A DNA stretch of 64,000 nt from Octopus vulgaris (lineage: Eukaryota), in contig OX597833.1 in the NCBI GenBank assembly GCA_951406725.2, positions 73,036,001-73,100,000 on the forward strand, written 5' to 3'. Shown piece by piece: positions 1 through 64,000 of this stretch (its first letter is position 1; each line of letters starts with the position of its first letter). The notes below the pieces were generated by a model. It did not search any database and was not told where the DNA came from. It worked only from the letters and a program-made list of their open reading frames with translations. A program made the position numbers and the translations under genes.

Positions 1-623
1 CATAATGTAATCCTCAGATAAAAACAATTTGTGGCAAAGCTCACCTACACTTGTGCAGTTTGCATTCACCTTAATCCAATCAATCCAAGGTTTGGATTGA
101 TCTGATACAATGGCCCAAGATGCTGCATAATGCGTTTGAACCCAACACGTCTATGATTGCAAAGTAAGCTTTTCAAGTACTCTGCCATGCCTGCATCATA
201 CACACAGGGATGAGAAAGAGATTTAAAGGGCCAATATTGCTTATAATTGCACATCTGGGTAAAGACGTGGTTGTGCGATTAAGAAGTTTGCTTCTCAACT
301 AAATGGTGTTAGTTCAGTCCCACCGAATGGTATCTTAGGCCTGTGTCTTCTGCTGCAGTCTCCATGCCAACTGAAGCCTGTCGTATGCACACACACACAC
401 ACACACACACAAAGTTTGTCTCCTTGCCATGACTTTGTGTGAATAAGTGTCACCATGATACAAACAGTGTTATTTCTTTCCAACAATCTGCATAAACAGG
501 TCTGGTCATGGAGAAATATTATAATAGCCATGTATCTCTACAGTAGCACATCTATTTCTGCCCTCCTTTTTGCTCTCTCTCTCTCTCTCTCTCACTGGGT
601 AGCCATATATCTCCTCTATAGCA

Positions 624-850
624 AGACACCTATTTCTGCCTCTCTAACCTTTCCTCATCTGACACTGGACCACCTCCTCCACTGCTCACTCCCATTATAG
701 CCAGACACCTATTTCTGCCTCTCTATTTCTCTGTCACACTCTAACCTTTCCTCATCTGACACTGGACCACCTCTTCCACTGCTCGCTCCCATTATAGCCA
801 GACACCTATTTCTGCCTCTTTGTCACCCTCCAACCTTTCATCCTCTGACA
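624..850. repeat. Three imperfect tandem copies of an ~80-97-bp unit
   Basis: agacacctatttctgcctct...ctaacctttcctcatctgacactggaccacct...ctcccattatagcc is repeated. Confidence 0.8.
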
Positions 851-914
851 CAAGTTCTCCTCCTCAAATGCCCCCCTCCCCTCTCATAATTCCTTGTTGT
901 GTTAGTTACTTGGT

Positions 915-1210
915 GACCCTGCCGGTGCTGAGGCCACGTTAGAAGCATCTAGTCCACACTGCAAAGCAGTTGGCATTTGAAAGGGTATCCAACTGTAAAA
1001 ATCATGCCAAAACTAACCTCACCTGTGCTAGTGCCATGTAAAAAGCACCAAGTCCACTCTGCAGAGTGGTCGGTGTTAGGAAGGGCATCCAGCTGTAAAA
1101 TCCCTGCCACAACAGACACAGTAGCCCAGGGTAATTTTTCTATCTGGCCAGCTCCCATGAATTGTCCTACCCATGCATGCGTGGAAGATGGACATTAAAC
1201 GATGATGATA
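915..1210 (+). mobile_element. RTE-family 3' UTR copy with internal duplication
   Basis: ggtgttaggaagggcatccagctgtaaaa...cccatgcatgcgtggaagatggacattaaacgatgatgat. Similar copies at about 31890-32083 (+) and 37630-37860 (-). Confidence 0.65.
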
Positions 1211-2689
1211 CACACACACACACAGTGATAGCAGAATATGAAATAAAATGTTTTAAAAATAAATGTTTTTAAATGGTATTAAAATATTATCTGTTGAGCC
1301 TTCACTGAGAAAGACAAGCTAAGTTTTGATAATTTACCTAATTAAAAAATGTCTAGTAATATCTATTCTTCTCAAAAATGAAAATAGAAGTTAGTAACTT
1401 CCTAATTCTTTTAAAACTCTTTCTAAATAATGCTTGTCTGTCTGTGTGTTGCACTAATGACCACGAGCTCATGGGTTTGATTCTCAGGCTGAGCAGCAAA
1501 GTGTGTTCTTGAGCAAACACTTCATTTTATGTTGGTCCAGTCTGCTCAGCTGTAAATGGATCAACCTCTGACAAATTCGCTTTCCAGTCAGGGCCAGATG
1601 TCAGCCTGCTTGCCAAGCCAGCAAGTAGGGTGGCATCGTTCGAAAGGTAAAATGATGCAAAGCACATTGTAACCAGCAAAATATAGCAACATCCAATAAC
1701 CTGGTCACATCATGTATATATTATCATATTTCAAATATTTCACATGAAACATTGACATTTAAATGCCAACTCAAATTGAACATTTTACCTTCTTGCTGCA
1801 GCAAAGCAATGCTTATCAAACTAATAATTTATCATATAAAGCTGTGTTTCTTAAAGAGAAGTCTATGGATATCGAAAGATAAGCAGACAAATTGGTCTGT
1901 TTAGTAATGTTAAGATGATTTTTAAATTTCAAAGAACTGGGAATTCTACAGATGTATTTTGCTGAATCATCTTTTCAATGCTTCTGTGAGTCTGATGGAA
2001 TTTGTGGAGACAGGTTTTCTATGACTGGATGCCATGCCTTTTGCCAACGCTCACTTCTTTCCTCATGACATTGGACTTGTTTTCAAAGAAGATTAGAAAC
2101 AGCTGACACCTCACGTTTGACAGGGACAACCATTGACAACCATCATCCTGTGAGTCAAGACAAGGAGACACACATTCACGATGAACTCTTCTCAGTTTCC
2201 ATCCATCCAATCCACTCACCCAGCTTTGGTCAGCTTGGAGCTATAGTAGCTAAGACACTTGTTCAAGGTGCTATGCAATGAGATTGAACCTGAATACCCT
2301 AGTTGGGGAGCACACTTCTTAACCACTCGACCATGCCTGTCCTTTCTCATTAATAACTAATTGGTCTCAGACTAAATGCTTCAGTTCAAATTCTTCTCTG
2401 TAGGATGGAAACTGGAACTGCTTTACCAAGACAACAGATCAAAGTGGCGCCCTCTGTTGCCATCTGCTTTGCAAAACATTTCACTTTGATTTTTCTGGGG
2501 TTTTTTTCTTCACAATTAATTTGGATTTTTATTTACTGTTTGACATTTAGTTTTCACTTCAGTAGGAAACAAGGAATTGTTAATAAAAAGCAAAAAGTAT
2601 ATTTTAAAGATGTGTGTGCATGTTGCTGTTGTTGTTGTTGCATGTATCACATCTGAATATGTCCAAGTGCAGTCTTTGAAATATTGCCT

Positions 2690-3205
2690 AAGTTTTGCAT
2701 TTAAATATTGGGGACGTGCCACATTTGAATATGGGTTAATGTTGTACTTGAACACATCCACATGCCATATGTATACACTTGCATGCTCTGTATTAAACAC
2801 ATGCTTCTGTTATGTTTGAACACGTTCACAGGATGCATTTGAACACGTTCACAGACACATAAGCAAGTCGTACCTAAACACTGTACCTACACAACAAAGA
2901 CAAACTTGAAACTCATCCATGTGTCATGTTTGTACATGCATCCATGGTTCATATCTAAACATTGTATTTGAATGCATGAATGCAATTTGAGTGCATCTCC
3001 AGCACATACCTGAACTCCTCCCTGGAACATCCACATGTTTAAACATGTGCCTGGTTCATATCTAAACACATTCATGTATCACATTTGGACATGCCCCATG
3101 ATATTGTATTTGGATATATCCATGGATCTGATTTGAACATGATTTCCATAGAAGATGTCTACACACTGCATGTCAACATACCTACGGATAATATTTGAAC
3201 ACTTA
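2690..3205. repeat. Degenerate minisatellite (~22-25-bp units)
   Basis: Recurring tgtatttgaacacatccat / atttgaacacgttcacag-like units. Confidence 0.6.
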
Positions 3206-4600
3206 CACAGGCCAGAATTGAACTCCCAAACAGATGCCCTCTCTGTTTCGTGTCCATTTGTTTATCATGCTGATAGGTGTGTGTGTGTGTGTGTGTGAAT
3301 GGGGGTGGGGTGGAAAGGCTTCTGCAAATAAATAGATGTGCATACAGTAAGGCTTCAGATATGCAATAGTGAGTTTTAAAAAATTCAATTAACTGAGATT
3401 ATCCATGCAATTTGCAGACAAAAACTCCCTCTGAGCACTGAAAATCTTGAAAACAATAAGCAAGGGAGAAAACTCCATTTAAAAATAATCGAAAATTTTG
3501 GGAAATAAAGGTTAAGGCAGAGGGGAGTGGCTCTTTCAGTCAACTGGTGAAAACATGTTTCAGTCTTGTTAGACCTCTTCAGCAATGCCTATGCTACTTC
3601 ACTAGCAGCACTTAGAAATGTTCAGAAATGGAGAGTATTTAGTAATACTGAGTCTAAGTAACAATGTGACTAGCAAGGAGAAATAACCTCAGGAAGTGGA
3701 GTGGGGCATTCTGCATGGTAACTATAAAGATGATGGGGGTCTCACAAATGTGAAACAGGGTGGGACCTGACTGTGTGTTTGTAATGAAAATGACTATGAA
3801 TAAAATATGTGGAAAGGAAAACTGATAACTGTTCCTACTGATCACCAGACAAATTCTTAACCGTTTTCTTAGCCCATCAGATAAAATGCTGAATATCATT
3901 TCATCTGACTCTTTAAATTCTGAGTTCAAATCCTGTTGAAATCAGTTTTGCCATTCATTCTTTCTGGGTCAATAAAGGGAAGTTTCAGTCAAATATTGGA
4001 ATCAACCAATCCTTCCTCCTCAAAACTGCTGGCCTTGGGCCAAACGTTGAAACCCTATTTCAGTGGAAATACACTGATTTTGTTACAATTAATTTTGTAA
4101 ATAATGAAGTTATCAAAATGTTGTCATCATCAGTGTGATGTTTGGAACATAAATTGGCATAAAATTTTGGTGGAAGAATGATTTTATTTCGGTCACTTTA
4201 AGACAGGGAGTTTGTATCATAGAACGAGGAATGGTCTGAAGAATGTTGGTATCGACAAGGTGAAACGCATCTCCACTGAAATACACTGTATGTGTTAGCA
4301 ACGGGAAGAGCATCCCATCCAGATAAGCAGAGGGAAATAGAGGCCAAGCTCTGTGTGTGTGTGTGTATGGTTCATTACATCAGTTTCACTCTATCTAAGA
4401 GCAATACATACATACACACACACCACACACACACACACACACACATCTTTATAGTTTCTTTATTGACAGATCTATTATTCATTTGTATATTTATTTCTGT
4501 TTATTTGTTTGCAGGTTTCCTGAACGCTCAGCATTCAACCTGAATCCCCCACCTTGTTTGTGGTTATGTTAGAAAGTCTTATCTCTTCTTCTCATTTATC

Positions 4601-4814
4601 ATGGAAACAGAGCCATTCCTTCCGTTTATGGCCTCACGCCAGTCGTCTTCGGCACAGTCATCAAGCTCCTACACTAACGGTGTCTACGGCTTGGGCAGGC
4701 ATCGCAGTTCACCTCATTCTGAGTCAAGCACAGATGAAGAAATGTTGGACATTGCCTCTGAAAGCAGCCAGGTGCATAGCATGAACACCCAGCTCTATAC
4801 AGACAAATCACAAG
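4601..4814 (+). CDS. CLCN3: First coding exon (exon 4515-4814, ATG 4601, phase-1 donor) of a probable ClC-3/4/5-family H+/Cl- exchange transporter; remaining exons lie beyond the window
   Basis: Acceptor ttatttgtttgcag|gtttcc at 4514/4515 and consensus donor caag|gtaagt at 4814/4815. Non-repetitive ORF METEPFLPFMASRQSSSAQSSSSYTNGVYGLGRHRSSPHSESSTDEEMLDIASESSQVHSMNTQLYTDKSQ-G (214 nt = 71 codons + 1). SSTDEEMLDI resembles SSSDEDLMDI of long ClC-5 and SASSDEELLD of ClC-3, and EPFLPF resembles DPYLPY of ClC-3c (all recalled, not searched). The exon call is stronger than the family call. Confidence 0.6.
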
Positions 4815-7265
4815 GTAAGTCACTTCTCTCTCTCTCTCTTCATTCTGAACCAATCCAACATGGTGGTGAACTGAAGTTTCAGTTTTGAACTGATTCTCTG
4901 ATTCTTTCAAATGGAAAACTTTGACCTACGCAAAATTTAGACTTCTGTTAGTTTCTTTTAATGTTTACACTGATGAACTCTGTTGAGCTGAAATAATTTT
5001 GCAACAACCTAAATCTGTTGTCATCTTTAATTCCGGATTCTAGTTTGAATAAAGTATAAACTGACTCCTACCCACCAGCTGTCCGGTTTCTGTGTCTCTA
5101 TTGTTTGTGTTTATGCTGTTGTAATGTTTTGTTATAACTTCCATAAAATAGTCTGTTTATATGTTATTATACTATTTTGAGGCAGAAAAGTGAAACAGAT
5201 TCTTGAAACCCATAACTATCACTTGTTGGAAGCCAACATTACCAGTTTCACTGTAGAGTGCCTGCCGTTCTGTTATCTCATGAGATAATTAATCAGACAT
5301 TTAGCAGTAGCGAGATGGGTTATGTTTATAATGTGTAACATAATTGTCTTATCATTATTTGATGTTTGAAATGAGTAGGTATGAACTGTAGAGATTTTAA
5401 TGGAAATCATGTTGAAATCTCAGATTCTCTTTGCTTCACTATTTAGGTGGTTGTGTTTAGTTGCAGGTCTTCACTGATTTAGAGGATTTATAGTGTTCCG
5501 CTTGAGTCCCCCACATTTTATTTTCTGTAACTACTTCATCAATGTAGCTTTCAGGTTTTTTTGGTTTTTTTCAAGACAAGTGTGATTGGAGAGAGATTTG
5601 GTTGCTATTTCTATTTGGTAAATTAACTATAGATTTTTGTTATATGAAGGAGATGTTTGTTGGTTAAAGCTTTCAGATTTAAGAAATTTGCAGGACTTTG
5701 TAAGCGAGTGGAGGGCCAGATGCTCACCTAACCAGCCCAAGAGTCACCTTGTTAATAAACATTGTGTTTCACCCATCTAGTAGGACCTCATCTGAGGCTT
5801 TCCTGATTCAAAAATACTTGTTTTATTGTCTTCAAATTTAAATCAAAACCTTCTCTCATAAATTAACATGAAAATTTTTGTTCAATCCTGACTCAAACAC
5901 AATAATGTGTAGTAATTTTACTTTTGTTTAGAATTTTGAAAAGAATAGTAGAAGATATTTGGTCCAACTCATTGCATCCTGAGTTCCAGTTCTACTAAGG
6001 TCGACTTTGTCATTCAGCCTTTTGTGGTCGATTAAATAAAGCAACAGCTGAGTGCTGGGATTGAATTAATCACCCACTGCCCCTACCCTCAAATATCTGG
6101 CCTTGTGGCTATGGTTGGGACAATTATTATTCTCACCAGAAGCAATGGATTTCAGCAAAGATATCATCGGTCATTGCAAGATTAAAATTCTTCCAGCTTG
6201 GCTCATTCTCTTCTACAGCTTTAAATTATTAATTGAAGATAATTTGTGCTCTTCATTTTCTATGGATGCAGTTTTGGCTGTGTGGTTAAGGAGTTTGCTT
6301 TACTCTAAGTTGTTTTGGAGGGTTTTTTCTTTAAATAGCCTCAGATCGATCCAAGCCTTGTCTGTGAAACTTGGTGGATGGAAACTATGTAGAACTCCAC
6401 TGAATGATCGATTCTTATTTCTTTGTTGTGTACAACAAATTTGGTGCCTTGTTTTACATCAACCCTTGGCCCTTAATAATCTGACTTGACTCAGCTAAAC
6501 GGTTAAGTCTCCAGTTTGAAGATAACTTTTATCATTCTCAGAGGTTCTGTTCTCTTCCTTTAAGATAAAAACATACGTATATAAGATTATCTGATTATAA
6601 CCTAACTGTCAGTTTAGCTTGTATTAGTGACTGAGCTGAGATAAAAAAAAATTTTAAGATCCTTTTTTTTTCTTTTTAGAAAAAGCTAAAATGAAAGACG
6701 AAGAAGCGATTTTTCTGTCTATTACACAGTTATCTCCCTTGTATCAATTACTGATCATCTCCAGTTCAATACTTCGTTGTTTTATTTCAAATAATCGGAG
6801 TCTTTTCTTCGGCCCATTGGGTAAAAATAATTAATTGGCCTTATTTACCGGAGGATAAATATACCAGGGTTGACCTTTTATTATTTTATTATCTACAAAG
6901 TTTAATCATTTTTTTGAAAATTACACATTTTTCTGTTGAGTTTTACACACACACACACACACACACATTTCTTTTATCTTTCATTTGTTTCAGTCATTGG
7001 ATTGTGACCATGCTGGGGCACTGTCATGAAGAGTTATCATTTGGTGGGGGGTGGATAAATATAAAGCGTACCCACATGCGGACCACACACATATAAACAA
7101 ACAACAGGTTTCTTTCAGTTTCTGTCTCCCAAATCTTCTTGTGAGGCTTTGGTTGATTCAGGACTCTGGAAGAAGACACTTGCCCAAGGTGCCATGCAGT
7201 GGCACTGAGTCTGAAACTGTGTGGCTGGGAAACAGGCTTCTTATCACACATTCATGCCTACACCT

Positions 7266-7303
<38 letters not shown>

Positions 7304-7479
7304 CTATATATCTATATATATATATATATATATATATGAATATATATCATCATCATCGTTTAACGTCCGCTTTCCATGCTAGCATGGGTTATATATATAT
7401 AGATATATAGATATATATAGGCTATTGGCAACAGAAGTAGTTTTTGTATCAAATATTAATTATCGCAACACATGGAAGT

Positions 7480-7921
7480 TAAGTTGGATGTGCTAATTAA
7501 TGTGAAGTGCCAATCTGTGTTAGTGGAGGGAACCTATGGAAAGGGTAAGCTCAGGAAGATGAGGGATGAAGTGAGAAGGGAGGATTTTCAGATGCTGAGC
7601 TTCACTGAGGAGATGACGAGGAACTGGGACTTCTGGTGATCTGTCAAGCTAAGTAGAATTGTGGCCATCCATACTTACAGGAGTGTTCTTTATGGTCATG
7701 CCCCCCCCACTCCCTCTCGTAGCTGAGAGGTCTTTGTCTGCAGGTGCCAGTGCCACGTGGCACACTCTGTAAAGTGGTTGGTGCTAGGAAGGACATCCAG
7801 TTGTAGAGGTCATGCCCAGACAATTGAAGCCCTGACAGCTCTCTGGCTGACCAGTTCCTGTCAAACCGTCCAACCCATACCCACATGGAAAATGAATAGT
7901 AAATGCTGATGATGATGATGA
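7480..7921 (+). mobile_element. RTE LINE 3' end
   Basis: VEGTYGKGKLRKMRDEVRREDFQMLSFTEEMTRNWDFW (the GRPRKTW..V..D...LGLTEEM pattern), then the family 3' UTR and (GAT)n. Confidence 0.7.
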
Positions 7922-9300
7922 GATATATAAAACATAACATCAGAGAAAATATATGGGAAGCATGACGAATTGTTTGCTATAAGTATCATCATCATCATTT
8001 AAGAATCCATTATCATCCTGTCTTTATTTTTTCAAATGGATGAGAAGTGCTTAAAAACATGAGGCTTATTTTCTGAGTGGTCAGTTGGTCTGAATGCTTT
8101 CTGAAGTAGAAACTCTTCTGTGGACATCTAAGAACAGACAGCAATCCATCCCAAATGCCTCCGTTTAGTTCCTCTTTTGTCTGCTACTTTTGCTCACAGA
8201 ACTGGAATCACCTGAAGACTCAATGGTAGAAGTCTTTGATGAGTTGCAGTTTGAAATCGGGGCGAGATTATGGTAATGCCTGATGTTCAGTGTGAGTGTT
8301 TGCAGGTAAATGTTTGTAGAGATAAGATGGACCGGAATGGTGCGGATGGCAAAGAGATGTGGCCCCTGGGAAAGGTGGATCAGATTGGGGTTTTATCTTT
8401 TACTTGTTTCAGTCATTGGACTGACACCATCCTGGGGCACTAACTTGAGTAAATTGATTCAAATACTTACTTGCTATTTATTCTGTCAGTCTCTTTTGCC
8501 GAATTGCTAAGTTAAAGGGACATAACAAACTACAAATTGTCAAACAGTGAGGGAGACACACATAGTTGCATACATGCATTCACACATGTACGCACACACA
8601 CGCACGCACGCACACACACACACACAATGGGCTTCCATGCAGTGTTTCTGGTGACCAAATTCACTCACAAGACATTAATTGGCATGAGGCTATATTAAAA
8701 AGACATTGGCCCAAGGTGCCACACACTGTGATTGAAACAGAAACCAGCTGGCTGCAAAATGAGTTTCTTGGCAACTCAGAGTTGCACCTGCAACTAAAGC
8801 TTTTGTGAAAAGCACCTAGGTTTCTCAAGCTAAGTATTAACTTGGCTCAGACAAGAATTAATGTTTCCAAAGTGAAAGAACAGTTTTTCAAAGGAGCAAA
8901 AACATCATCATCGTTAAACGTCTATATGCTTTCTAAACCTGTTGAAAATAGCAGCTAAATCTCCATCTGTCCACTCCTTAATGGATTAAAAGGGAAGAAG
9001 ACAAATTATTACTATAGTAATTAGAGCATCAAATAAAATGCTTGCGTGTTATTAAATAATATCCTGAGTTTGAGTTCCACCAAGGTCAGTTTTTCCATCC
9101 ATCCTTCTGCCAGATAAAGGGCCAGGCCTGTAGTGCCTATGTTATATATTGTTAGGACATTGATTTTGTGCCAATTCTATGCGAGGTGAGGAGTTTATCG
9201 ATAAACTCCATTAATTTGCTCCGACTCACCACATCGATAAACAGGAAGATAACTCTGGAATCATTAAACAGTTTCAAATACTTTCGCTAAATACACAACA

Positions 9301-9345
<45 letters not shown>

Positions 9346-10479
9346 GACGAATGCACATACACACATACATCACATTACACACACGTACACATCATAGAAA
9401 TGTTTGTTTCTCTAGATTTTTGTAGGACCAAGATGGAAATCAAAACGAAATAAACTCTCTCCCTTTTTCTTGTCCTTGTTTCTTTGACTCTGTCTCTCTC
9501 TATTTGTCTCTCCCCCCTCTCTCTCTCTCCTCTCTTTTCATGCACCCACACTGAAATCTCCAGTGAAGCCAATGACATAGCCCATAGCCTCTATGTGGTT
9601 GTTTGATCTGCTGAAACTAGATGCCAAATCTTCCTCAAATCACACCTTAGAGTCTTTATTAAAAATAAAAGGACAACCATACTGGATGATATACCCTGGG
9701 GTATGCTATTCCCTGGAAGAAAAAAGCAATGGTTGCAGCTGGGGTTGACTTGTGGCCATGCAACCACCACCACCACCACCACCACCACAATGATTGATAT
9801 GATAGATGTGAATGATAAGTCACAGAATAACTGATGCCTGGTGAGTGATCTGGATGTATCAATCTCGACTTATTTATTGAAGATGAACAGCAGCAATATC
9901 TAAGGAATACAATGGAAGGCAGGGTAGGCATGGTAGGCTTGGCAGTGGTATTAAGAAGTTCCTTTAGCAACCGTTGTATGGCACCTGGAACAAGTCTCTT
10001 CTACTGAAGTCTGAGGTTCACCAACACCTTGGGGGTGGGGTGAAAGTTGGCAGAAAGAATGCACATGCTCATACATATGCACACATACATACGTGCACAC
10101 CCATCCATACATATATACACACATACATACATTCATTCATTCATTCATTCACACACAGTGTGTGTATATCTTAGCAGAGACACTGGATTGTGATGGCGTT
10201 TAAGTCATCCATATAGAACAAAAAGTGTCTGGCAATTTTTTGGTTTGACATGCGAAGACACGGAATAAAGTAGCTTTGCTTGAAGACACTGAAAACAGGT
10301 AAGGCTGGGCATGGAAAAGGAAATCATAATACCTGTTGTATTAAGGAACTGAGTCTGAAAAATCTTGGGTTTGTATTCCATTTATTTAAAGTTAGGTGTA
10401 TCAGGGTGGATAGGGTGCAACCTCAACGAGAAAGTGAGTAATGATAGTTTTAGGTGTTATCTATCTATCTATCTATCTA

Positions 10480-10518
<39 letters not shown>

Positions 10519-10822
10519 TGCATATATGTATGTATTGTATGTATGTATGATGTGTAAGCCATTGTGCTGACAGAATTGTTAGTTTGCTGCTCAAAATACT
10601 TAACAACATTTCGTCCATCTTTATTTCTGAGTTCAAATTTTGTTGTCGTCAGCTTTGCCTTTCATCCTTTTGAGGGTCAATAAAATAAGTACGAGTTGAA
10701 TACTGGGGTCAACGTAATTGACTTACCCCCACCCACCTCCACCAAAATTTCTGGTCTTCTGCTAAAATTTGAAACCAATATGTGTGTGTGTGTGTATAAT
10801 CATGTATATAATGTGTGTAAAT

Positions 10823-10867
<45 letters not shown>

Positions 10868-10871
10868 AAAT

Positions 10872-11185
10872 GAAGGCACATGGCTCAATGGTTAGAGCTC
10901 ACAATCATGAAATAGTGAGTTCGATTCCCGGACCAGGCTGTGTATTGTGTTCCTGAGCAAAACAGTTTATTTCACTTGGCTCCAGTTCACTCAGCTTGTA
11001 GAAATGAGTTGTGACGTCACTGGTGCCACGCTATATTGGCCCCTTTGCCTTTCCCTTGGCATGGAGGGAGGGGCTGGTATCCATTCTGGTCCTTTATAAA
11101 CAACCTTGCCTAGAATTGTGCCTCAGAGAAACTTTATAGGTGCAATCCCATAGTCATTGATGACCGAAGGGAGTCTTTACCCTTT
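10872..11185 (+). mobile_element. tRNA-derived SINE family C
   Basis: Pol III A box tggctcaatgg and B box gagttcgattcc, then tgtgttcctgagcaaaacag...ccagttcactcagc. Related copies at about 1455-1710 (+) and 37190-37340 (-). Confidence 0.65.
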
Positions 11186-11243
11186 ATAGGTATGTGTGTG
11201 TGTGTATATAATGTATGTATATGAGTATACATTGTGTGTATAG

Positions 11244-11276
<33 letters not shown>

Positions 11277-14200
11277 AAGAGTTGTTGCATAAACAAAAAT
11301 CACCTGACGTTCTTTACGTTTGACCGAGTTATCTCCCTTCGCCAATTATTTTCCGTTACCTTTTGTGATTAAAGTAACTGCTGGAAGGAACTTCCACCGT
11401 TGAGGGCGGAAGTGGTGAGCACCAGCATGGCCACAGTCCACACACTGAAGCTAACCGTTGTCTGATAGAAAAAAAAAAAAAAAGGAAATACTCGCAATTC
11501 TTGTTGTAATGGTAACTAATTATACCAGAAACTGTTCCAGGAACTGAACAGGTCGCCTTTAAGTGATCACTTGATATGCTAGAAATAGCGGCCAAATTTT
11601 CTCTTTAATCATATCTTCGGATCTTGAGGAGAAGAATGGACATATTAGATAATGCAGTCCTTGTTGCATGTTGTATGTCTCGAAAAAATGGTTTGGTCAT
11701 GGCTAGATTGTCTTTGACCGAATGTCTGATTAGAGCCAACTTGAAGCTAATCAACAACATAATCTCCACAGTTATTCTTTGAGTCAGTCTGTTAGAATCA
11801 GCCACATTTCCCTTTAATCACACCTCAAAGAGGAAGAACATAATTTGCGATTGTCGTGGTTAGGGTTAGGGTCTTAGGTCAGCTCAACCAGGGATAAATT
11901 AAAGATAAAGGGAACCTCAGTGGGATCACTACAGTCTGCTTGTAATAGAAGTCAAACTTCCTTCAAATCACAACTTACTGGTTCCCCCCCCCCTACTAAA
12001 AAGGAAGAAAATATTGGATAATGTAGGATGGTCAGGGTTGGAAAGGCTTTGATCATAAGTCTGCTTGATCAGGAATAACTTGGGGCTAAAACAGCAACAG
12101 CTTGAACAATACTGTAAAGACACACACACACACATACATGCAACAGGCACACGTACTCACACACAATAGACACCATCACATGTGCACACACACACACACA
12201 ATAGTCTGAGTGTAATTTTGATTGATATTCATAGGAAATCTATTGATCAAGCGAAGAGGTTTACATAGCAACACTTGACAGTCTCACCACACAACGCATT
12301 GGATATTAGTGTGTGTGTGTGCATGTGAATTAGTGTCCATGCATGTGTGTTGCACCGGATATTAGTGTGTGTGTTTCTTGTGTTGTGATTAATAAATAAA
12401 ATCACACACACACACACACACACACACATTCAGTTGATGGTGAAGACCAACAGTTGTCATCATGGTGATTCTTCTTTACTTCCAGTTCTGTCAGCCTCAC
12501 ACAGACCAATATGAATGAGTATATGATCAAAAGACACTCCAGCTGTGGCTATCCCACCGTTTTTTCAACTTTTTTTTTATCAAATATAGTATTTCTAGAA
12601 GTTCTTGAAGGGCCTGAATTCCTACTTTTAAGGAGGTAGTGTGAATGGAGGGATTATTTTCTTGCTATTTGTAGCAGGTTAATCATTAGTATAGGGACTT
12701 TTATTTTTTACTCTTTTGCTGTAATTGTTTGGTTCTAGCTCAGTCTTGATCAAGCTAATCTATGCCCAAAGACTGTCCAATTGTGACCATTCTGCCTTTC
12801 TTACTTCTTCAGACAGGACTACATTGTTTAATGTTTCCTTTTCTACTTTAAAGACCCTACAGTGTGAATTGAGGGTGATTTGGCTGTTGTTTTTCCCAGT
12901 TCAAGCAACCGAGAGAATCCTTCATTAGCTCAGATTCCCTTGTCGGCAAGAGTATTGGTTTCCCAATAAGACAGGCAAAAATTCACAAAATCTTGATGGT
13001 TTCCTGAGAAAAGCTGTGTCTTTTATAAATGCTGACAAATACGACTGTCTGTCTGTCTGTGTGTCTGTCTGTCTGTGTGTCTGTATGTTGAGTCAAGAAA
13101 ATCATTTTGAATATTTGTAAATCTGATCCGACTGTGAGACACTTTAAGCAAATGTTTCCTACCCCATTATATTACTGGTACTAAGAGCCACAGCTGATTG
13201 ACCCCTTTACTGATGAGGTTCTTGTAAACCTCAGTCAGTTTGGTTGTTAAAAGGTACCACATTGATATTGTATCACTAAATAAGTGTTTAACCAGCAGTA
13301 CAAACCAACAGCCATCATTGTTTCTTGGTTTATTGCCCTTATACTCACCATCCATACCCTCCACCCCACTGTCAGCATCATTTCCCTCCCACATCAATGC
13401 ACCCCCTACACACTCACACACTATCAATCCTCACAAATCACACCATATCAGCTTCAAAAACGACACACTGGTTAATTTAGCCCAAGGTACACAGTGTCTG
13501 AAAGAATTGGACTTGATAGTCATGGCTGGAATGCCTTTGATTATAGGTATGACTGATCAACAACAGTCACCCTGACCCTCATACCTTAATATTTAATACC
13601 CTCCCCCCCCCTCTGTCACTTCCCTGTCCCCCATACACCGCCGCCCCCTACCCTCCAGGATCCTGTCCATTTATTTCCTTTTTACTGACTTTTGTTGGTG
13701 GTCTGTGGCCATGCTGGAACATTACCCTTAACTCTAAAGCCAATTATACCAACCCCAGTATCTGACTGATACTTATTTGAGTCAACAAAGGAGCATCTAT
13801 TAGGTTGTTTGGTCTTCTAGAAATAGCAGTCAAATCTACCTCAAATCACGCTTTATTGTTTTACAAAAACGAGCAACATATTGTATGGTGTAGTCTTAGA
13901 TACACTATGCCTGAAAAGATTGGATGGTTACTACTAGAACATTGTTGATCATAAGCCTGTTGTTGTTGCATGGCCTAGGGTTAAATAACAACAGTTGTAA
14001 TATTCTTGATCAAAGGTGGAAAGCTGGCAGACTTGTTAATGTGCTGAGCAAAAATGCTGAATGGTTTTTCTTCTGATTCTTTATGTTCTGAGTTCAAATC
14101 CCACCAAGGTGGACTCTGCCTTTCATCCTCCTGAAATCAATAAGGTACCAGTCATGTACTGGTGTTGGTGTGTTTGCCTTGTACCAAAATAAGAATTGTA

Positions 14201-15095
14201 ATCTTTGACTTGGAATGCAAGAAAGGCAAAAGCCACTTGTGATGGGATTTGAATTCAAAATGTCAAAAAGCAGAAATCAACCTTCACAAGGTTTATTTTA
14301 TTTTGCTCCACCAATTCTGCTCCTCACCATTTCATGTCATTGATGTTTGCAGAAAACTGAAGTTAGTAATAAACCCTGCTTCATGAAAGGATACTCAATA
14401 AAAACAAACAAAAGAGACCAAAATATTTTTAGAATATTTTGCTGAGTCTCCAAGACAAGTTGAGAAGGAGGAGGAGGTTGGCTGGAACAGAAGAAAATGA
14501 GGTAAAGACACCCCCAAATTCGGATTGTTGTTTAACCTTAACTCTTCTCTTCTCAAGCAGTCTTATGTTCAAAAGGCATTCCAGATATGGCCATCTGGCT
14601 GGGTTTTTTTTTTGTTCCTGTTTTATGCAATGTGTTTCTTTATTTAATGCAGTAGAGGGATTTCATTGCTGTTTCTAGTGCATAGAATCCCCTAAAATGG
14701 ATGAGTGATATCATTGAAAGCTGGCTGGTCGACCCTGTGACATTATAACAATTTCCTCTTTTCTCCCCCCCCCCCAACAAAGTGGCATTGTTCAAATGAA
14801 TAAAGTACGAATCTGTGATTGAGGCATCTCCATCCACACCCAGCAGCTCTTCCCCAATTAAGCTGTTCAGTTAATTGTTGGAATAGCAGCATCTACTCCC
14901 CACCCTCCTTTCACAATTGTTTTGGTTTTGAAGGAATAGAATAATGGGAGTCTATGGAATTGGTGAAGCTGAGTCAATGTCATACACATGCAACAGCATC
15001 ATCAAACAGTCCCACCAAACGACCAGCAACATTTCTGTATCAACCCCCACCTTCAGTCATACTCTACATGGACAGTTTTAGAAATATTTGTTTAA

Positions 15096-15316
15096 CCCTT
15101 TCGTTACTGAATTTATTTTGAGATGCTCAGTGTTTCTTCCAATTATGTTAAATATAACAAAGAATTAAGTAAAATAACATCGTTATCATTAAGCTAGAGT
15201 TAGGGACATAAATTGTGACTAAGGTTTGGTGGAAGCTTTTAATTCAGAACTTTTGAAAACCAGACATTTGTACTAAAGAACCAGAGCCGGTTTTAGCTGG
15301 GTTGGTAACGAAAGGG
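15096..15316. mobile_element. piggyBac-type MITE with TTAA target-site duplication
   Basis: TTAA (15092-15095), CCCTTTCGTTAC ... GTAACGAAAGGG, TTAA (15317-15320). 12-bp TIRs with CCC/GGG ends, no ORF. Confidence 0.85.
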
Positions 15317-15589
15317 TTAAAGACTAAACATTTGGAAAATACTTTACTTTTGTTTTCCTATTCAATATCATGGCTGTGTAATTAAGAAGCTTGTTTCTCA
15401 ACCACTTGGTCCCATGTTCAGTCCCACTATGCAACACTTTGGGCAAGGTCTTCTACTTAAATCTTGGGTTAACAAAAAAGATTGGTGTACCCATACACAT
15501 GTGCAGCAAGCTGGATATAAGGTGTGTGTTTTGTGTGTGCGTGAATAAGAGAGAGAAAGAAAGAAGAGAGTGGTGTGGTAAATTTGGTA

Positions 15590-17640
15590 GTAAATTATAG
15601 CCAGAACATGTGAATTAAATATTTTATTATAAGAAAGGAAAAGAAAGTAAGCAGATGAGATGCTGGGATGGAGGTGGCTAAATAACTGTTTGGTGATTCA
15701 GGAAGATGGAAGGGGTGAGTGGTCAGGATAGTGAGAGTTGGGAGGGGTGGGATAGGTAGTTTTTGGAGGATGGTCATTGTTGTTGGGTTTGAGAATAGAT
15801 GTTAAAAGGAATGTTGGAGTTATAGAACTAAGGGAGATTGAAGTAATGAGAAAAGTGGGGGGAAAAGGGTTTAGTTACAGATACTAGTAAGATGGCAAAG
15901 GGTGAATTTGGAGAATTAAGGTAGGTTGGTGGTGGAGGGAGAGTACTGAGGTGTGTAGAAATGTATGAGTAAATAGAGGGAGGGGTAGGTTGGTAGAGAA
16001 GGCAGTAGAAGGTAGTACCAAGTGGCTTTGGTTGAAGCAGAGCTAGAAGATGGGAAAGAATTCAAAGTATATGGATGGGGTGGCTGTAAAGGGGGATGTG
16101 CAAAAGTAATCTTAAGAAAGAATATTTAGTAGAGGGGATGGTATTAGTAGAAAGGATATTTTACTAGTGCAACTAAGTTGTAACTTAAGGTTTATCATAA
16201 TTAAGGAATTACATAGATTTAACATAATGGGTAAATGATGAGTATAATCTGTGTTTACATGAGAGGATTACATCTGAAAATCTATTAAATAATGAGGGGT
16301 TGTGAAGGACGGTGAGTGATTCCCTTAACCCCTTGACAACGGTTGACACAAACATGCAATCACACTTTTGCTTGCCTACCCACGGTTAACTTAAATATAC
16401 GATGTAGAGCTGCCTTACATCTATCACAGACTTTTTAACGGCTGAAGTATGTTTACGTTTGCTATCATGTACTTTATGTGCATATAAGTTGCTAAAGGGG
16501 TGGATAATTTAGAAGTTGGATTCGAGAAAAGTTCATGTGTGCTCAGAAGCAGTGCTTGAAATCAACAATGCCACCTATGTAAACCCTTACTTGGTGAGAG
16601 ATTAGTGTTACTACCCAGCATTAGTTGCCCACATTTTTCTGTAGAGTGAAACTGCCAGGAGAGCAGAGTTGAGACACCCAGCAGTTGCAGGTTTTCCTGC
16701 CTGCACTGGCATTGGAATTGATCACTGGGAAGGCCAGGTTTGTATGGTCCATTACTAACAAAGAAGAAAAGGAGGTATTATCAGTACCAGTGTTGGATTG
16801 GAATGGGATATCACTGCTAGTATATGTGGTCATATCAGTAGTATTATGGGGAGTAGTATTAAGGTTGGTATTATTGAGTTGGGTGGGGTTTCTAATGGTT
16901 GTATTATTGGAACTAAGTGGGTGGGGTGGGGTTCAGAGATTGTAAGTTTGCATGTATTAAAGGAGGCCATTATGGATCCTAAATTAGGTGTGGTAGATTT
17001 TAACTGATGATCTATTGTAGATAGGGTAATATCTATGCTGTGATGGGAAGTTTAAGAAGCGATTTAACTTCAAGGGAGGAAGGTAGCATGCACCAAAGGA
17101 TCTCACACTTGCTTACTTTGAAGGGTTTAGAGCATGTGGCTATAATGACCTCAAGCCTCCCTATGTAGAGAAGGCTTGAGGTAATTAAAGCTTCAAGAGT
17201 AGCTGGTGGGGGTGGGGGAGATTGATGGAGTGTGGATGAGTAGATGACCTGGTGGAACCAGGATTAGTGCTAGGAAAGAGAAGTGCCATTTTAGCTTTAA
17301 GTTTAGTGTTGAGGATAGATCTTTTTTGCAGAAACCACTGATTTGGAGAGCTTGGTTATAATACAAGGTGTGAGTATTGAAAATACTTTCATTAGCTGAT
17401 AAGTTGGAGATTCTGATAGAGATACTGGTGACTATACTATTAAGGGTAAGTGCAGGGTGATTAGATAGGATGTTGATATATTGTAGTGATTGACTGGGTT
17501 TATGGAAAGAGTAATATAGGTTTGTATCTAAGTTGAGAGTGACACCTAAGGAATTGGTAAATTTGGTGTTATTCTCAAGAGATAATTAGGTTATAATTTT
17601 TAAAGAATCCATGGATGGCTTTCCTTGTGCATACAACAGT
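15590..17640 (-). mobile_element. Decayed 5'-truncated Penelope-like retroelement (RT thumb/linker plus C-terminal GIY-YIG endonuclease remnant)
   Basis: Minus-strand translation of about 17330-17580 gives LENNTKFTNSLGVTLNLDTNLYYSFHKPSQSLQYINILSNHPALTLNSIVTSISIRISNLSANESIFNTHTLYYNQALQISGF, matching the PLE pattern FLDVTL..KP...Y....SNHP......I..RIS..S...F...Y..AL..SG. Downstream are KTCNCW...LC..G..LQKNV (about 16630-16700) and YIG...FK (about 16560-16585). Outer boundaries are approximate. Confidence 0.75.
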
Positions 17641-17938
17641 TTGAGTTAAATCAGTGGCTGTAAGGTATGCATCATCCCTGTACAGACCTCCAGAGAGGTT
17701 GGGAAAGTGTCAGTTACTCTGTTAAAGAAGGAATAGGCCAACCATATCAATAACCTCCTGGAGATGGAAGCCAGATCTACCCAATGTTTATTTGCTTCCA
17801 TTACTGGGTGCATATTTTCGTGAACTACATCTGCCAACATTATGAAGTAACTCTGACCCCCCAGAAGCAGCTCTTGGACTTGTAACACCATATCTTCTCC
17901 CCTTTAATTCTCTATGTTTCTTTAAGTTTGCTTTGTTA

Positions 17939-18056
<118 letters not shown>

Positions 18057-18126
18057 TTCAAATGATTTAGTAAAGTAACTTTATTTCATTATAAGGTTAA
18101 TGTTTGGAATAAAATATAAAGATGAC

Positions 18127-18535
18127 ATCATCATTATTTAACGTCCGTTTTCCATGCTAGCATGGGTTGGATGGTTTTGACTGAGGGCTGGCAACCAGAT
18201 GGCTGCACCAGGCTCTAGTCTTGATCTGGCAGAGTTTCTACAGCTGGATGCCCTTCCTAATGCCAACCACTCCGAGGGTGTAGTGGGTGCTTTTTACGTG
18301 CCGCCTGCACAGGGGCCAGTCAGGCGGTACTGGCAATGACTTCGCTCGAATCTTTTACATGTACCACCGACACAGGTGCCAGTGAAGCGACATTGGTAAC
18401 GATCACGCTCGAATGGTGCCCTTTTACGTGCCACGGGTACGGAAGCCAGTCGGCTGCTCTGGCAACGATCACAACAATCACACTTGGATGGTGTTCTTGA
18501 CACCCTACTAGCACAGGCATAAGTGCCAGTAAGGC
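18127..18535 (-). mobile_element. RTE-family 3' UTR copy, ending abruptly at the inverted-repeat arm
   Basis: catcattatttaacgtccgttttccatgctagcatgggttggatgg...cagctggatgcccttcctaatgccaaccac plus internal ~63-bp units. Confidence 0.75.
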
Positions 18536-19496
18536 ATGAGGACATTTGACAGGCAATCATTCAATGAAAAAAGAATGGTTAAGAAACTTACCTAAGGAAT
18601 ATGACCTGGCCATACGGTACAAAAACTACATACATAAACATATATATACATACATGTATAATGTGAAATAATAATAACGGAATTAGGAACATTTGACATA
18701 ACTTAGTAAAAAAAAAGCATTGTTCTAATATAAAACAACAAGCAATTTTATTTAATTGTGACACAAACTTGTTAAAATTTTCGATTTCATGAGACACAAC
18801 CAAGGGTGGTCTCAGATTGGCCGGTACTAAAACAATAAGGATCTCTCTTGTTTTCGCAGTGTTCCTGAGCTGCACAGACTTGTTTCAGAGAATAGATGTG
18901 GGTCAGAGAAATAGCTCTGACCACTGCTTTGGAAACCCTCTGATTCTATGTGGAGTTAAATCAGCCCATTGTCTCCTGTTTATGACATGACAGCAGCCAT
19001 CCTGTTTTGTTGTTTAAACATTTGACAATTCAAACAAGCATTGTGTGTGTGTGTATATACACACACACACGCACACACATACAAACACATATGCAAGAGC
19101 ACAGTTACAAAAGAAAAGAAACTAAAGAATAAAAAAAAGAGAATGAAAACAAACTTTAAGTGGAAAGTTGAGAATAAAGAACAGCTTTTGTTGGCGAATT
19201 TGGTCTCCGAATTGAAAGAAAAGCCCAAAAGACTGGGAAGCAAATAATCCTTTTATAAAAGTGGAAGACAAAACCAGGGAAGACAAATAGATCCACTGAT
19301 GTTGGTTAAATAGGGAACTTAAACAGGGAATTGTAGTCTTAATTCCTAACTCTGTTATTATTATTTCACATTATACATGTATGTATATATATGTTTATGT
19401 ATGTAGTTTTTGTACCGTATGGCCAGGTCATATTCCTTAGGTAAGTTTCTTAACCATTCTTTTTTCATTGAATGATTGCCTGTCAAATGTCCTCAT
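18536..19496. repeat. Perfect 143-bp inverted repeat (arms 18536-18678 and 19354-19496, spacer 675 bp)
   Basis: atgaggacatttgacaggc...gtgaaataataataac is the reverse complement of gttattattatttcac...gcctgtcaaatgtcctcat. Confidence 0.92.
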
Positions 19497-20389
19497 TTTT
19501 CTGCTGACCACCACCTCAGAACAGTCTTCTGTAGCCCAATTGATGGGCCTCTACACAATCTCCTCTTAACAAGTTTCACACGTAGCACTTGCATACACCC
19601 AAACATGTTCTAAGGTACTCAGCCCTAGGCACTAAAATACTCTGCTGCTGGATTGAACCTAGAACTCTATGATTCCAATGTGAATTTCTTAAAAGCACCA
19701 CACACACACGCACTGCCTACTTTTAACAGTTTTCTTTCAGCTCCCTCAGTTCTTAATTCTTCTGCTGCTCTACCAAATATTATGATTTTACTTCCTCAAC
19801 GACAACAGACACACACACGCACAGATCTTGCTTACTAGGATTTATGAGTATTTTCTGTGGTAAAAATGCAAAAAATATTATTTGTATATACATGTATATG
19901 AATTGTATTTAACGTTTGTGATACCAATCCCCTGAAAATCCCAGCTGAACGTTGCATAGGACATGAGGCAGAGGAAAGGAAATGGACATGCTGCAAAACT
20001 GTCCAGTTGGGGACCATCCTGGCATTCAATAGCGAAACCCTTTTGTCATCATATTTTTGTTGAAATAACATTGCTTTTGTTTTAATTTTGAAAATAATGA
20101 AGAATTTATTGAAATCTTTTGAAGAAGTATTTGCAAGTAATTTCATCTGAGATCCTGTGTTGAAACTAAAAACTTTTACATATTTGTCATTTAAAAGCAC
20201 ACAAAAACCATTTCACTTCACTTGAGCAGTTCTTTGGTCTCACAGTTTGCTGCACCAGTTGCTAAGTGATGCAATTTCACTGCAGCAGTTGTTGCAATCA
20301 GTTTTGACATCAAATAATAAATGATGAGGTGGAGTTAAGTTTGTGTATCTTTGAGGCTTGTTTATTAATATGACTTCATTATTATTGTT

Positions 20390-20860
20390 TCATCATCATT
20401 GTTTAACATCCGCTTTCCATGCTGGCACGGGTTGGACAGTTTGATTGAGAGTTGGCAAGCCAGGCGGCTGCACCAGGCCCCAATCTAATCTGGCAAGGTT
20501 TCTACAGCTAGATGCCCATCCTAATGCCAACCACTCTGAGAGTGTAGTGGGTGCTTTTTACATGCCACCATCATGGGAGCCAGTCAGGCAGCACTGACAC
20601 CGACCACGCTTGAATGGTGCTTTTTATGTGTCTGTCAGGCAGCACTGGCATTGGCCATGCTCCAATGGTACTTTTTACATGCCAGTGGCACAGGAACCAG
20701 CCAGGCAGCACTGACATTGGCTACGCTTGAATGGAACATTTATGTGCCAGTCAGGCGACACTGGCATTGGCCAAGACTACAATTTCACTTGGCTCAACAG
20801 TTCTTCTCAAGCACAGCATATTGCCTGATGATTGAAGGGGTACTACTTCTAGTTTTACCC
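20390..20860 (-). mobile_element. RTE-family 3' UTR copy
   Basis: Same consensus as 18127-18535. Confidence 0.7.
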
Positions 20861-21470
20861 CCTGGCGTATGATGGAATCTGTTTTCTGTACATCTTCAGT
20901 GTTTATTGCCCCTGTGCATCTGCCCTGCACAAAAACTATCTTCCCAGTTAACCTTCCTTTGATGTTTGTTTGAAATATAAATCAAAACGAAGTTTTGATG
21001 AAAGGTTTTTATTTCGATTATTTTAAAGAATTTATATCCTCGAATCAGGTGAGGCTTTAAGAGGATTGCTGTCAAAAGGGTTAATTGTATGTTGTCTGGT
21101 CTTGGTAGGGTTTACTCTTTCCACCAGCTTATTGTTTAGTCACCAGTCAGTCCAGATCAAGCAAACTCATGATCAAAGACATTCCAGCTGTGACCATCCC
21201 ATCTTTTTTCAATGTACAGCAAACCCAAGACTACATTTCTTTTAAAGTTAGTTGGATGCAATTTGAGGAAGATTTGGCTGTTGTTTGTAGCACTTCTAAT
21301 GATCATGTGAAAGCTCCCTCGTTAACCCATCTGTCAATTAAATGAGGAAACCCTCACATGGTTGCTGGATCTGCTAAACATAACGGCCAAATCTCCTCCC
21401 AAACTTCACCTTATCGTCTTTAGAATAGTTTCAATATAGCGAATAATTATGTCTTTCATTTATAATATTA

Positions 21471-22858
21471 CTAGCAAAGATACCCGGCGTTGCTCGGGAT
21501 TAAAATGGCATAGTTTGTATTTATATATATTACAGTTGTGGTGAAACAGGTGATACAGAAAGTGCAGCATTGGCAATAAAACATTTGTGGAGTAAATATT
21601 TGGTTAATTCGACTGAGCGCCATGTCATGTGCATTTGGAGTATTCCAGGCCTTAACCTGTCATGGAAAATTGGGGTAGATGGGTTTGTGACTTCTGAACA
21701 CACTGCAAAGCTGTTAGTGGGTATACTCTGCTTTGCTTCTAACACAACCTATCCTCTGAAGTTTTGACACTTCTTTCTGGTTTGTTGTCCTACGTGACCC
21801 ATAAAGTAAGTTTGGAGGAACTGTGGTTGTTCATTTTTGGGTAACGGGGAACCAGTGAGGTGATAGACTTGCCCTTGAACTTTGAACGTCAGTGTAAATT
21901 CATGGTCAACTCTCTCCTTAGATGCACCAAACGATGTCATTTGAAATGCAGAGTTGTATTGTCTGATATTGTTCAGAAAATCCTTTGATTGTTTGGAAGT
22001 GCCTTCCAGAAGATGCAGAACAGGTTGATGACAAGTTGGTAGTGCTGGCAATGTTACCTGACCACCCGAGCAGCACATGCCATTAGGTTCATTTGGAAAT
22101 TTTAAAATTTGATAATTTGAGTTTAGTATACCAGTTTGGACAGAATGATCATTTTTATAAGAATGGGATGGATCATATCTGAAAGCAGCTCCAGGAATTG
22201 TGAAGAATGAATTTGTACTTAGTCTGTTTCTGAGAGCTGTTCTATGGGTCACTCTGACTAATCATGAAAACATTTTAATGATTCAGCATTATGTATTTTC
22301 TGATTTTGGGAAAGTCTCATCTCCCTTCTCTCTAGAGATGCCATTTGATGTTCTGCAGCATGCATTTGCTGATCTTGAGAAAATCTCATTTCCCTTCTGT
22401 CTTGAGACTCTCGCCTTCAGTTTTCTACAATCCTCCTTGCTTTATACTTGCTTCTGGAGAGAGAGAGTATGTCTTTTCTTTGGTGGCATACACTGACACA
22501 CCATTCCGCTGTCATGGCTGTAAAGTCAGAAAGTTGCCAATGCATAATGTTGTTCATATTAAGATATGGATTATTCGTATGATCTTAATGTTATCATAGA
22601 ATTAAAAGTGAAAGAATAAGAGTGGAACAGTATTATGTCACATTACAATATAGATGTTATTCTTTCACTTTTGACATGTAATACGGAACCAGTGCCAATG
22701 TCATATCATTTTAATCCAAATGTAAAAAAAATTACATGTTGACATTCATGGGGTCTGATCTTATTATGTTGAAAGATTTGATTTGATTTGGTCAAACCGT
22801 TTGAGAATGCATAGGGAACAGACAGACAGAGAGAGACAAAGAATTATATAGATGGAGA
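21471..22858 (-). mobile_element. Internally deleted Helitron (rolling-circle transposon) with both termini
   Basis: Minus-strand 3' end cccgagcaacgccggg hairpin, then tatctttgCTAG|T at 21471. 5' end A|TC at about 22852-22858 (TCTATATAA...tgtctgtctg). Contains a RepHel N-terminal coding remnant. Confidence 0.88.
21749..22489 (-). pseudogene. Helitron Rep/helicase N-terminal remnant (disrupted, truncated)
   Basis: Begins MPPKKR at 22489. ORF 21749-22252 has AAFRYDP...GMCCSGGQVTLP...FLNNIRQYNSAFQMTSFGA...TFKVQGQVYHLTGSPLP...PQFLQTYF, typical Helitron RepHel N-terminal motifs. The Rep and Pif1 helicase cores are missing. Confidence 0.88.
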
Positions 22859-23526
22859 TAAACCAGAAAACTTGTAGATGGTTATGATGACTACAACATA
22901 GGCTGGATAAAGGTTCTGTTAGGGTGTTATGAGCCATTAGAGTGATGCTGCTAGAAATAGTAGCCCAAATTTCCCTCAACATACTACTGTCTTGAAAAAG
23001 GAAGGATACTTGGGTTAATGTATTCTCAGATATATTTGAAACCAAAATAAAAAGGAAGAAAAAAAACGAGAGAGACTAAATGCTCATGACTGGTTTGTCT
23101 TTGATCGTAGATCTGGTTGATTAGAGCTGACCTTGGGCTAAACTACAACAACCACCACTAAGTCTTGCTTTTGTTTTTGTTTTTTTGTTTTTTACTTTTT
23201 TTGGTGGATTTCTTTTTGCTAATCAGAAATAGTTTTGTCTTCTAACCTCATTCACTCCCACTCTTTCTACCTCTTGCTCCTCCTCTCCCCCCTCTTCTTG
23301 TTTTGATTCTCTTTCCAATTTCACTGCATCCCTCTACTCTCCCACCCACCTCCTCCTCGCATCCTCCTCCTCAATTTCGTGAAGCTCCTCCTTCTTAATT
23401 CCTTTCTCACTTTCTTCATTACATAAACTTACTGAGAGGTGGCTACACCTCCCCCCTTCTCTTCCCTTTCTTTCACTGCTCTTGTCCCCCCACCACCACC
23501 ACTGTTGCTTCCTTCCCATCTATCTG

Positions 23527-23567
<41 letters not shown>

Positions 23568-24304
23568 CACGGTCCCCTGATTGACAATTTCCCTCCATCA
23601 CCAATAAAACCAATGAAACATTCAGAAGCGTTCCATTTCCTCTTCCATTCATTCCAAAGACTTTTGCAGGCAAAAACTGTAACAGCGAAGGTGAGGGGGA
23701 GGAGGGGGGAGGAGGCTTCCATAACAACAATCACCAACATAAAAAAAAAAACAGAAACTGCATTAACTTCGCATAACAGGCAATCAAATGCCAAAACGAT
23801 TGCAATCTAAAGTTGCAACTTTGTACATTTTTTTTCCTTTTATATTTCTTTTTGATATTTGTATACCCCCCCCCCCCAATTTTAATAACACTAGAAATAA
23901 AATGGGGAAAAAATGGCTTTATTTCTGAGATGTAAGAGCAAATTGTTTTGTAAAGAGAGAAGTGATGAAGAAGGAGAGTCTGAATGAACTCCAGCTGCTG
24001 TCTGTTGTTGTTTACTCAGATCAGATGAGAGGCTATCCAGCTGTGACCATCCCACCTTTTATTAGTGTATCTAAGACTGCAGTATTCAATGTGGATATCC
24101 ATCTTTAAAAATTGTCAGGTGGTTTAAGGGAGATTTAGCTGCTACCTTTAACAGGTTCAGTAACCATGTAGAGGTCCCATGGAAGACAATGTTTTGCCAT
24201 GGTATGATTTGAACTTGGGATATAGAGGGGTGACCAATAAGTGAACAATTCAACTCTTGGGTCACACAGGCCCCTCCATCTGCTTATATAACCCCTTTTC
24301 ACAG

Positions 24305-24346
24305 TCATCTGGTTCCTTTTAACCATCGCACTTTGCAATATCTCAG
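24305..24346 (+). CDS. Candidate 42-nt frame-preserving cassette micro-exon
   Basis: Acceptor accccttttcacag| at 24304 and perfect donor ctcag|gtaagt at 24346/24347. 42 nt, open in phase 1 (V-IWFLLTIALCNIS-G). Confidence 0.3.
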
Positions 24347-24415
24347 GTAAGTATCATTTCACCCAATCCTTGTGATGGAAATTGCTTGGAAGGACAATAA
24401 GTGGACGGCAGCAGA

Positions 24416-24501
24416 ACTTGTTGCTGGGTGGTGGCACACTTAATCTGTGGCACACCACACTTGTTGCTGGGTGGCAGCACACTTAATCTGTGGCACACCA
24501 C
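24416..24501. repeat. 43-bp tandem duplication
   Basis: acttgttgctgggtgg(tg/ca)gcacacttaatctgtggcacaccac twice. Confidence 0.9.
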
Positions 24502-25334
24502 AACCATCATTTGACAATCAGTGTTGGTTTGTTTACATCATTGTGACTTAGCAGTTCCACAAAACAGACGGATAGAGTAAGTGCTAGATTTTGAATTAAC
24601 TACTGGGATTGATTTCTTTGACTAAACCTTCAGAGCAGTGCTCCAGTATGGCCGTAGGTTAATGACTGAAACAAATAAAAGAAGAAATGATGTCATTTAA
24701 AAAAAAAATTCTATGCAAGGAGTATGATTCGAGGGAGATTTGGCTTCTGTTTCCAGCAGCTTCAGCAACCACAAAAGTAGGGGAATGTTGTTCTGATAAA
24801 AGGGTTCTGAAACTTTTGTAGTTTATAAGTGAACTTGATATGTTCATTTGTCACAAGGAGAGCCCTAGCATTTAGGGACCTGGCCCATTATCTGGGATCA
24901 AGGAAAGGAGGAAAAAGTTGTTGTCATCTAGACCCAGGTTAGTTTTGGTTGAGCAAACGTGTGGTCAAATGCAATCCAGCCTTGACCACTCATCTCAGTT
25001 CCAAGCATCATATATCTAGGATTCTATCATTCAAATGCTTCCTCTTTTTTTTTTTTTAAGATGCTAGCACGTGATTTGGAGGAAATTTAGCTGTTATTTC
25101 TAACAGGTCAAACAACTAAATAAAGGCTCCCAAGTTGGGAAGTAAAGTTGTTTAGCCCTTGGTCAAATCCTACTGTCAAGACCCCCACACCTTTTTTTTC
25201 TTTTGCTTTCAGACATGTCTTCGGTTTAGTCCCACAGTGTAGCGCCTTGCCCAGGCATCTATTATAGCCCCAGGCTGACCAAAGCCTTGTGAGTGGATTT
25301 GTTAGATAGAAACTGAAAGAAGCTTTTCACACAT

Positions 25335-25372
<38 letters not shown>

Positions 25373-27158
25373 TGTGCTCAACCAGACTCTTGGATGTTGT
25401 TAGACACTGCTGGTCACAGTGTGCTTTGCATTGTTTTTTTTAGCTTTTTAACGATGCCATTCCACTGGCCATTCCACATGCACACCTTTGCACACAAACA
25501 CAGGATGAAAGAGAACTGTGTGTGAGTGGTGTTGTTGCCATGGTAGTGGTTAGAAACCAGCTGCTCATGATAGAATCTGAGCAGGCCAACATTGCCTTTT
25601 GATTAGAACCTGTTTACAAAATTATTATTATGTGTGTGTGTGTACCTTGGTCTTACTTGACATCACATGATGGGTGGAGATGAGCCTCACCATCCTATAA
25701 GCGTTGGTGTTTGTTCCCAGCCTTTTCTGAAAAACATGCCTCAGCCATGGGGAAATGCTACCTTGCTTGGAAATGGGTGAGGGTTAGTCTCAGGAAAGGA
25801 GGCATCCGGCTTTGGAAATCTGCCTCAATAAACTCAGCCTGACCCATTGCAAGCCTGGCAAATTGGACCTGTTTATGCTGATGTGCAGTGAGCCCAACCA
25901 AATACCAGTACATGGCAGTCTATTTGGAATTGCAGTGTCTGTTGCCATTGGAGGGATTGGCAACATTTTCTCTCCTTTCCCACCAGAATAACAATCCAAA
26001 CAAATCTGAGATTGTGCTGACCATGGAGCTGCTGTCCACTTGACAAAATTTCATTCAACCTGAGACTCTGAGCAAGGACACTTGCCCTAAAACGCCATAC
26101 CATAGGATTGAACCCAGAACCTTGTGATTTCAAACGAAATGCCTTTACCATTCAGCCATGCTGTGTCAAACAGAATCAGTAGAGCATTGGACAAAACACT
26201 GTGTGGTGTTTAGTTAGATCTCTTTACTTTCTTCTGATTTTAAATTTTGACCAGGTTTATTTTGTTTATCATTCTTCTGAAGTTGATAAAATGTATGGCA
26301 GGGTTGATATGTTGGCTGGGATATTATAAAGGAGAGCTCCAGCATGGCCACAATGACTGAAACCAGTGGAAGAATAAATGAATACAAGGAATGCTGAGTT
26401 GATGAACACTTATACATAAGAATCAGTTTTTTTGTTTTCTTGGGCAAGTATTTCAAGTTTTTTTCTCTTTTTGAGGAATTCAGTAACAGAATAAATAACA
26501 AAGCTATTCGTTAGACCTTCCAACGATGGCAGAATTGTTAGCTGGATAAGATGCTAGGTGGCATTTTGTCTGTCTTCACATTCTGAGTTCAAATTCAACT
26601 GAAGTTGACTTTGTCTTTTGTCCTTCCAGGGTTGATAAAATAAGTACCAGTTATGCACTGGGGTAGATCTAATCAACTTGCCCCCAAAATTGCTAGCCTT
26701 GTGCCAAAATTTGAAACCAATAATTACACCTCCAGGACATTCTTTGAATATATTTTGGGGGGGTTTCTTTCTCTTTCTTTCTTTTTTCTTTTTTTTTTTA
26801 TCTTTCCTGACATTCTTTGAATATCTCTCCCATTTTCTTAGAATTGGTCTTGGAAATTTTCAAAAAGAAAACAACATGGGGTAGAGAAAAACATTTTTTT
26901 CTTAAATATAAAAAAAAACACACACACACTCTCAAAAATAAAAATATTCTTTGGAAATAGATTCTGAAATGCTTAGAGAGAAAGAACAAGATAAACTTAG
27001 GTTGGTTAATGATAGAAAAAGTGGTTTTTGGTGTTGGTGGTGGTGGTGGGGGTGGACTGTGTGACAAAGTATTTGCAGTCGGTGAATTCTTCTAGAATTT
27101 CCCTGCTGCTGTCTTCCATTGTCTTCACTCAATTTCACTGTCATGTACAGGTTGCAAC

Positions 27159-27193
<35 letters not shown>

Positions 27194-27474
27194 AGTTCTT
27201 CTCTACCTCTGCACCACACCTTCCATCCACTCTGCCTCAATCCTTTCTAACACCTCATTCACCTAGCTAATTGGCTGCCAATCAAATCCGACTCGGTAAG
27301 ATGTCTGAGGACATGATCGGTCCGCAAGTTATTTCTTCCCCCCACTCCCCCCCCCCATCTCTTAAAGCATAATCAATACGGTTCCAGCCTTTTCTCTGCA
27401 GAACAGAACCAAGCCATTACCGTCCTGTCAAATTGCTTCTCATTTCCAGCCTGTTAAAGATAAGCATCTCCTGC

Positions 27475-27478
<4 letters not shown>

Positions 27479-27533
<55 letters not shown>
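27479..27533. repeat. (GA)n microsatellite, one of many CA/GA/TA/CAT/AAT tracts in the window
   Basis: Directly visible. Confidence 0.95.
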
Positions 27534-27538
<5 letters not shown>

Positions 27539-27718
27539 GACGCACAACAAGTTATCCACACACACACACACACAGATGGCCACCTTTGCACACACAAACA
27601 CAGGATGAAAGAGAATTGTGTGTGAGTGGTGTTGGTCGTGGTTAGAAACCAGCTGCTCATGATAGAATCTGAGACAAAAGACATATCTACCTCTCTCTTA
27701 ACATTCTGTTGACATTTT

Positions 27719-27757
<39 letters not shown>

Positions 27758-28143
27758 AGTGGAGAGCGACTGGTGACAAGCAATCTCTTTCACTTCCATC
27801 TTTTCTACATAATGGTAAATCTCTTCAAATTAGTTGACCGACTGGCTTAGATGGACACAAGATTGTCCTGATTGCCATTGTTATTCCAGCCTCTCTCCAA
27901 TATGGAGATTATTCTCCTCCTTTCCATCTTTCTTTTCTTTTTCCTTTTCTCTACTTTTTTGTTTTGTTTTGTTGTTCTTTCATTTTTTCCCTTTTTTTTT
28001 TTGTTTTTGATTGGTTTCTTTTTATGTATTTCCATTTCATGCTGTGATCTGAACCTCACAAATACACCCTCACATATGTAAGGGTGGGTGTGTGTGTGTG
28101 TGTATTTATATGCATATGCAGATTGTATGTATGCATATACTGT

Positions 28144-28187
28144 ACACACGCACACACACACACACACATACAAGTACAATACACTGG

Positions 28188-28245
<58 letters not shown>

Positions 28246-28289
28246 AGTACAATACACTGGAGCACACGCACACGCACACACACACACAC
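28144..28289. repeat. (CA)n array containing a duplicated catacaagtacaatacactggagcacac unit
   Basis: The unit appears at about 28167 and 28240, separated by a CA tract. Confidence 0.9.
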
Positions 28290-30026
28290 GCTCCACTCAA
28301 AGAAACAACTGTTAGATGTTCGGAGCTGGTTCATCTTTATTCAGGGTTTGATTTTTAATGCAGATCATCATCATCATCATCATCATCATCATTGCTGTCA
28401 TCATCAGTCACCACTGTCCTCCCCACCATCATCATCATCATCATCATCATTCTCATTATTTCCCCATCCATTCACATGGATGTGTGTTGTGGGTTGGGGC
28501 AGGTCTTCTCAGTCCGGTGCAGCATTTCACTGCAGAAGTCAAATAAATAAATAAATTTACTTGAGAGGTGATGGTGGAGGGGGGGGGGGCAGCAGCAAAA
28601 AGAAAAAAAGAAAAAAAAGAAACAAGTAAACCCTGGCAGACAAAACTTGACCAAAGTTTAAAAAAAAAAAAATAATAATAATTCAAGAAATGGAATGGAA
28701 AGAAAATCTGAGCCGGAGAGGAATTTAGTGGGAAAAGTCCAATATTGTTGGAATGAATTATTCATAGAATGAAACCTCTCCAGCCCTGCCCAGCCTTTCC
28801 TCTTATTTATTCACCACAAAACCACAACATTTACAACAACAACAACAACTTGTATCAGCAACTCACATCTTTTCTCATCTGCTTTCAGAAATGTTGGAAA
28901 TTTTTTTGTTTTTGTTTTTGTATAATTTGTTTTACTTATTTCATCAATTTCCTGGATTTTGGTGGGAGGGAGGGAGGGAGGGTGTCTTTCTTTCCCTCAT
29001 CTCCTCCCCCTTCCTTCTTATCCATTATGATCTGGTCACGCCTGAACAAACACGAGGATGTGGCCATTTCTCTATGTTTTTATTATTCTATATTGTCATT
29101 TATTTGTTGTTGTTCTGTCACAGTGTATCTGGGATTACATCATACAATGTTTTATTCCATTCTTTTTAAAACAACAGCAAGGTGTGATTTGAAAGATATC
29201 TGGCTTCTATTCCGACCAGCTGGAGCCACCATATTTAGGTTCCCTCTTTCTCTTTCTTTCACATCAGAGATGGAGTTGCTTGGACTTTCCACCCCCAGGT
29301 TAGCCCTAAACGAGTAGACCTAAGGTTAAAAGTTTCCCATTATGACCACCCTGTCTTTTTCACACATCTCCTCCTTGACCTCTTGCCAAGTTTCACACCC
29401 CCACCTCCACCACCACCACCTGACAGTTGGCTGCTTTTGGTAGAGTCCATTCTGCTGTAGACATTTGAATCATATTCCTGGAAAGGGTTGTGGGTGTGGC
29501 CCTTCCTGCTCAGAGTAACCCATTAAAAAAGAACAAAAAGCAAGGAGATTTCTTTTAGATGGTCGAGTGTGCAAATTAGGGAAGATTTGGCTGTTATTTC
29601 TATCACCTTGTGTAGAAACTCCTTGGTTAGCTCCTATTTCTAGGAGGTCAAGTAACCACAGAGATTCCGTCATTGGTTAAATGCCTGGTGACACATCTTG
29701 GAATCTATATTAGAATATGAGAGAGGTGGAGGGGGGTTGCTCTGTTAATAACTGTATGTGATAGCAATGACTGTTGGACTCGATACCAAGACCCCTTACA
29801 TGTTACACCATGGATATCACATGTTAGTGGTTCCTTCAAACCAGTCAAATTCAACCCCTGACTGATTTATCTGAAGAAGCAGGGGTATGCTGTGAAAGGG
29901 CCAGAGTAACAGAACAATGGACAAGCTTAATTGAACTATTATGTTCTAAGTTTGTATTGAGCACTCTTTCTCTGGATCAAGAAAGACCCAACAATGAAAA
30001 TCATTTATATATATATATATATATAT

Positions 30027-31008
30027 CATCATCATCGTCGTTTAACATCCATTTTCCATGCTAGCATGGGTTGGACAGTTCGACCGGGGTCTGGGAAGCC
30101 AGAAGGCTGCACCAGGCCCAGTCTGATCTGGCAATGTTTCTACAGCTGAATGCCCTTCCTAACACCAACCACTCCATGAGTGTAGTGAGTGCTTTTTACA
30201 TGCCACCGGCACAGGTGTCAGGGGAGGCTGGCAACGGCCACGATCGATTGGTGCTTTTTATGTGCCGCCGGCACAGAAGCCAATCTAGGCGGCGCTGGCA
30301 TTGGCCACATTCGGATGGTGCTTTTTATGTGCCACCAGCATGGGTATCACAACTACAATTTCCATTTGAATATATATGTATATCATCATCATCATCATCA
30401 TCATTTATCGTCTGCTTTCCATGCTAGCATGGTTTGGACAATTTGACTGAGGACTGGCAAACCAGATGGCTGATCTGGCAGAGTTTCTACAGCTGCATGC
30501 CCTTCTTGATGCCAACGACTCCGAAAGTGTAGTGGGTGCTTTTACGTGCCACCAGCACGAGGGCCAGTTTGGCGGTACTGGCAATGGCCACGCCCACATG
30601 GTGTTTTTTACGTGGCACCTGCACAGGAATCAGTCCAGCACCACTGGCAATGACCTCATTCAAATGTTTTGTTCACACGTCACTGGCACAAATGCCAGTA
30701 AGGCGACGCTGGTAAGGATCATGCTCAAATGGTCCTTTTTACGTGCCACCAGCACAGAAGCCAGACAGCTGCTCTGGCAGTGATCCTGCTCAGATGGAGC
30801 TATTAGCGCTCCACTGGCACAGGTGCCAATCATCGAATTTGGTTCAATTTAGATTTCACTTGCCTCAACAGGTCTTCATAAGCAGAGTTTAGTGTCCAAA
30901 GAAGGAAAGGTACACCCCTGGCATAGGCCACGAGGTTATGGTCTCACTTGTCTTGCCGGATCTTCTCACGCATAGCATATTTCCAAAGGTCTTGGTCACT
31001 AGTCATTG

Positions 31009-31010
<2 letters not shown>
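30027..31010 (-). mobile_element. Two tandem RTE LINE 3' ends (30027-30365 and 30383-31010)
   Basis: Each begins (CAT)n...ttccatgctagcatgg on +. The second reaches coding AMTSDQDLWKYAMREK on the minus strand. Confidence 0.75.
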
Positions 31011-31045
<35 letters not shown>

Positions 31046-32516
31046 TATGTTTTACCTTAATTTGATGATATTTTGTGTTGCCTGGTTTTTTTCAGAAACA
31101 GTTTGAAAAATAAGAGAACAGTCAACAGAATTGGAGAGTTGGACAGGTATGAGCCTCTGATGGAGAGGGGGGGTGACTGCTATGTATAGAAATGGCAAGT
31201 GCTCCAAATTAGTGACACCTGTGTAAGAGGGGGGGGTGTTAGATTTCATGGCAGAGACGATAAGCAACTGCGAGGACTGATGATATTGCATGGTTCCAGA
31301 TGACCTACCCATGGCAAAAACACACCCAAACACAACCGTAGTATTTAAGCTGTAAAATATGTATACAGATGTATGTATGTATATATAAATGTATGTTTGC
31401 TCCCCCCCCCCCCAAACCCACCTCACCACCCCTTCACCTCTGACAGCTGGCTCTCTTTCTCCCTTCCTCTCACTGCTGCCTTCCCATTTGGGGTCCTTTC
31501 ACTACATTCAAACTCTACTCTTCCCTCTCCCCCTACCTCTATGCTACCCTCTCTCCCTGCTATCCCTCTACTCACCCACTTGTTCCTCCTCATCTCTTCC
31601 CCAACCTTAAATCCCTGACCCCTACATCTTCCTTTCCTTTAATCATACTCAGGATTCCTCCTCCCTCCCTGTCCCTTTTCTCTCATATCTTCTTTCCAAA
31701 CCCACCCTTCCCCCCATTCTTTGCCAAACCCCTCACAAAGAGGGACCAACTCTCTACTACTACCTGTCACACCTGTAAATCTATTTATCTTATTTTCCCT
31801 ATCTAGAATCTCTTCCCATTCTCTCTACCATTCTTCCTTAGTTATAGTGGTCACTTTAGGCCCTTAACCTTACAAGCTATGGGACAATTTTCACCAGTGC
31901 TGGTGCTATGTAAAAAGCACCCAGTCCACACTCTGTAAAGTGGTTGGTCTTAGGAAGGGCATCCAGCCATGGAAACCAGGCCCCAATAGACAACTGCAGC
32001 CTGGCGCAGTCCCCTGATTTGTCAAATGTTGTTGAAGCGTTCAACCCATGCTATGATGGAAGCCAGATAGTAAATGATGATGATATATGAAGGACAGTTA
32101 TCTGTGCAGTTGTGTGCAACTCCACTCCACGAGGGAGCCTCTACACAGTCACTTGCTCTGCAAGAAATAGCAACCAATTCTTGTTCAAGTCACATAATGA
32201 CAGTTTAATAATACTGGAAGGTCACTTTGGGTGATGTCATTCTGGATGCATCAAGACATGAGCATGGCTGCAGTATTTTTGATCCTCTCAGCTTAATCAG
32301 AGTGGACTTGTTCTGGGTTTTTATCCTCTTTTAATCTCAAAAGTAGAAAGGGTTATCATGACATGAGTGAAGTTGAGAATTGGGCAACAGTTTTCAGTAT
32401 TTCACTGGTGAAGGGCAGCATGTGAGGCCGGTCTGATACTGTATGCAGTGTATGAGAGGAATCCGGAAAATCTAGAAGTGAGGGAACTGTAAACGATATA
32501 GAAAGATAAATGGCAA

Positions 32517-32580
32517 ATGGGAATGGTGCTGGTTTGTTGGACGTTGGGAGTCCTGGATGTGCAGTGTGTGCATGAGTCTG
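32517..32580 (+). CDS. Candidate alternative first coding exon (MGMVLVCWTLGVLDVQCVHES-G), phase-1 donor
   Basis: ATG 32517 after an in-frame stop, donor tctg|gtaagt at 32580/32581, 64 nt = 21 codons + 1, unique sequence. An out-of-frame ATG at 32510 weakens the call. Confidence 0.25.
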
Positions 32581-34244
32581 GTAAGTGTGGGCAGTGTGTG
32601 TGTGTGTGTGTGACAACTGCTAGCTGCATGCGTGTGTGCATGGGAGAGGTGTGTTGTATGCGTATGCAATGTACACCTATCAACCTTGTGTATGTATGAG
32701 CCAGCGTTGTGCAATACTGTTCTTTCCTTTCTATGCATGCATGCATGCACGTGCACACACACACGCATGCACATTTATCAGTGGTTGGTATGTGTTATAG
32801 TATCACTGTTGGTAAAAGTTGTGTGTGATATCTGTAATGAGATCAGTCTTTGCTAGAAAGAGAAGAAATTGGTGATAATTGTCATGAAGATGGCTGCATG
32901 CGAGAAGGAGAGAGGAGGAGGAGGAGGGATGATGATAATAATAATAATAATAATAATAATGATGACAGTTGTGATACTCAGTTTTTTCTTTTCTTTTTCT
33001 CATTCTTTTGCTTTTCTCTCTTCTTCTCTCATCTTTCCCTTTTCCCATTTTTTCCATTTCTCCCTCTCTCTCTCCCCCTCTCTCTCTCCCCCTCTCTCTC
33101 TCCCTTCCTCTCTCTCTCCCTCCCTCTCTCCCTCTCTCTCTCTGCGTCTTGATCTGCTTTTCTTCTTTCTTCTCTTTCTCAGTTCTGTTTCCACTCCTCT
33201 TCCTTCTCTTTCTCACTCCTTGTCTCTTTTCGTCCCTCATCATCATCCGTGATGTTCCCATCCTCTCCAACCCACCCAACAATCTGCTTTTGTTTCTCCA
33301 TCTTTCCTTCCTTCCTTCCTTCTGTTTCGTTGTCTACGAGTTTTGTAATTAAGGACAGGATTAGTTGAGAGGAAGACACCACAAACTATTTCTAACCATC
33401 ACAGCCACCGCTGTCACCACCACCACCACCACCATCACTATCACCACAGCTAGCACAACCATTGCCTCCACCACTACCATCCTCATCCTCTCGTCAATCT
33501 ATATTACTTTGGCAATGAACAAACAGGTAAGATCTAAAAACAGACATCTACACTGACTGGATGTTGCTAAGAAAAGCATCCTTGACAACGACAGCCACAA
33601 CAACAACAACATAGAACTAGCTTCAATTTGATTGTGTGGCTGAAACTAATGGAACTGTGATTCCAGAACGGAACTGGTTTCCACTCGATGTTCTCTGAAG
33701 ATGAAATGTTTCGTGGGTTTCCTTTTAAAAAAGATTAGGGATTTCTGTGTCTGTGTGATGCCTTATTCACTTAGGTTTCATTATTTCATACTTGATTTTT
33801 TAACTGAAAAAACCCCAAAAAACTGGGGTGTGACTTACACCCAAGGCACAAGCAAAACGAGAAAAGGAAAAGGATTTAGTAGCAAGGTTTAACACTGAAT
33901 CCCAAGTGCAACTCCTACACAAAGGATAGGGGCCTTGCCCTTCTTTTAATGAGCGATCCGTTAATAAGGTCACTTTGATGTAATTTTGAGCAGAACACAT
34001 CTGTTGCCATCTGTCTTTCAAGACTTGGTACCTCATCTTTTGGCAATTGTAATGACCACCAGTGGTATGGTGTTGTGGTTAAGAAGTTTGCTTGTGGCTT
34101 CAGGTTCAGTCCCGATGGGAAATCCATGGGGCAAGTGTCTTCTGCTATTTGATTCATACAAACATGGGAAAGTAGACAATAAATTGATGATGGTGATGAT
34201 GATGATGATGATGACAGGAAACTTTTTTTTGCCAGGAAAGACTT

Positions 34245-34295
<51 letters not shown>

Positions 34296-37200
34296 ACATT
34301 CTACAGGTCAGATGTTGAGCTGAAGTAGCTTAGAGGAATTTCTCACCTGAGAATGGGTCTGCTGGCTTTCAGAAGATCTTGTGCCACGTTGGCAACATTC
34401 TTTAATGCTTGGATTATTTTGTTTCGATCATTAGATTGTGGTTATGCTAGGGTCTTGAAGAGTTTCGAAGGCTATGCTGCAATACCACCAGGTATTAGAC
34501 TATGTCATAAAATAAGGAAACTTTTGTGGATTCAGAATTGAAAGTATTTACATCAAGAATTTTTTTTCTTCTAAAGATAGAAATATTTACAAATTCTGAC
34601 TAATTTCATGTATATTTATAGAGGTTTGAATGTGTGTGTGTGTAGGTTTGAATGTGTGTGAGTGGGATCTGTTGCTGTTCTGTGTGTGTGTGTATTGAGT
34701 GTAATCTTTTGAAAGATAAATGTAAAAGAGAGGGACAATCAGTTGATATAGTCCGTGTGTGTGTGTGTGTTGCTAATCTATTGATCACCCCCCCCTTCAT
34801 CTTGTTCTTTACTCTTTCTTTCTCCCTCATTAAATGATTGATTCTCTTTTATCACTCTCTGACTTTTCTTCTAGAAACCCTAAAGCTTACATCATTTCTC
34901 TCTCTCTCCTCCCCTTTCTTTGAAGCATTCCCATCCTTTTTGTCTGTGACTCCAGATTGTGCCATCCTTCCACCCATTCCCAATTATAAACTTTCAAAAT
35001 TCCTTTCTGCTGATATATATCTTTAATTACGATACAGGTGTGTGTGTGTTTATATATCATAGCTGTATATAGATGTGTACATACACCTGCATATAAACAG
35101 ACACCTTCATCAGCCTCAATTTACCTCGCTTTTTCAATGTTTTTGCATGAGCTCGGCAGCTCTTCTCCAGTTCCTCACCAGCTTCACACTTGCTATGGTC
35201 CCTTCTTATTTCTGTGATGATGTTCAACCTTCATCTCTTTTTCTCGCATCATTTTCAAACGACCTCCCCTGCAACACGTTCCTCCTCTCATCTTTTATTA
35301 CACCATCATCCAACTATCATCTACCCTAACACATGTCTGTAACTGTACAGTCTCTCATCTCTTAAACACTACACCTGATTCCTCTTGTTCCCAGGTTTTC
35401 TCTCGGTTCATTTCTGTGCCAATATTCCTATTAACATCTAACAATGGAGCCTGTCCACCACATTTCTTCCCACCTTACACACATTTTTTTTTCAATGCAC
35501 ACCCATGCACTATCATAACATTTGCCCTTAAAAGAAGAATTTCTTTGTTGCCAGCAGAGGGGGTGGGAAACTCCCTCTAAGCTTTTTAATCTTTCAGAAA
35601 ACCAACATTCAATGCTCTTTAGGTTACCTAAATAATAACAGAAGCTATAAAATCCCTCTAGGAAGAGTTTCTGTTTCAACAGGCTTCATTTCAGAGAAGC
35701 CCTAACTGCTGTCCACCCTCTCAGTAACTGTTGTCCTTTTTGGTAAGCCAGCCTGTGACCCACATAGGTCTTTGTTCTGCCATTGGGGACTTTGGCATCA
35801 AGGTTGTAGTGATAGTACTTTTCACTGAGCAATGTACAATATATAGCCTCTCCCACCATTCACTGGTCCTCTCACCCCCAAGCTATTGGTCATGTCCAGG
35901 GAAAAACCTGAAGTTCTGAATTAGTAGCAAAACTTGTCTCATATAAAACCCTCACAAGGAGAGCCTGTTCCCACTGATCTGGGGCAGATCTAGAGGCCCA
36001 GACAGTGATATGTTGATGACCTGCAGTTTTATAGACAATATACTTTACTGCTTGAGAGAATATCCGATGCATTTTGTCATATTAAACATTAAAAGAATGC
36101 ATTCCATTCTCTTTACATTATTATTGTATAATGATATCATCATTATTCTAATGTTTTCCCTTCCATGCTTGCATGTGTCAGACGAAATTTGTTTGGGCAA
36201 ATTTTTCCTGCAGCCAGATGCTCTTCCTGTCACTAACCTTCCCTGTTTCCAAGCCACAAAATATTTCCCCACATCCAGACATCTTTTCATGCTAAACTGG
36301 AAATGAATGACAGATCTTGTAGGGTTGTTGGACAACAACCACATGATGCCAACACACACACACACACACACACACATGCACACATACAAATGTGTGTGTG
36401 TGTGTGTGTAAACACTCAGTGGGCTTCTTTCCTCTTTTCCATCCATTAAATTCACAGAAGGTTTTGGTTTGCTCAGGGTTAAAATGGAAGACAGTTATCC
36501 CCAATGCCACAGAGCTGGGAAGTGAACTTCTTCACTACATAACCATGTCCCCCCCACCGCATCTATGTGTGTGTGTGTGTGTTTACACACACACACAAAC
36601 ACACACACAATCTATACAAAAATTTAAGGACATGGCTGCTGGTGTGTATGTGTCACAGAAATAATACGTGACTAGGTTGATGTTAGTTTGTGTGTGTGTG
36701 TGTGTTCTATACATTCTCTTATAATCCATATATATGTGTGTCTGTTTCACACACACAAACACACACACACACACGCGTCTGCTTGTGTGTCACATGGTTG
36801 TCCTACATTCTTTGCTAACGAGTAATGAGATATCCCTACAATATTTCACACTCTTCAATATCAGTTCACTTATGTATGTCTCCAGTCCTGCTGTTACCGT
36901 CAGCTTCTGTGGACACACCCATCCCCCCTGGCTTCATTTAGAACAATTCCTCAACATGCCCCACCCCCCACTTTTTGTGCCCCCACCCCACCCACATTCC
37001 ATCCCGTGGTCGAATAAGTTTGTTTGCTTCTAATTCTGTTACGTTTTGGATATGTGGTTGAGGTGTTAGTCTTTATAGAAGTTGAAACCAAGTGGCAAAT
37101 AAATAATCAACAATGTTCTAGACATGATAGTCATATCTTAATTAGTCTCCAATCAATTCATCCCCAGGAAAAATGGAAGACTGATTCAGTTTGGCACCAG

Positions 37201-37355
37201 TGATGTCACAACTTATTTCTACAGTTGACTGAACTGGAACAAAGTAAGAGAGTATCTTGCATCAGAACACAGACAGCATGACTCAGGAATTGAACTCACA
37301 ACCTCATGATTGGAAGCCAGACACTCTAACCACTGAGCCTTCCTATATATATCTA

Positions 37356-37407
<52 letters not shown>

Positions 37408-37869
37408 CTAGCCTTGATGCTGCCCTTTGGGTGGCATTCAGGTTAGCTCCTGCAAAGAGCAACTTTGAGGCCTTCAGCCCCACTATCCGATTTAGTCACC
37501 AATGCCATGTATTTAGTTTAAAATGCAGTAAAAATAGTGGGGTCAGTGAGGCCCCAATTAGGCAGCCCTTAAAAACATAGACCCCCTTAGGACAGTCCCT
37601 GTGATTAGGGGAGTTGCTGCTTTGAGCTTTGTTGTCCTTGCACCGATGCCCTTCCTAATACCAACCATTCTAGGAGTGTAATGGGTGCTTTTATGTGCCA
37701 CCGGCATGGGTGCCATTTACATAACACCGGCAACAACCCTGACTCCAATTCATGGGTGGATTCCATTTCGATGGCACTGGCAGTGAACGACCACAACTCT
37801 GATGCAAGGGTGCCGTTTACATGGCACTGACTGCAAAATGGCACCACCAATCGCCACAATTCCTGCCTT

Positions 37870-37911
<42 letters not shown>

Positions 37912-37912
<1 letters not shown>

Positions 37913-38280
37913 CTTCAGTCATTAGACTGCATCCATGCTGGGATTCTGTCTCGAAGTTTTAGTTGAGTAAATCAAGCCCAGACTTATTTCTTTTTTAAGC
38001 TTAGTACTTCTGTCAGTCGCTTTTGTCAAACTGCTAAGTTACTCTGATGTAAACACATTAGCAATGGTCATCAAGCGTGGTGGGAGACAAACACATACAC
38101 ACACACACACATTATACAACAGGCTTCTTTCAGTTTCCATCTACCAAATCCACCCGCAAGGCTTTGGTTGGCCTGGGGCTATAGTAGAAGACACTTGCCC
38201 AATGTGTAATGCGGTGGGACTGAACCAGGGACCATGTGGCTTGGAAGCAGACTTCTTACCACTCAGCCCAACTCTGCCTC
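37912..38280 (-). mobile_element. tRNA-derived SINE family B (CORE-like ccttgggcaagt motif, internal CA tract), near full length
   Basis: ttcagtcattagactgcatccatgctgg...ctgctaagtt...(ca)n...ggcttctttcagtttccatctaccaaatccac...gaagacacttgccc...gggactgaacc. Similar copies at 6975-7260 (-), 8396-8775 (-), 2190-2340 (-), 265-530 (+), 57938-58080 (+) and 25220-25330 (+). Confidence 0.7.
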
Positions 38281-38615
38281 CCAACTTATAGATTGGCTTC
38301 AGATTTTGGCGCAATTCCAGTAATTTCCGGTGAGAGGGTGAGTCAGGTATTTCACCCCCACCCCCCGTGCTCAAATGGCACTTATTTTATCAATTCTGAA
38401 AGGATGAAAGGCAAAGAAGACTTTGGCAGAATTTGATCTCAGAGTGTAAAGACAGACGGAACGCTTGCTCTGTTACCATTTCTGCCAGTTGACTTACCTT
38501 ATATAAACTAATAGATTAAAAAACAGGTAGGCATTGTATGAATGTGTGTGTATATATACACATACACACACACATGCAGACACACACAAATGAAAATATG
38601 TGTGTATATACACTT

Positions 38616-38659
<44 letters not shown>

Positions 38660-39838
38660 GCACAAGTCCCAATGTGTGTCTACTTGTTGAAAGAAATGTT
38701 TGTCAGAGTTTGTTTAGAAATGTATTCCTGAAATTGTTGGAGGAGAAGGAGGAGGTAGTGATTCTGTTGCCACTCCAATCATCATCATCATCATCATCAT
38801 CATGACCGTAATTCTTTGCTCCATTTTGCCCATATATAATTACTAGTTGTGTTCATATTGGCTCTCAATGATCAAAAACCATTTCAATCCATGTCACCAA
38901 TTTGGGGGGGGGAGGGGATTTGTCTTACTTCCTCTCTCCCCCCCTCTTTCCCTCCCTCTACTCCATCATTATTCCCCCCTCCCTCTTTATATTTGTTTGG
39001 CAATTACAAAATAAACACTGGGCCTCCAGCAATTGGTGTTATTTGATCTTGTAACCAACCAACCAACAAACCAACCAGTTTCGTCTCTCCCCCCCCACCC
39101 CGCCCCAAGCCTTTACAATGGTTTACATCAAGGTTCCCTATTTCTCCCATATTTTGTTGCCTTTTTCATATATGGAGGGGGGGGGGGTTCTATTTATTTT
39201 ATGATTATTGGATATCTTTTTCGTTACCATTTTATGTGACTTCTTAATTTTCCTTTTGTTGTAATTTGTTTTATCTTTAAGACTTGTTGATATCCCCCCT
39301 CCACTCCCCACCCCCTTCTTTCATCCTTATTTTAACTTCCTCTTCTCTTCCTTTATCTCTCCCTCTCTACCTTTTCCGCTTTTCTCTATGCCGTGTTATT
39401 AACACAAATTCAAATTCCCAAACATTGTAAAATCTATAATTGTGGACAACAAATCAAAGCCCACCCCCTCACACACACACACACACGCATACTCTTATAC
39501 AAATGTGTGTGAGTAGGAGAAAGAGAGACTCTAATGAACCGTAGTGAGCCACGAGGAATTTTGAATGAATTTAAATTCCAAGAAAGAAACACCAACTACA
39601 CACTGTAAAGTGGTTGGCATTAGGAAGGACATCAAACTGTGGAAACCAAGCCAAAGCTGATTTGGAGCACGATGCCACACTGTGGCTCACTGGACCCTGA
39701 CAGCTTGGAAAACAGACATTCAATGATGGAACTAATGAGGATTAGTTTGTGTATATACACACAACACACCTATGTAGGTATATATGCATATATATATGAA
39801 TATGTTTGTTTACACATGTATGTGTATGGATGTATATA

Positions 39839-40263
<425 letters not shown>

Positions 40264-40304
40264 TGCACACACACACACATGTATACATAAATATATATAC
40301 ACAA

Positions 40305-41159
40305 ACAAGGTACAGTGAATAAACCATCATCTAAATTACGCAAAAATGAAGATAACACTGACATCTCATTTTAACAGATATATTTACCCAAATTACATAA
40401 AAATATCTTGAAATACTAAAGAGCAAATCTATTCAATAAAATCGCAATTGGCTTCAACCACGGCCCCCAGATGACTTCGGAATCTCCTTCAACTCTTCTG
40501 GACAATCTCCTTGATTAAGTTGGTGAATGCTGCCATAATCCTTGCCTTCAGTTCATCTTTGGTGTTACAAGGAGTTTTGTTGGTGTCTCGCTCAATTGCT
40601 CCCTACACATAATAATCAAGGGGGTTGCAGCCTGGGGAGTTAGGTGACCAGAGGAGTTGGAGGTGATGACCTCGCAAAGATTGTCGGACAAATATGACTG
40701 GGTTCTGCTTGTGTGGCATGGTGCAGAGTCCTGTTGCCAGACATAGGGGCTTCCAGCAACCACTCTCTTGACCCAGGACAGCACTACCTCCTCCAGGTAC
40801 TTGATAGAGGCCTCCGTGTTGAGTCTAAGGCCACATGAGGAGATGAATGGAAGCATAACGTCCCCATCACTAGTGATCACTTCAAGCACCATAATGTTGA
40901 CTGCATATTTGACTTTTATCACTCTTGGTACATGTTCTTAGATTGCACTGTCCTCAGATTGACACCCAAACACTCTGAAATATTTGTATTGGAGCTTCCA
41001 GCACAAATGCCAAGCAGTACAGCATGTCGTTTCCAAATTTCTGGCTGAGTGACTTGCGTCATGGTGCTGTTTTTCTCACAATCAGTGCCCAACTGACCCT
41101 ACTGCGCACACATGAAATTAAAAATATAAAATGGCAACAATTTACCCATCGTACCCTGT
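40305..41159 (-). mobile_element. Internally deleted Tc1/mariner-superfamily transposon (DD37D/maT-like)
   Basis: Minus strand N-terminal MTQVTQPEIWKRHAVLLGICAGSSNTNISECLGVNLRTVQ (HTH) joined to VNIMVLEVITSDGDVMLP...YVWQQDSAPCH and, after a frameshift, SPNSPGCNPLDYYV*GAIERDTNKTPCNTKDELKARIMAAF...VVEANCDFIE*. Degenerate TIRs (acaaggtac.../...gtaccctgt). Confidence 0.85.
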
Positions 41160-41970
41160 GTGTGTGTGTAGATATACATGCATAGGCCATACATACATAC
41201 CAGCCTGGAAAACGGATGTTAAATGATGATGATGATGATGATGATATATAATCCTTTCATGTCTGTTTTCCCTGCAGGCATTGGTTGCTTGGTTCAACAA
41301 GAACTGGCAAACCATAGGAGTGCACCAAACTCTGTCTGCTTCAGTATAATTTTTGTGGCTGGGTGTACGTAGGTGGTTTTATGTGGCAACAGCACCATTA
41401 GGGTCACCAAATAAATTACAAGACCCCTCAGTTGAGGTGAGAGTAGTATTGAGAGTGAGTAATAGGTGTGTTGCAGTAGAGGAGAAGCATGGCTATTTCA
41501 GGTGAAAGGAGAGAGAGGGAAAAGATGTGATGGGTAAGGGTGTGGGGATGTATATGTAGTGAAGTGGAGCAAGGATTGGAGAGGGTGAGGCAGTAGGTGG
41601 GTAAGTTTGTGAGATTGGGAAAAGAGAGTGAGAAATGGAGTGGGGCAATGCAGGTGGAGGGAGATATTAGAAGAGATTCAACAGGGACATATGGGGGTGG
41701 GATACAATAGGGGATGAGCACAAGGGGGAAGATGGGACGAGGAACAGATTGTTCGTGTGGGGTGGGGGGCATGGTCATCAAGATGAATTTTCTCAAACTC
41801 AGCAAATCTGCCAATTGTCTGAGTCCTTTGTGAGGCTCAACATCTGAAGATGCTTCCTTACCTCTTTGTCCTATGTCTTGCTGGGTTCCATCCATTTCTA
41901 TGCAGCTCTCCTCATCCATACCAGTGCAGTCTTCTCTCTTTCACTCTACAACTGATTCGTTTTATGCCTA

Positions 41971-42008
<38 letters not shown>

Positions 42009-42507
42009 ACTTATATTCACATCCAGCAGCAGAACATGCTGACTTCATTTCTTTCAGACCTTTTTAAAATTCCTCTCTTATGGCCTCGTAAACAAGAAGG
42101 GGATCAAGAACCAGTCCTTGGTGGTGAGCTACCTCTACACTAAATACCTTACTATACCCATTGCTGACTGCATCTCTGGACATGCCTTGGGCAGTTCTCC
42201 CCCAGCTACTGACCAACCCTAGCTTCTGCATTGACCCCCAGATGAGGGGGCAAGGGACCCTGTCAAAAGCTTTAAGACAATTATTGTAATATACAAAACA
42301 AATAGTAAATTTGCATCAGAGACTCTGAGAGAGGGGTCATTGATTATTTCTTAATGATTACTGTTGATAGGTAAGACATACCACCTGTCTCACCTCTCCT
42401 TCCCTCTCTCTCCCTCTCTCTCTCCTTCTCTCTCTTCTCTCTCTCTCCTTCTCTCTCTTCTCTCTCTCTCCCCTTCTCTCTCCCCCTCTCTCTCTCCCTC
42501 TCTCTCT

Positions 42508-42539
<32 letters not shown>

Positions 42540-43385
42540 CCTCTCTCTCTCTTATATTAGCTTCTTTATCTCAATATGTTGCTCTTAACTACTTCTATCG
42601 ATTTTCTAACGATGCTCATTTCTGTCCTTCTCAGGACTGAAGTTTTTTTACAGTAAAATCTTCTCAGACTTGGCAGTGGGAGGGACGGATCATTGGCTGG
42701 AGGCTGTTGTTGTTATTTAACCCTAGGTAAGCCCTGATCAAGAGCAGACCTATGATCAGTGCTGTTCCAAACTGTGATCATTGTGTCATTTTGTATGTCA
42801 GTCCCTAATTTATCCAAAAGTAAATTTGGTTGCTATTTCTTGCAGATTCGGTGACCCTATAGAGGTACTCTTGTTTGTTTTGTTGGTTAGGATCAGATGA
42901 GCCCTAACTAGCTGATGTATGATGAAAGGATTTCCACTTGTGACCATCATGTCTTATTTTACTGGTGTAGGACTAGATTATCAGTGAAGCCCTTGTGTAA
43001 ATATTATTATCTTTGTTTTACGTCCACTTTCCATGCTGGCATGGGTTGGGAGGTGATACAAATTTATTTCTTTTGACCACAAAGTCTCTCATGTTGACTG
43101 AATGTTGTTGTTTAGCCCAAGGTAAGACCTGACCTATGATCAAAGACATTCTAACCATGTCCTTACTGTATTATTTGTCTGGCCTTCTCGGAATTGCTTC
43201 CAGTCATTTGGGTGCCATTTCTCCCCCTGTAATCTCTCCCTCCCTACATGCTGGGGCTGAGACTGAAACCCTGTGGGTGGGAAGCAGACTACTTAACACA
43301 GCTAGGCCCCTGATGAAAATTTGCCACCAGCCTTCAGCCTCAATTAGAGACAATTGTTAATAATAATAATAATCATAATCCTTTA

Positions 43386-43612
43386 GGGCAGCAAGCTAGC
43401 AGAATCGTTAGCATGTCAGGCGAAATGCTTTGTGCTATTTCGTCTGACATTTATGTTTTGAGTTCAAATTCCCCCGAGGTCAACTTTACCTTTCATCCTT
43501 TCGGGGTTGATTAAATAAGTACCAGTGATGCACTGGGGTCTATGTAATCGACTTGATCCCTTTGTTTGTCCCTTCTATGTTTAGCCCCAGTGGGCAATAA
43601 AGGAATAAATAA
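43386..43612 (+). mobile_element. tRNA-derived SINE family A, near full length
   Basis: ggcagcaagctagcagaatcgttagc...gagttcaaattc (B-box-like)...caactttacctttcatcctttcggggttgattaaataagtaccagt...(aat)n tail. Other + copies at about 10565-10778, 14020-14195, 26525-26720 and 43975-44145. Confidence 0.75.
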
Positions 43613-43624
43613 TAATAATCTTTT

Positions 43625-44990
43625 CCACTGTAGACACAAGGCCAGTATTTTCAGGGGAGGGAGGGGGGGGGCAAAGTTGATTACATCGACCCCAATACTT
43701 AACTGATACTTATTTTGTTGACCCTGAAAGGATGAAAGGCAAAGTCAACCCTGGCAGTATTTGAACTCAGAACGTAAAGAAAGATGGGATGCCGCTAAGC
43801 AGTTTGCCCAGCTCACCATCTTAATAATGATTAATAATAATAATAATAATTTCTTTTATTAGCCCCAGGGACATAGATGACAAGATCACAAGGACAGGCA
43901 ACAATCTGGTGATTGACATAAAGCATAATAATGATAATAATGTTTGCACACCAAATGAAAATGATTTGTGTTATTTCTTGTGAATCTTTATGTTCTGGGT
44001 TCAAATTCTGCTGGGGTTGATTTTGCCTTTCATTCTTTTGTAGTCAGTGAAATAAGCACCAGTTGAACTCTGGGGAAGATTGTAATCGACTAACACCCCC
44101 CCGCCTCCGAAATTTCAGGCCTGGTGCTTATAAGTAGAAAGGATTTATAAGAATAATAACAATAACGATAATAGTTAAATGGCCTGAGTGGAAAGGTGTG
44201 TTCTGAGCATGCACCTGTTGATTGAAGACCAACTAGGAGAAGGTACTCCCTGTTATTTTATTGTTTTTACCTGCATTTTTATGTGTCGTCCTCCTTGTTG
44301 GTTGTTAATAAAGGAAACATTGATGATAATAATTGTTTCAAAATTTGGCACAAGGTCAGTAGTTTTGAGGGGTGGGGCAAATTGATCACATTGACTCCAG
44401 TTCTTGACTGGTTTCTTTTTTCTTTTTTTCAACCCTGAAAGGACGAAGAGCAAAATTGATGTTGATGGGATTTGAACTCAGAACAAATGCCTCTCAGCAT
44501 ACAAAACAATTCTGCCAACTCACTGCCTTAATAAGAATGGTTTCAAATTTTGGCACAAAGCCAGCAATTTTGGGAGAAGGGATGAGTCAATCACATCAGC
44601 CCCAGTACACAACTGGTACTTTTTCTGTTGACCTTGAAAGGATGAAAGGCAAAGTCGACCTTGGTGGGAATTGAACTCAGGACATAAAGACAGACAAAAT
44701 GCCACCAAGCAATTTTCTTTGAAGGCTAATGATTCTGCTAGTTCACTACCTTAACTGCTTTAATTAAGAAGAATTATTCGCAATTTCAGCCCAAGAGGCA
44801 GCAACTTTGAGGGGAGGACATTAGTTGAACTCATTGCCCCCCCCCCCCCAACTACTTGGCTCATATTTTCTTTTATTGGCCCCCACCTCCACCAATTTCC
44901 CCAGAAGGATGGAAAGCAAAGTTGACCTCAGTGGGATACGAATTCAGAATGGATTTAGCCAGAATCTGTAGCACAAAGCATTGATTCTGT
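43625..44990. mobile_element. Cluster of SINE family A copies, mostly minus strand (43625-43822, 44335-44530, 44540-44752, 44780-44990)
   Basis: Reverse-complement core ccctgaaaggatgaaaggcaaagtcgacc...tttgaactcag is repeated. Another minus copy lies at about 38295-38500. Confidence 0.7.
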
Positions 44991-47850
44991 CCCTTTGTGG
45001 CCTTCAGTAATGATGAGGATGATGATGATGATGATAGTTTACAAAGAGGATGTCTAACAGGCCATAGGCAAAGTGATATCTCACTGTGTGTGTGTGTGTG
45101 TGTGTGTGGCACCTGACAGATTTATAGCAGATTTATGGGCAAAATGTTTAATGATTGTTGTGGGGTGAGGGGTGGAGAATAATTAGCACAAAAAAAATCT
45201 GAAAATAAAAATTAACAAATACAAAAACAAGAGAAAAGGGCAAATATTTACTTACTGTGGGGGAATTCCTTCCAATTTCTCTCTGTTTGTCTGTCTATCA
45301 TTCTATCTTTCACTTCTTCTGTGACTTCTTTATTATTCTTTGGCAGAAAGAAAGTAGTGGAAGTTTGAAAAATGGTAAAGTCTTTGGTATCGACTGTTCA
45401 ATTAGTTGTTTACCACAAATCATAGTTTTCCTTGTTGTTCCTTCAAACATTTCCATAGAAATTCTTCAAGTTTATTCAGTTCATATATAGGAGGGCGGGG
45501 ACAGGGGAGCAGTAATTTTTTTTTTTAACTTTCAAAAATTGTACAGCCATCATCATCATCATTGTTTTTGTCCACCCCCTCCACTCCCCAGCTAAGTGTG
45601 TGTGTGTCTGTGTGTCCATCTCACAAAGTCTGAGATCAGGTTTCATGGACCATCATACTTATCATTCTATGTTCTCTTAAAATATGAATTTCATTCTGAT
45701 TTTGGGTCTAACTCTGAAAGTCTGCTTCTTTTTTTCTCTTTTCTTAAAAACAAAAACAAATTTCAAGTTACCATCCTTCCCTACAGTTTCCTGTATTCTT
45801 TTACCACACACACACACACACACACACACACATTCTTACACTTTCTCTCACAAACATATTTTCACACCCTTCTTTTCTTACATACACACTCTCAAATACT
45901 CAAAAATGCATATTCTTAAATATATAGCCATGTGTGTGTGTGTAAATCTGAACCTATAAGACCTGTCACTCACTTTTAGATTCATGTTACACTGAACACG
46001 TTCCCGTACACACACACACACATGCATGTGCCTGCACGCATTCATGCCTACATGTCTGGCTGTGTACTTTTACAAACAGGTTTCAATTTCTTTTAATGTA
46101 GAACTCTCTATCTATCAGTGGGTGGCAACGACTGGATTCTTTATTCAAAGATCAGTCAGTGGCAGAAGCAGTTCTCTCTCTTTTTCCCCATCATCTGCCT
46201 GTCTCTTAAAACGCGCACACACACACACAGTTACTGGTGCTTGTGGATGCTGAATGCTGAGCAGCTTCTTGTCCTTCTGCTCCGAACCACACCCAGTCAG
46301 TCAAAGCTCTCCCACCCACCACCACCACCACCACCACCACCACTACTACTACTAGAAATGTCTTGGAGTTGGCAGTCAAGCAAGCAAGCAGGAGGAAGCA
46401 GACTTATTTAACCGATGCACACACAGGAGGCCCCTAGCGTTACATCACTACAAAATTCTCTTCATTGCACAGTGAAATATACTCAACCCAAACAGTAATC
46501 CCTCTCTCTCTCTTTCTTTCTCTCTCTCTCTCTCTCCCCCTTTTCTCTCCCTGTGTGTATATATGTGTATATATATATTTTCCTCTCTCAGTCACCTATC
46601 ATTTCCCCTACCCCCCATAATATACCTCACCCACACCCTCATATATTCCCCGTGTCACACTGGGCCCTCATTTCTCTCTTTCTTTTCACAACTTCACTCA
46701 AGTCTTTCACTGCAACTTCTTTCTTCTCTTTCTTTCTTCCCATTAGCTGCTGCCTCCTTCTTCTTCTTCTTCTTCTTTTCTTTTCCCTCTCCTTTTTCTT
46801 CGAAGTAGTTTTTCGCAACTTTTTCTTATCCCATTGGACAAAACTGTTTGTTTAGAATTTGTTGAAATTGGTTAATTTTTGTAATTTTCTCAAACCTAAT
46901 CACCCCCCCCCCCCTTTGCATTGCTTCCTTCTTTTTCTTCATCTTTCTTCTCTTCGTTCTTCTATATTTTCTTCTTTCTCTTCCTTTCTTCTTTAATGTT
47001 TTTTTTCTTTTTGCTGTCATAAAATATTTGCTTAACATTTCTGGCTAATAATAGCCTCTTCCACCCATCCGCCCCCCTAACTGATCAACTCAAAGAATTG
47101 TTGACGAAACCATTTCAAATTCTTTAAGGCCTTCTTTCAGATGGTGATAACCCCACAACACACAATCCCGGCACAAACATATTTGCCTTTTGCCTTGACA
47201 CTATTTTTTTTTTTTTTTTTAATTTTAGTATTGGTTTGGAACTAATAGATCTGAATTTTGGGACCAAATCTGGGGCCAAATTTGGGGCTCTGGCTGTAAA
47301 TTATACCTTTATTTATTCCTTTATCTTGTTCAGATTTCATGGATGTATATTCTGTGTAAATGACAGCAAAAAATATCTTGTCTCTAAACCCTTCTCCTTC
47401 ACCTCAAGGGATAAACGGTCAATTTGAATGGCGAAAAGTGCAAGATCAGTCATTAGTCTTTACTCATGCTTGACTGTGATTGCCCTCCCTGCAACCAGCT
47501 ACATCACAGGACTTTTTGTGTTAAGCATTCAGTGTCTTCAGTGACACTTCACTGAGGTCCTACATCCAAATATACATTTAAGGGGAACGAGAGAGAGAGA
47601 GATCAAAGGGGTTTCTTTCTCTGTCCACCCCACCACCATGCCCCCTAAATCCACCTGAGATTCTGGATTTAATGAGACTCATTGCTGGCTCTGGATGGTT
47701 AGGCATCATAAACCCTGCACATCTTCACTTGGCAGCCACCGCATCTTTACCCTTCTTTCATAACATCCCTGTATTTTTATTCCTCACGTCTCGTTGGGGG
47801 GTAAAAAAAAGGACAGAAGCAGAAAAACCTAAAAAAGAAAAGTTTGCAAA

Positions 47851-47908
47851 ATGACGCTTATTGATATGTACCATACTTTGGTGGAGAAATATGAAGATTT
47901 GGATTCAG
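47851..47908 (+). CDS. Candidate alternative first coding exon (MTLIDMYHTLVEKYEDLDS-G), phase-1 donor
   Basis: ATG in aaaATG context at 47851, donor tcag|gtaaga at 47908/47909. 58 nt = 19 codons + 1, the same phase as exon 4601-4814. Sits at the end of about 3 kb with no recognisable SINE/LINE copies. Carries two YxxL motifs (YHTL, YEDL). Confidence 0.5.
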
Positions 47909-48099
47909 GTAAGAGGAATGATGATTTTGTCTTTGAGTTAGCCAAAGAATTTTTTAGTGAAAATGATTTTGAGGTGATACGAAATCAGCTCCAATCCAAT
48001 CGGTCCCTAATCCAAAAGATTTACGATCATAAGCATTCCACCCATTATTAACCTGTCGTTTATTCAAATACAATTCTTTTGATTTTAAGATGATAAAGT

Positions 48100-48560
48100 G
48101 TCACTGGAAAGAAATCTGGCTGCTATTTCTAGCTGGTGGAGTAATTACATAGGCAATCCCTCATTTGTTTGTGTCCTTGATTTGTTTAGCTACAGATCAG
48201 CTATGACCAAAGGCATTCCATTGAGGCCCACCCTGTCTTGTTCAACACCCAGGACTGCTTTATGCAAATTGTCCTTCCAGTTTGAAGATGCAAGGATAAG
48301 TTGGAAATTTGACTGCCGTTTCTAGCAGTTTGACTGACTGCTTTGTAGTTTCCTGGGTTGTTGTTGTTGTTTAGCCCCAGGTCGACTCTGATTGGAAAGA
48401 CTTGTAATGAAAGGCAATTCAACCATGACCATCCCATCTTTTTGTACAATTATTGTACAAGTGACACTGACATTACTCTATGGATCCTTCCTTTTTTTAA
48501 AGGGTACACTCTAATTTGAGCAAGATTCGACTACTGTTTCCCAAAGGTCTACTGCCCACA
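48100..48560 (+). repeat. Tandem copies of an old ~200-bp interspersed repeat (family D)
   Basis: Consensus gttgtttagccccaggtc..ctgat..agacctatgatcaaaggcattccagc..tgaccatcc.....gatttggctgctatttctagcaggtc. Roughly 20 or more diverged copies lie across the window on both strands (e.g. 5440-5640, 12500-12920, 21130-21325, 24920-25140, 42710-42870, 53290-53490 on +; 9530-9760, 11560-12110, 13790-13990, 22900-23150 on -). Confidence 0.7.
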
Positions 48561-48800
48561 TAATAGCCCCCCCCCCCCATGCTTCCAATAGTTTAGTGAT
48601 ATTAAAGATTGGAAAAGTACCAGTTATATACCATGTCATCTCACCCTGACACCTCTATGCAAGTGGTTTTGGCAGAGGAAACGGAGAGTATTTTTGCTGT
48701 GTTTTTTTGTTGTTTTCCTAAATTCTTCTGCTTTTTAGAATAAAATATATTTTTGCGTTTTGATTTCAACTCATTGGAGAGTGTTTATCCATTTATAGTC

Positions 48801-48902
48801 TATTATACATCCTGGAGAGTATTATACATAGATTGGGTATTATACATACAGGAGCGTATTATACATCCTGGAGAGTAGCAGACATGCATTGTGTATTATA
48901 CG
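48801..48902. repeat. 18-19-bp minisatellite
   Basis: tattatacatcctggagag and variants, about 5 copies. Confidence 0.8.
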
Positions 48903-49277
48903 TTGTTATAGACACAGCAATCCTGCAAAGTGGGGCCGTACGGTTGGGACTGGGGCCGTGCCTGTAGGGTGTGTGTTTTGTTGGGGCAATGAGGGAGCTC
49001 CCCCCCTCTTCATAGTTTCTCTTCTTAAAGTCACGGCTGTCAAATGTCTCTCATATAACAACATTCGATGATGTTGACTTAGATGCACTTATATGAAGGG
49101 ATGGTTATGGCTGGAGTGCCATTGATCATGGGTTTGCTTGATCATGACTAGCCTCAGTTTTGCCAGCAATGTTAAGAATGTATCAAATAAAAAATTTCTC
49201 AGTTTGAATTACGTTTTTAACTTTTCCTATCATCTCTCTCTCCTTCTCTCTCTCTCTCTCCTTCTCTCTCTCTCTCT

Positions 49278-49317
<40 letters not shown>

Positions 49318-49521
49318 ATCTGTGGGTATGATACTGTTATTAACCACTGTTACATACATTTAATGTATCTGTGCATATTTTGCTTATACTTGACACACAC
49401 ACACACACACACCTGCCACTTTATTGTACATGTATACATAAACACATTGTATATACAATCTATGGATATACATACACTGTTCATGTGCTATGTATATACA
49501 TATACTCTATATACATACATA

Positions 49522-49601
<80 letters not shown>

Positions 49602-50289
49602 ATACAGTCTATGTATATACACTGAATATACATACATACATGCACTCTGCACATTAATTGTACACACATACAACACCATGTACACACATTTATACACATA
49701 CATTACTTGCATACATTTATGCACACACACACACACATTTTAAAATGTACGCACACATTTACCAAACTTAGATACATATACACATACACCAAATGTATAC
49801 ACATTTTTGTATATACATACAGTAAAAGCATCCTTTGTACATTACCCCTCATCTATTTGCCTGCATTTTTCCTTTCTTCCCTTTCTTCCTCCTTTCTTCC
49901 CTCCCTCTTTGGAGTCTGCATATTTGTCTTAAATGCTATACATATTTGTGGAGCCTATACACACTGGATAATATATATATGTACGTGTGTGTGTATATTT
50001 TATTTGATAGTATATAAGAAGCACTTTTTTTTTCCAAATAATTACGATGGGTCTTATGTGTAGAGTCGAGCGTCCCATGTATTTTAATGTACTAAAAACT
50101 TTTTCTTGAATACACTCTGCTGAAACTGGGGTGTGCCTAATACGCCTGGGTTTTTTTATGCCACCAAATGCATGCATGTGTGTGTGTGTGTATATACTAA
50201 ATGTAGAAAACATAGGAGAGAGAGTCTGCTTCATGTGGTCCCAACCGAGGGACCAGCTATCTGAATAGATGGTGGCTTGTTAAAGATAT

Positions 50290-51080
50290 GAAGATAGGGA
50301 AAGCTACTGAGATCCTTAAGATATCTGGCAGTGTGGAATATGACGTAGTCACCCATATGGCTAATCAGGTTGTCCACAAGGGGGTCCTACACAATGACTG
50401 GTGTAGCAGCACCATAATCAAAAACTAACAAAGTAAAGGTGATACCTTAAACAGAAATAATCATAGAGGCATCAGATTGCTGGAGCAGATGATGAAAGTC
50501 ATAGCTCAACTAATTAGAAAGTTAGTCTAGATGAGATGCAGTTTGATTTTGTGCTGGCACCAGTGGTGCTATATTTCTGGTAGGGCAGCTGCAGGAGAGG
50601 TCCTTAGCCTAAGCCAGCTGTGAGTATAGCAGTGAATTCAGTGTACAGGTAGGAGTTCACCAAAGATCAGTTTTCAGCCACATCTTGGTCATCATAGTCT
50701 GCTGGGCTATAAGAGGGCAATTTCAGATCGGCTGCCCTTGGGGGCTCCTCTATGTTCTTATAGCCGAATCACTACCACAACTAGAGAAGTTTCAGGTGTG
50801 GAAGCAAGGTCTGCAATCAAAAGGGCTTTACATGACACCTGTGAGTGATGGTCATTGGTAGTGCCATGCACATGGCACCTGTGAATTGTTGTCATGGTCA
50901 TTGTCGGTGTCATGTAAATGGTACCCATACTGGTGGCACATAAAAGCACCCATTACACTCCTTGTGTGGTTGGTGTTAGGAAGTTGGCTGGTGCAGCACT
51001 CTGGCTCATCAGCTTCAGTCAAATCATCCAACCCATGCCTGCATGGAGAATGGACACTAAGTGATGATGATGATGATAAT
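50290..51080 (+). mobile_element. RTE-clade LINE remnant: fragmented RT followed by 3' UTR with (GAT)n tail
   Basis: KGDTLNRNNHRGIRLLEQMMKV, SLDEMQFDFV..SGAIFLVGQLQER and VGVHQRSVFS...GCPWGLLY match RTE RT domains. Ends ccatgcctgcatggagaatggacactaagt(gat)n. Confidence 0.75.
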
Positions 51081-51107
51081 GATTATGATGTACATATAAA
51101 GATATTG

Positions 51108-51695
51108 TCATCATCATTGTTTAGCGTCCGTTTTCCATGCTGGCATGGGTTGGATGGTTTGACTGAGGTCTGGAGAGCCAGTGGCTGCACCATGCTCCAG
51201 TCTGATCTGGCAATGTTTCTACAGCTGGATGCCCTTCCTAATGCCAACCACTTCGAGAGTGTAGTGGGTACTTTTAACGTGCCACAGGCACAGAAGCCAG
51301 TTGGGGGTGAGGGGGCTGGCAATGACTATGTTTGGATGGTGCTTTATACGTGCCACCGGCACGGGGAGCCAGTCGGGCAGCACTAGCAATGACCAATGCA
51401 TGAAAGGTGCTTATTGCATGTCACCAGTATGTGAGCCAATCAGGCAGCACTGGCATCAACCACAACTACAATTTACATTTGGTTGTGATTTACTTGACTC
51501 AATAGGTCTCCTCAAGCAAGGCATGTTGCCCTACGATCCAAAGGTACTTTTGTTAAGTGGGCTGGTTATGCAACACTGGTGTAGGCTACAGCTGTGATCT
51601 CACTTTACTTTCCAGGTCTTCCCAGTCACAACATTTCTCCAGAGGTCTCGGTCTTTCATCATTGCCTCTGTGAGGCCCAACATTCGAAGGTCATA
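51108..51695 (-). mobile_element. RTE LINE 3' end (C-terminal codons plus 3' UTR plus (GAT)n tail)
   Basis: Minus strand DLRMLGLTEAMMKDRDLWRNVVTGKT, then a 3' UTR with ggatgcccttcctaatgccaaccac and ccatgctggcatgg, and a (CAT)n tail on the + strand. Confidence 0.75.
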
Positions 51696-51710
51696 TATAT
51701 ATATATATAT

Positions 51711-52270
51711 ACACCCTTTAAGTTTATGTGAAATGTTTTTGAGTGCACTCATAAAAAGCTCCTGTTTTATTTATTTGCTGTATCTACTTTACAAGTTGTG
51801 AAATTTGTGTTTTTGTGATCATTTGTATTCTGTAGTCTGTGAATTTTGTGATGGACAGGAAGTTGGAACAAAGAAGCCAATGTGAAATTTTGCGTTAAAC
51901 TTGGGAAGTCTGTTACAGAGACATTGAGCATGCTATGGCTATGAGGCAATGAGGCAATGGGTCATATGCAATGCTCCAAGTGGCACAGGTGCTTCAGAAT
52001 GAAAAGAAAGTCCCTGGAACATGATGAGTGATGTGGATGACCTGTCATGAGTATAACCCCAAGAAATGCATTGAGAATTTGTTCCTCCAGGGCCCGGCCA
52101 TCAATTGAAGACTTCTACTGCAACATTTTGAAGTATTTGAGGGAAGACGTTTGATGGAAACAACCAGATTTGTGGGACACAAAGAACTGGGTTCTTCACA
52201 ACAACCCTAACCCTGTCTCTGAGCTCTTCTCACTTGTGAGTTTCTCACCAAAGACAACAAATCACTTTCT
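51711..52270 (+). mobile_element. Decayed mariner transposase remnant
   Basis: From ATG 51851, frameshifted MDRKLEQR/ANVKFCVKLGKSVTETLSML...KWHRCF...SLEHDE*CG*P and EFVPPG...FYCNILKYLREDV*WKQPDLWDTKNWVLHN, matching mariner HTH and catalytic motifs. Confidence 0.8.
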
Positions 52271-52976
52271 CATCTATTCGTGTGTGTGAGTGAATGACAG
52301 GCTTTGGCACAGCCTCGCTCTAGCAAATTCCACTGACAAGGCTTCTGTAAAGGTGAGACTATAGAGTAGTAGAAGACACTTAGCCAATGTCCTTTAATGG
52401 TATTCAACGCAGAACCACAGAGTTGTGAAGACATTGGTTTGCCAACCCAACATGGAAACCACTGGTTTATTCAGTCGTATCAACCACTTATTTTATCCCT
52501 CTTTATTTGTCAAACTGCTAAGTCACAGGACATAAAGAGAAATAAACAACTTCATCTCGACTGCAAAAATTAACATCAATCCTCAAGCACTTTGTCTTCT
52601 TTTCTATACTGACATTTATTGGATTAATTAGCAAATGAATTCATATTCAATGTTACTATCCTTGCAAATGGATTGTTGGGGGTGGGACACCACATCTCAC
52701 TCCTAAGTCTCAGTTTTGGCTTGGTTTCTATAGCTGGACACTTATTGCCAAACTCTTTACTGAGTGTGCTGGGTGAATTTTATGACAACTACACTAGAGA
52801 GGTTGTCTTGGCCCCAGCAAGACCAAGTTTTCTGTATTTCTCTGTTATCTGCATTCATTTATTCCTCAATACAAGAAAGTTGTCTCATCCTGAACAGATT
52901 AAGGGGGGGGGGGGGGGTGAATAATGAAGAAAACTAGAGTGATTCGTATGAGGCATGAGAGGTGAGACAGACAGAA

Positions 52977-53014
<38 letters not shown>

Positions 53015-54314
53015 ACATGATGGCTTTTGGTAAAAAGGTTGAATGGAAAAGTGCATGGGTGGTGTGTGAGGAGTAGAGATTATGATGAAAAGGAATAGAA
53101 GGGGTGAGAGAAAGAGGGTGATAGCAATAACGAGTGCTACTATGGATGGGAATTATATGAGAAAGAGGATTGAATAGTAACAAAGGTGAAAGGGGGGGGG
53201 GCAATGAAATACGAAGAGAGGGAGAATAATTGGATGGTATTTTTAGCAGGTCAAGCTATCACATTGACACTCTCTTGTTGGTTCATGGAAGGTAGTGGTG
53301 TTGATGATTAGCCCTAGGTAATTCTTCATCAAACCTATGATCAAAGTCAATCCAGTTGTGACCATCTTTTATATATTTTCAATCATGATCTAAGGTTATG
53401 CATTTTCCAATGTATTCTTCAGAGGGTGCGAATTCATGAATATTTTTGACTTCTCTGTCTAGCAGGTCAAGAGACCACATAAAGGCTCATCTGCCCTTGT
53501 GGCTGAATTTGATCAACTTTCCATACTTTGATGGTAGTAGCACTGGTGTTTAACCCTAGGTCTAGATCAAACATGACTCCAAGCATGATTTACTCAGGAC
53601 TTCTTCATCCTGTAATGTGCTGTTTGTTTGAGAGACTTGTCCTCTATTTCTAGTCAGCCAAGTGACCACATAGAGGCTTCATGACCTGGTAGCACAATCA
53701 GACAGTCACTGATTGTGGTGGTGGTGGTGTTGCTATTGATGGAAGCAACAAGCATTGATCATCAAATCAATTCCATTGCTAAACCAAAATTTCCAATCAA
53801 AAATAAAGGAAAAAGAAAAACAGAAAAAACCAATTTACCAAATATTTACAACTTTTTCTACCAAAACCAACATTTATCAGTTCTTTCTTAGCCTTCCTCC
53901 TCCTCTTTCTCCTCCTTCCTCCTCTTTCTCTTCCCTCCTCCTCTTTCTCCTCCTTCCTTCTCTTTCTCTTCCCTCCTCCTCTTTCTCCTTCCTCCTTTTC
54001 TTTCTCCTCCCACCACTCTCTCCTCTTACCTTTTTTTAGCCGCCCACTTTCTCTTCCTATCTCTTACTTCTTTAACCCCCCCACCCTCTGCTACTCACTC
54101 TCTTCTCTCACCGTTCCTCTCCTGTTACACTCTCTTCCTATTCCTCCCTTTGCTTCCTCCTACATACCTTCTACTCTCTCCCTCCCATGACTATCTGTAT
54201 TCTGTCTCCTCCTCCCAACACCCCTATTACACTATGGTCATCACCCTAACCTCCCCTCCCAAGTCTCATAGAAGGCTTTACTCACCCAGGTCACTGATAC
54301 TCATGGTCATGCTA

Positions 54315-54690
54315 AGGCGGCAACTTGGCAGTACCATTAGGATGCCGGCCGAAATGCTTAGCAGTATTTCGTCTGCCGTTACGTTCTGAGTTCAAATTCC
54401 GCTTTTCATCCTTTCGGGGTCAATAAATTAAGTACCAGTTATGCACTGGGGTCGATATAATCGACTTAATTCGTTTGTCTGTCCTTGTTTGTCCTCTCTG
54501 TGTTTAGCCCCTTGTGGGTAGTAAAGAAATAGGCATTTCGTCTGCCGCTACGTTCTGAGTTCCAATTCCGCTGACGTCGACTTTGTCTTTCATCTGTTCG
54601 AGGTCAATAAATTAAGCACCAGTGGGTTGATCTAATCGACTGGCCTTCCTGACCCCAAAATTTCAGGCCTTGTGCCTAGAGTAGAAAAGG
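54315..54690 (+). mobile_element. SINE family A copy followed by a partial tandem copy
   Basis: ggcggcaacttggcag...atttcgtctgccgttacgttctgagttcaaattccg...; the body restarts at about 54535. Confidence 0.75.
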
Positions 54691-56403
54691 ATATTCATGG
54701 TCGTGCTCCATGAAATAAAAAGAAATAAAAGAAATCTATATCCAGTATGATTTAACAAAATTCTTTCGGTCTTTTAATTACCAATTCCATTAAAAGCAGA
54801 GTTTTCTTTATTTACTGGCAAACAGGTTCTTAGAAATGTTTTTTTTATTTCTCTTTATTTTGTGGATGATAATGTCTTTGTCTCCGTTGTTGGACATTCT
54901 CAGTTCAAATCCGGCCTGGGTTGACTTTTTCAGTCATTCTTTTGGGATCAATATGTTTTTATGAATCATGAAATTTTAAAAAAAGGACAAAAAAAAAATA
55001 CCCCCAATCAAACCAAAATTGTTTGTCCTTGGGATTTTAAACTCCAAAGATAAAGGAGGGGGCAGCTGGTTGGGGCTGGAGGGAGATGAGAAAAAAATCC
55101 CATCTTCTGCCAGTTGTTACCTTCTACAAATATTCTTTTTTCTCAGTGGTAGTGATGATATTTGCTTTTAATCTGGATATAAAGCTAGCAGATTTAAGGT
55201 GTATGTGTGTGTATTAAGAGGAGCTAGTCAAATCCATCAACCCCAGTAGTTAACTGGTACTGTACTTTTTATCAACTCTGGGAGGATGAAAAACACAGTT
55301 GACTTTGTCAGGATTTTGAAGTCAGAATATAAAGAATGCAAAGAAATAGCACAAGACATTGGATTTTGTCCGTCCAATAATTGTAGTTGCTACTTCACAG
55401 AATCAGTTGAGCATCACCAAAAGTCCTTTGTGCTATTTGGTGTTTACATCCTATATTTTCTCATTTCAAATCCCAATGGCATCCAATTTTCCATGAATCT
55501 ATCTTCTAAAAAAAATAATCAACTTCATACTCTTGAGTGAAATGCTTCAGTATGGTCACACACCAATGTCTGAATCATTAAGTATAATAATAATAATAAT
55601 AATAATTGCAGTGGCTCTCATGGCTTCTGATCTTAACTGATTGGAAGTGTTATCATGTTCATTGTTTTGTTTTGGTATAAAAGATGGGTTGCAGCAAATA
55701 TTCTGCTCAATACCATGGATTTCATTGTCATTTGTTTGAGCTTAACCAGTTGAGCATGTCCCTTGGTGGCTGACGATTTGTGCATCTCTGATCACAAGCA
55801 GAAGTAGTGGGGGAGCATCATAGTTAAGAGAAATTTTTTGTTGGTTTGAATAATTCACCCCTGGAAACATAGGTGTTTCTTTCATCATCCTTAAACAAAC
55901 CTTATTCAGGGACCTTTTGAGAGGGGTCGGCCACTCAACCTGAAGAAAATTCTAGCTGCAAGGCCATGCGCTGTTTATAATGATATAAGATCACCAAATC
56001 ACACACATGTGGTTGTGATGCATGTGGCTGCTCACTCAATAATAATAATAACAATAATAATAATGATTTCAATATTTGACACAAGGCCAGCAATTCTAGG
56101 GGGAGTGGGTAAGTTGGTTGCATTGAAAGGGTGAATAAATTTTATCAATCCCACATCATCTGGTCTATCAGTACCAGTGCAATTACTGGTACTTTGCAAC
56201 AATGACCTGAAAGATTGACCTCTCACTTTATGAAAATTTTCAAACTTTCACAATCGTCATCAAGTTTTTTTGTGGTTTGGGGTGGGGGGCAGGGGGTAAT
56301 AATTTTTTTCAAAGTTGTGACATATGCTTTACTCACTCTCTTTCCCTCCCTCTCTCTCCTTCCCTTCTCTTAATCAATCCTTCACTCACACAGACACCTA
56401 CTG

Positions 56404-56439
<36 letters not shown>

Positions 56440-58544
56440 TATATGCAAATATAAAGTGAAGAAGAAGGAAATGATTTTCTGTCAGTTTTTGATGATGGAT
56501 TTTTCAGTTGTTTGATCCCCCGAATTCCCTCCTCTTTGTATTTACAAGTAAGTGGGCTGAGTGCTCCTCAGACACATGTAAGTCTGATGTCATACAGTTT
56601 GTGTGACAAAGTTAGGCCTTTGAATTTTGGGTATTTTAGGGGCACAAGCCCACCTGACAGCTTCCCACTTCTTTTAATTCTACCCAGTTTCACTCAGCAG
56701 GGTCTGGTTGACACACAGCTTTGGGGTAGACCCAGACCCAAAGTACCAACCTACAACCATGTATCTCATGCCCGAACCCTGCTTAGAGAAAGAAAAGACC
56801 AACACTTTAGAAATTACTCTTTCTTACCTTTTAAAGGGGGGTGGGTTGAATGATGGAGCCTGAGATCTGCAGCCTTCAGTATTCAGGACAGGGTGTTCAC
56901 TGAGGGAACATCTTCATTCGTTCAGCTCAATCAGGGACTAAACAACAGCATCCCTGCACAATCAGCTGTGTTACATATAGAGGGGTTAACTGGATTGGTC
57001 AGTCTGCTGTGTTAGAATTTGGGTGATTCCTTGCAATATATACTCTGTGTGTGTGTGTGTGTGCGCACATGGTTCATCTGCACATGAGTTTCTAGTTGCT
57101 ACTGTTCAGCCCCAAGTCGGCTCTGATCCATAACACATACAACCACATGCAGTCCATCCATGACCATTTAATCCCTTTTTTTCTTTGGCACAATGGACAC
57201 ACAATCCTCTTAGCCAATGTGTCCTTCTTTTTCAAAATTAATAGAATATGGATGTGAGTGAGATTTGGCTGCTATTCCTAGCACATAAATTGACTATGTA
57301 TGCTCTCTCTCATCTGCTTGTACTGCAGTGGGTGATTCACATATGCATTAGTATCTATCTATCTATATCACGTGATCACGTGACCGACCAGACCAGATGT
57401 TTTACACATCGCTGGTCACAATGCGTTCGCATTGTTTTAGCCTTCAAATGACGCCACCCCGCTGGCTAAGCGAGCAGGCCACTATCTATCTATCTATATA
57501 TATATATATATACATACACATTGGTACATATACATACATACATTCATATGTATGTATATTGCATGTGTTGTGTGATGTATAATTAACCTAAATTGATAAA
57601 GTTGGTTTTGTTTTGTTGCTAAGGACAAAATATTTCCTCACTAACAACAACAACAACAACACTCCTACCCCCAGCAGTGCTACAACCCTAGGAACCAACA
57701 GTGTGTGGTTGAGGAGGAGTAGCAAGACTCTTTGTGGTCTTTTTCTTGTGCTCAACATCACAGTCAAATGTCTTCCCATGCACTGGCAATATTTTCTCAA
57801 AGATTTTCGTAAGGATTGGAAAAGGGGACAGGACAGACAACCAGCCAGACAGACAGACAAACTGTTACGTTTAATAAAACTGAGATAGTATTAGACTTTA
57901 TTGATTTTGGTTGTCATCCGGATGAGGGACGTATTATTATGGCTGTGTGGTTAAGAAGCCATAATAATACCTCTTAACCAGTGTGTGGCACCTTGGGCAA
58001 GTGTCTTCTGCTATAGCCCTGGGCCAACCAATCCTGTGTGAGTAAATTTGGTAAATGGAACCTCAAAGAAACCTGGTTGTGTAAATATGTTGTGGACTGG
58101 CGAAATGATTCCTCTCCAATCCTGTTCCGGTTAGAGATGTTGATAAGTCACAAAAATGGCAAAATCATTGATACTCATCACTCCTAGATGGGATTAGAGG
58201 TGAGTTATCTCACCTGTCCATAACTTTCAGGTGTTTTAACACCTGCCGCTGGAAAGAGTATTCTCCACTGTGCCAAATTGCAAATATACTGAGCATATTA
58301 CATTAAGTTTATATAGTTGATGATATTATGTGTGTATTGTATTGTATTTGTTTGCACCTCCAGTATTTGACAACCAGTGGTGGTGGTGGTGGAGGTGTGG
58401 TGGTGTATGTCAGTTGGTGAATCCCTTTTGCTCTACCAGTTCCTCTTGTTTGTTGATTCTTTGTCCTTAGCTCAACAAGCAAATCTATGATAAAAGATGT
58501 TCCAGCCATGACTGTTCCATGTTTTCTGTGCAGATAATCTAGGA

Positions 58545-58810
58545 TCATCATCATCCTCGTTTAACGTCCGCTTTCCCTGCTGGCATGGGTTGGATGGTTT
58601 GACTGAGGGCTGGCGAACCAGATGGCTGCACCAGGCTCCAGTCTTGATCTGGCAGAGTTTCTACAGCTGGATGCCCTTCCTAATGCCAACCACTCTGAGA
58701 GTGTAGTGGGTGCTTTTTACATGCCACCGGCACAGGGGTCAGTCAGGTGAATGGTGTTTTTACATGCTACCTGCATGGGAGCCAGTCCAGCAGCACTGGC
58801 AACGACCATG
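58545..58810 (-). mobile_element. RTE-family 3' UTR copy
   Basis: Closely similar to 18127-18330. Confidence 0.7.
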
Positions 58811-58876
58811 ATCGTGTTATAAAGTAAGAGCAGGAAAAATTCCATCAAAAAATCATCCAAAATAATATTGTAGTAA

Positions 58877-59094
58877 CCCTTTCGTTATTGTATTTATTTT
58901 GAGATGCTGTGTTTCTTTCCATTATTTTGAATATTACAAAGAATTTAGTAAAATAACTTAGATATCATTAAGCTAGTGTTAGTAACATAAATTGTGACTA
59001 AGGCATGGTGGAATATTTTAATTCAAAACTTATGAAAACAAGACATTTTACCACAGAGCCAGAGGCGGTGTTGGCCGGGTTAGTATCAAAAGGG
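58877..59094. mobile_element. Second copy of the same piggyBac-type MITE
   Basis: gtaaCCCTTTCGTTA...atttattttgagatgct...cattaagctag...ataaattgtgactaagg...AAAAGGGttaa, colinear with 15096-15316. More decayed relatives appear near 4085-4260, 19910-20170 and 20950-21083. Confidence 0.8.
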
Positions 59095-59299
59095 TTAATA
59101 GAGAGATTAATAAAGTATGATTATTTAAAAAGTTTAAAATATCTTCTGATCGTTTCATGAATGTATTACCCTTCGAAATGAAATCTAAAATTGATAATCA
59201 TTATTATATTTAAAATCAGTTTGTTGTACATTAGTGGTGTGTAGCTGATCCAGTGACGACCACAAAGTGGTTCTCCTTGTTTGCTCCTGACATTCTTGT

Positions 59300-61645
59300 G
59301 TTTGCTCACCTGCTGCCACCTGGACGTCACAGCTGACGCTCAACAGAATCTCTGACAGGTGATATGAGGTAGAGAACAACCACGTTGTGAAACAATAAAT
59401 ATCTCCAAATTAGATTTCTGAGGATAACTAAATTAAATATGTTAATGCCAACTTAATTATTCATCTTTGTGTAATTAGCATCTCTGAATTATTAACTGCA
59501 GTGATTTATTTATTTTCTTTTAAACAAATCGGCTCCTTTTTCACGTCTGCTCACCTGCAAGCCTCTAACCTGGTTTACTCACCAATTTTCTCATCACTAT
59601 TCAAGGAATTATTGTCAGATTTCAAATAGGAATGTCTGCAGTTGTCTCCCATATTTTTTGAAATGATTGAAATAAATATTAAAGGGTCTTTCATCACCAG
59701 CACTCCACTGACTCTCTCTCTCTCTCCCCCTCTCTTACCTCATGATCACTGTTTTCTCTTTCCTCTCACCATCTTTTATCTCTTTCTCTCCATTCTTGTT
59801 ACTATTATTTTATTCTTACCCTTCCTCTTTCTGTCACCACTTTCCCATCTCTCGCCCCCCCCCCGTCTCTCTCTTTCTCTCCTTCTCTGTCTTTTATGCA
59901 ACCTATCTGTCCCCTCTCTCCTCCTTCTCCCCCCCCCCCATAAGTTCTTCACTCTTTGTTATAAGCCACTTGATCCTCAATGGTCCAACATTTCCCTCTC
60001 CTTAACAGCTCCCTCTTAGCTTCGTGTTGGTATTATTCTCTTGTAATATTTGCTCTCAAATTCTTTCAAGAGATCTTTACACCATTTCACATTGGCCAAC
60101 ATTGGCAGAGGTTTGAGGTTTTTTTTTTGTTTTTGTTTTTTTGATTTTGAATGTTGCCATCATTTCAACATCCACTTCTCAATACTTGCATGGCTCAGAC
60201 AGAATTCGTTGTGGCAGATTTTCTATACCTTGACACTCTTCCTGTTGCCAACCCTCGTTCTTTCAGGGTCCTGTCAGGGTCAATAAAACAAGTACCAGTT
60301 AAGCACTGGGACTGAAGTAATCGACTTAACTTTCCCCAAAAAATTTGAAACGAATTGTTGCCAACCCTCACCTGTTTCTAAGGTGTCTTTCCCTTTTTAA
60401 GATGGTGTGATGTGATTTGTATGAGAGAGACAAACCAATGAGGTAAGAGAAAGAAAAACCATTGAGGTGAGAGAGTTGAACTGCTGCTGGTTAAATACAA
60501 AAGTCATTGATATTTTGCTAAAAAATCTTGGTTTTAGTCAAGGAAGATTTTGGCTGCTGTTTCTAACAGGTTAAAATTCCCTTTGTTAACTCATTTAATG
60601 TTTATTGTTGTTGTTTGGTCAAGTTGGCGATGATGGATCAAATGTTCTTTTGTGGAGTTTGAGGAAGAATTAGTTACTATTTTTTCCAGCTGGTCAAACA
60701 ACCCTGTAAAGGCTCTCTCGTCGGTTTATTTGGCAAAATGGGTAGAAGGCAATCCCTTTAGTGTATGTCCTTCAGGCAAAGTGTTACCTGGTTTTCTTTC
60801 TACCCAGGTGCTTTAAACCACACCTGTTTCTGACTAAGAGTAATTTTTAGTTGACCTCTGCCACGTTCTCTGATAACTTCAATTGTGTTGTGTATCAAAT
60901 GAGTTAAGTAATCTTTCTTATCAGGTGCTGCTTTTACCTGTGTGTGTGTGTTTTGTGACTATCTTGATGGCCGTGTCATAGCATAATGATTTATACATAA
61001 ATAATTACAAATTTCATTGTTTACCCTTCACTCTAGATAGATCATGACTCACCCTCTCCGCCTGTTTGTCTGTCTCACACGTAACATTAGATGAGTAGAA
61101 GCACACCTTCCCAGGCATGTCATGTGCATGCGACACTCACTCGTACACACCTGTACAAATTGACGTGCGTACAAGTTGGCCTGATCAGAGTCTGAGTGTG
61201 CGGAGGAGGCCTATGCAGCAGCTGCAACAACAACAACAACAACAACACACAGTTGTTCACTTCAGCTCTTCTCTTTTTTTTTTTCTGTGCCTGTTCAAAG
61301 AATGAGAGAGAGAGAGAGAGAGAGAAAAGCCACACGGATCTCTTTGCAATGTAATGGATCTCTAACTGGACTTTGACTTGTTAGAAAGAGTGACCAAATC
61401 CCTCAGATTTCATGCTATTGTCTTCAAAAAAGAAGAAAGAGTAAGGATACACTAGCCAATGTAGTCCTTGCCTCTGGAGACAATGCATGTAGTAATCACG
61501 GCAGGACAAAAGTCCTGGCTTCGAAGTCTTGGTAGTGTCAGCGTGAGAAGTATGAGAAGGAAAATGTTGTTGTCTTTTCCTTAAATAATGGTTGCAGGTG
61601 AGATCTCATTTTTGTCTTGTGTATGGCAATGGTTGCAGGTGAGAT
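59300..61645. promoter_or_regulatory. Candidate intronic enhancer: CACCTG/CAGGTG E-box cluster
   Basis: Sites at 59307, 59317, 59356, 59552, 60369, 60805, 60821, 60922, 61148, 61595 and 61636, plus CAGCTG at 59330. Confidence 0.35.
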
Positions 61646-61744
61646 CTCGTTGTTTCAAAATGGCACTGGCTTCTTTGTGTCTCGCTATGTATGGTTGCAG
61701 ATTCAGTCATTTGTGAGGCAAATTCAGGTCTGAAATAGACACAA

Positions 61745-62870
61745 TATCTTCAGTCTACATCATGATATTGGATACTGTGCGACTAACTCAATTAGAATTA
61801 TCTTACAAAACCACCACTGTAGGATTAAATACATATCTTGGGCTGTCAAGAGATCCTCTAATGAAGTTTGTGCACCAGCATGATAAAGTAAAGAAGCTAT
61901 ACTCGGCAAACAAAGAATCTGTACAGTTTAAGAAACAACTGATGATGGAGGACCTAGGTTGAAGGTGAGTGAAAAAGTAACCCCGTTTGCTAAAAGAGTT
62001 AAGGAAGAGATGAAAAAACAAGCCCAGAAGAAGAGCAAAGAAGAATGGGAAGAAAAACCGATGCATGGCCGATACCCATGTAGAGTGAACAAACCAGACG
62101 TAGAAAAATGAGACACTCATGAATGGATGAAGAGCTCAGGACTGAAGGCTGAAATGGAAGGTTTTATCATAGCAGCACAAGATCAAAGCTCGGCAACCAG
62201 GGCTTACCACAACAAAATAATGAACGATGGCACTGACCCGAAATGCAGGATGAAACAGTGGACCACATCTTAACTGGATGCACAGCGCTTGCAAAAACCG
62301 AATATATTCATAGACACGATTGAGTAGCACAGTATATCTATTGGAAGATATGTAAACACTACCAGCTTCCAACTTCAGGAAGATGGTACCAGCATAAACC
62401 TGAAGCTGTGACTGGAAAAGATGATGTAACAGTAATCTGGGACATGCCAATCAACACCGATAAAGAAATCAAGGCAAACAGGCCGGATATAATCATCAAA
62501 GATGGGAAGAATAAGAAATGCTTAATGATAGATGTGACAGTACCATCAGAGAGAATTGTGTCCATTAAAGAAGTTGAGAAGTCATTTAAGTACAAAGACC
62601 TAGAAATAGAAGTGACCAAGATGTGGGGAATGAAAAGCAGCATAGCACCAGTGGGGATTAGAGCATTAGGGCTAATTAAAAAGGACCTTGATAAGCAGCT
62701 CAACAAACTCCCTTGCAGTGTTAACGTGGGAGAACTTCAGAAAATAGTGTTGCTAGATTCAGCACACATTTTACCACGTGTACTCTCCATGAGATGAGGA
62801 CCTGCTGTGACCCTAGGGTCAAGGGATGACTCCGGTTCAACAGAAGACAATGGACCATATTTTATTTAAA
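61745..62870 (+). mobile_element. 5'-truncated non-LTR retrotransposon with restriction-like endonuclease (R4/Dong-like), decayed
   Basis: MHGRY...WMKSSGLKAEMEGFIIAAQDQ...DPKCRM..TVDHILTGC..LAKTEYIHRHD (CCHC knuckle plus RHD), then IWDMPINTDKEIKANRPDIIIKD..KKCLMIDVTVP...KEVEK..KYKDL...VGIRALG...LQKIVLL (PD-D RLE domain; ORF 62408-62797). Stops and frameshifts are present. Confidence 0.9.
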
Positions 62871-64000
62871 ATAAATCCTTTCTGCTATAGGCCTGAAATT
62901 TTTGTGGGTGGGGTCTATTCAATTACATCAACCCCAATGTGTAAGTGGTATTTATTTTATTAACCCTGAATGGTTGAAAGGTAAAACTAAGATGGATGAA
63001 ATGGCTTTGTCCGGCCAATGATTCTGTCAGGTGGCTGCCTTCAACTAAATATTAATAATTGTTAGCATACTGATTCACCTATTCTGAAGTGGGTCTCTAG
63101 TTTGGCTGAGAGTGTAGTTTAGATGTGTTTGAAAACAAAGACAAAAAAAGGCAAAACAAACAATGGCTTGAGGGCAGCTGATATAAAAGTGGGGGTGGGA
63201 CTGATGATGAAACTGGGGGGGGGTAGCAGCTGTCCTAGATATTTCTTTGTATGATTATACACCATCATCATCCTCATTTGGCTGTTGGCATTTTAAAAGG
63301 ACATTGAATGAATTACGTGACTGTAATGTATGTGTGTGCTAAATGCACACACACACACACACACACATATCTATTTAGCTATTTATTTAAATCAGTGCAT
63401 TTAAATATAACAAAGCATTGCTGTTAGTGAAATAATGTAAGCACATTCCTTCTGTGCTTTGGTGTACAGAAATTATGTCTACTTGTGTGTGTGTGTGTGT
63501 GATTAATTTCATTCAAATGAAACTAAAGCTTCATACATTGAATATATTTTTGCAGTTGTTTGTGTATCTAAACCTAGACAAAAGCCAGCCCTAGAAACAG
63601 GACAGATTGATTGTCAGGGACATTGATTTATCTTGCATTATCAGTGAAGAATTTATCATAAATTAGGGATTAGGTTCATGAGAATAAGACTAAACAGACC
63701 CAAAGGTGCAGAGTAAGCTTCAAAGGGAAGACAAGGAAGCAGAAAAACCCCTTGGCTGGGGCCCAGGTTCAAAGGAGGAAATGGTAGGAACCTGTATCTT
63801 GATCATCTGGGAGTTTCTACAGGCACAAGAATAAAGTTCATAGCTCCTCTTCTTCCAGAGGGTCTAGTGGTTGGTCTGAACTTCGATGAAGGAAGGTATA
63901 GCCCCTTAGGTATAATTCCATGTAAATCCAGGCAGTATTTTGAATGTTGCATTCATGTTGAAGGAATAGAATTAAGTCAAGGAAGGAATAGAATTTATAT

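What the first reader, a model, noticed from the sequence alone, without database searches (positions are those of the whole stretch)
4515..47908. Possible set of alternative phase-1 N-terminal exons in the giant intron of a ClC-3/4/5-like exchanger
Seen: exon 4601-4814 ends G|gtaagt in phase 1. At least three more ATG-initiated short ORFs in the following intron also end at G|gtaag in phase 1: 19419-19440 MARSYSL-G, 32517-32580 MGMVLVCWTLGVLDVQCVHES-G and 47851-47908 MTLIDMYHTLVEKYEDLDS-G. Any of them could splice in frame to the same downstream exon. Established: vertebrate CLCN3 and CLCN5 use alternative promoters or first exons in a long 5' intron, and the ClC-3 N-terminal variants (dileucine versus YLPY) set endosomal or lysosomal targeting. 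Inference: an independently expanded cephalopod set of swappable sorting-signal N-termini. Caveat: chance GTAAG donors are common here (e.g. 33527, 42370, 43122, 60443) and phase 1 occurs one time in three by chance.
Basis: partly seen in the sequence, partly recalled or inferred. Interest (0 to 1): 0.75.

Follow-up and report, generated by a model that had tools for sequence, protein, structure and literature searches.

The report
Ancient swappable tails of octopus ClC-3
An octopus gene for an endosomal chloride/proton exchanger has several annotated, interchangeable front-end exons, one of which matches a front end in abalone and snails; they likely send one transporter to different cell compartments, as in mammals, and one of the three proposed extra exons is probably a chance pattern.

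Summary
Mostly real, but neither new in kind nor cephalopod-specific. Exon A (4515/4601-4814) is the N-terminus of an Octopus ClC-3/4/5 exchanger; the shared acceptor lies 14 kb beyond the window. Two of the three proposed intronic exons are N-termini of RefSeq-predicted isoforms: D (47851-47908; O. bimaculoides X5 and O. sinensis X5, 19 of 19 residues identical) and B (19419-19440; O. bimaculoides X6 only). A further annotated exon, E, lies just outside the window. C (32517-32580) is in 0 of 14 cluster members and fits chance (2.3 such ORFs expected). The new result: a profile built only from five gastropod isoform N-termini ranks D first among 12,595 frames of the locus (E=1.6e-4), so D likely predates the cephalopod-gastropod split. 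It keeps two tyrosines seven residues apart (YxxPhi-like) and helical amphipathic periodicity. Alternative N-termini at this junction are annotated in 16 of 22 non-cephalopod species examined, which refutes an independent cephalopod expansion. A sorting role, as shown for mammalian ClC-3a/b/c, is inferred, not shown; no splice junction was seen directly in reads.

The parts
4515..4814 (+). Exon A: internal exon with acceptor at 4514|4515, start codons at 4601 (long form) and 4628 (short form), phase-1 donor at 4814; carries an [DE]xxxL[LI]-like ETEPFL and a DxxLL-like DEEML
   Evidence: (72 of 72 residues identical to O. sinensis X1); a profile of 17 non-cephalopod N-termini hits only this frame in 254 kb (E=1.1e-11)
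19419..19440 (+). Exon B coding part (7 codons + G, phase-1 donor); likely real; gives an almost tail-less isoform without a sorting motif
   Evidence: Identical to the N-terminus of O. bimaculoides RefSeq isoform X6 (P0013); absent from the five O. sinensis isoforms listed
18536..18689 (-). Inverted duplicate of 19343-19496, including exon B's coding part and donor; one mismatch in 154 nt; wrong strand for this gene
   Evidence: I2; only full-length second copy found in the genome
32517..32580 (+). Candidate C: ORF and donor are present but unsupported; probably chance
   Evidence: 0 of 14 members of the Octopus/Argonauta cluster, 0 of 15 of the decapod cluster; best E 3.7 against 180 N-termini; single copy; chance model
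47022..47833 (+). Likely 5' untranslated part of exon D
   Evidence: Four contigs from 3 of 4 runs of different studies lie in this stretch; RNA status of the runs is a guess, no silent control was laid
47851..47908 (+). Exon D coding part (19 codons + G, phase-1 donor): two YxxPhi matches (YHTL, YEDL), amphipathic-helix periodicity, homologous N-termini in gastropods
   Evidence: (O. bimaculoides X5 and O. sinensis X5, 100% identical)
4815..64000 (+). Window part of a 73-kb intron (4815-77963 in window numbering). Beyond the window it holds annotated exon E (67314-67416, donor G|GTTAGT, phase 1) and ends at the common acceptor 77963|77964

Best explanation
This is the 5' part of an Octopus ClC-3/4/5 chloride/proton exchanger gene in which exons A, D and E, and likely B, serve as mutually exclusive phase-1 N-termini that are predicted to splice to one common exon and likely steer the same transporter to different endosomal compartments, while candidate C is probably chance. 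Shown: the exon coordinates, the in-frame common acceptor, the match of A, B, D and E to RefSeq-predicted isoforms, and sequence homology of D to gastropod isoform N-termini and of A to N-termini across protostomes. Inferred: separate promoters drive D, E and B; A's acidic dileucine-like motifs and D's tyrosine motifs bind clathrin adaptors; B and the common-exon Met give a default short form like ClC-3a. The set is an old molluscan (A: older) arrangement with lineage-specific gain and loss, not a cephalopod invention.
For: Isoform N-termini switch exactly at the codon split by the 77964 acceptor. D is 19 of 19 identical in two Octopus species while E is 86%. Gastropod-only profile: D frame first of 12,595, E=1.6e-4, next 2.1; without Haliotis still first at E=0.065; Haliotis X7 alone E=6.5e-4. 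Both tyrosines and the final DL are kept in 6 of 6 aligned D-type peptides. 56 of 115 A-like N-termini have [DE]xxxL[LI] in the first 25 residues, and forms lacking that first stretch are annotated in Octopus, Haliotis, Pomacea, Biomphalaria, oysters, scallops, Mytilus and Liolophura. Contigs of 3 of 4 runs lie directly upstream of D's start codon. Mammalian precedent: localisation of ClC-3 depends on splicing that alters the N-terminus, with ClC-3c in recycling endosomes (passages of PMC13562645, PMC7940362, PMC12677024).
Against: All isoform evidence is gene prediction (XP_ models); I saw no junction in reads. B rests on one species and 7 residues, and its donor is duplicated in inverted orientation here. 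B and E have no motif match, and A's motifs are non-canonical in Octopus (FL, ML). The first YxxPhi is broken in Pomacea (YNAK). D's periodicity points to a helix, whereas YxxPhi motifs bind adaptors in extended form (recalled). D was not found among 15 decapod cluster members or in bivalves. A decapod E-position profile did not hit Octopus E. The Markov model leaves room for more real donors than B and D.
Confidence: 0.66

Rival explanations
1. The exons are real, but D works as an amphipathic helix (membrane, partner or CBS-domain contact that tunes gating or assembly), not as a linear adaptor-binding signal.
For: Hydrophobic moment peaks at 100-105 degrees in 5 of 6 D-type peptides with shuffle p from <0.001 to 0.019; conserved positions are spaced 3-4 and 7 apart. 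N-terminal residues in the common exon take part in TMEM9 inhibition in human ClC-3 (passage of PMC13562645), so the tail lies near a regulatory site.
Against: Pomacea lacks the periodicity (p=0.27); three of the five gastropod peptides are closely related pulmonates, so they are not independent; the final YxxL is kept in 6 of 6.
Confidence: 0.22
2. The alternative exons matter only as promoters for tissue- or stage-specific expression; the short peptides are passengers and translation may start at the Met in the common exon.
For: B encodes 7 residues without a motif; isoforms that start at the common-exon Met are annotated in Ostrea, Haliotis asinina, Physella and Limulus; many N-termini are lineage-specific.
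Against: A and D peptides are conserved across deep splits, which a passenger peptide would not be. The rival fits B and perhaps E only.
Confidence: 0.1
3. One reading: a cephalopod-specific expansion of four or more sorting-signal exons, including C.
For: B, E and C have no detected homologue outside cephalopods; phase-1 frames are mildly enriched (p=0.03).
Against: D and A are shared with other molluscs; 16 of 22 non-cephalopod species have alternative N-termini; C is in no annotated isoform.
Confidence: 0.05

Closest known systems
Mammalian CLCN3 N-terminal splice variants ClC-3a, -3b, -3c
   Same: One exchanger core with alternative cytoplasmic N-termini; best solved-structure match is the 818-residue ClC-3 (1178 bits); its acidic stretch before the core aligns with exon A's STDEEML; localisation differs by N-terminus in mammals (passages).
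   Different: At least four annotated N-termini instead of three; the Octopus junction lies directly before the STNL stretch, about 15 residues downstream of where the mammalian variants diverge (position recalled); the LLDLL cluster of the mammalian common part reads LMDTL here; D's double-tyrosine helix-like peptide has no tested vertebrate counterpart.
RefSeq-predicted Octopus isoforms (O. bimaculoides XP_014783627-631 and XP_052831009; O. sinensis XP_029647365-367, XP_036366949-950)
   Same: Exons A, B, D and E are their N-termini.
   Different: They are automatic models without functional description; C is not among them; the inverted duplicate of B is seen in this genome (other species not checked).
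Gastropod ClC-3/4/5 isoforms (Haliotis rufescens X7, Pomacea X7, Biomphalaria X9, Physella X4, Candidula)
   Same: D-type N-terminus with the same two tyrosines and DL.
   Different: Gastropod peptides have an acidic extension of 6-35 residues after the motif; gastropods have two further N-terminal classes (DxDY[LF]xV-like and SYSKL-like) that were not found in the Octopus region.

Membership tests
ClC-3/4/5 2Cl-/H+ exchangers | Voltage_CLC domain plus two CBS domains | tested here: met
   Pfam on the O. sinensis X1 protein: PF00654 300 bits, PF00571 two stretches; 20 downstream coding exons map in order in this genome
ClC-3/4/5 2Cl-/H+ exchangers | GSGIPE serine, GKEGP gating glutamate and proton glutamate | tested here: met
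   Motifs at 244, 286 and 343 of P0008; E345 aligns with ClC-3 E339, named the proton glutamate of ClC-3b in PMC10134905 (passage)
ClC-3/4/5 2Cl-/H+ exchangers | Closer to ClC-3/4/5 than to other CLC branches | tested here: met
   ClC-3 1175-1178 bits versus at most 232 for ClC-1, -2, -6, -7, -K
ClC-3/4/5 2Cl-/H+ exchangers | Coupled 2Cl-/H+ transport in endosomes | not testable with these tools
   Needs electrophysiology and imaging
CLCN3-type N-terminal variant system | Alternative N-terminal exons joined in frame to one common exon | tested here: met
   A, B, D, E in annotated isoforms, all phase 1, acceptor at 77964; annotation-level evidence only
CLCN3-type N-terminal variant system | Junctions seen in transcripts of this species | tested here: inconclusive
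   Contigs upstream of D in 3 of 4 runs, no joint or loose end listed; B and C not examined in reads
CLCN3-type N-terminal variant system | Sorting motifs in the variable N-termini | tested here: inconclusive
   D: two YxxPhi; A: non-canonical dileucine-like matches; B and E: none
CLCN3-type N-terminal variant system | Variants localise to different compartments | not testable with these tools
   Needs expression of tagged isoforms
CLCN3-type N-terminal variant system | Same intron position as vertebrate CLCN3 and homology of D to the ClC-3c exon | not tested
   No vertebrate genome or ClC-3c sequence was retrieved
CLCN3-type N-terminal variant system | Separate promoters for each first exon | not testable with these tools
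   No CAGE or raw reads; A has an acceptor and is an internal exon

The most novel reading that the evidence does not exclude
Exon D encodes a 15-residue double-tyrosine amphipathic helix kept since the cephalopod-gastropod split: an undescribed, optional targeting or gating module of endosomal CLC exchangers that works differently from the linear dileucine and tyrosine signals known in mammals.
Probability: 0.25. Interest if true: 0.55.

Novelty: new member of a known kind. Interest (0 to 1): 0.36.

Why it matters
Invertebrates run their endosomal chloride/proton exchange from essentially one ClC-3/4/5 gene where mammals have three (recalled). If the tails sort the protein, swappable N-termini are how one gene covers several compartments, and the mammalian ClC-3a/b/c arrangement is one case of a much older strategy. 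The conserved D peptide gives a short, testable motif. The finding does not support a cephalopod novelty, and most of the exon set is already in automatic annotation.

Tried and rejected
No RNA holder was listed by the run search (18 of 24 rows hold exon A, RNA status guessed). In one search no contig of the 4 runs covered 47834-48300, which includes D's coding part and donor, and 1 of 4 runs laid nothing; this proves nothing either way. Read evidence for B and C remains open. A database search with the C peptide was not possible (22 residues, minimum 40); C was compared only with N-termini already collected. Search for shorter proteins with the D N-terminus (57 hits): none D-type, most look like intron read-through from genomic contigs. 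Profiles of two gastropod-only N-terminal classes and 14 single bivalve, chiton, nemertean, annelid and decapod N-termini found no further exon in the 254-kb region (best E 0.22). AlphaFold2 of the D isoform left residues 1-50 at pLDDT under 50: uninformative on the helix. No complex job was sent. B as a transposon-derived repeat: rejected, only the local inverted copy and short AT-rich matches were found (the search skips common words). Markov background: set aside as too low. Searches for papers on molluscan or Octopus CLC isoforms listed none relevant (for Drosophila gave 0); subscription journals and supplements were not searched. Earlier scan findings: none.

Full report
Observation. The window is G000:C20:73,036,001-73,100,000 of a 2.8-Gb genome. 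Exon A has a pyrimidine-rich acceptor at 4514|4515, so it is an internal exon with an untranslated 5' part. The pattern is weak evidence by itself. Of 18 GGTAAG sites on + in the intron, 6 close a phase-1 ATG frame of at least 6 codons; the empirical background predicts 2.3 (p=0.03), and 4 remain against 2.3 once B and D are set aside (p=0.21). A Markov model gave stronger enrichment (0 of 200 simulations) but undercounts the control strands.

What the gene is. The exon A peptide finds an Octopus bimaculoides H+/Cl- exchanger at 97% identity and is 72 of 72 identical to O. sinensis X1. The rest of the protein maps to 20 coding exons from 77964 to 143083 in window numbering. The protein has the CLC and two CBS domains, both key glutamates and scores 1178 bits against solved ClC-3 versus at most 232 against other CLC branches.

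Which candidates are exons. All 14 members of the Octopus/Argonauta cluster were read: 8 start with A (5 long, 3 short), 3 with E, 2 with D, 1 with B, 0 with C. D (47851-47908) is identical in O. bimaculoides X5, O. sinensis X5 and the window. B (19419-19440) matches O. bimaculoides X6 only; here it lies in one arm of a 154-nt inverted duplication. E lies outside the window at 67314-67416. These isoforms are automatic predictions. Contigs from 3 of 4 runs of different studies lie in 47022-47833, directly upstream of D's start codon; the runs' RNA status is a guess and no junction was listed, so this is a weak hint only.

Not a cephalopod expansion. In the isoforms listed for other species (at most 15 members shown per cluster, so counts are lower bounds), 16 of 22 non-cephalopod species have an A-type N-terminus plus at least one unrelated one (species grouped by hand from source names). 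The proteins switch at the same place, just before the S[STAG][NH] stretch; the intron phase in those genomes was not checked. A profile from 17 non-cephalopod A-type N-termini hits only exon A in 254 kb (E=1.1e-11). Five gastropod N-termini (Haliotis rufescens X7, Pomacea X7, Biomphalaria X9, Physella X4, Candidula) were picked by eye as D-like; a profile from them alone ranks D's frame first of 12,595 (E=1.6e-4, next 2.1), still first without Haliotis (E=0.065, next 0.97). Among 244 distinct N-termini it hits its five members, Octopus D (5e-6) and two insect sequences at 0.02 that I treat as noise. D was not seen in 15 decapod cluster members or in bivalves. The simplest reading is an exon older than the cephalopod-gastropod split (Cambrian, recalled), with gains and losses of other exons in each lineage.

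How it likely works. Shown: four annotated phase-1 N-termini and one acceptor; purifying-type conservation of A and D. Inferred: separate promoters in the 73-kb intron choose the tail, and the tail sets the compartment. In mammals, splicing that alters the N-terminus places ClC-3a and -3b in late endosomes and ClC-3c in recycling endosomes with unchanged transport (passages of PMC13562645, PMC7940362, PMC12677024, PMC10134905 and PMC5362633; the primary papers could not be read). D carries two YxxPhi matches, A one [DE]xxxL[LI]-like and one DxxLL-like match in non-canonical form, B and E none. 56 of 115 A-like N-termini have a canonical [DE]xxxL[LI] near the start. I put the architecture at about 0.85 for A, D and E, 0.65 for B and 0.1 for C, and the sorting role at about 0.6-0.7. 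The main rival is that D is an amphipathic helix: 5 of 6 D-type peptides peak at 100-105 degrees with shuffle p of at most 0.019, though three are related pulmonates; AlphaFold2 was uninformative. For B, a promoter-only role is as likely as any peptide function.

Comparison and novelty. It works like the mammalian CLCN3 a/b/c system and the gene is a member of the ClC-3/4/5 family by every feature testable here; whether the variable intron is the same one as in vertebrates was not tested. The exon set is largely in RefSeq already. I found no paper on molluscan ClC-3 N-terminal isoforms, which cover open-access and preprint texts only; supplements were not searched. What is new here is the deep conservation of D and its double-tyrosine, helix-like pattern.

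Verdict. Observation confirmed; interpretation partly supported; new member of a known kind; interest 0.36. The boldest reading not excluded is an undescribed helical targeting or gating module in D (probability 0.25, interest 0.55 if true).

Noticed in passing
window 18536-18689 and 19343-19496: 154-nt inverted duplication (one mismatch, 653 nt apart) that contains exon B's start codon and donor and abuts a SINE-like repeat; in pre-mRNA from exon A it would form a long hairpin over the B donor, a possible editing or splicing-control site, or an assembly artefact.
   Followed up: partly
L002:3315-3417 (window numbering 67314-67416): Annotated alternative exon E (isoform X4 in two Octopus species), phase-1 donor G|GTTAGT, missed by a GTAAG-only scan; decapods have an N-terminus in the same slot whose homology to E was not shown.
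   Followed up: yes
beyond the window, about 113553-117303 in window numbering (L016-L017): One intron of this gene has a GTATCCTTT donor and a TCCTTGAC branch-like site close to the acceptor, which looks like a minor (U12-type) intron (consensus recalled).
   Followed up: partly
beyond the window, 122875-122898 in window numbering: 24-nt cassette exon (8 residues) in the first CBS region, present in some isoforms of Octopus and in a decapod-cluster protein, absent from the solved ClC-3.
   Followed up: partly
gastropod proteins P0186, P0195, P0201, P0210, P0053, P0046, P0343 and P0197, P0202, P0205: Two more conserved classes of alternative N-termini in gastropods, each centred on a tyrosine motif, with no match in the Octopus region.
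   Followed up: partly
P0018 and P0090: The pharaoh cuttlefish has two differing ClC-3/4/5 proteins listed on contigs of equal length, possibly a tandem duplication; Physella and Babylonia also list two isoform series.
   Followed up: no
window 62324-62797 (+), 21749-22261 (-), 40548-40937 (-), 17193-17585 (-), 33968-34318 (+): Open frames that look like decayed transposon pieces (non-LTR, Helitron, mariner; recalled likeness); no Pfam match at E<=0.01.
   Followed up: partly
window 4601-4628: A short form that starts at the second Met and lacks the first dileucine-like stretch is annotated in Octopus (X3) and in many other molluscs: possibly a second, conserved motif switch inside exon A.
   Followed up: partly
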